From: Deinococcales bacterium
Lineage (GTDB): Bacteria; Deinococcota; Deinococci; Deinococcales; JAAFIG01
Length of the DNA stretch: 32,792 nt
Direction of reading: 5' to 3'
Assembly: GCA_031414595.1 (NCBI GenBank)
Contig: JANNVX010000035.1
Coordinates: 1 to 32,792, forward strand
The notes under the pieces are model-generated. The model saw nothing but the letters and a program-made list of their open reading frames with translations. It did no database searches and was not told the origin of the DNA. Of the stretch, positions 1-32,792 are shown in pieces (position 1 is the first letter of the stretch; every line of letters starts with the position of its first letter). The position numbers and the translations under genes were made by a program.

Positions 1-267
1 GGCTGATGGTGGTTATGCGGGTCAATTGCTTGAGTGGGTCAAAACCTTTTGTTGCTTTATCCTCGAGATTGTTAAGCGTTCTGATACAGCCAGTGGATTT
101 GTTGTCTTACCGCGTCGTTGGGTGGTGGAACGGTCGTTTGCGTGGCTGACTCGTTGTAGGCGTTTAACTGGTGATTTTGAGGGCTTACCGAGTACAACCG
201 AATCTTGGGTTTATTTGGCGAATATTCAGTTGATTTTGAGACGTTTTGACACTTTATAAACACGCTC
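1..267 (+). mobile_element. IS5-family insertion sequence (IS1031-like), right end, truncated by window start
   Basis: Transposase C-terminus followed by TTTATAAACACGCTC, then TTA (268-270). This fits a GAG-initiated terminal IR and a TNA target as in the IS1031 group. Confidence 0.75.
2..259 (+). CDS. IS5-family DDE transposase, C-terminal part (5' partial)
   Basis: Frame is open from base 2: ADGGYAG...[29 protein letters not shown], typical IS5 motifs (ADxGY; RWxVERxFAW). Confidence 0.9.
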
Positions 268-287
268 TTACACAAATCTTTGTTTTT

Positions 288-1700
288 TTAGGGCAGAATC
301 TCGAGGGTACGGATTTTATTAAAGCCCGTCTGACTTTCCCAAACACCTTGGTTAGCAAGTCGAATTGCAAACTCTGGCTTATTTTTTAGGCTTATTTCAG
401 GGTCAAAAAGATGCAGCAACACATCGTATTGACCCGATTCAAGGTCTGAGGGTAAAGATAGGGTTGTTTCAAACTGGATGGTTTGACCAGCCGCCCAGAA
501 ACGCGGGTCAAGCAAGCGATTTTGCGGGATGCTCTGCCCGTCAGTAATGTTCAGCACATATGTTTTTTTGCCACGCAGAACAACTGCTAAGCCTCGAGGA
601 TTAAACGGTGCGGCAAAGCCTGTGTTTTTAAGACTGATTTTTAGGCTTAGCGCTTGGTTGGCTTTGATTGCACTTGGCATGGAGGTCTCGAGCAATTCAA
701 AACGGTATCCAAGACGGCGCTTAATCGCCTCTAAACACCCTTCTTGTTGCCATACAGCATAGACATCTGTGTGATAATCTCGGTTGAGCGCCGTGTATTT
801 GAAGCGTTGTAAATCTTGTAGTGCATTTTGGCAACCAATAAAGGCTTGGGCTTCGGCATTAGCGTTGCAAGTCTCGCCACCCTGGGGTAAGAATTGGTTA
901 TCTAACTCGAGAAAGGTTTTTAGGGCTTCTCGAGCCGCCGCATTTTCTGGATATGTTCCCCAATCGGTTTTGGAAGCCAAAAAACAATCGTTATGTGCGC
1001 CAACTCGAGCGCGATCCGAACCCGAAAAGGCTTCGCTTGGACTGAGCGGCGTATTGCCAAATAATTGTTGTTTGTGCGGTGGGTAACGCAGTGTCAGCAT
1101 TCTTGACTTGGGTAGAATTTGCAATAAACGCTTGACAATCTGGGTAGAAGCGGCATTGACTCCATCAGAACCGACCAGTTGATTGGTAGAACTGTGCCAT
1201 TCGCCCCATGCACCAATAAACCCTGCTTCCATGAAACTCAAAATGTCGGCGTTGTTTTTTAGCAGTGGCTCGAGTTGATCAAGATGCCCAAGAACCCGTG
1301 CTAAAGACGCATCCGGGTCTTTGAATGGGTATGTGCCGCCATTCGGGAAATTATAAGTAAAACGTGGAATGATTTTCATGCCCGCATCCCGAGCTTTAGC
1401 AAATTCGGAATTCAAAAAGGTGAGTGCATCGGCACTTATATCCGAATTCAGGAATTCATCTATCCTGATGTACAAACGCAGCGTGGATACACCCTCGGCT
1501 CGAGCTTTTAGGAGTGCATTGACACTCAATGGATTTCGTTTTGTCCCCTCTCCCATCAGACCTTCTTGCTGATAAAAACCACGTTCTGGATTGGCAAAAT
1601 TCTCTAAACTTGGTTCATACTTCTGGGTGCTGAATACAGGAGCAGCCGAAGCACAAGCACAGACAACCCCAAGAAATAAGAAAAGTTGGTACTTTTTCAT
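288..1700 (-). CDS. Secreted DUF4874/DUF4832 domain protein (glycoside-hydrolase-like)
   Basis: 470 aa with signal peptide. Motifs NPERGFY, GFIGAWGEWH, HNDCFLAS, LGYRF, NxGFAAPFNPR. TAATCT lies 6 nt upstream of the ATG. Confidence 0.8.
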   Translation of the reverse strand: MKKYQLFLFLGVVCACASAAPVFSTQKYEPSLENFANPERGFYQQEGLMGEGTKRNPLSVNALLKARAEGVSTLRLYIRIDEFLNSDISADALTFLNSEFAKARDAGMKIIPRFTYNFPNGGTYPFKDPDASLARVLGHLDQLEPLLKNNADILSFMEAGFIGAWGEWHSSTNQLVGSDGVNAASTQIVKRLLQILPKSRMLTLRYPPHKQQLFGNTPLSPSEAFSGSDRARVGAHNDCFLASKTDWGTYPENAAAREALKTFLELDNQFLPQGGETCNANAEAQAFIGCQNALQDLQRFKYTALNRDYHTDVYAVWQQEGCLEAIKRRLGYRFELLETSMPSAIKANQALSLKISLKNTGFAAPFNPRGLAVVLRGKKTYVLNITDGQSIPQNRLLDPRFWAAGQTIQFETTLSLPSDLESGQYDVLLHLFDPEISLKNKPEFAIRLANQGVWESQTGFNKIRTLEILP

Positions 1701-1857
1701 GGCTTAAGATTAGGCTGTTCTGCTACAAATGTTATGAGCTACCTGTGAGTAACCATACCAGCAGTAGACACGGTAATTTTATGGCGTTACGCTACTTCCC
1801 GAGTTTTCTTGGGATTTTGGTCTGGATGCTAGAACAACCTTAAGGTACACTTCTACC

Positions 1858-3372
1858 ATGATTGTAATTCTTGATTTTGGTTCTCAGTTTACCCGTTTAA
1901 TCGCTCGGCGGTTTCGGGAACTGAATGCTTTCAGTATGATTTTATCGGGTAACGCGCCACTCGAGGAGATTCTCAAACTCGAGCCAAAAGCGATTGTCTT
2001 ATCTGGTGGTCCAAACAGTGTCTACGACGAGGCTGCACCCAAACCGAGCGCTGGGGTTCTCGAGTTGCCAATTCCGATTTTTGGGATTTGTTATGGAATG
2101 CAGTTCTTGGCACTGGCTTTGGGGGCAAAAGTCGAATCCTCGAGTGTCCGTGAGTATGGCAAAAGTGTTCTCTCGAGTTATTCTGGGGCATTGTTTGAAG
2201 GCATCGAAGGCGAATTTGTGGCTTGGATGAGCCACGGTGACAGTGCCAAAAGTTTGCCTGATGGGTTTTCGGTCACATGCAGCACCTCGGACACGGCGAT
2301 TGCTGGTTTTGAAAACCAAGCTGCCAAGCGTTACGGGATTCAGTTTCATCCCGAAGTGGTGCATACCCCAAAAGGTTCAAAAATTCTCGAGAATTTTATT
2401 GCCTTAGCAGGTGTGGCGCGGGATTGGACAGCCGAACATATTGTGGATGAGTTAATTGCTGATGTTCGCGCTAAAGTCGGTTCGGATAAAGTCATGCTGG
2501 CGGTCTCGGGTGGGGTTGACTCGAGTACCTTAGCGCTGCTCTTATCTAAAGCCATTGGTTCGCAACTCACCGCAGTCTTTGTCGATCATGGGCTGTTGCG
2601 GCTTAACGAACGTGAGGAAGTCGAAAAAGCCCTTGGCAATGCCGATTTACGGGTGGTGGATGCCTCTGAGCCGTTCTTATTGGCTTTAGAGGGCATCGAA
2701 GACCCCGAAGCCAAACGCAAAGTTGTCGGGCGTGAATTTATTCGGGTTTTTGAACGTGAAGCGCGGACACTCGAGGCTCAGGGCTACCGTTGGTTAGCCC
2801 AAGGCACACTCTACCCAGATGTGATTGAAAGCGCTGGCGGAATCGGTGCTGCCAACATCAAGAGCCATCATAATGTCGGTGGTTTACCCGACGACCTGAA
2901 TTTTGATCTTCTCGAGCCATTTCGTTTATTGTTTAAGGACGAAGTGCGTGAAATTGCCAAGGTGCTTGGTTTACCAGAAGCGATTCGTTTGCGCCATCCG
3001 TTTCCAGGTCCTGGTTTAAGCATTCGTATCTTGGGCGAAATCACCAAGCCAAAAATAGATATTTTGCAGCGTGTAGACGCAATTTTTATTGCTGCCCTCA
3101 AAGACTGGAATTTATATGATGCTGTCTGGCAAGCGCTGGCAGTCCTAACCCCTGTCAGAAGTGTCGGTGTTATGGGTGATGGTCGTACCTACAGTTATTT
3201 GGTGGCGCTGAGGGCAGTCACCAGTATTGATGGCATGACCGCAGACTGGGCGCGTTTACCGCATGATTTTCTCGAGTACGTCAGCACCAAAATTGTCAAT
3301 GCCGTTCCAGAAGTCAACCGCGTGGTTTACGATATTACTTCTAAGCCACCAGCCACGATTGAATGGGAATAA
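1858..3372 (+). CDS. guaA: GMP synthase (glutamine-hydrolysing)
   Basis: [36 protein letters not shown] and C-terminal [15 protein letters not shown] lies 6 nt upstream of the ATG (leaderless). Confidence 0.98.
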
Positions 3373-3374
3373 AA

Positions 3375-3402
3375 AAAATCCCCTGCAATTGCAGGGGATT
3401 TT
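3375..3402. terminator. Bidirectional intrinsic terminator
   Basis: Perfect palindrome AAAATCCCCTGCAATTGCAGGGGATTTT between the convergent guaA and 3D-domain genes. Confidence 0.9.
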
Positions 3403-3441
3403 AAGGCTTTTTTGCTCATCGCTCAAGACGCATAGCCCAAT

Positions 3442-4362
3442 TTACCTTCTACCAAGGCGAATAACCGTGACTCGGATTTGTCGTGCGCCCCACTGAATCG
3501 CAGCCCGACGGCTTGGCATCCAGACATCCACAGTGTTGCGTTTACGAATGTTCATGGTGTCTTCAACAATAAAGTTGACCCCAGAAAGCATACGGTTGTA
3601 TGTGCCGCGTCCACGTCCATTTGCCCAAGTCCCTAAGTCTTCGATGCGAACAATCGAACCGTATGGGATACGGCGCAGTAAATCCCTCGAGAGGGCAACC
3701 ACACCAAAGCGGGTGCGTGCGCCAGTGGCAGTTACAAATGGGCTGCTGTCGGTTTGGGCAGCCAATGAGTTATAAGCGGTGCTTTTGGCGGTAATCACCA
3801 TCAAGCTGCGGCTCGAGCTTGTCCGAACCACTGGGCTTGGTTTGGGGGCTGGCTTAACGGCGACTGGTTTGGCAGCCACTGGCTTTGGGGCTGGTTTAGG
3901 GGCTGGTTTGGCAGTCACTGGCTTTGGGGCTGGTTTTGGGGCAACTGAGGCGACAACTCGAGGAGGTGCGGGGGTAGTGACAATGGGTTTTGGGATATTG
4001 GTGCTGACAACAATTGGCATCACCAGACCAACAGGAACTTCAACGGGTTTGCTGGTTGGTTCGGTTGGTGTGGGTACAGTCACAGCCCGTGGTGCAGTAA
4101 TTGGGGTGCTGGCTGGACTTGGGACAGCCACTGGTTTTACTACAGCAGGTGTCGTAGGTGTGATGACTGAGGCGGGTGCAGGTTGAGTGCTGACTGGGAT
4201 TGGGGCGGCTTGGGGTTTGAAACCAATTGGTAACAGGTTCAGGGGCGACGGCAAGGGCATATTGGGCGATAAAAGTGTGCCATCGTCTGACTGGGCAAAA
4301 GATACGATAAAACTGGTAAGTGCAATCAGCAGCGCAAAAACGCGCATGGTTTGGTTCAACAT
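3442..4362 (-). CDS. Secreted 3D-domain protein (cell-wall related) with Pro/Ala/Lys-rich linker
   Basis: Start moved to 4362 (AGGAGA-ACA-ATG). Signal peptide, then C-terminal STAYNS..QTDSSPFVTATG..VALSRD..VEDTM..VDVWM. Confidence 0.85.
   Translation of the reverse strand: MLNQTMRVFALLIALTSFIVSFAQSDDGTLLSPNMPLPSPLNLLPIGFKPQAAPIPVSTQPAPASVITPTTPAVVKPVAVPSPASTPITAPRAVTVPTPTEPTSKPVEVPVGLVMPIVVSTNIPKPIVTTPAPPRVVASVAPKPAPKPVTAKPAPKPAPKPVAAKPVAVKPAPKPSPVVRTSSSRSLMVITAKSTAYNSLAAQTDSSPFVTATGARTRFGVVALSRDLLRRIPYGSIVRIEDLGTWANGRGRGTYNRMLSGVNFIVEDTMNIRKRNTVDVWMPSRRAAIQWGARQIRVTVIRLGRR
3835..3942 (-). repeat. Intragenic low-complexity tandem repeat (KPAP/KPV units)
   Basis: Repeated GGCTGGTTT(T/A)GG and CACTGGCTTTGGGGCTGG units encode PKPAPKPVTAKPAPKPAPKPVAAKPVAVKPAPKP. 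Confidence 0.85.
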
Positions 4363-4798
4363 TGTTCTCCTAAAGACCGAGCGAACTCGGGGTTGCAACT
4401 TGGATTTTGCATGAATGGGCAAATCCTTAAAAACTCGAGCCAAGAAAAAGCTGCTCGGCTGTCTGAGGGAGTTTAGGGAGTGGCTTTAAGCGTGTTCTGA
4501 GAAAACGAGCGTTTTTCTCTCATTTTTTTATTAACTTTATGGCAAACTCGAGTCTAAAAGAACGATTAAACGCCTTTCGTATCGGTTTTCAATTCTGAGA
4601 GAAGTGCCAAGAGAATCGGCTCTTTTCTCATTTCGTGGTTTCAATCTGTCCAAAATTTTCATAAACTAAAGCACAAGATATAGAATTAGATTTATAACAC
4701 ATACTATATATAGAATCAACTTTGAGGGGATGTTCGTCTCGAGCCACAAATGCTAAAGTTTTTTAAGTAATCTGGTTTTGAGAATAAAGGAGTTCATC

Positions 4799-5089
4799 AT
4801 GATTTTAAGACGTTTATACGAAATCAGCGCCTATCTAACCGTCGCTTTGGCGCTGTTTTGCTTGGTGTCTGGTTTTATCAATGCTGTATCAGGTAAAGGT
4901 CGTCCGGAATCGCTGGTTCTTGGAGTAGTGTTGGCTGCTTTTGTCGGCGTGTGTGGTTTTGTCATCCGCGAATTTGCTTTGTCTGGCGAGAAAAAAGGGC
5001 AGACTTATGTCGGTGTTGCCGAAAAAAGCGAAATCATGAAAGCCGAATCCTTAGCCCGTAAACCACAAAAAGTGGTTGTTAAAAGCTAA
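4799..5089 (+). CDS. Small hypothetical membrane protein (2 TM)
   Basis: AAGGAG RBS before the ATG at 4799; two hydrophobic segments. Confidence 0.7.
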   Translation: MILRRLYEISAYLTVALALFCLVSGFINAVSGKGRPESLVLGVVLAAFVGVCGFVIREFALSGEKKGQTYVGVAEKSEIMKAESLARKPQKVVVKS

Positions 5090-5150
5090 ATCGGTCTTGT
5101 CTTAAATGGGTTTACTTATTTGTAAGCTCATAGATTTTTTTTGGTGGTTT

Positions 5151-5639
5151 ATGAATATTTACTTAATACTGGCGGTACTTGTGGCTGTTTTTTTTGCCAT
5201 TGCCCTTTATTACGCCCTAAAATTCCCTAGTGGTAAATGGTTCAGTACCCGCCGCGACAAATTACTGCGTAAAACAGGACCGACTGCCGAAGCAATACTC
5301 GAGAACTTGAATGTACGTTTTTTAAGTCGGGCTGGCGGACAACCCCGTTTAATGCTGAACGCGGTGTACGGCTATCAAGTCAAGGAAACCAAGTACCAAA
5401 TCACTTTGCCTTTTGAAAGCGCTAAACTCCCAGACTCGAGCATTAAAAATGCCGTGACCACCCAAGAATTTGAACGTGAAATCCCCGAACAACTTGAACT
5501 CGAGAGCGGCTTAAAACTCGAGGGGCGCGAAAGTATTAAGCACTATTTTCTGGAATTACTGCGCCAAAAAAGCCCCAGCGTCACCGTGATTTACGATAAA
5601 CACAGCCCGAGTGTCAGCACCGTCCGAAATTGGCGCTAA
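5151..5639 (+). CDS. Hypothetical protein with N-terminal membrane anchor
   Basis: GGTGG before the ATG at 5151; N-terminal hydrophobic helix; 162 aa. Confidence 0.7.
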   Translation: MNIYLILAVLVAVFFAIALYYALKFPSGKWFSTRRDKLLRKTGPTAEAILENLNVRFLSRAGGQPRLMLNAVYGYQVKETKYQITLPFESAKLPDSSIKNAVTTQEFEREIPEQLELESGLKLEGRESIKHYFLELLRQKSPSVTVIYDKHSPSVSTVRNWR

Positions 5640-5680
5640 CCTAAAAATACTCGAGAAGAATGATAGGAAATAGCTAGAAG

Positions 5681-6880
5681 CTAATTTAGTGTAATTCGCA
5701 TGGCACGGTCTAAAAGCTCGAGCGTGGCGTTTTTCCATTCAAACTTAAAATTATCATGATGAACCCGTAAATCTGCGACACGATTTACGGCTGGTGCATT
5801 GGGTAATTTGACATAGGTCTGGGTAATCATCAATGGATTTTGTGCGCCAAATGTTAAACATGGCAAGTCCTCGAGTTCAAAAGAACCTTTGGCATCGCCT
5901 AAACGCAAGTAACGGCTGTGCAGCACCTCACCAGCCTCGAGCAATTCCATATTCAGCGGGTCAAAACCTTGGGGTTGAAGTGGGGTTTTAGACCTAATTT
6001 CAAGCATAAATCCGTAGCCATCAAAAAACTCGGCGCGTTTGGCTTCACGTGTTTGTTTAAGCGTTTCGATGTCTTGCCTAGCGCGTTCACGTTCATACTC
6101 GAGAATCGAGAAGGTTAAAGGGCGTTCTGGAGCAGTTTTTGCCACAGTTTTTAAGAGATTATCTGGATATTCGCTACCCAATTCCCGAATTTGCTGTGGT
6201 GCAAAACGGGTCAGTAATTCAATCCAAGCCCGCCCAATCGCGTAAGCTCGAGGGCGTATTTCATTGGGGGCAAAATCATCTTCGGGCAGCAGTAGGGCTT
6301 GGTTCATCACCCGACCTTCAACAAAATAGGCTGTACCTTCAATCCGCTCTAATTCTCGTTCAAAAACGCGGTGTTTTTCCTCGAGTTTGGCAAAGCGCGA
6401 GGCTCGGGCTTTTAAGGCGGCTCTTGCCCAGCCCAAGTCTTGTTGGGCAATGGCTCGAGATAAGGCACGGGTTTCAAGACGGCGCAGTGCCAGCGTGTCA
6501 ATGTCAAGCATCGGATAAGACAGTAAGTCCAGTTCATTGGCACTCCAACGCGGATACTGCATATTTTGGTAAACATGAAACGCCTCATGGATGGCAAGCC
6601 CAGCCGCCGTTTGGCTATCCACATTTTGTGCCATGACTGTCGCAACTGGTAAAAACTCGAGTGTCCCAGTGCTGTTGCCAATAATGGTTTCGGCACGTCC
6701 TTCCATCACATACCAATCCCATTCGGGTTCAAACGGGGCTGGTGGATTGGGATGATTAAACGCATAAGTACGAGTTCCATCCCAAACCAGCAGTGGAATC
6801 TCGAGTGGTGCAAAACCCGCCCAGAGTGGCTTGCGGCACATCTCGAGGTGGATGGTGTGAAAAGTGTCGGGGTCAAACAT
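5681..6880 (-). CDS. Putative gluzincin-like zinc metallopeptidase (uncharacterised)
   Basis: HEAFH (HExxH) plus downstream ERIEGTAYFVE. Start moved to 6880, with TAGACT 7 nt upstream. Confidence 0.6.
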   Translation of the reverse strand: MFDPDTFHTIHLEMCRKPLWAGFAPLEIPLLVWDGTRTYAFNHPNPPAPFEPEWDWYVMEGRAETIIGNSTGTLEFLPVATVMAQNVDSQTAAGLAIHEAFHVYQNMQYPRWSANELDLLSYPMLDIDTLALRRLETRALSRAIAQQDLGWARAALKARASRFAKLEEKHRVFERELERIEGTAYFVEGRVMNQALLLPEDDFAPNEIRPRAYAIGRAWIELLTRFAPQQIRELGSEYPDNLLKTVAKTAPERPLTFSILEYERERARQDIETLKQTREAKRAEFFDGYGFMLEIRSKTPLQPQGFDPLNMELLEAGEVLHSRYLRLGDAKGSFELEDLPCLTFGAQNPLMITQTYVKLPNAPAVNRVADLRVHHDNFKFEWKNATLELLDRAMRITLN

Positions 6881-6951
6881 TAAGTACAGTCTACGGGTTT
6901 TGGGATTTTGGTGTAAGCGCTTGCGATAAATTCTTGATTGTAAAATCAAAC

Positions 6952-6980
6952 TTGACAAATACTAAGTTTTGTTTTACATT
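6952..6980 (+). promoter_or_regulatory. Sigma70-type promoter of the DUF4097/DUF2089 operon
   Basis: TTGACA(6952-57)-17 bp-TACATT(6975-80), followed by an AAGGAG RBS and the ATG at 7009. Confidence 0.75.
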
Positions 6981-7008
6981 ATTTATAGCAGTATCAAAAG
7001 GAGTATTC

Positions 7009-7974
7009 ATGGATCCATTTCGTCAACGCATCGAAAACCTCTTACGTCAAGGCAAAATCAGCCCTGAAGAAGCCAACAAACTGATTCGCGCCCTCGAGCC
7101 AACCGGAGAAACCACCTCCGAAGCCCTGACTGGCAGCAGCCCTGTACCACCGCCGCCCAAAATTCAAGTTGTTGCCCCGCCACCGCCAATGCCTGTTGCA
7201 CCACCCCCGCAACCAGTCACGCCGCCCCCAGCCCCTAAAATCGAAGTGACAGTTACCCCACCAAAACCAAGTGTTCAAACCACTGTCCGTAGCCAAGCCA
7301 CCCTGTCTGGCAATATCCAAAAACTTGAAATCAGTGCCAACAGTGGCGACATCAATGTGACGGGCGTGGCTGGTTTAAGCCAAATTGAAGCCAGCGTCAA
7401 AAACGGCACACTCGAGACCACCAATGCAAACGGTTCAGCCCGAATTGTTGCCCACGGCAACTTAGATGACCCAACCGAAATTGGCTGGCTCAACACCGTG
7501 ATTAGAACCATCGGACGCGCCCTGCCGATTCAACTTGAGGTACGAGTCCCACAAGAATTGGCACACCTCGAAGTCAACCTTGTGGCTGGCGACCTCGATA
7601 TTATTGGTGTACACGGAAAAGTCGAACTCGACATCAGCGCTGGCGATGTCACCCTCGAAGGAGCAACGAGTTTTATGGTCAACGCCAAAGCCGGTGACAT
7701 TAAAATCAAAACCAAACTCGAGAATGGCGAATCCAGCGTTAAAGCTCTAGCTGGCGATGTCAAAGTTCAACTGCTTTCTGGCTCGAGTGTCGCCTTAAGT
7801 GCTAGGGTCAGCGCAGGTGATGTCAGCGCACGCGGCTTTATCCTCACCCAAACTGAAAAGAAATTGGTTGGCGGCAGCTTAGAAGGCAGGCTCGGTGCGG
7901 CTCGAGCCAAACTGAACTGTACTTTAATGGCAGGGGATTTGGACATTGTGGCAATAGACGGCACAAGTCAGTAG
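7009..7974 (+). CDS. SHOCT-like + Pro-rich linker + DUF4097 (adhesin-like beta-strand repeat) protein
   Basis: N-terminal RIENLLRQGKISPEEANKLI; repeated (S/A)GD(I/V/L) units; RBS-supported start at 7009. Confidence 0.8.
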   Translation: MDPFRQRIENLLRQGKISPEEANKLIRALEPTGETTSEALTGSSPVPPPPKIQVVAPPPPMPVAPPPQPVTPPPAPKIEVTVTPPKPSVQTTVRSQATLSGNIQKLEISANSGDINVTGVAGLSQIEASVKNGTLETTNANGSARIVAHGNLDDPTEIGWLNTVIRTIGRALPIQLEVRVPQELAHLEVNLVAGDLDIIGVHGKVELDISAGDVTLEGATSFMVNAKAGDIKIKTKLENGESSVKALAGDVKVQLLSGSSVALSARVSAGDVSARGFILTQTEKKLVGGSLEGRLGAARAKLNCTLMAGDLDIVAIDGTSQ

Positions 7975-8060
7975 GAAGAGGCAACAAGGCAAGGGCAAAA
8001 GGGGATGCGTTTTCCTCTTTTATCTTTTATCTTTCCTCAAAAAGCCCTAGGAGGCATATC

Positions 8061-8681
8061 ATGAGCGAAATTGAACGTGTGTTACAACTGGCAAAAGAAG
8101 GCAAAATCTCTAAAGATGATGCGGTTAAATTACTGCAAGCCTTGTCGGGGAGTCTTAAAAAACTTCCAGAGAGTACATGGGAACGCCTTTTTGCAATGAT
8201 GGATGAAGGCATGAGCGCCGATGCGCTTGCCCAAGTTCTCGAGGCTGGTGAAGAAGACGAAGAACCAAAGCGTTTCCGAACGGGTGTGATGATTAACGGT
8301 AAAGATGTCGGCAGAATTGTCGAAGATGCCTTATCTCGAGCCGGAGTTAGCACAGGCGGCAAATGGAAAGGAAAATGGAATGGCGATTGGAGTAGCCGCA
8401 ACGCCAGTCCTCACCCATCCGAAACTCGAGGGGCTGGCAATGCCCGTCTGATTAAAATTGAAATTAGCACCACCAATGGCGATAATGTGCGCGTCAATAT
8501 CCCGATAGGACTGGCAAATTTTGCCATGAAACTGATTCCCAAAGATGCCCAACGCACCATGAGCGAACAGGGTTTAGACATGGAAACCTTATCGGAAATG
8601 CTCAAAGGCGACTTACCCGAAGGGAATCTGGTTGACATCAACACTTCTGACGGGGATTCAGTTCGCATTAGTGTGCAGTAG
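8061..8681 (+). CDS. SHOCT-like domain protein (YvlB/LiaX N-terminal-like)
   Basis: ERVLQLAKEGKISKDDAVKLL; C-terminal VRVNIPIGLA..LVDI..DGDSVRISV; AGGAGG RBS. Confidence 0.75.
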   Translation: MSEIERVLQLAKEGKISKDDAVKLLQALSGSLKKLPESTWERLFAMMDEGMSADALAQVLEAGEEDEEPKRFRTGVMINGKDVGRIVEDALSRAGVSTGGKWKGKWNGDWSSRNASPHPSETRGAGNARLIKIEISTTNGDNVRVNIPIGLANFAMKLIPKDAQRTMSEQGLDMETLSEMLKGDLPEGNLVDINTSDGDSVRISVQ

Positions 8682-8749
8682 GGTCATGGAACTTGGTAGG
8701 CACTAGAATCTTTGCCACTACTCGAGAAAAACAGGTATAAAGGACAATT

Positions 8750-9118
8750 ATGATTCTCGATTTACCTACCCAATTCCAAGGCTCGAGCGAAACGCCACTG
8801 GTCACTAAACTGGTTTTCCCAGAATCTGGGGTGCAAATCGAAGGGACGTTTCGCCTCAACGAATTTGCAACGCTTGCCCCAGAACAACTCGAGTTTTTGC
8901 GCTTATACATTAAAGTCCGTGGCAACCTTAAAGAAGTTGAACGCATCCTTGGTTTATCCTATCCAACCATTCGCGCTCGGTTTGACGGGCTATTGAGGGC
9001 GTTGGGGTACGAACCAGAACCCGAAGAAACAGATGCTCGAGAAGCCATTCTTCGCGCCCTCGAGAAAGGCGAACTTGAAGCAGGTGAGGCAGCCGAAAAA
9101 CTCAAGAAATTGGGATAA
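8750..9118 (+). CDS. DUF2089 family HTH protein (putative regulator)
   Basis: IEGTF..FLRLYIKVRGNLKEVERILGLSYPTIRARFD; C-terminal ILRALEKGEL. Confidence 0.88.
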   Translation: MILDLPTQFQGSSETPLVTKLVFPESGVQIEGTFRLNEFATLAPEQLEFLRLYIKVRGNLKEVERILGLSYPTIRARFDGLLRALGYEPEPEETDAREAILRALEKGELEAGEAAEKLKKLG

Positions 9119-9161
9119 AGATTTTTTTAGGCTATGCAAATTCATGGTAATTTTTTACCCA

Positions 9162-9752
9162 ATGGAACTCTGGCTTATTCGGCATGGCGAAACACTTTGG
9201 AATAGAGAACAACGCGCTCAGGGACAACTCGATGTGCCACTATCGGGGCTTGGTCTCGAGCAAGCCGAAAAACTAGCCAAGCGCTTGCAGCACACCAAAT
9301 TTGATTGTATCGTCTCGAGCGATTTGCAAAGGGCGTACCGAACAGCCGAGATTGTGGCGGCTCGGCTCGAGTTGCCGATTTTGTCAAGCACGGCTTGGCG
9401 TGAAATCCATATGGGGATTGGTCAGGGTTTGACCTACTCAGAAATTTTTTCGCATCAAGGTGTTCGCCCAATTGACCAACCTTGGGAAGGCGGAGAATCC
9501 AAGCGTGATGTGATGAGCCGTGTGGCGGTGGCGATTGAAAAGCTATACAGCCAATTTGAGGGTTCTCGAGTAGCGGTTTTTTCGCACGGTGGGGCAATTC
9601 GCGGCGCGATTCATGTTCTCTTAAACGACTTAGACCAACGCCTTGATTTTGCCGAGCGTGGCAACACCAGTATTTCTAAACTCGAGGTTAAAGCGGGTAA
9701 TGTTGGGCGTTTATTGGTCTACAACGACACTGCCCATCTCGAAAGCCAATAA
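9162..9752 (+). CDS. Histidine phosphatase (phosphoglycerate mutase family)
   Basis: LIRHGET, SSDLQRA, GES, SHGGAIR, YNDTAHL. Start moved to 9162. Confidence 0.92.
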   Translation: MELWLIRHGETLWNREQRAQGQLDVPLSGLGLEQAEKLAKRLQHTKFDCIVSSDLQRAYRTAEIVAARLELPILSSTAWREIHMGIGQGLTYSEIFSHQGVRPIDQPWEGGESKRDVMSRVAVAIEKLYSQFEGSRVAVFSHGGAIRGAIHVLLNDLDQRLDFAERGNTSISKLEVKAGNVGRLLVYNDTAHLESQ

Positions 9753-9784
9753 ACAAATGTACCCCTATTGGTGACAACAAAAAG

Positions 9785-9813
9785 TTGCACTAACTCGAGA
9801 AGCGTACTAAACT
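9785..9813 (+). promoter_or_regulatory. Putative acnA promoter
   Basis: TTGCAC-17 bp-TAAACT upstream of the AAGGAG RBS. Confidence 0.6.
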
Positions 9814-9867
9814 ATCTTCATACCCTCGAGTGCGGTAAAATAGCAACTCGAGAAACAAGGAGATTGT

Positions 9868-12588
9868 ATGGTCAAGAATTCTTTTGGAGCGCGTGAAACC
9901 TTAGAAGTGGCTGGGCAAAAATTCTATTATTACCGACTCGAGAAGTTAGCCGAACTTGGTTTTGATTTAGCCAAATTGCCGTTTAGCATTAAAATTATGC
10001 TCGAGAGTCTACTGCGTAACTGCAATAATTACGATGTCACCGAAAATGATGTCAAGCAACTGGCGGCATATAATGCTGCCGCGCCGCTCGAGGTCGAAAT
10101 TCCGTTCAAATTGGCTCGAGTGATTCTCCAAGATTTTACCGGTGTGCCAGTCGTGGTGGACTTAGCCAGTATGCGCCACGCGATGAAAGCCCTTGGTGGC
10201 GACGAAAAGAAAATCAATCCAATTGTTCCAGTGGATTTGGTGATTGACCACTCTGTTCAAGTGGATTATTACGGCAGTGCCGAAGCGCTGCTCAAAAACT
10301 CTGAACTCGAGTTTGAACGCAACCTCGAGCGTTACGAATTTTTGCGTTGGGGACAGCAAGCCCTTGATAACTTTGGGGTTGTGCCGCCCGCCTCGGGGAT
10401 TGTCCATCAGGTCAATCTCGAGTATTTGGCGAAAGGCGTGATGTCTAAAGCCGAAGATGGTCTCGAGGTGCTGTTTCCAGATAGTTTGGTCGGTACGGAC
10501 TCGCACACCACGATGATTAACGGACTTGGGATTGTTGGTTGGGGCGTAGGTGGCATCGAAGCCGAAGCTGTGATGCTTGGGCAACCCTTGTACATGCTGA
10601 CCCCAGAAGTGGTCGGCTTTAAGGTCTCGGGCAAACTCCCAGAAGGCAGCACCGCCACCGATTTAGCGCTGGTTGTGACCCAAATGTTGCGTAAGCATAA
10701 TGTGGTTGGTAAGTTTGTCGAATTTTATGGTTCGGGTTTAAGCTCGATGACCCTGCCAGACCGCGCCACAATTGCCAATATGGCACCTGAGTACGGCGCA
10801 ACCATGGGCTTTTTTCCAATGGACGACGAAGCGATGCGTTTTATGAAACGCACTGGGCGTTTGGACATGGAAGTTGAAGTCTTAGAAGCCTACATGAAAG
10901 CCAACGGCTTATTCCGCACCGACGAGACCCCAGACCCCGTGTTCTCGAGCCTGATTGAACTCGATTTAAGCACCGTTCTGCCGAGCCTCGCCGGTCCCGC
11001 CCGCCCACAAGACCGTGTGCTGATGTCGGAGATGCCCAAAGTCTTTGCCGAAGCACTGATTGCCCCTAAAGACAAACGCGGTTATGCTTTGTCTGGCGCA
11101 AAACTCGAGGCTAAGGGTACAGTCAAAAATTTTAACGGCTTTAATGGCGAAATTACCCATGGTGATGTCGTGATTGCCGCGATTACAAGCTGCACCAACA
11201 CCTCTAACCCAAGTGTGATGATTGGCGCGGGACTGCTTGCCAAAAAAGCCGTGGAGAAGGGTCTAACCGTTAAGCCATGGGTCAAAACCAGTCTTGCGCC
11301 CGGCTCGAGGGTTGTGACGGCGTACTTGGATGATGCGGGGCTTACCCCATACCTTGACCAACTTGGTTTCCAAACCGTCGGTTATGGTTGCACCACTTGT
11401 ATTGGCAACTCTGGACCACTGCCAGACGAACTTGTTGCAGCCATCAATGAAGGTGATTTGGTGGCTGCCAGTGTGCTGTCGGGCAACCGCAACTTTGAAG
11501 GGCGGGTCAATCCGCATGTTCGTGCCAATTACTTGGCTTCACCGCCGCTTGTGGTGGCATATGCAATCGCTGGCACAGTCAAACTTAATCTCGAGACCGA
11601 GCCGCTTGGACATGACCAAAACGGTAATCCTGTTTTCTTGCGCGATATTTTCCCCTCGAGCAGCGAAATCCAAGCCGCCATGGATGCGACCATCACCGCC
11701 GATAAGTTCCGCCGAATTTATGATGGTATCGCCCAGAGTAACCAACAATGGAATGCCATTCCCGTCAAGGGCGGAGACCTGTTTAACTTTGACCCAAACA
11801 GCACCTATGTTCAGAATCCACCGTACTTTGAAGGCTTAACCATGCAAGTCGGTACAATCCAAGCGATTCATGGCGCAAAAGTGCTGCTGAAACTCGGCGA
11901 CAGCATCACCACCGACCATATTTCGCCAGCCGGCGCGTTCAGTGCAAAATCCCCTGCTGGTAAGCACCTGATTGAACTGGGTGTACCTGTAAGCGATTTT
12001 AATTCTTATGGCTCGAGACGCGGCAATGACCGTGTGATGACTCGCGGTACATTCGCCAACATTCGCATCAAGAACCAACTTGCGCCCGGTACAGAAGGCG
12101 GCGTGACCACGTACTTGCCCACAAACGAAGTGATGAGTGTTTACGATGCTGCCATGCTTTACAAAAACTCGAGTACACCCCTTGTGGTACTGGGTGGCAA
12201 AGATTACGGCATGGGTAGCAGCCGTGACTGGGCAGCCAAAGGCACGATGCTACTGGGTGCAAAAGCCGTGATTGTTGAATCGTTTGAGCGTATTCACCGC
12301 AGTAACTTGGTCGGTATGGGCGTGTTGCCGTTGCAATACAAAGATGGTCAGAACGCTGAAAGCCTTGGTTTGACTGGACTCGAGACTTTTGATTTCTTAA
12401 TTGGTGACGACCTTAAACCACGCCAAGACATCACGGCTCGAGTGACTAGCCCTGATGGTAATACCCGTGAAATCACGCTCTGGTGCAGAATTGATACACC
12501 AGTCGAAATTGATTACTACCGCAATGGTGGCATTTTGCAATTTGTACTACGGCAACTGGCACGTGAAAGCATGGCAGTAACAGCCTAA
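9868..12588 (+). CDS. acnA: Aconitate hydratase A
   Basis: 906 aa; [45 protein letters not shown]. Confidence 0.98.
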
Positions 12589-12598
12589 ATAAGGCATT

Positions 12599-12639
12599 AC
12601 TCGAGTCATTAAAAAAATTAGTGACTCGAGTTTATTTTT
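12599..12639 (+). terminator. acnA intrinsic terminator with CTCGAG-containing stem
   Basis: ACTCGAGTCATTAA-aaaaa-TTAGTGACTCGAGT followed by TTATTTTT. Confidence 0.85.
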
Positions 12640-12754
12640 GACTTTAAGCCTGATAAAACTCGGTGCAAAAATTTTCAACTCGTTTTGGTTGGTCAATAAT
12701 TGATTTTGAAAGCAGAAGTATCTCGAGCTTAAAATTTTTGGCGTACAATAATCT

Positions 12755-13069
12755 ATGGATTGGTACGTTGTTGAATTTGATCAAATGGCGGTGCGTCGCC
12801 GAGTTTCCCCAAGTGGCGCAGAAGGTTGGTCAGACCATTTTTACTGGCATGACATCATCAGAGTCTGCTTTTGCGCTGGCGGATTCCTCGAGCAAGACGA
12901 AGTTTTTATTTTTACCAATCAAAAACCCGAAAGTTATCAAATTCCGATGGAAGCCATTGGCGTATCTGAACTGATGGCGGAATTGGGTCGCCGTGGATTG
13001 TTTAGCCCTACGCTTTATCTCGAGGCAATACAGCACTCAGGTGAGTTGTACTGCCATCCAGAACCTTAA
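12755..13069 (+). CDS. Hypothetical protein
   Basis: 104 aa. TACAAT lies 5 nt upstream of the ATG. Its stop overlaps the cysK stop (TTAA). Confidence 0.7.
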   Translation: MDWYVVEFDQMAVRRRVSPSGAEGWSDHFYWHDIIRVCFCAGGFLEQDEVFIFTNQKPESYQIPMEAIGVSELMAELGRRGLFSPTLYLEAIQHSGELYCHPEP

Positions 13070-13968
13070 GCAAACAGTTCGGTGCTTAAGTACCTCGCAC
13101 CTGTATCACAAGCTATCGTCACAATTCGTTTACCCACCCCAAGTTCTTTGGCTAACTGCACCGCACTGTAAATCATGCCGCCGCCGCTCATGCCAACAAA
13201 TAAGCCTTCTTCACGGGCTAAACGCCGTGCAAACGGAAAAGCATCCTCCTCGAGAACCGTGACCACGCGGTCTAAAATGCTGCGGTCTAGGTTCTTGGGA
13301 ATAAAACCCGGTCCCATGCCCTGAAAGCCGTGTTGTCCGCGTTCGCCGCCCGATAAGACCTTGCTGCGTTCTGGTTCGACTGCCACCACCTGAATGCTCG
13401 AGTCTTGTTCTTTTAAGTATTTGCCAGTGCCGCTAATCGTGCCACCCGTACCCGTGCCGTAAACAAACATATCCATCTTGTGCTGCATTTGCGCCCAGAT
13501 TTCTGGTCCTGTGGTTTGGTAATGAATTCTTGGGTTGGCTGGGTTTTCAAATTGATTCGGCATCCAAGCACCCGAAATACTCGAGACGATCCGTTCGGCT
13601 TCTTCGATGGCGGCTAACATTCGCCGTTCTGGGTCGGTTAAGACCAGTTCTGCGCCGTAAGCCTTTAAGGTGCGTTTGCGTTCCTCGGACATTTGGGCGG
13701 GTAGGGTCAGAATCAGTTTATAACCTCTCGAGGCGGCAACTTGGGCTAAGCCAATGCCAGTGTTGCCAGAAGTCGGTTCAACAATTGTTCCACCCGGTTT
13801 TAAGACCCCACGCTCCTCGGCATCCAAGACCATACTTAGGGCAGTGCGGTCTTTGATGCTGCCACCCGGATTTTGTCCCTCGAGTTTAACCCAGACTTCA
13901 GCGCTGTCTGGCGTAAGAACCCGTTTTAATTGCAGAATTGGGGTGTTGCCAATCAGAGAATCAATCAT
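13066..13968 (-). CDS. cysK: Cysteine synthase A
   Basis: IGNTP, NPGGSIKDR (PLP Lys), EPTSGNTG, GTGTGGT, DTGARYLST. Confidence 0.95.
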   Translation of the reverse strand: MIDSLIGNTPILQLKRVLTPDSAEVWVKLEGQNPGGSIKDRTALSMVLDAEERGVLKPGGTIVEPTSGNTGIGLAQVAASRGYKLILTLPAQMSEERKRTLKAYGAELVLTDPERRMLAAIEEAERIVSSISGAWMPNQFENPANPRIHYQTTGPEIWAQMQHKMDMFVYGTGTGGTISGTGKYLKEQDSSIQVVAVEPERSKVLSGGERGQHGFQGMGPGFIPKNLDRSILDRVVTVLEEDAFPFARRLAREEGLFVGMSGGGMIYSAVQLAKELGVGKRIVTIACDTGARYLSTELFA

Positions 13969-14012
13969 GGGTTTAGGCTAACCTGTTCGGCTCGAGAAGA
14001 TGGTTGTGGGTT

Positions 14013-14067
14013 ATACCAGTCTGACATGGGTTGCTCATACCAGTCTGACATGGGTTGCTCATACCAG
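14013..14067. repeat. 24-bp tandem repeat, about 2.3 copies
   Basis: ATACCAGTCTGACATGGGTTGCTC at 14013 and 14037, then ATACCAG at 14061. Overlaps the toxin stop codon. Confidence 0.95.
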
Positions 14068-14439
14068 CATAACTGTACCGCCGTACTCAGCCATCAAAGC
14101 ATCGTGGGTTAAAAGGTGCATTGGTTCAGCAAAGGCTTGGGCAACCAGCGCTCGGTCAAAAGGGTCATTGTGAATTTTTGGCAACGATGACACATACAAT
14201 GCGTGAACATCATGAAAAACCAGTAATTCAAAACCGTGAGCAAGCCCACTGCGCCGCATTAGGGCTGGCGATAACTTCATATGCCCTTTGCCATGTTTAA
14301 TCGCAACTTCCCAAACATTGATACTCGAGAAGTAAATACGGTTATTGGTATCCTCAATAGTTTCTCGAGCTAGACTGGATAATTGTGGGTCGTTGGTTGC
14401 CCACCAAATCAAAATATGCGTATCCAGTAGAACATTCAT
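14059..14439 (-). CDS. vapC: PIN-domain toxin, VapC family
   Basis: LLDTHILIWW, SINVWEVAIK, HNDPFDRALVAQA, LLTHD. Confidence 0.93.
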   Translation of the reverse strand: MNVLLDTHILIWWATNDPQLSSLARETIEDTNNRIYFSSINVWEVAIKHGKGHMKLSPALMRRSGLAHGFELLVFHDVHALYVSSLPKIHNDPFDRALVAQAFAEPMHLLTHDALMAEYGGTVMLV

Positions 14440-14687
14440 TTGGCTTGGCTCGGAAAGACACTCGAATTTTCAAACTCAGCTTCGATTTCTTTATCTGCAT
14501 CAAAAAACTCTTGTCCAATGCGGTACTCGGCTGACAAAAAACCGGGTTGGCGTTTGACTTTGCTTATCTTATTTAACTCGGCAATTGGTTTCCCAGCTTT
14601 AGCAATGATTATATGCTCACCGTTTTGGACGCGCTCGAGCAGTTCAGACAGTCTTGTTTTGGCTTCATGAATGTTGACTTGAATCAT
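14436..14687 (-). CDS. Phd/YefM-family antitoxin
   Basis: VNIHEAKTRLSELLERVQNGEHIIIAKAGKPIAEL; ATGA overlap with the toxin. Confidence 0.93.
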   Translation of the reverse strand: MIQVNIHEAKTRLSELLERVQNGEHIIIAKAGKPIAELNKISKVKRQPGFLSAEYRIGQEFFDADKEIEAEFENSSVFPSQAK

Positions 14688-14689
14688 GC

Positions 14690-14711
14690 ACTTAGTCTAG
14701 GTGAACTAAGT
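14690..14711. promoter_or_regulatory. Likely TA autoregulatory operator over a leaderless promoter
   Basis: Inverted repeat ACTTAGT-N8-ACTAAGT overlaps the minus-strand -10 TAGACT, which lies 6 nt before the antitoxin ATG. Confidence 0.7.
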
Positions 14712-15122
14712 TCATTTGGCAAGTTCAAAACTGCAAGGCTCACCGTACCATTTGCCACCCTCGGCAAGTTTAGTCACAAAAGTCGCCGCGCTTTCCATTC
14801 GTCCTAAGCCCTTCCAGACGTTATCCTCGAGTTTCATGGCGCAGTTCAAGCTCGGCTCGAGTGGGTTTAGGGCAATTCGCAAAAACAAATGCGCCAACAA
14901 TAATTTGCGTTCTGGAAAGTATAACAGCGTCGTAATGTACTTCGAGCCACTGGTGCTGGTGCTGACCGCTTGAGCGCCAGCAAATTCGACATGGTAGGTC
15001 ACTCGAGTTGGGTCAAAAACCGTTTGGAAGACTTCTTTATCCCACTTGTAAACAAATGGTTTTTCGCGCTCGAGCGGGAATGGAATTTGTAAACTAATCA
15101 GGGTGAACAATGTGGTAAGCAT
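14712..15122 (-). CDS. Hypothetical (possibly exported) protein
   Basis: Start moved to 15122 (TAGGCT 5 nt upstream); short hydrophobic N-terminus. Confidence 0.6.
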   Translation of the reverse strand: MLTTLFTLISLQIPFPLEREKPFVYKWDKEVFQTVFDPTRVTYHVEFAGAQAVSTSTSGSKYITTLLYFPERKLLLAHLFLRIALNPLEPSLNCAMKLEDNVWKGLGRMESAATFVTKLAEGGKWYGEPCSFELAK

Positions 15123-15164
15123 AGAACAGCCTAGCACACCTGAAAATTGGGTATATTGCGCTGT

Positions 15165-16061
15165 ATGACAAATGAAACTTTACTCCTCGGTTTAGACGCT
15201 GGGGCAAGCTCGACCAAATGGGCGTTGTTATCGCCCAGTCTCGAGGTGGTGGCTTCAGGGCGTTCTGCGCCTTTAACTGGGCATATTTTTACGGATACAC
15301 AACGCAGTGAGAACTTTGCGGCACTCGAGACGCTTGTCTTTGCACTCTCGGCGTTTAAGCCAACCCATGCTGTGGCTGGCATTACAGGCTTAAGCATGGG
15401 CGATGAAACTGCCCAGTTTTATCAACAGGCATTGCTCGAGGGCTTAGGTTTACGTGAAGTTTCGGTCATGTCGGATATGGATTTGGCGTATCTGGCGCAT
15501 TTTGAACCCGGCGAGGGGATACTGGTTTACGCTGGCACAGGTGGGATTGCCTACCACTTAAAAGCCGATGGTAGTCTGGTCAGGGCTGGTGGACGCGGTT
15601 ATTTAATTTCCGACCCCGGTGGTGGATTTAGCATCGGTCAAAAAGCCTTAGAATTTGTCACAACTTTAATGGATGTGTCTGAAACTCCCGAAGCCCATCC
15701 GCTTGCCAGAGCCATTTTTTGGGAAATTGGCAACTCGAGCGATTGGGTTGTACTGCGTGAACATGTCTACAAAGGCGGACGGCAGGCTGTGGCGGCGTTT
15801 GCCAAAATTGTTGGACAAGTAGCCGCCACGGGCGACCCCGATGCCACCCAAATTCTCGAGCAAGCTGGGGCAGAAATAGCCATGTTGGCAGGGCGGGTCA
15901 TGCGTCGCGTCGGGATTTTACCGATTGCTTTGGCTGGTGGGGCGCTGCAAGTTTCCCCAATAGTTGAAAAATCAGCACGGGCAAAACTTGGCAATCTTGA
16001 GGTTCGCACTGCCAATTTAGACTTGGCGGTCGCAGCCGCTAAGATGGCACTCGAGTTTTAA
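15165..16061 (+). CDS. BadF/BadG/BcrA/BcrD-type ATPase, N-acetylglucosamine-kinase-like
   Basis: LGLDAGASSTK, AGTGG, RAGGRGYLISDPGGGFSIG. TATATT lies 7 nt upstream of the ATG at 15165. Confidence 0.88.
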   Translation: MTNETLLLGLDAGASSTKWALLSPSLEVVASGRSAPLTGHIFTDTQRSENFAALETLVFALSAFKPTHAVAGITGLSMGDETAQFYQQALLEGLGLREVSVMSDMDLAYLAHFEPGEGILVYAGTGGIAYHLKADGSLVRAGGRGYLISDPGGGFSIGQKALEFVTTLMDVSETPEAHPLARAIFWEIGNSSDWVVLREHVYKGGRQAVAAFAKIVGQVAATGDPDATQILEQAGAEIAMLAGRVMRRVGILPIALAGGALQVSPIVEKSARAKLGNLEVRTANLDLAVAAAKMALEF

Positions 16062-16119
16062 GTTTTGCGTTTGACAGTCTCGAGATGAAATTTTTGGCAA
16101 GCTCGAGTAACATACAGGC

Positions 16120-16788
16120 ATGAAAAAGTTCTTACTTGGGCTTGCCCTTGGCATTGGTGGTTTGGCATTGGCGCAAAGCATTCAAAAAACTTTGGATTTA
16201 CGGGTTAATGGAGCAAATGCAGGCAAAGCCTATGTGATTGCTGGGCAGTCTTATGTGCCAGTTTCGGCATTAAAGCCGTTTAACCTACAAGCTACCCAGT
16301 CGGGCAATACCCTGAGTCTTGGGGTGCAAGGCGGAGCAAATCAACTTGGGGCAGTTGAAGGGTGTTTGAACGAAACACTTTTTAATGGTGTGGTGCGTTT
16401 AACCGTTAAAAGCATCGAAGAAATCACCTATATTGGTCGTCCAACATGGGGGCTAACCATCGAGGTTCGCAATGGCTTAAGCAAAGAATTTAAGTTGATA
16501 GATGCAGGCAGCAACACCAATGGCTTATTTATTGCGGTGGCAGATGGCAACCCACGCTCGTTTGGGATTAGCGCCCCAGACACCGAAGCCGCCAATCAAC
16601 TGATTTACAAATCCATCCCGGCTGGCGGTTCAATTGTCTATCAGCTTAAATTCCCAACTTTAACAGGTGTGGCTGAACCTAAACCGACCAAGTTCATCAT
16701 GGGTTTTGATAAAACCAAAGCCCTAAAAGAGATTAAATTTGCCGTGGCAGACCCAAGTTTTAGGGTCAATCTGGAGTGCAGCAAGTAA
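16120..16788 (+). CDS. Secreted hypothetical protein
   Basis: Signal peptide MKKFLLGLALGIGGLALA; two Cys; TAACAT 6 nt upstream of the ATG. Confidence 0.8.
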   Translation: MKKFLLGLALGIGGLALAQSIQKTLDLRVNGANAGKAYVIAGQSYVPVSALKPFNLQATQSGNTLSLGVQGGANQLGAVEGCLNETLFNGVVRLTVKSIEEITYIGRPTWGLTIEVRNGLSKEFKLIDAGSNTNGLFIAVADGNPRSFGISAPDTEAANQLIYKSIPAGGSIVYQLKFPTLTGVAEPKPTKFIMGFDKTKALKEIKFAVADPSFRVNLECSK

Positions 16789-16789
16789 T

Positions 16790-17485
16790 CTAAGCCCCGC
16801 CGCGTTCTAAGCTACCCGAGTCTGGTTTGCGGTTGTGTAAAATCGCTATTTTCTGCCAGATTTTACGAGATAGCCCAGTGGTTAAAGTCTCGAGTTCATT
16901 GACGCTTTGGTTGGCTTCGGGGTCGTCGAATTGGGCAATGTACAAAAAAGCAATTTTTGAAATGAGCGCCAGCATTTCCGAGCAGTAATCGAGGTAACGT
17001 CCTAATTCGATGTCGGTCAGTTGACTGTTTGGGTCGTCTGGGTCTTTAGAAAGTTGTTTCATATCCACAATGTGCGCCACGCTGCGGAGTTTATTCAGGG
17101 CATCCACCACCCTTGCCCGTTTAACTCTGGTTTCAATGGTGCTTAAAGAAAAAATTCCAGCCGCAATTAAAACAATTTCATTGGTGGTGGCTTCGAGTAA
17201 ACCAATTAAATCACTGATGTTCAGCGTACCAACCGTGACATTTAGGCTCGAGATGGTCAGGACTAACGCCAGCAACACCATGCCAATAAAAATTCCGATT
17301 GTCCAACGCAACCACCAGATAGGTTTAATGATTTCGGCGGTCACCAAGGGCGTTTGTTGCGAAAAAACGATTAAATCGGCACAAGTTTGCCCTAAACCAC
17401 TGCTTGGAAAGCGATGCTCGATTCGGACATATAATTTCTCTAAAGTTTCGGTGATTTTACTAGGTTGCAGTTCGGCGTTCAGCAT
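16790..17485 (-). CDS. Conserved-looking hypothetical membrane protein (2 TM)
   Basis: 231 aa with two hydrophobic segments; motifs AHIVDMKQLSKDP and YLDYCSEML. Confidence 0.75.
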   Translation of the reverse strand: MLNAELQPSKITETLEKLYVRIEHRFPSSGLGQTCADLIVFSQQTPLVTAEIIKPIWWLRWTIGIFIGMVLLALVLTISSLNVTVGTLNISDLIGLLEATTNEIVLIAAGIFSLSTIETRVKRARVVDALNKLRSVAHIVDMKQLSKDPDDPNSQLTDIELGRYLDYCSEMLALISKIAFLYIAQFDDPEANQSVNELETLTTGLSRKIWQKIAILHNRKPDSGSLERGGA

Positions 17486-17493
17486 AAGTCAGT

Positions 17494-18297
17494 TTAACGC
17501 TTTATTGGCACGGCAATTTCGGTGCGGTATTGGTCTGGTTCTGAGACAGATAGCGGATGCTCCAAGTATGTTTCTCGGACATCACCAATAACCTCATAAT
17601 GATTGTCTGAAAGCCATAAATTCAGCTTCTCGAGGGTTTGGGGTAGGGTATTGTATTCCCCATAATGAATCGTACAGGCAAGTTGTACAGGTGGCAATTC
17701 AATAAATTCAAAAGGGTCTTGATTTGGCTGCTTTGCGGCAACTGGCAGACAGGCTTTAAGTTCAATCTGGCGTTTGCGAAACGGCATTGGAAACATACAA
17801 AAAGCAGGTCCCTTGGTTTGGATTTTATTGGCACGGGTAAAGTAAAATAATTCGCCTAGAATTTTCCCAATGATTGAGCGCTGATTGCTTTCTTCCCAAA
17901 TAATTTGTTCACTTAAACTAACCACTTGCTGATGGCTCGAGAGACGCATGGTGACTGTAAATAACGGGGTTGTTTGATTGATTAGGGTCTCGAGTTTACG
18001 AAGCATTAAACGGTGGGCAGTTAAGCGATTTTCAATAAATTGATGGTGTTCTTGCAGGTACTTGGTTGTTTGACTCGGGTTTTTGAGCAGCCCAAGGATT
18101 TGCTCAAGCGGCATTTCGCACTCACGCAGCAATTTAATCTGTTCGGCAACACTAATTTGTTCATGGGTGTAATAACGGTAGCCTGTGTCGGGGTCTATTA
18201 GTCTTGGCTCGAGAATACCTTCACTGCCATACAGACGTAAGGCACGTATAGACAACCCAGTCAAACGGGAGAATCTTCCTATGGAAATGAGGTTCAT
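17494..18297 (-). CDS. MerR-family regulator with GyrI-like effector domain (BmrR-like)
   Basis: SIGRFSRLTGLSIRALRLY..IDPDTGYRYY; C-terminal HYGEY..RETYL..YRTEIAVP; GAGGGAG RBS. Confidence 0.9.
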   Translation of the reverse strand: MNLISIGRFSRLTGLSIRALRLYGSEGILEPRLIDPDTGYRYYTHEQISVAEQIKLLRECEMPLEQILGLLKNPSQTTKYLQEHHQFIENRLTAHRLMLRKLETLINQTTPLFTVTMRLSSHQQVVSLSEQIIWEESNQRSIIGKILGELFYFTRANKIQTKGPAFCMFPMPFRKRQIELKACLPVAAKQPNQDPFEFIELPPVQLACTIHYGEYNTLPQTLEKLNLWLSDNHYEVIGDVRETYLEHPLSVSEPDQYRTEIAVPIKR

Positions 18298-18417
18298 ACA
18301 AATACTCCCTCAGCCCACACAAAACCGCACATGATAAAACCAATGCGTCTCCCGTCATGCGGTGTCAATAAAATAACACAAAAATCTTAGTACCAGATGT
18401 ATTTTACATCCAGTACA

Positions 18418-20352
18418 CTATTCTTGTCCTAGCCAAAAGTATTGGTATGGGGCTAACCAGAGCATCCCAGCTTCAACATAAACGCCTTTTTTGGTAATTA
18501 AATCTCTGGCTTGACTAAACCCAAGCCACCAAGCTGGAATGGCTTGCGGTTCTTCGCTAAAATTGAAAAGGCATAATAAACGACCAAGCGGATGTTGCCG
18601 TTCAAAGGCAAAAATATGGGCATTGGGCGACTCGAGAACTGTACTTTCGATGGCAGCATGTAAATGTGGCGTGCGAACTCGAGCCTCAATGATTTGCTTC
18701 ATCCCTTTTTGAACTTGTTGTTGGGCTTGTTGCTGCAAGGTACTTGGCTGCTCGAGTTGCTTCAGTAATTCCCAAGGCATAGCAGGGCGATGCACCCAAC
18801 GGTTGTCCATTGCCATTTCAGGGTTTTCGAGAAAACTATGGTCGTTGAGGAGCGCGAGTTCATCACCCATGTACAAAAGCGGCACACCACCAAACGAAAA
18901 CACGATGGCATGGGTCATGAGTAAGCGCTGGACACTTAATTCCACCAAGTCTGGGTTTTGTTGATCAAAGGCTTGCTCCAAACCCGCTAAACTAGCCGCA
19001 CTGCCAGAAATACGGCGGTCATGGGTTTTGGGGTTTTCTTGAAAAACCAGTCCTTTGGCAAATGTTCCTGCAAATTCGCCACTGTAAAAATCGGATAAGA
19101 ACTTGCGGTGTCCGTAGCCATCCACGCCAACCGCTACCGCATCAGCATCTGAAATTGCCCAACCAATGTCGTCATGGCAACGCAAATAGGTGTTCCAAGC
19201 AGTGTTGGCAGGTTTAGCAGGAAATTGGCGCAGTGCATGACTCATTAAGCGCGTGTCTCTCGAGGCAAGACTAGACCAGAGTTGCACCATTAGGGTGTTG
19301 TGATAAGCGGTGTCCGAAACCATGCCGTAATGCTGTTCGCGCCCAAGGTAATGAATCAGGTCGTTGGGTGGCACAATTGCTTCGGCTTTAATCATCACGG
19401 CTGGGGTGACAATCCGCGCCACACTGCGAAGCGCTTGGGTAATCTGATGCACTTCGGGTAAATTCTGGCAATTCGTACCGATTTTTTTCCAAATAAACGC
19501 AATCGCATCCAATCTAAAAATATCAATGCCCTTATTAGACAACCACAAAATCACATCGGTGAACTCGAGAAAAACCTCAAAGTTACTCCAATTTAAGTCC
19601 CATTGCCAAGCATTGAAGGTTGTCCAAACCCAGTTTTTAGACTCAGCGTTCCAAGTAAAGTTACCCGGTGCAAAATCGGGAAAAACTTCTGGCAGGCTCT
19701 GCTCGAACTGGTCTGGGATTTGGCGGTCTGGGAAAAAATAAAAGTAGTCTTGGTATTTTTTTTCGCCACTGCTTGCCCGAGTTGCCCATTCGTGTTCCAT
19801 TGCCACATGATTTAAGACCAAATCACAACACAAGCTAATGCCTTTTTGGTGCAAAACTGTAGTCAAATGCTCTAAGTCATCCATTGTGCCGAGGTCAGAA
19901 CGGATTTCACGGAAATTCTGGACGGCATACCCACCGTCGTGCGGGGCTGGACGTGGTTGCAAAAAAGGCATCAGGTGCAAATAACTTACCTTTAACGACT
20001 CGAGATACGGAATTTTTTCAATCACCCCGCGTAAATCCCCAGCAAAACGCTCGGTATACGCCACATACGCCACCGTCTCGGGGCGTTGAAACCAATCCGG
20101 GGACAGGCGGCGCTCGAGGTCAATGGCACGCAAACTGGGCTTACGCACCACATGATGCTGCACCATGATTTCTAAGAGTGAATGCACTTGGACATTCGTT
20201 ACCTGATACACACCCAAGCCCGCCAGCAAATCAGGCAAGTAACGTTTTAACCGCGCCAAAAAAATCTCGCGCTGAGGTATAGCAGCAGGAATCTTTGACT
20301 CGAGTGAATCGAGCAAAACTTGTTGATCTGGGGTCAGAGAAGTTGAAAACAT
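18418..20352 (-). CDS. Amylosucrase / sucrose hydrolase, GH13 subfamily 4
   Basis: YLHLMP, DGGYAV, DLVLNH, FRLDAIAF (nucleophile), KAEAIV (acid/base), RCHDDIGW, RISGSAASLAG, DNRWVHRP. Confidence 0.9.
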   Translation of the reverse strand: MFSTSLTPDQQVLLDSLESKIPAAIPQREIFLARLKRYLPDLLAGLGVYQVTNVQVHSLLEIMVQHHVVRKPSLRAIDLERRLSPDWFQRPETVAYVAYTERFAGDLRGVIEKIPYLESLKVSYLHLMPFLQPRPAPHDGGYAVQNFREIRSDLGTMDDLEHLTTVLHQKGISLCCDLVLNHVAMEHEWATRASSGEKKYQDYFYFFPDRQIPDQFEQSLPEVFPDFAPGNFTWNAESKNWVWTTFNAWQWDLNWSNFEVFLEFTDVILWLSNKGIDIFRLDAIAFIWKKIGTNCQNLPEVHQITQALRSVARIVTPAVMIKAEAIVPPNDLIHYLGREQHYGMVSDTAYHNTLMVQLWSSLASRDTRLMSHALRQFPAKPANTAWNTYLRCHDDIGWAISDADAVAVGVDGYGHRKFLSDFYSGEFAGTFAKGLVFQENPKTHDRRISGSAASLAGLEQAFDQQNPDLVELSVQRLLMTHAIVFSFGGVPLLYMGDELALLNDHSFLENPEMAMDNRWVHRPAMPWELLKQLEQPSTLQQQAQQQVQKGMKQIIEARVRTPHLHAAIESTVLESPNAHIFAFERQHPLGRLLCLFNFSEEPQAIPAWWLGFSQARDLITKKGVYVEAGMLWLAPYQYFWLGQE

Positions 20353-20354
20353 AT

Positions 20355-20368
20355 CGTAAACGCTTACG
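20355..20368. promoter_or_regulatory. LacI-family-like operator upstream of amylosucrase
   Basis: Palindrome CGTAAACGCTTACG (central CG) sits between an extended -10 (TGtTAAACT, minus strand) and the ATG. Confidence 0.6.
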
Positions 20369-20374
20369 GGTAGT

Positions 20375-21502
20375 TTAACATATAAATTGCATCAACGCCT
20401 GTAAAACATAAGAATGGTCAAGGCGTTCTTGCTCTAAACGCCAATTGTGCTTTTGTAATTCAAGAAAAAATTGCTGTTCTGGTGGGGTCAGATACCCAAG
20501 TTCAGCTTGTGCCAACGGTTGGGAGTCAACAATAAAGTGGTAAAACTTCTCAAAGGTGGCTTGATCCATCAGAATGCTTTGGGTCTTTGGAAAGTGCCTT
20601 CGTAGGTTTGATAAAATCTGAAAACCATGCACATCCATATCGCCCCAATACCAAAGTTGGCAATTGTTTAACCAAGTCACCGCACCCAATGAACCCACTG
20701 CGCCACCACGTCCCCAAATCGCAATGGTATTTTTAAGGTTGGGTAGGGTTAAAAAAGTTTTTTTGTTCTCAACCATCAAACATGAAAGTTTGTGCCAATC
20801 CAAACCAAAAAATTCGGACAGTGGCACACTCACATCAGAAACCCGAAATCCAAGTTGGCTTTGTAAGTCAGCATCTAAAAACCGCACTCGGATTAAAGGT
20901 TCTTCGGAGCGCAGACCAAAACGTGGTTCAAAATCGGTGGTGTTCCAGTCAATCACCTCGCTTGGTAGAACTGTCTCGAGCAAATGGCGCAAAACAGCTT
21001 GATACTGCTCGATGAACTTTGTATGCACCGAAATTGGCAATTCTCGAGCATATAGATTCGGACGTGGATGCTCTAAAAAATACTGACAAACCCGCAGTAA
21101 CTCGAGCCAAACCCCATGATACTCAGGTAAAAGCATCGGCTTTTTGACAAGCAAAGTTAAAATAATTGGTAACTCAACCCGAACCAAAGCAAGGTCAGCT
21201 TCGGCATTGGAAAATTCAACACTTTTGCCAATCAAAGCCAAATAATCTTGGGCAGTGTCAATCCAAAGTTTTTTGGCAATGGTTTGGGTTTGGTGCGCTC
21301 TGGTCTGGCGAGTTTCACGCTGGGTGCGCGTGTACTTTATCGGCTCGAGCCACTGGGTTTGATGCTGACGCAACTGACTGTAATCACCATTGGGTGGCGG
21401 GATATGCCAAAAGAACGGTTCAAAAGGTTCACCCCGTAACCATGCACTTAAAAAGGCTGGGTAACGCTTTTCGGCTCGGGATTTGATCTCATTTCTGGTC
21501 AT
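20375..21502 (-). CDS. jetD: Wadjet nuclease JetD (DUF3322 + DUF2220 Toprim)
   Basis: NLYARELP..VHTKFIE; Toprim VENKKTFL and YWGDMDVHGFQIL; RLEQERL; last gene of the operon. Confidence 0.9.
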   Translation of the reverse strand: MTRNEIKSRAEKRYPAFLSAWLRGEPFEPFFWHIPPPNGDYSQLRQHQTQWLEPIKYTRTQRETRQTRAHQTQTIAKKLWIDTAQDYLALIGKSVEFSNAEADLALVRVELPIILTLLVKKPMLLPEYHGVWLELLRVCQYFLEHPRPNLYARELPISVHTKFIEQYQAVLRHLLETVLPSEVIDWNTTDFEPRFGLRSEEPLIRVRFLDADLQSQLGFRVSDVSVPLSEFFGLDWHKLSCLMVENKKTFLTLPNLKNTIAIWGRGGAVGSLGAVTWLNNCQLWYWGDMDVHGFQILSNLRRHFPKTQSILMDQATFEKFYHFIVDSQPLAQAELGYLTPPEQQFFLELQKHNWRLEQERLDHSYVLQALMQFIC

Positions 21503-21505
21503 GGT

Positions 21506-24500
21506 TCACTCTTCACTTGCCCAGCGTTGTTTTTCAGATTCATACTCGGCAAGTGTCAAGTTATAGACCTGAGAATTATCCTCTTCTGGGGTGTTGATCA
21601 CAAAATGACAACTTTGGATAAAGGTTTCAACCACATGGGTTTTATCTTTGGGTGTGACCACCAAAAGCTGCAATTCTAATTGCTCAAATAAGCTCATGGC
21701 GTACCTCGAATTGGCTTCATCGGACTTACTAAAGGCTTCGTCTACCACCACAAACCGAAAGGTTTTAGGATTACTCTTGTCCAATTGATACTGATAAGCA
21801 ATTGCCGAAGCCAAAATTGTATAGGCAAGTTTGGCTTTTTGTCCACCTGATTTACCACTCGAGCCTTCATAATAATTTTTTTCTTTGTTTGATTCTCGGT
21901 ATTTTTCCCTTGCACCAAAAACCCGCCATTGGCGCACATCAGTTACTTTTTCTGTCCATTTGGCATCGGCAGAAAATCGTTCAATCAAAGTTTTGATACG
22001 CCTATAGTTTTCTTCTCGCATTTCAAGGTTCTGCAATTGCCCTTGGTCGGGAGTACAAGCCCTTAAGAGATTGCGAAAATCGGTAATGGCAACATCAGGG
22101 TTCTTTTTTGCCTCGAGTTGAATATAGGTAGACGGTGTGTAGTCAATTCGCTCTAAGGCACTGTTTAGGGCTTTGATGCTGTCTAAAATATCTTCTTCTT
22201 GTTTCTCGAGATGAAACTGAAAACTTTTAATTGCAATTGTAATTTTATCGTCCAGCCATTCCTTAAACTGCTCACGGTGCTTGGGTAAATCATCGCGCTC
22301 TAAACGTTCGAGTAAACGCTGGTACTCGGCAAGCGAGGCAATCGTGGCATCTAATTCAGTGCTGTCTGCCGCAAACCGACGACAAAATTCGCTCATCGTT
22401 TCTTCGATTCTTTTTTGTACGCCATTGGCTTGTCCAAGATACGATTTACTGCGTTTGGTCAGCGAATCTTTGAGGCTGTCTAGTAAATCGGCCGCGTTCT
22501 CGAGGTCAATGGTTTTCCCACGCAATTCGGTTGCTATGGTTTGGCTAAAAGCCTGCCAAAGATGGCTCGGTATTTCTGCAAGCAGTTTTTGCAACTTATG
22601 GATTTGGGCTTGGTGTTCGGCTAAGCCACGTTTTTGTCCACCTAAATCTTGATCTGACTTTTGGCGTTGCTGCTCGAGTTCTTTTTGTCGTGCCTGACAG
22701 GTTTTAAGTTGTTCTTGCAAGACTGCCAAATGATTGGATTGGGCTTCAAGCGCCAAGTGCTGAGCGGTCAGTTGCTCGAGTTGGATGGCATGGGGTTGCC
22801 AATCGAGGTCTTGGAATTGGCTAAAGTCAAGTAAACGCTGCCAGATTTTTTGTTGTTCTGCTAAGGCTTTACGGGTTTTTTCAAGGTTATGAATATCAGA
22901 TAAGGCGGTGCTGTAATCCACAGCAGCGTTGGAACGTTCTTCTTCTAAAGCCTTTAACTTATCCAAGTTGCTCCAGCCCAATACATAGGTTTTGGCATCG
23001 CCAAGGTTTTTGCTGTCATCTTTTTCATGGCGGTTTTCGTTGTGTTTAATTTGCCCCGATAAACTTAATGCCCGACGCTCGAGCCTAAATTGTTCAATTG
23101 AATCACAGCAGATAAAATCCCAGCGTTCCAAAAGTTCCTGTCGCAACCATGCCTGCATTGGATGACTGGGTTTAACCTCGAGTTTACTCACCAACATCGC
23201 GGGTTCTGCTTCATCGTTGTGGCTGTTGCGCCGAGGCAAAGTGCGTAAATACACCAAACGCCCACGCAAATGGGTTTGATTGACATATTCGCTGACCCGT
23301 GCATACAAGGGTTCTGGCACAAGCAATTGCTTGGCAAAGGGATTTAACAAGCGCTCAATCGCAGCTTCCCATTTGTTTTCTTGGTTTTTAACCCGAATCA
23401 GTTCTCCAGCAAAAGGCAAGGTCTCTTCTGAAATCCCCAAAGCATGGGTCATCTGAGCGCGAATTTGCAAATTGGCACTGGGGATATTGCTTTGACGCGT
23501 ACTGAGCGAATCAATCTCGTTTTTGAGTGCCAACAAATCGGTTCTTAATTTACTGGCTTCAACTTCGGCTTCAATGCGTTCCTGTTGTGATTCCTCGAGT
23601 TTTAGCTCTAAATTCTGGATTTGCTTTTGGGCTTCTAAACGCAAATGATTAAATTCAGGCAACGATACGACTGAAGCTAAACCCAACTGACCAAGTAAGG
23701 TGTTGTACTCCTGCATTTTACGTTTTTTCTGATCCAAAACAGCACCAAGTCCATTGATTTCGCGTTGCAATTCGCTTAAGCGCTTGCCAACATCATCATT
23801 TTGAATGCTGAGTTTAAGGTTTAAGGCAGTGTTTTGTTCTTGCTCGAGACTGATTTGAATTTCTTGGCGTTGCTGCTCTAAAGCCTCGAGTTGCATCTGA
23901 GCGGCTTGGACAGCTTGGGTGCGTAAGTCGAGTTGGCACTGGGCAAAATAAAACTTGGTGGCTTCAGCACTTTTTTCGGCTTGAACCATTTTTTCTTGTA
24001 AAGCCAAAAATTCGAGGTTATGCTGCATCATCGGTTGTAATAAATCAATTTGTTGCTGAGCTTTGAGGATTGCATCATGGGCTTTAGAAAGGTTCTCGAA
24101 CTGTTCACGCAAACTGCGAATCTGCCCATCGGTGTCTGGTTTCTCGAGCATATGGGAGCGCACAAATTCATTTAAGCCCGTGATTTCTTTGATCGAAACG
24201 GTTTGGTTAAATAAATCCAGTGCCTTATCTGAACGCAAACCAAAGCGCTTAATAAAATCTAAGCTGTACTTTTTGAATTCATCATAAAGGCTTGCCCCTT
24301 GACTGCGTAAACGTTTTTTTAAGCCAGCCACTTCGCCATCCAAACGAAAATCAGCCGCGATACTGAGCGGTTTACCCGCCACTAGATAAAAATGTTCAGG
24401 ATTGGCGTTGCCAGCCCAGTAAAATACAGCCGCCAATGAAACCACTTCTTTGCTTGGGGCATCCTTAAATTGAGCCAGCAAAACACTATAATTGTCTTTG

Positions 24501-24808
24501 TCACGCAAATAACGAATACTCGAGCTTGTTTCGTTATCTTCGGTGGTGCGCTTATACGCGCCGCGCACATAGGAAGTTTCGTTGCGTTCACGCTTAGCCA
24601 CATCACCCGAAGCCTGATTGTAATTGCGTTGCCGCGACGACACCAAAAGAGTTAAAAACGCGTCCACCAGTGTGGACTTACCCGAGCCGTTTGCACCAAC
24701 CAAAAGGGCTGTACCGCCATTAACCTCAAGCGACCAGACATGATGACTGAACGTCCCCCAGTTGTAAACCTCGAATTTCTCGAGCCGAAAACCACGGCGT
24801 TTTTTCAT
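21506..24808 (-). CDS. jetC: Wadjet SMC-like ATPase JetC
   Basis: 1100 aa; YNWGTF, Walker A GANGSGKST, long coiled coils, signature KSGGQK, Walker B VVVDEAFSK. Confidence 0.92.
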   Translation of the reverse strand: MKKRRGFRLEKFEVYNWGTFSHHVWSLEVNGGTALLVGANGSGKSTLVDAFLTLLVSSRQRNYNQASGDVAKRERNETSYVRGAYKRTTEDNETSSSIRYLRDKDNYSVLLAQFKDAPSKEVVSLAAVFYWAGNANPEHFYLVAGKPLSIAADFRLDGEVAGLKKRLRSQGASLYDEFKKYSLDFIKRFGLRSDKALDLFNQTVSIKEITGLNEFVRSHMLEKPDTDGQIRSLREQFENLSKAHDAILKAQQQIDLLQPMMQHNLEFLALQEKMVQAEKSAEATKFYFAQCQLDLRTQAVQAAQMQLEALEQQRQEIQISLEQEQNTALNLKLSIQNDDVGKRLSELQREINGLGAVLDQKKRKMQEYNTLLGQLGLASVVSLPEFNHLRLEAQKQIQNLELKLEESQQERIEAEVEASKLRTDLLALKNEIDSLSTRQSNIPSANLQIRAQMTHALGISEETLPFAGELIRVKNQENKWEAAIERLLNPFAKQLLVPEPLYARVSEYVNQTHLRGRLVYLRTLPRRNSHNDEAEPAMLVSKLEVKPSHPMQAWLRQELLERWDFICCDSIEQFRLERRALSLSGQIKHNENRHEKDDSKNLGDAKTYVLGWSNLDKLKALEEERSNAAVDYSTALSDIHNLEKTRKALAEQQKIWQRLLDFSQFQDLDWQPHAIQLEQLTAQHLALEAQSNHLAVLQEQLKTCQARQKELEQQRQKSDQDLGGQKRGLAEHQAQIHKLQKLLAEIPSHLWQAFSQTIATELRGKTIDLENAADLLDSLKDSLTKRSKSYLGQANGVQKRIEETMSEFCRRFAADSTELDATIASLAEYQRLLERLERDDLPKHREQFKEWLDDKITIAIKSFQFHLEKQEEDILDSIKALNSALERIDYTPSTYIQLEAKKNPDVAITDFRNLLRACTPDQGQLQNLEMREENYRRIKTLIERFSADAKWTEKVTDVRQWRVFGAREKYRESNKEKNYYEGSSGKSGGQKAKLAYTILASAIAYQYQLDKSNPKTFRFVVVDEAFSKSDEANSRYAMSLFEQLELQLLVVTPKDKTHVVETFIQSCHFVINTPEEDNSQVYNLTLAEYESEKQRWASEE

Positions 24809-25407
24809 AAGTCCTCTACGTTGTCAGATTTGCTCGGGTCTGATGTGCGAATAGACTCGAGCAACTGATTTTTTAAGCCCAGCAATTGCTCGGCGCTGAT
24901 TCTGGCTTTGATAATAAAACGCACTTCAAAACGGTCTGTGCCAGTCAATGGGCGAAGAAAACCAAGTTTGACGGCTTCTTTGATTGTTTGGTCAAATTTT
25001 TTATACAAACTGCGTTCGTCTAGTTTATCTACCGAAAATGGGCGTTGTAAATCGTATAAATCATCGAGCGTTAAAAGCAATTTATCCGAATCTGGGGTGC
25101 TGCTCTCAAACTGCTCCAAACGCTCACGCAGTAAGACACAGAGCATCGTAATCTCACGCCCCAAGCGATGCCGAGCCACCAAACGCGGCATTGGGATTAT
25201 TTCACCAGATTCATCCTCGAGTTCAGGTTGACGTAAAAAAGCATAACCATCGGCTTCTTGTAAAACCAACTCGAGTCCAATTCGAGCAAAATCTTGGCGA
25301 ATCACTTTTTCAAAATGCAGCAACCTCAGCCATGTCACACGGTCATCGTATTCGATTGCCCCTTGTAAAAGCCGCAACATTAACGGTGCATGTTCATCTG
25401 GACGCAT
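24805..25407 (-). CDS. jetB: Wadjet JetB (DUF4194)
   Basis: About 200 aa; IGLELVLQEADGYAFLRQ and LCVLLRERL; AGGAG RBS before the ATG at 25407; overlaps jetA and jetC. Confidence 0.88.
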   Translation of the reverse strand: MRPDEHAPLMLRLLQGAIEYDDRVTWLRLLHFEKVIRQDFARIGLELVLQEADGYAFLRQPELEDESGEIIPMPRLVARHRLGREITMLCVLLRERLEQFESSTPDSDKLLLTLDDLYDLQRPFSVDKLDERSLYKKFDQTIKEAVKLGFLRPLTGTDRFEVRFIIKARISAEQLLGLKNQLLESIRTSDPSKSDNVEDL

Positions 25408-26812
25408 CGGCACTCCTAAAGGTCATCAGTGGTACACGCCATTGCTGACGATCAAGCTCGAGTACAACCGATTGGCTGGGGTCAAGGCTGTGCTGTTTTT
25501 CACGACCCGCCAGCGTTAAATAACCCAGAATTTCGGAAAGTCCCTGCTTTAATGGATAAACTTCTAGCACATCTTGTAGTGTACAACTTGAACGTGATTC
25601 AAGCAGAACTGAAATACGCCCAAGCAGCTCATATTCATTGACCCAAAATTGCTGATACAACCCCGCAAACACAGGATTGGAAAAATCCAGAACCTCAGCT
25701 TTGGTCGGTTGAATGTTGAGGCGCTGCACCATTGATGCTTCCCATAAGCCTTTCTCAAGAGGTAAAACCACCTCTGGGTCGCCGTCCAACTCGAGCCAAA
25801 AAGCCTGATGAGGCGCAAACATCGCAAGTTGTTTAATTTCTAAAAGTAATTCACGCACCCTGCGCCGTTCAATCAGATTTTGTTCGTCGAGTAAACGCCT
25901 GAGTTGTTCTGCCAAACGCTGATTGGACTGCACCACTTTTTCACCTGCATCGCCAAGGTAACGAATAATCCGTTTTAAGACCACCTGTTCGTCCACCACA
26001 TCTTGCAGTACCGGTAAGGCATAAACTTGTTCGAGCAGAACCCGCAATTCGGTGCGTTTATTTTCCGAAGATAAAAAGTTCCAAAAAGCATAAAAACTTC
26101 TTCCCTGCATCGAGTCACGCAATTGTTGGTCGGCATCCAGTACAAAACCCAGCAATGAACCTTTTCTTGAATCAGGCTCGAGTTGGCGTTCCTGAACGGT
26201 GCGAGCAATTCCACGAAAATTCTCTTCGATGGCTGCAAAATCTGATAGTAAACCTTTAGCAAGGTCGCTGGCTTGCCAGAAACGCTCACGCAGTTGGGTC
26301 TCGGAAAATGCTTCAACTGCATTGCGTTCAAGAATCAAATCAATCTCGGCTTGAATCTTTTTTTTCTCCTGCTCGAGTTGTAAAACCCGAGTGGCTACAT
26401 CTTCGGTGCTTTTTGAAACAATTTGCTCAAGCAAATCAAACATGCTTAAAAAACGCGATTCTGTTCCAACAAATTGATGCTGATACAAACTCTCGAGCCA
26501 AGTGATACAACGCTCGGTATCGGCGGTTAGTTCAACCAAATCGGCTTGTTCACGACGAATAATCCGAATAATCCGGTGTTCTTCATCTGCCCAATCTTTA
26601 AGGTAGGCTGCGGCGGCTTTTGGGTAATCCTCGCTTTTATCCTCGAGAAAATTTTCCAGTTGCGAAACCAATTCGGGCATGGGTACATTGAGGCGTTGGG
26701 TCAACTTAAATTGGGCATATAAAAACCCAAAAATCATCGGGGCATTTTTACTGCGTAATAATTTCAAACTGATTGAATGCTGAAAGTCAAATTGTAAACG
26801 CGGATAATCCAT
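25394..26812 (-). CDS. jetA: Wadjet JetA (DUF3375)
   Basis: 472 aa; LLRSKNAP, FVGTESRF, QGRSFYAFWNFL, PLKQGLSEILGYL; first gene of the operon. Confidence 0.88.
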   Translation of the reverse strand: MDYPRLQFDFQHSISLKLLRSKNAPMIFGFLYAQFKLTQRLNVPMPELVSQLENFLEDKSEDYPKAAAAYLKDWADEEHRIIRIIRREQADLVELTADTERCITWLESLYQHQFVGTESRFLSMFDLLEQIVSKSTEDVATRVLQLEQEKKKIQAEIDLILERNAVEAFSETQLRERFWQASDLAKGLLSDFAAIEENFRGIARTVQERQLEPDSRKGSLLGFVLDADQQLRDSMQGRSFYAFWNFLSSENKRTELRVLLEQVYALPVLQDVVDEQVVLKRIIRYLGDAGEKVVQSNQRLAEQLRRLLDEQNLIERRRVRELLLEIKQLAMFAPHQAFWLELDGDPEVVLPLEKGLWEASMVQRLNIQPTKAEVLDFSNPVFAGLYQQFWVNEYELLGRISVLLESRSSCTLQDVLEVYPLKQGLSEILGYLTLAGREKQHSLDPSQSVVLELDRQQWRVPLMTFRSADASR

Positions 26813-26869
26813 TCTGGGTTCATTTTACGCAATTTGAACCAAACAATGCTTTAGCGCGTACACTTGGTC

Positions 26870-28267
26870 ATGATGCCCGCCTTTATTGCCAGTGTTGCGC
26901 TTGCCGCCATTAGCCTACTTGCTCGAGTTTTAATTGGTATACCCTCACCACTTGAAAAACTCTATACAACCATTACTTTTTGGCTTGGTACACCACAAAT
27001 GTTCCAGTTGGTGCATAAATTACTTGGCTTTGGCGAAGCTGGTAAAATTGCGGCTTTTCTCGGCTCGAGCCTACTTTTTATCGGTGGCATAACTGTACTT
27101 GGTCTAACCCCAATTCTAAGCGCCACGATTGGGGTAGGGCTGATTTCGCTGCTGCTGTTGTTCTCGAGCCAAGGAATTAGCGCCATTATTTGGGCTATTG
27201 GTTATGCGGGGCTTTACTATGGTATCCGTCGCGCCCTCGAGCCATTACAAACAGACCCGACAAGACGCACCACCCTACAAACCCTGACAGGTGGCGCAGT
27301 TGGTGTGCTTGGGCTGGGTGCTTTTGGTATTTTGCAACCACTTTTGCGCGGCACGAGTGCAGTGGCGGCTTCGGCAGTGGATAAAAACGCAATCAAACTG
27401 CCAGACGGCATTGTTTCCCAAAAAGATTTGTACTATGTTTCGATCAATAACGAAGTCCTAGACCCAAAAGTCAAAGAAGAATCGTGGACACTCGAGCTTG
27501 GCGGTATGGTCAAAAATCCGCAAAAATTTAAGCTCCAAGAACTCAAAGACCAGTTTGCCCCACAAGACCTTGAATTCACCATGAGTTGTATTTCTAATCC
27601 CGTCGGCGGCACTTTAATTGGCAACTGTATGTGGCGCGGGTTGCGGGTCAAAGACCTGCTCGAGAAAGTTGGGATTGAAGCTGGGGCAAAATGGATTACA
27701 TGGGAAGCCGCCGATGGTTTCTATGAATCCTTACCGCTCGGTGAGGCTTTAGAAGAAAATGTATTGCTGGCGTATTTTATTAACGGTGAGCCACTGAACG
27801 ACAAGCACGGTTTTCCGTTGCGCTTGATTTTACCGGGGCATTACGGCATGAAGCAACCACGCTGGATGACCAAAATTACCCTCTCGAGCGAAGAGCGCCT
27901 TGGCTACTGGGCAAATCGTGGTTGGAGCAAAACCGCTTATATTCAACCACACAGCCGCATAGATGATTTACCAAAACTTAAAGCTGGCGAATCTGCCACC
28001 CTGCGCGGCATTGCTTACGCTGGCATTCACGAAATCGAAAAAGTCGAAATCAGCACCGATGGCGGTCAAACATGGAACAGTGCCGCCCTCGAGAAACGCG
28101 CCCGCTACGCATGGACACGTTGGAGTTTGGCATGGACTCCAACCAGTGGCAATCACCAGTTGATTGTGCGCTCTTACGCCCAAGGGAAAGTCCAGACCGA
28201 AGAAGTCCGCGACAGCCTGCCCGAAGCCGCCAGTGGTTGGCACAAAATTAACGCCTATGTTGGATAA
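26870..28267 (+). CDS. Membrane-anchored molybdopterin-dependent oxidoreductase (sulfite oxidase family)
   Basis: N-terminal TM helices; CISNPVGG (Mo-Cys), NGEPL..HGFPLRL..PGHYGMKQPRW, VEISTDGG. TACACT lies 5 nt upstream of the ATG at 26870. Confidence 0.88.
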   Translation: MMPAFIASVALAAISLLARVLIGIPSPLEKLYTTITFWLGTPQMFQLVHKLLGFGEAGKIAAFLGSSLLFIGGITVLGLTPILSATIGVGLISLLLLFSSQGISAIIWAIGYAGLYYGIRRALEPLQTDPTRRTTLQTLTGGAVGVLGLGAFGILQPLLRGTSAVAASAVDKNAIKLPDGIVSQKDLYYVSINNEVLDPKVKEESWTLELGGMVKNPQKFKLQELKDQFAPQDLEFTMSCISNPVGGTLIGNCMWRGLRVKDLLEKVGIEAGAKWITWEAADGFYESLPLGEALEENVLLAYFINGEPLNDKHGFPLRLILPGHYGMKQPRWMTKITLSSEERLGYWANRGWSKTAYIQPHSRIDDLPKLKAGESATLRGIAYAGIHEIEKVEISTDGGQTWNSAALEKRARYAWTRWSLAWTPTSGNHQLIVRSYAQGKVQTEEVRDSLPEAASGWHKINAYVG

Positions 28268-28276
28268 ACCAATTCT

Positions 28277-28319
28277 TAAACTCGAGGCATAAAATATTAT
28301 GCCTCGAGTTTATTTTTTT
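28277..28319. terminator. Intrinsic terminator with CTCGAG-containing stem between convergent genes
   Basis: TAAACTCGAGGCATAA-aata-TTATGCCTCGAGTTTA (perfect 16-bp stem) followed by a T tract. Confidence 0.9.
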
Positions 28320-30006
28320 AACCAAGGATACTCGAGTCTATCTTAAAATCTTCGGCAATCAACCGCGCTGTCATTTTGGCACTCATCATCACGCTAGGCG
28401 TACCACCGCCCGGTTGCGCTCCAGCCCCAACCATGTAAAAACGCTCGATGTCCTCGGAACGGTTGTGTGGGCGAAAAAAAGCACTCTGGGCAAGGATTGG
28501 TTCTGGACCAAAAGCATTGCCAAGGTAACTGGATAATGTGCCTTCAAAGTAATCTGGGTCAATAAAACTTTGGTAGACAAGTCTTTGGCGCAAATTGGGA
28601 ATATAGCCGCGCTCCTCGAGAAAACGCAGAATTTTATCCACAAAGGGCTGCCCTAAGAGTTCCCAATCGAGTTTAGAGCCATTGTGCGGCACGGGTACAA
28701 GCGTATAAGCCACATGATGACCAACTGGGGCAAGGCTCGGGTCGGTCAGGCTTGGAATATGCAGATACTGCGAGAAGTCCTTTGCCAGAATTTTACGACC
28801 AAAAATATCTTTTAGAAGTTCTTCATAACGCGGACCTAGAATAATGTTGTGATGCTTTAGGTTTGTCTCTAAACCATCGGCTTTGAAACCAAAGTAGACC
28901 ACCACCAAACTCATGCTTTGCGGCGCAATTTTTACCTTGACATCTGAATTCCAAGTGCGGAACTTATTGGGGATTAAACTCATATAAGTGTTGGCATAAT
29001 CGCCGTTAGAAATAACCAAATCTGCCTCGAGTGAACTGCCGTTCTCGAGCGTTACGCCTTTGGCAATTCTTCTCGAGAAACGCCCAGATGGTTCAGCCCC
29101 AAATTCGTTCTTGATTTGAATACTTTTGACGGCTGAATCAAACTCGATTTTACCGCCCATTTCTTCAAATTTACGCACAAAGGCGTTGACCAACGCACCC
29201 GTACCACCAAGCGCAAAATGAATTCCCCAAGTTTTTTCAACAAAGTGAATCATCGCGTAAATTGAAGGCACAGAAAGCGGATTACCACCGACCAGCAGCG
29301 TCTCGAAACTAAAAACCTGCTGCATTTTAGGGTTCTTAAAGTATTTCTTGGCAAAACCAAACAGGGTACGAATTGCATCAAGGCGCATTAAATCTGGCAC
29401 GACTTTGAGCATCGCCAGCACATCACCAAAATGGGTATAGCCAAGCTCTAAAAAACCACGTTCAAAAATCGCTTTGGCATCGGCATGAAAACGCTCGTAA
29501 CCGGCTAAGTCTTCTGGGGCAAGGGTTTTAATTTGCGCCCGAGTGTTTACTGGGTCGCCGTCGTAATCAAAGAATGTACCATCATCAAAATAAATGCGGT
29601 AAAACGGTAAAATCGGCACAAGTTGCACGTACTTGGAGGTATTCACCCCACCCGAGATACCGCTTTTGACTCGAGCATCCTCGGTTAAAGTCTGCGGCGG
29701 ATAATCGGGCGTGTTCAGCATGGCTTTATTTGGCTCGAGACTAAAAAGTTCTTCGATAAAATGCGGCACGGTAATTACGGTCGGACCCATATCAAAGGTA
29801 AAACCTTGATGTGCCGCTAATGGTTCACGTTGTTTGATTTGCCTCCAAACCCCATCTTGCTGCACAACTTTACGCACATACGCCCGACCACCCGGCGCGT
29901 CTAATTTCTCCAAGATAGTGGTCTGGAAACCAAGGCTCTGTAAGCGAATCCCAAGGCTTAATCCACCAATGCCACTACCAATAATAATTGCCTTCTTACG
30001 ATCCAT
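28318..30006 (-). CDS. crtI: Phytoene desaturase
   Basis: [66 protein letters not shown]. Confidence 0.92.
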
Positions 30007-30083
30007 GCGTTTAGTCTATGCTCGAAAGCCCCATGTGACCAAAGGGACAAACTACAGTTTATAGGCGATACTGGACTACAATT

Positions 30084-30692
30084 CTAGCCATTGAAGACCG
30101 TATCCATTTTTTGACGGTCATACTCGAGTAAATACCCAGAGAATTTTGTGTACAACCCCTTCAAGGCTTGATGATTTTCACCAACAACATCCATACCTCG
30201 GTCATCATAAACCCAAACCATCAGCTTATTTTGTAAATCAAAAAGATAAATTTGACAACCAGGATTAGGTTGAATACTCGAGAATTCACGGGCAACAGCG
30301 CACCAAAGAACATTAGACAGCAAAACGCTAGGAACTTGGAAAGCAACATGAACCCACCAATGTGGTTCTTCGCTGGGTCTTTGCGTTGGCTCGAGCCAAA
30401 TTTCTTTATCTTTTGGAATACAAATACCTGCCGCCTCGAGACCTCGCAGAATACTACGGTAGGCAAAGCAGTTACTTGTTTGCCACATATACACCCGTAG
30501 ACAAACAACAATGTCACCCACAAAAATATCAGTGCAAATTTCAGTGGCTTTACGAAGCGCCGTCAAAAATTGCTCAAGAAAATCACCACCCTCAGAAAGC
30601 TCAAATCTCAAACCAACGGGATAGGAATAAAATAATGGTCGGTCAAAGGCTTTTCCCAAGAATTGAGTTTCAATTTGCTGACGATAATTCAT
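30084..30692 (-). CDS. DUF3885 domain protein
   Basis: PLFYSYPVGLRFEL, YDDRGMDVV, YDRQKMD; ATGA coupling to the upstream ORF. Confidence 0.8.
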   Translation of the reverse strand: MNYRQQIETQFLGKAFDRPLFYSYPVGLRFELSEGGDFLEQFLTALRKATEICTDIFVGDIVVCLRVYMWQTSNCFAYRSILRGLEAAGICIPKDKEIWLEPTQRPSEEPHWWVHVAFQVPSVLLSNVLWCAVAREFSSIQPNPGCQIYLFDLQNKLMVWVYDDRGMDVVGENHQALKGLYTKFSGYLLEYDRQKMDTVFNG

Positions 30693-30937
30693 CGGATAGT
30701 TGAAATTTCCGTACCTGCCCAGAGTTTTAAGAGTGCCACAACTTGGGTTTCATCAATCCGCAAGGTATCCGAGCCGTTACCCACATACCAAGCCTCGAGT
30801 GGTTCGCTGCGCCGTCCATTGGTGCGAATAAACACAAGTTCAAGGTTTGTCTCGAGTTTTGTGCGAGCGTAAGCCCGAGCGCCTTTAAGTGGCATAGCGC
30901 AAGCGGTATAGAAATCGGCTGGGGTCGGTGGGTTCAT
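30689..30937 (-). CDS. Small hypothetical protein
   Basis: 82 aa; TATTCT 6 nt upstream of the ATG at 30937; stop overlaps the DUF3885 start. Confidence 0.55.
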   Translation of the reverse strand: MNPPTPADFYTACAMPLKGARAYARTKLETNLELVFIRTNGRRSEPLEAWYVGNGSDTLRIDETQVVALLKLWAGTEISTIR

Positions 30938-31005
30938 GCTGGCAGAATACACCAGATACTCGAGGCTTGAATACTTTCATAACGCATAAATTGCTAAACT
31001 GCTTC

Positions 31006-31539
31006 ATGGCTGCAACAATTATTGTTTTGAATGGTGGTTCGAGTTCAGGCAAATCTTCAATTGCCTTGTGTTTGCAAGATTTGCTACTCGAGCCTTGGTT
31101 ATCCTTGGGGGTAGACACCTTTATTGGGACTTTACCAACTCGTTTATTTGCTTCTGAAAAAGGCATAGAATTCCAAACAGATGGGAAAATTAGTTTGAGT
31201 CATGAATTTACACGCTTAGAATTGGCTTGGATGCAAGGCGTTGCCGCTATGGGAAAAGCGAACGCTAAAATTATTATTACCGATGGTTTTCTGAGCGGCG
31301 CAATTTCACAACAACGTTGGCAAAAAGCCTTACATGGTCTCGAGGTACTTTGGGTTGGTGTGCGTTGTGCTGCCGAAATCGCCGCAATTCGAGAACAACA
31401 AAGAGGTGATAGAAGTATTGGAATGGCAGTGCAACAAGCCGAATTGGTTCATATTGATGTTGATTACGACTTGGTGGTGGATACAACCAATACCGAAGCC
31501 TTGGTTTGCGCCAAAAAAATAATGGCTTTACTGAACTGA
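31006..31539 (+). CDS. Chloramphenicol phosphotransferase (CPT)-like P-loop kinase
   Basis: IIVLNGGSSSGKSSIA, LGVDTF, WVGVRC..RE..RGDR..GMA..Q, YDLVVDTT. TAAACT lies 5 nt upstream of the ATG at 31006. Confidence 0.88.
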   Translation: MAATIIVLNGGSSSGKSSIALCLQDLLLEPWLSLGVDTFIGTLPTRLFASEKGIEFQTDGKISLSHEFTRLELAWMQGVAAMGKANAKIIITDGFLSGAISQQRWQKALHGLEVLWVGVRCAAEIAAIREQQRGDRSIGMAVQQAELVHIDVDYDLVVDTTNTEALVCAKKIMALLN

Positions 31540-31638
31540 ATTTTAACTCTGTTCATCACCTGTTTCCTTCTTGGCATATTTTTCGGAAAATTAGTTCACC
31601 GCTAAGTCATGATTATCAGCTTTTACGCATGTTTCAAC

Positions 31639-31678
31639 ACATCCGACTGCATAAATCAAGACATCCGACTGCATAAAT
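31639..31678. repeat. 18-bp direct repeat x2 with 22-bp period
   Basis: ACATCCGACTGCATAAAT at 31639 and 31661. Confidence 0.95.
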
Positions 31679-31707
31679 TTGACAAGTGATGAATACCATG
31701 CTATCAT
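31679..31707 (+). promoter_or_regulatory. Near-consensus sigma70 promoter with no sense CDS downstream
   Basis: TTGACA-17 bp-TATCAT with an extended -10 TG. Confidence 0.6.
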
Positions 31708-31718
31708 GTTTCCTATCA

Positions 31719-31742
31719 GCGCCCAGATGTGGCGCATTTTTT
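31719..31742 (+). terminator. Short hairpin + T tract
   Basis: GCGCC-cagatgt-GGCGC-ATTTTTT, abutting the DUF2726 stop. Confidence 0.5.
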
Positions 31743-32229
31743 ATGTCTGCTCGAGTCGTCTTAGCACTTGCGCCAAGCCATCCCCAATCCGTACCCGTTC
31801 GAGAGCAAAACCAGCTACCCGACAAGCCTCATTCTTTGTCGCATCGAACTTTTGTTGTTTTTGATTGTTGTGGCTTTTACCATCTATTTCGAGTGCCAAA
31901 AGTGGTACAAAGTCATGACTCAGAACCAAGAAGTCAAAGTGCATAGCTCGAATACGACTGTAGTGGCTGTACCGCTTTTCGCCTTGTGCCTCGAGGACAT
32001 CAGACAACCGAACCTTGGGGAAAACAATATAATGCCCTTGCAGTGCCTCGAGTAGCGCTCCATAATACTGCAATTCGGATTTGGTGAAAAACTTACCCTT
32101 GCGCTTAAACTCGAGCGGATACTTGCCTGAACTCGACTCAGCACTAAAGCGTTCACGTAACTGCATAACAGCGCCAAATGCACCAATGGCAACAATCACC
32201 AAAATCAAAATGTTCAGCCAAGTGTTCAC
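31741..32229 (-). CDS. DUF2726 domain membrane-anchored protein
   Basis: N-terminal TM; SELQYY, FPKVRLSDV, HFDFLV, LEIDGKSH, DATKNEACRVAG. TAAAAT lies 6 nt upstream of the GTG. Confidence 0.88.
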   Translation of the reverse strand: MNTWLNILILVIVAIGAFGAVMQLRERFSAESSSGKYPLEFKRKGKFFTKSELQYYGALLEALQGHYIVFPKVRLSDVLEAQGEKRYSHYSRIRAMHFDFLVLSHDFVPLLALEIDGKSHNNQKQQKFDATKNEACRVAGFALERVRIGDGLAQVLRRLEQT

Positions 32230-32465
32230 TTCAGAATTTTATCACCCGAGCAGCCACCCTTGTGCGGAAATAACTGGGCATGGGCTTTAACCACCATTCG
32301 TTGCGCCATAAAAATCTCGCTTTCTGATGCAATTAGCATCAAGCCCTTAAAGTAACGCAAATCAACGTTTGACTCATCGGCACAGTGGCTTACGCTTTTT
32401 GCTCAAGCCGATACCAAAAACCATTTGGGAAGGATTACCAGTCCTAGGCAGACAATTCTTGCCTC

Positions 32466-32494
32466 TTGACGTTTACTATTTCTTCTGATACCAT
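32466..32494 (+). promoter_or_regulatory. tRNA promoter
   Basis: TTGACG-17 bp-TACCAT with extended TG. Confidence 0.75.
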
Positions 32495-32516
32495 TCTGCG
32501 CTGACCAATTCTGGTT

Positions 32517-32591
32517 GGCCCCGTCATCTAGCGGTTAGGATAACGCCCTTTCAAGGCGTGTACACGAGTTCGATTCTCGTCGGGGTCACCA
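32517..32591 (+). tRNA. tRNA-Glu (anticodon UUC)
   Basis: 75 nt; acceptor GGCCCCG/CGGGGTC, anticodon arm ACGCC-CTTTCAA-GGCGT, T arm ACGAG-TTCGATT-CTCGT, encoded CCA. Confidence 0.97.
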
Positions 32592-32595
32592 AGCC

Positions 32596-32623
32596 AACCA
32601 CACTGTTTAACAGTGTGGTTTTT
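32596..32623 (+). terminator. tRNA terminator
   Basis: AACCACACTGTT-T-AACAGTGTGGTT followed by T residues. Confidence 0.9.
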
Positions 32624-32655
32624 GCTTTTAAGGGGTACAGGGTTTTGTCTGCTTA

Positions 32656-32792
32656 TACCAAATTTACTTAGATAGTATTTAATCATCGAGCCAGCTAAAA
32701 CCAGCCCGACCACGAACCAGTTCAGGATTCTGCATCAGAAAAGCACAACGGTCACACAAAATATCTTCCAAAGCATCCAAATCAGCAAAGAT
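32656..32792 (-). mobile_element. IS630-family insertion sequence end, truncated by window end
   Basis: Terminus TA|TACCAAATTT (TA target at 32654-55), just past a transposase-like C-terminus. Confidence 0.65.
32679..32792 (-). CDS. IS630-family transposase C-terminus (5' partial; absent from the ORF track)
   Basis: Manual translation IFADLDALEDILCDRCAFLMQNPELVRGRAGFSWLDD* resembles the F..LD.LE..L..RC..L...PE....FxW tail of IS630 transposases. Confidence 0.65.
   Translation of the reverse strand: MFADLDALEDILCDRCAFLMQNPELVRGRAGFSWLDD

Follow-up and report, generated by a model that had tools for sequence, protein, structure and literature searches.

CTCGAG, a six-base highly iterated palindrome in a lineage of Deinococcales

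The window and its genome

The stretch of DNA analyzed in this work (the window) comprises 32,792 nt of an uncultured Deinococcales bacterium. Its genes include an aconitase gene on the plus strand (positions 9868 to 12588), which carries 17 copies of the hexamer CTCGAG and was the source of a 14-genome codon alignment for site gain and loss, and a Wadjet (JetA-D) defence operon on the minus strand (20375 to 26812) with 27 copies, or 4.2 per kb, a density similar to that of the genome as a whole. Three intergenic copies (9794, 9825, and 9847; 9794 to 9852) lie upstream of the aconitase gene, between the ORFs at 9033 to 9752 and 9868 to 12588. Three more are found at 16050 to 16107, the first in the last codons of the ORF at 15147 to 16061 and the other two between genes; both groups had been located correctly in the preliminary description of this DNA. 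Altogether, the window contains 175 exact copies between positions 62 and 32115, one per 187 bp, which have no strand assignment and occur in all reading frames and between genes, with 63, 53, 46, and 13 copies in successive blocks. Base composition predicts 7.0 copies, and 100 dinucleotide-preserving shuffles of the window yielded a mean of 3.8 and a maximum of 8. The earlier manual total of about 175, the expectation of about 7, and the block counts were thus reproduced.

In the whole genome (4.49 Mb), 23,235 copies were counted, corresponding to one per 193 bp or about 5.2 per kb, and CTCGAG ranks first among all hexamers. It is present on all 120 contigs at densities of 2.3 to 8.6 per kb. 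The genome-wide ratio of observed to expected copies (O/E) was 23.9, 43.6, 18.1, 3.8, and 1.16 under Markov models of order 0, 1, 2, 3, and 4, respectively, of which the last value is trivial, because the pentamers CTCGA and TCGAG already hold the excess. Genome-wide, the bases flanking the motif are close to random; therefore, the unit is 6 bp, as had been proposed, and not a repeat element. Dispersed mobile repeats of the REP or MITE type were rejected on the grounds of these near-background flanks and of the gap-free alignment of CTCGAG with other hexamers in aconitase and GroEL.

The motif is found at 5.15 per kb in ORFs vs 5.37 per kb between ORFs, its profile is flat across gene starts and stops, and all three frames are used, which extends to the genome the all-frame and intergenic occurrence first described for the window. 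Intergenic O/E was 29. Shuffling of synonymous codons in ORFs led to an expectation of 1,988 copies, against 20,344 observed (O/E of 10.2, with 9.8 and 16.3 in the two other frames), and shuffling of codon order to one of 924 (O/E of 22). The excess therefore survives the codon-shuffled nulls that had been put forward as a check. The reading that the word is no real feature, and follows instead from base composition, from the usage of codons or dicodons, from a dispersed mobile repeat, or from an artefact of the assembly or library, has next to no probability: it can draw on the order-4 value of 1.16 and on the in-frame dicodon CTC-GAG, which makes up 59% of the genic copies, but the order-4 test is circular, the excess persists under the synonymous shuffle, in the other frames, and between genes, and outside the motif CTC accounts for just 8% of the codons for Leu, and GAG for 21% of those for Glu. 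In addition, 19 separately listed genomes of the family carry CTCGAG, one of them as a single closed contig. Shuffles, flanks, alignments, and these 19 genomes together refute this reading, including the restriction of the excess to one contig, which the preliminary description had considered.

The consequences for proteins are substantial. CTCGAG encodes 12,073 of the 20,133 Leu-Glu pairs (about 60%), and the dipeptide O/E is 2.22 for Leu-Glu vs 0.98 for Glu-Leu. CTCGAG pressure doubles the Leu-Glu pairs in the proteome and recodes 60% of them. A weak force acting at the DNA level can thus reshape proteins, as about half of the Leu-Glu pairs exceed expectation.

Conservation, gain, and spacing of sites

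Over 68 kb aligned to genome G005, at an identity of 92.8%, 334 CTCGAG sites are common to both genomes, and 35 and 38 are present in one only; 90% of the sites are conserved vs 70.8% of all hexamer windows. Where a Leu-Glu pair was retained, its codons were identical in 188 of 199 cases for CTCGAG (94.5%) vs 77 of 111 for other codon pairs (69.4%), and 17 of the 34 changes in non-CTCGAG codon pairs end in CTCGAG. Words one transition away from the motif aligned with CTCGAG in 40 of 193 cases (20.7%), as compared to 10.4% transitions at 9,141 four-fold sites, and only 40 of 741 cognate CTCGAG words aligned with a one-transition variant. The gain/loss asymmetry per change is about 23-fold, equivalent to a scaled bias near 3. 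In the aconitase alignment, 37 distinct CTCGAG positions were identified in the family, of which two are universal, and clade-specific gains change amino acids, for example Gly-Thr (GGCACT) vs Leu-Glu (CTCGAG).

These data show that CTCGAG is a 6-bp, DNA-level word of the highly iterated palindrome (HIP) kind, present chromosome-wide at about 5 per kb and kept by a weak directional force on each site. This force makes existing sites about 5 to 10 times better preserved than neutral ones and promotes changes that yield a full site. The genome- and lineage-wide excess of sites that are gained and kept agrees with the earlier proposal of a genome-wide process that creates or selects the word. Selection and biased conversion fit the divergence data alike.

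Inter-site spacing has a CV of 0.99 and a Fano factor of 0.84 to 1.01 up to 1 kb, and the short-range analysis of the 120-contig assembly revealed a 3-bp periodicity only. The sites are independent of one another, and models that need even coverage fit this near-Poisson spacing poorly. A model of one site per imported fragment predicts even spacing and saturation, a point that counts against the drive by DNA exchange among kin considered below.

Distribution in Deinococcota and the search for associated enzymes

All 18 other genomes of the family are rich in CTCGAG, at about 4 to 7 per kb, including that of G013, a single closed contig. A survey of 251 genomes of the phylum showed the abundance to be graded, confirming the suspicion that other Deinococcota share the bias. 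G253, of another family, has 7.0 copies per kb, and its congener G197 has 0.2 to 0.3. The GroEL proteins of these two genomes are 90.5% identical, with 11 vs 1 copies in their genes, and most of the G253 positions stay Leu-Glu in G197, where other codons are used. Sampled DNA of four nearly complete genomes of other families (G030, G090, G196, and G198) had O/E values of 9 to 11. Genera g7 and g9 are depleted in CTCGAG. The preliminary description had drawn a link to the Thermus TaqI site, TCGA, which was not upheld: g9, which we take to be Thermus, shows no specific CTCGAG excess, and the genome under study has fewer copies of TCGA beyond those in the motif than expected (10,239 observed vs 17,426 expected).

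This distribution bears on the possibility of direct selection on the resident chromosome, in which CTCGAG would serve an abundant protein as binding site, be it for organising the nucleoid or as a Chi-like self mark that spares the cell's own DNA from defence or degradation, and each site would confer a tiny benefit. Such selection is consistent with conservation beyond matched synonymous controls, the uniform density in all contexts, and the scarcity of the word in recently acquired low-GC DNA; the conservation of HIP1 was read as selection by Xu et al. (PMC5861425). However, close relatives (G197 and genera g7 and g9) manage without CTCGAG, so any function on the resident chromosome is dispensable, and no candidate protein was found in the analysis. 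We also know of no nucleoid protein with strict 6-bp specificity at more than 20,000 sites, and consider this explanation unlikely.

Methylation-coupled repair, one of the mechanisms first proposed, was left without gene support. Although the genome contains at least 25 methyltransferase-like ORFs, none is common to G000, G006, G010, and the closed G013 in a comparison of orthology rather than of enzyme specificity. C5 methyltransferases were not found in G010, the sole conserved one being limited to genus g1, and the searches of G013, G014, and G002 yielded no N4/N6 enzymes of the beta class. Vsr was detected in 0 of 19 family genomes, with a positive control matching in three named genomes, and MutH in 2 of 19. 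In G000, one D12 methyltransferase adjoins a MutH-like nuclease, a pair confined to these 2 of 19 family genomes. It might be taken as support for the model published for HIP1 and alternate HIPs (Elhai, PMC4390886), by which the word is a strand-discrimination signal for methyl-directed mismatch repair and selection for a hemimethylated site near every mismatch raises its density. Given a GATC O/E of 0.14 in the genome, the pair is more likely to be a GATC restriction system. This model also lacks a universal methyltransferase in the genomes compared, and its published set-point is near 1 per kb, to which we would add an expectation of even coverage, whereas 5.2 per kb and near-Poisson spacing were observed; we regard it as very improbable. 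A Dam/MutH-type signal was rejected on these grounds.

A bias arising within the cell may also be envisaged, in which a mismatch nickase that originated from a restriction-modification system and recognises CTCGAG would act on heteroduplexes one base off the motif, left by replication errors or base damage, and convert them to the complete word; methylation by non-orthologous methyltransferases that differ between lineages would be optional. CTCGAG is a classical type II site, the independence of the sites suits an enzyme acting site by site, and both protection from loss and faster gain were observed. XhoI-family nucleases (PF04555) with adjacent methyltransferases were found in 4 of 251 phylum genomes, one nuclease being frameshifted and its methyltransferase intact, and relatives of the XhoI-linked methyltransferase (at least 45% identity) in 15 of 251, with none in the depleted genera g7 and g9. 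As such systems and related solitary methyltransferases occur in the phylum only outside g7 and g9, methylation via non-orthologous enzymes may still play a part. On the other hand, in addition to the Vsr, MutH, and methyltransferase results above, the genomes densest in CTCGAG, namely G253, G196, G198, G090, G117, and four of five sampled family members, yielded no member of this methyltransferase family, with only a weak match (29 to 35%) in G009, and the one-nucleotide variants of CTCGAG in the G005 alignment show no deamination-type skew toward one position. A repair bias of this type is therefore a rather doubtful explanation.

Restriction sites are normally avoided. XhoI/PaeR7I systems would share the same word if the PF04555 members in the four phylum genomes keep XhoI specificity, but CTCGAG is the commonest hexamer here and the nuclease was found in 0 of 5 family genomes searched, and an active XhoI-type restriction-modification target was rejected on account of this absence and of the hyper-abundance of the site. 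The search for a gene that tracks the enrichment, as the preliminary description had advised, was negative for the candidate methyltransferase families and Vsr; the competence channel ComEC was present, intact in 40 of 41 genomes including 17 of the 18 additional members of the family, with a frame that mostly spans about 770 aa, but it is equally present where CTCGAG is not enriched and so does not discriminate.

Known systems and a drive coupled to DNA exchange

To our knowledge, HIP1 has stayed unexplained for three decades, and with CTCGAG another phylum, unrelated to the first, now provides a case on which the competing explanations can be compared by test. In the cyanobacteria, HIP1 is GCGATCGC, alongside alternate HIPs (Elhai 2015, PMC4390886; Xu, Lawrence and Durand 2018, PMC5861425). 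According to these studies, HIPs are short GC-containing palindromes, over-represented 15- to 300-fold lineage-wide in genic and intergenic DNA and conserved between genomes beyond background, in genomes that avoid other palindromes and have many methyltransferases. CTCGAG resembles them in being over-represented 23.9- to 43.6-fold on 120 contigs, above the approximately 15-fold or more over composition taken to characterize this kind, in occurring in genic and non-coding DNA beyond codon usage and throughout its lineage, in its conservation above background, and in a genome that likewise avoids many other palindromes. The HIP1-like label given earlier is appropriate in that the word is over-represented genome-wide and across its lineage, and CTCGAG is a real counterpart of cyanobacterial HIP1 in another phylum. 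It is not HIP1 itself (GCGATCGC), as CGATCG occurs only 3 times in the genome. It differs in having 6 rather than 8 bp, no GATC core, and a density about 5 times the approximately 1 per kb given for HIPs, as well as in the doubled Leu-Glu pair of its proteome. None of the candidate methyltransferase families compared by orthology tracks CTCGAG, whereas Elhai (PMC4390886) reports that abundant HIPs are always accompanied by a cognate enzyme. Xu et al. (PMC5861425) report a periodic HIP1 distribution at 10 to 90 kb. In the literature searched, neither highly iterated palindromes outside cyanobacteria nor a paper on CTCGAG over-abundance were found. New here are a trait graded across Deinococcota, extreme in G253 yet absent from G197 of the same genus; a weak per-site bias, with 94.5% vs 69.4% synonymous conservation and an approximately 23-fold gain/loss asymmetry; and near-random spacing, with methylation-coupled repair devoid of gene support. 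The case offers a shorter and different word, a higher density, a genus with members that have or lack it, and weaker enrichment in nearly complete, possibly cultured genomes, and the negative results for methyltransferases, Vsr, and MutH speak against the general validity of the popular methylation-repair model.

Other systems are more distant. The uptake sequences of Pasteurellaceae (USS) and Neisseriaceae (DUS) are asymmetric, non-palindromic words of 9 to 12 nt that occur about once per kb, and their receptor in Neisseria has been identified. The likeness consists of a lineage-specific word in core genes and spacers, a weak drive, some protein cost, scarcity in recent imports, and the presence of ComEC; in form, CTCGAG departs from them, being palindromic, 6 bp long with random flanks, and present at 5 per kb. 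Dcm/Vsr very-short-patch repair in Escherichia coli illustrates that a repair enzyme tied to a restriction site can bias the frequencies of sites and one-off variants, but its effect is small and it requires a C5 methyltransferase and Vsr, neither of which is conserved in the CTCGAG family. Chi sites, which mark self for a recombination nuclease, are also short words enriched several-fold in a genome's own DNA, but they are asymmetric, oriented with replication, and found about once per 4 to 5 kb, whereas CTCGAG is symmetric and far denser.

Deinococcota are known for natural transformation. We tentatively infer that the CTCGAG excess results from a recombination-coupled drive or kin-DNA signal, a reading that we favour while holding it to be short of probable. 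The force would be a molecular drive tied to DNA exchange among kin, in which a candidate CTCGAG-recognising protein would favour CTCGAG-bearing alleles at uptake or during repair of donor-recipient heteroduplexes, so that variants with the word would be fixed more often than those without. Such a drive would not work through a conserved cognate methyltransferase plus Vsr or MutH. Lineages would differ in whether they have acquired or lost the protein, or in its strength, and the graded, patchy distribution in the phylum would follow from this. In favour of the drive are the directional gain and retention of sites, their mutual independence, the scarcity of the word in foreign DNA, the pattern among lineages, and the presence of ComEC. 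A 2026 study (PMC13756078) of HIP1, the closest analogue, linked its abundance to genes for competence and pili, with no significant link to methyltransferases. Counting against the drive, the analysis identified no CTCGAG-specific receptor, nuclease, or binding protein. A 6-bp palindromic classical restriction site suggests a dimeric protein of the restriction-modification type rather than a pilin, which also speaks against this drive.

A broader possibility, somewhat doubtful at present, is that Deinococcota have a second, independently evolved word-writing system, namely a transferable CTCGAG-specific factor that would bias recombination or repair without a conserved methyltransferase plus Vsr/MutH. 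If so, the bias would be strong enough to alter, within the divergence of a genus, positions in the tens of thousands and protein residues in the thousands, and the factor would bear on the thirty-year-old HIP1 question. The contrast between G253, which has the trait, and its congener G197, which lacks it, together with the approximately 9- to 11-fold excess in sampled, nearly complete genomes that may be available in culture, would make such a factor accessible to genome comparison and to laboratory tests.

The ten longest CTCGAG-free gaps of the genome (2.1 to 4.9 kb) have a GC content of 32 to 44%, vs 47% for the genome. Foreign or recently acquired low-GC DNA is devoid of CTCGAG, and the absence of the word is a practical marker of recently imported DNA.

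An iterated palindrome in coding and noncoding DNA

CTCGAG is a real iterated palindrome, present at the level of DNA and throughout a lineage. The window holds exactly 175 copies, as compared to 7.0 expected from base composition, and 100 dinucleotide-preserving shuffles of it gave a mean of 3.8 and a maximum of 8. The block counts of the preliminary description (63, 53, 46, and 13, adding up to 175) were reproduced exactly, and the triplets of sites that it had placed at 9794-9852 and 16050-16107 were confirmed. The assembly of the source genome G000 (4.49 Mb in 120 contigs, 47.2% GC, 94% completeness; the window is contig C35), in which a 16S rRNA search gave no match, contains 23,235 copies, or 1 per 193 bp, which ranks the word first among hexamers. 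It is found on 120 of 120 contigs at 2.3-8.6 per kb. Its genome-wide observed/expected ratio (O/E) is 23.9, 43.6, 18.1, and 3.8 for Markov models of order 0, 1, 2, and 3, respectively; order 4 gives 1.16, a circular result given that G follows CTCGA in about 90% of cases. Across G000, the 10 bases on each side of CTCGAG are near background, so the unit is 6 bp and forms no part of a repeat element, an origin that is thereby ruled out. The sole disfavoured flank combination is the octamer CCTCGAGG, with 178 copies as compared to 1,108-1,905 for the remaining flank pairs (about 6-11 times rarer).

The gene set was a crude one, consisting of 3,843 long ORFs that together make up 88% of G000. CTCGAG density is 5.15 per kb within these ORFs versus 5.37 per kb between them, with no change across gene starts or stops. 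The CTC-GAG frame, encoding Leu-Glu, accounts for 12,073 of the copies in ORFs, and the other two frames for 3,988 and 4,283. A codon-shuffled null had been named as a check in the preliminary description, and the excess survives it: shuffling synonymous codons within each ORF, which preserves the proteins and a codon usage already inflated by CTCGAG, gave 1,988 expected versus 20,344 observed copies (O/E 10.2; 9.2, 9.8, and 16.3 by frame). Shuffling of codon order gave 924 expected copies (O/E 22), and intergenic DNA by itself has an O/E of 29. Neither composition nor codon usage fits as the cause, given the synonymous and intergenic ratios.

The protein sequences of G000 are bent to accommodate the palindrome. 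Its ORFs encode 20,133 Leu-Glu pairs, of which 60% are spelled CTCGAG; apart from this word, CTC represents just 8% of the Leu codons and GAG 21% of the Glu codons. The O/E of Leu-Glu pairs from amino acid frequencies is 2.22, and that of Glu-Leu is 0.98. The tRNA genes contain 7 copies of CTCGAG versus 27.5 at genome density, indicating that strongly constrained sequence resists the word. Seven of the 68 tRNA genes bear it, and five of these are located at C56:144-2945. This cluster comprises Ser, Ser, Cys, Thr, and Glu tRNA genes with one CTCGAG in each, and is possibly a tRNA array carried by a mobile element.

Graded distribution among Deinococcota

Each of the 18 other genomes of the family, which cover 5 genera and include one single closed contig, possesses 12,000-35,000 copies of CTCGAG, and the reversed control word GAGCTC is nearly absent from most of them. 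The supposition that other Deinococcota may share the bias was borne out, since the excess is graded over a sample of 251 genomes. In the large genus g7, which we take to be Deinococcus, CTCGAG is depleted (0.01-0.2 per kb), and in g9, presumably Thermus, it equals the reversed control at about 0.9 per kb. The genera g13, g18, and g19, which we regard as Meiothermus-like, and several genera of a second family, f2, reach about 1.5-3.6 per kb, the control being normal or low. The density is about 3.5 per kb in genomes G196 and G198, and G253, of family f3, has 7.0 per kb, which is as extreme as in the window's family. In sampled DNA, the O/E was 9.0 in G030 (63.5% GC), 9.6 in G090, 10.0 in G196, and 10.9 in G198. 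In G030 and G196, Leu-Glu pairs occur at about twice the expected frequency, and 52-70% of them are spelled CTCGAG, as judged from crude ORFs that over-call where DNA is GC-rich. Extension of the motif to 8 bp in other lineages was rejected, as the flank bias is mild and compatible with GC-rich codon positions.

G253 and its congener G197 form an on/off pair. The O/E in sampled DNA is 28 in G253 (50.7% GC) versus 0.8 in G197 (50.6% GC), and the latter has 683 copies in 2.3 Mb. Their GroEL proteins share 90.5% identity, and the two are therefore close kin and the G253 contigs no contamination from the window's family. Eleven GroEL positions are spelled CTCGAG in G253 and one in G197, which retains Leu-Glu via other codons at most of the G253 positions. 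This pair, and the nearly complete genomes from other families in which the excess is milder, make the question of the cause testable. In the G197 loci L219, L220, and L225, Leu-Glu is spelled CTTGAG 17 times versus 7.2 expected from codon usage; this surplus may be a relic of lost CTCGAG sites or, given the small numbers, due to chance.

Turnover and spacing of sites

A weak per-site directional force holds CTCGAG in place and reshapes proteins as well. Over 68 kb aligned at 92.8% identity between G000 and its closest relative, G005, 334 sites are common, 35 are private to G000, and 38 are private to G005; 90% of CTCGAG are thus conserved versus 70.8% of all hexamer windows. The partners of changed sites differ at 1, 2, 3, or 4 positions in 44, 21, 7, and 1 cases (72, 20, 6, and 1% in control windows), implying that change proceeds mainly in single steps and mainly through transitions. 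The "patch writing" of several bases together was rejected, since the excess of multiple changes is only modest, at least two differences being seen at 29 of the 73 changed sites versus 28% of control windows. Where Leu-Glu is fixed, the spelling is identical in 188 of 199 CTCGAG-coded versus 77 of 111 otherwise-coded pairs, and CTCGAG is the outcome of 17 of the 34 changes among the otherwise-coded pairs. Words one transition away pair with a full CTCGAG in 40 of 193 cases (20.7%), full sites pair with a one-transition variant in 40 of 741, and transition differences amount to 10.4% of 9,141 four-fold degenerate sites. Per specific change, completion of CTCGAG exceeds its destruction about 23-fold in frequency, an asymmetry that equals a scaled bias near 3, with gains at about 2-4 times and losses at about 0.1-0.2 times the neutral rate. 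The genome-wide ratios of CTCGAG to the words one transition away (17-24 in all DNA, 15-32 in intergenic DNA) agree with it. Weak selection would account for these numbers just as well as biased conversion would. Our leading but tentative reading of the force, which we hold to be possible rather than probable, is a drive tied to the exchange of DNA among kin, in which a putative CTCGAG-specific protein would act through preferential uptake or through correction of heteroduplexes.

Turnover is also visible in aconitase, codon-aligned across 14 family genomes. The alignment contains 37 distinct CTCGAG positions, of which 2 are universal and many clade-specific, and most genomes have 16-18 sites per gene and three have 6-12. 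At clade-specific sites, the other clade differs at several bases plus amino acids, with counterparts that include GGCACT (Gly-Thr), CGCGAA (Arg-Glu), and GTAGCC (Val-Ala). The best relatives of the family's aconitase (9868-12588 in the window) outside the family are from Planctomycetota, Sericytochromatia, and others (57-67% identity), and among the best 80 loci, four Deinococcales MAGs are the only Deinococcota. This similarity pattern is a hint that the gene was acquired horizontally long ago.

Gaps between sites in G000 have a mean of 191 bp and a CV of 0.99. Short gaps are scarce (0.12 of expectation below 10 bp, 0.53 at 10-20 bp), gaps of 50-300 bp are mildly over and those of 400-1,000 bp under expectation, and 42 gaps exceed 1.5 kb versus 9 expected. 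No two sites follow each other at distance 6, an arrangement that would make the avoided GAGCTC; 101 pairs are at distance 7, with any middle base. Regular or helical spacing was rejected, as no periodicity other than one of 3 bp was seen. The Fano factor rises with scale, from 0.84 (250 bp) through 1.01 (1 kb) to 1.56 (5 kb). In these statistics, the sites behave almost like independent events, and models in which a site counts only without a neighbour nearby predict more even spacing than observed. Direct selection for CTCGAG as a chromosomal binding site is ranked after the kin-exchange drive and appears unlikely. The ten longest CTCGAG-free gaps (2.1-4.9 kb), namely C46:36667-41608, C30:4279-7534, C14:37565-40431, and seven more, have 32-44% GC versus 47% in the genome, and this low GC gives them a recently imported look.

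Candidate genes and other palindromes

A search for a methyltransferase, Vsr-like nuclease, or competence gene that tracks the enrichment had been suggested beforehand; the family comparison revealed no such methyltransferase, and Vsr was found in 0 of 19 genomes (the control matched E. coli, B. subtilis, and Caulobacter). G000 has at least 25 methyltransferase-like ORFs, none of which tracks CTCGAG. Rejected candidates were a TaqI/BseCI-like methyltransferase on C89 with Eco57I and TaqI_C domains (3 of the 18 other family genomes have it, the closed G013 not being among them), a 1,272-aa Eco57I-type protein on C104 (5 of 18), and the C5 methyltransferases, which were not found in family member G010 and the best conserved of which (C22) is kept in genus g1 only. 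Beta-class N4/N6 methyltransferases were absent at E<=1e-10 from G013, G014, and G002. Intercomparison of all methyltransferase-region ORFs of G013, G006, G010, and G000 gave no common ortholog and matched only type-I-like HsdM at 38-59% identity, which was not in G006. The stretch G000:C1:26904-28483 (4905-6484 of locus L040) encodes a D12-class adenine methyltransferase, whose end is overlapped by a 207-aa MutH/Sau3AI-like nuclease. The pair was rejected as the CTCGAG agent: only 2 of 19 family genomes have the MutH-like nuclease, and with an O/E of 0.14 for GATC in G000, the two genes probably form a GATC restriction system. Four more explanations do not fit CTCGAG: an artefact, repair by Vsr, repair of the MutH type, and, in the family genomes compared, a conserved cognate methyltransferase. 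An intracellular site-specific repair bias that produces the excess likewise comes after the kin-exchange drive; we consider it doubtful, if slightly less so than selection for a binding site.

No XhoI-family nuclease was found in G000 by a search whose control matched nowhere, and 4 of the 251 Deinococcota genomes have one. The genes are intact in G021, G033, and G141 (loci L228-L230) of family f4, with an adjoining beta-class methyltransferase, and frameshifted at G031:C1:1094186-1096226 (L034, L231), with an adjoining intact gamma-class Eco57I/TaqI_C-type methyltransferase. These methyltransferases, for which NCBIfam holds no specific name, would recognise CTCGAG, judging from the neighbouring gene only. 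Fifteen of the 251 genomes, but no genome of g7 or g9, contain relatives of the G031 enzyme (at least 45% identity, in some cases with stops); the enzyme was rejected as the tracking gene, being absent from the densest CTCGAG genomes and from 17 of 22 g13 genomes. G030 has a solitary 48%-identical copy between amidase and Na/Ca-exchanger genes.

With or without the CTCGAG trait, genomes encode the DNA-uptake channel ComEC (40 of 41). For the closest analogue, the cyanobacterial palindrome HIP1, Rodriguez-Cruz et al. 2026 (PMC13756078) link abundance to pilus and competence genes and report no significant link to the two HIP1 methyltransferases. In the literature searched, no paper joined CTCGAG with "highly iterated palindrome," CTCGAG with Meiothermus returned unrelated enzyme work only, and "iterated palindrom" with Deinococc- returned cyanobacterial papers only.

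Other palindromes are avoided to an extreme degree: the window lacks 34 of the 64 palindromic hexamers, and 34 have an O/E of 0.10 or less in G000. The 4.5 Mb of this genome contain 2 copies of TGCGCA, 3 each of GGCGCC and CGATCG, and 6 of GAGCTC, and the O/E of GGCC is 0.011. Ordinary restriction avoidance is generally far weaker than this. The window also carries a complete-looking Wadjet anti-plasmid operon on the minus strand (20375-26812), consisting of JetA (DUF3375; 25394-26812), a 202-aa ORF that is a putative JetB by position (24805-25413), the SMC-like JetC (21506-24808), and JetD (20375-21502). It contains 27 CTCGAG, a near-average density that marks the operon as long resident.
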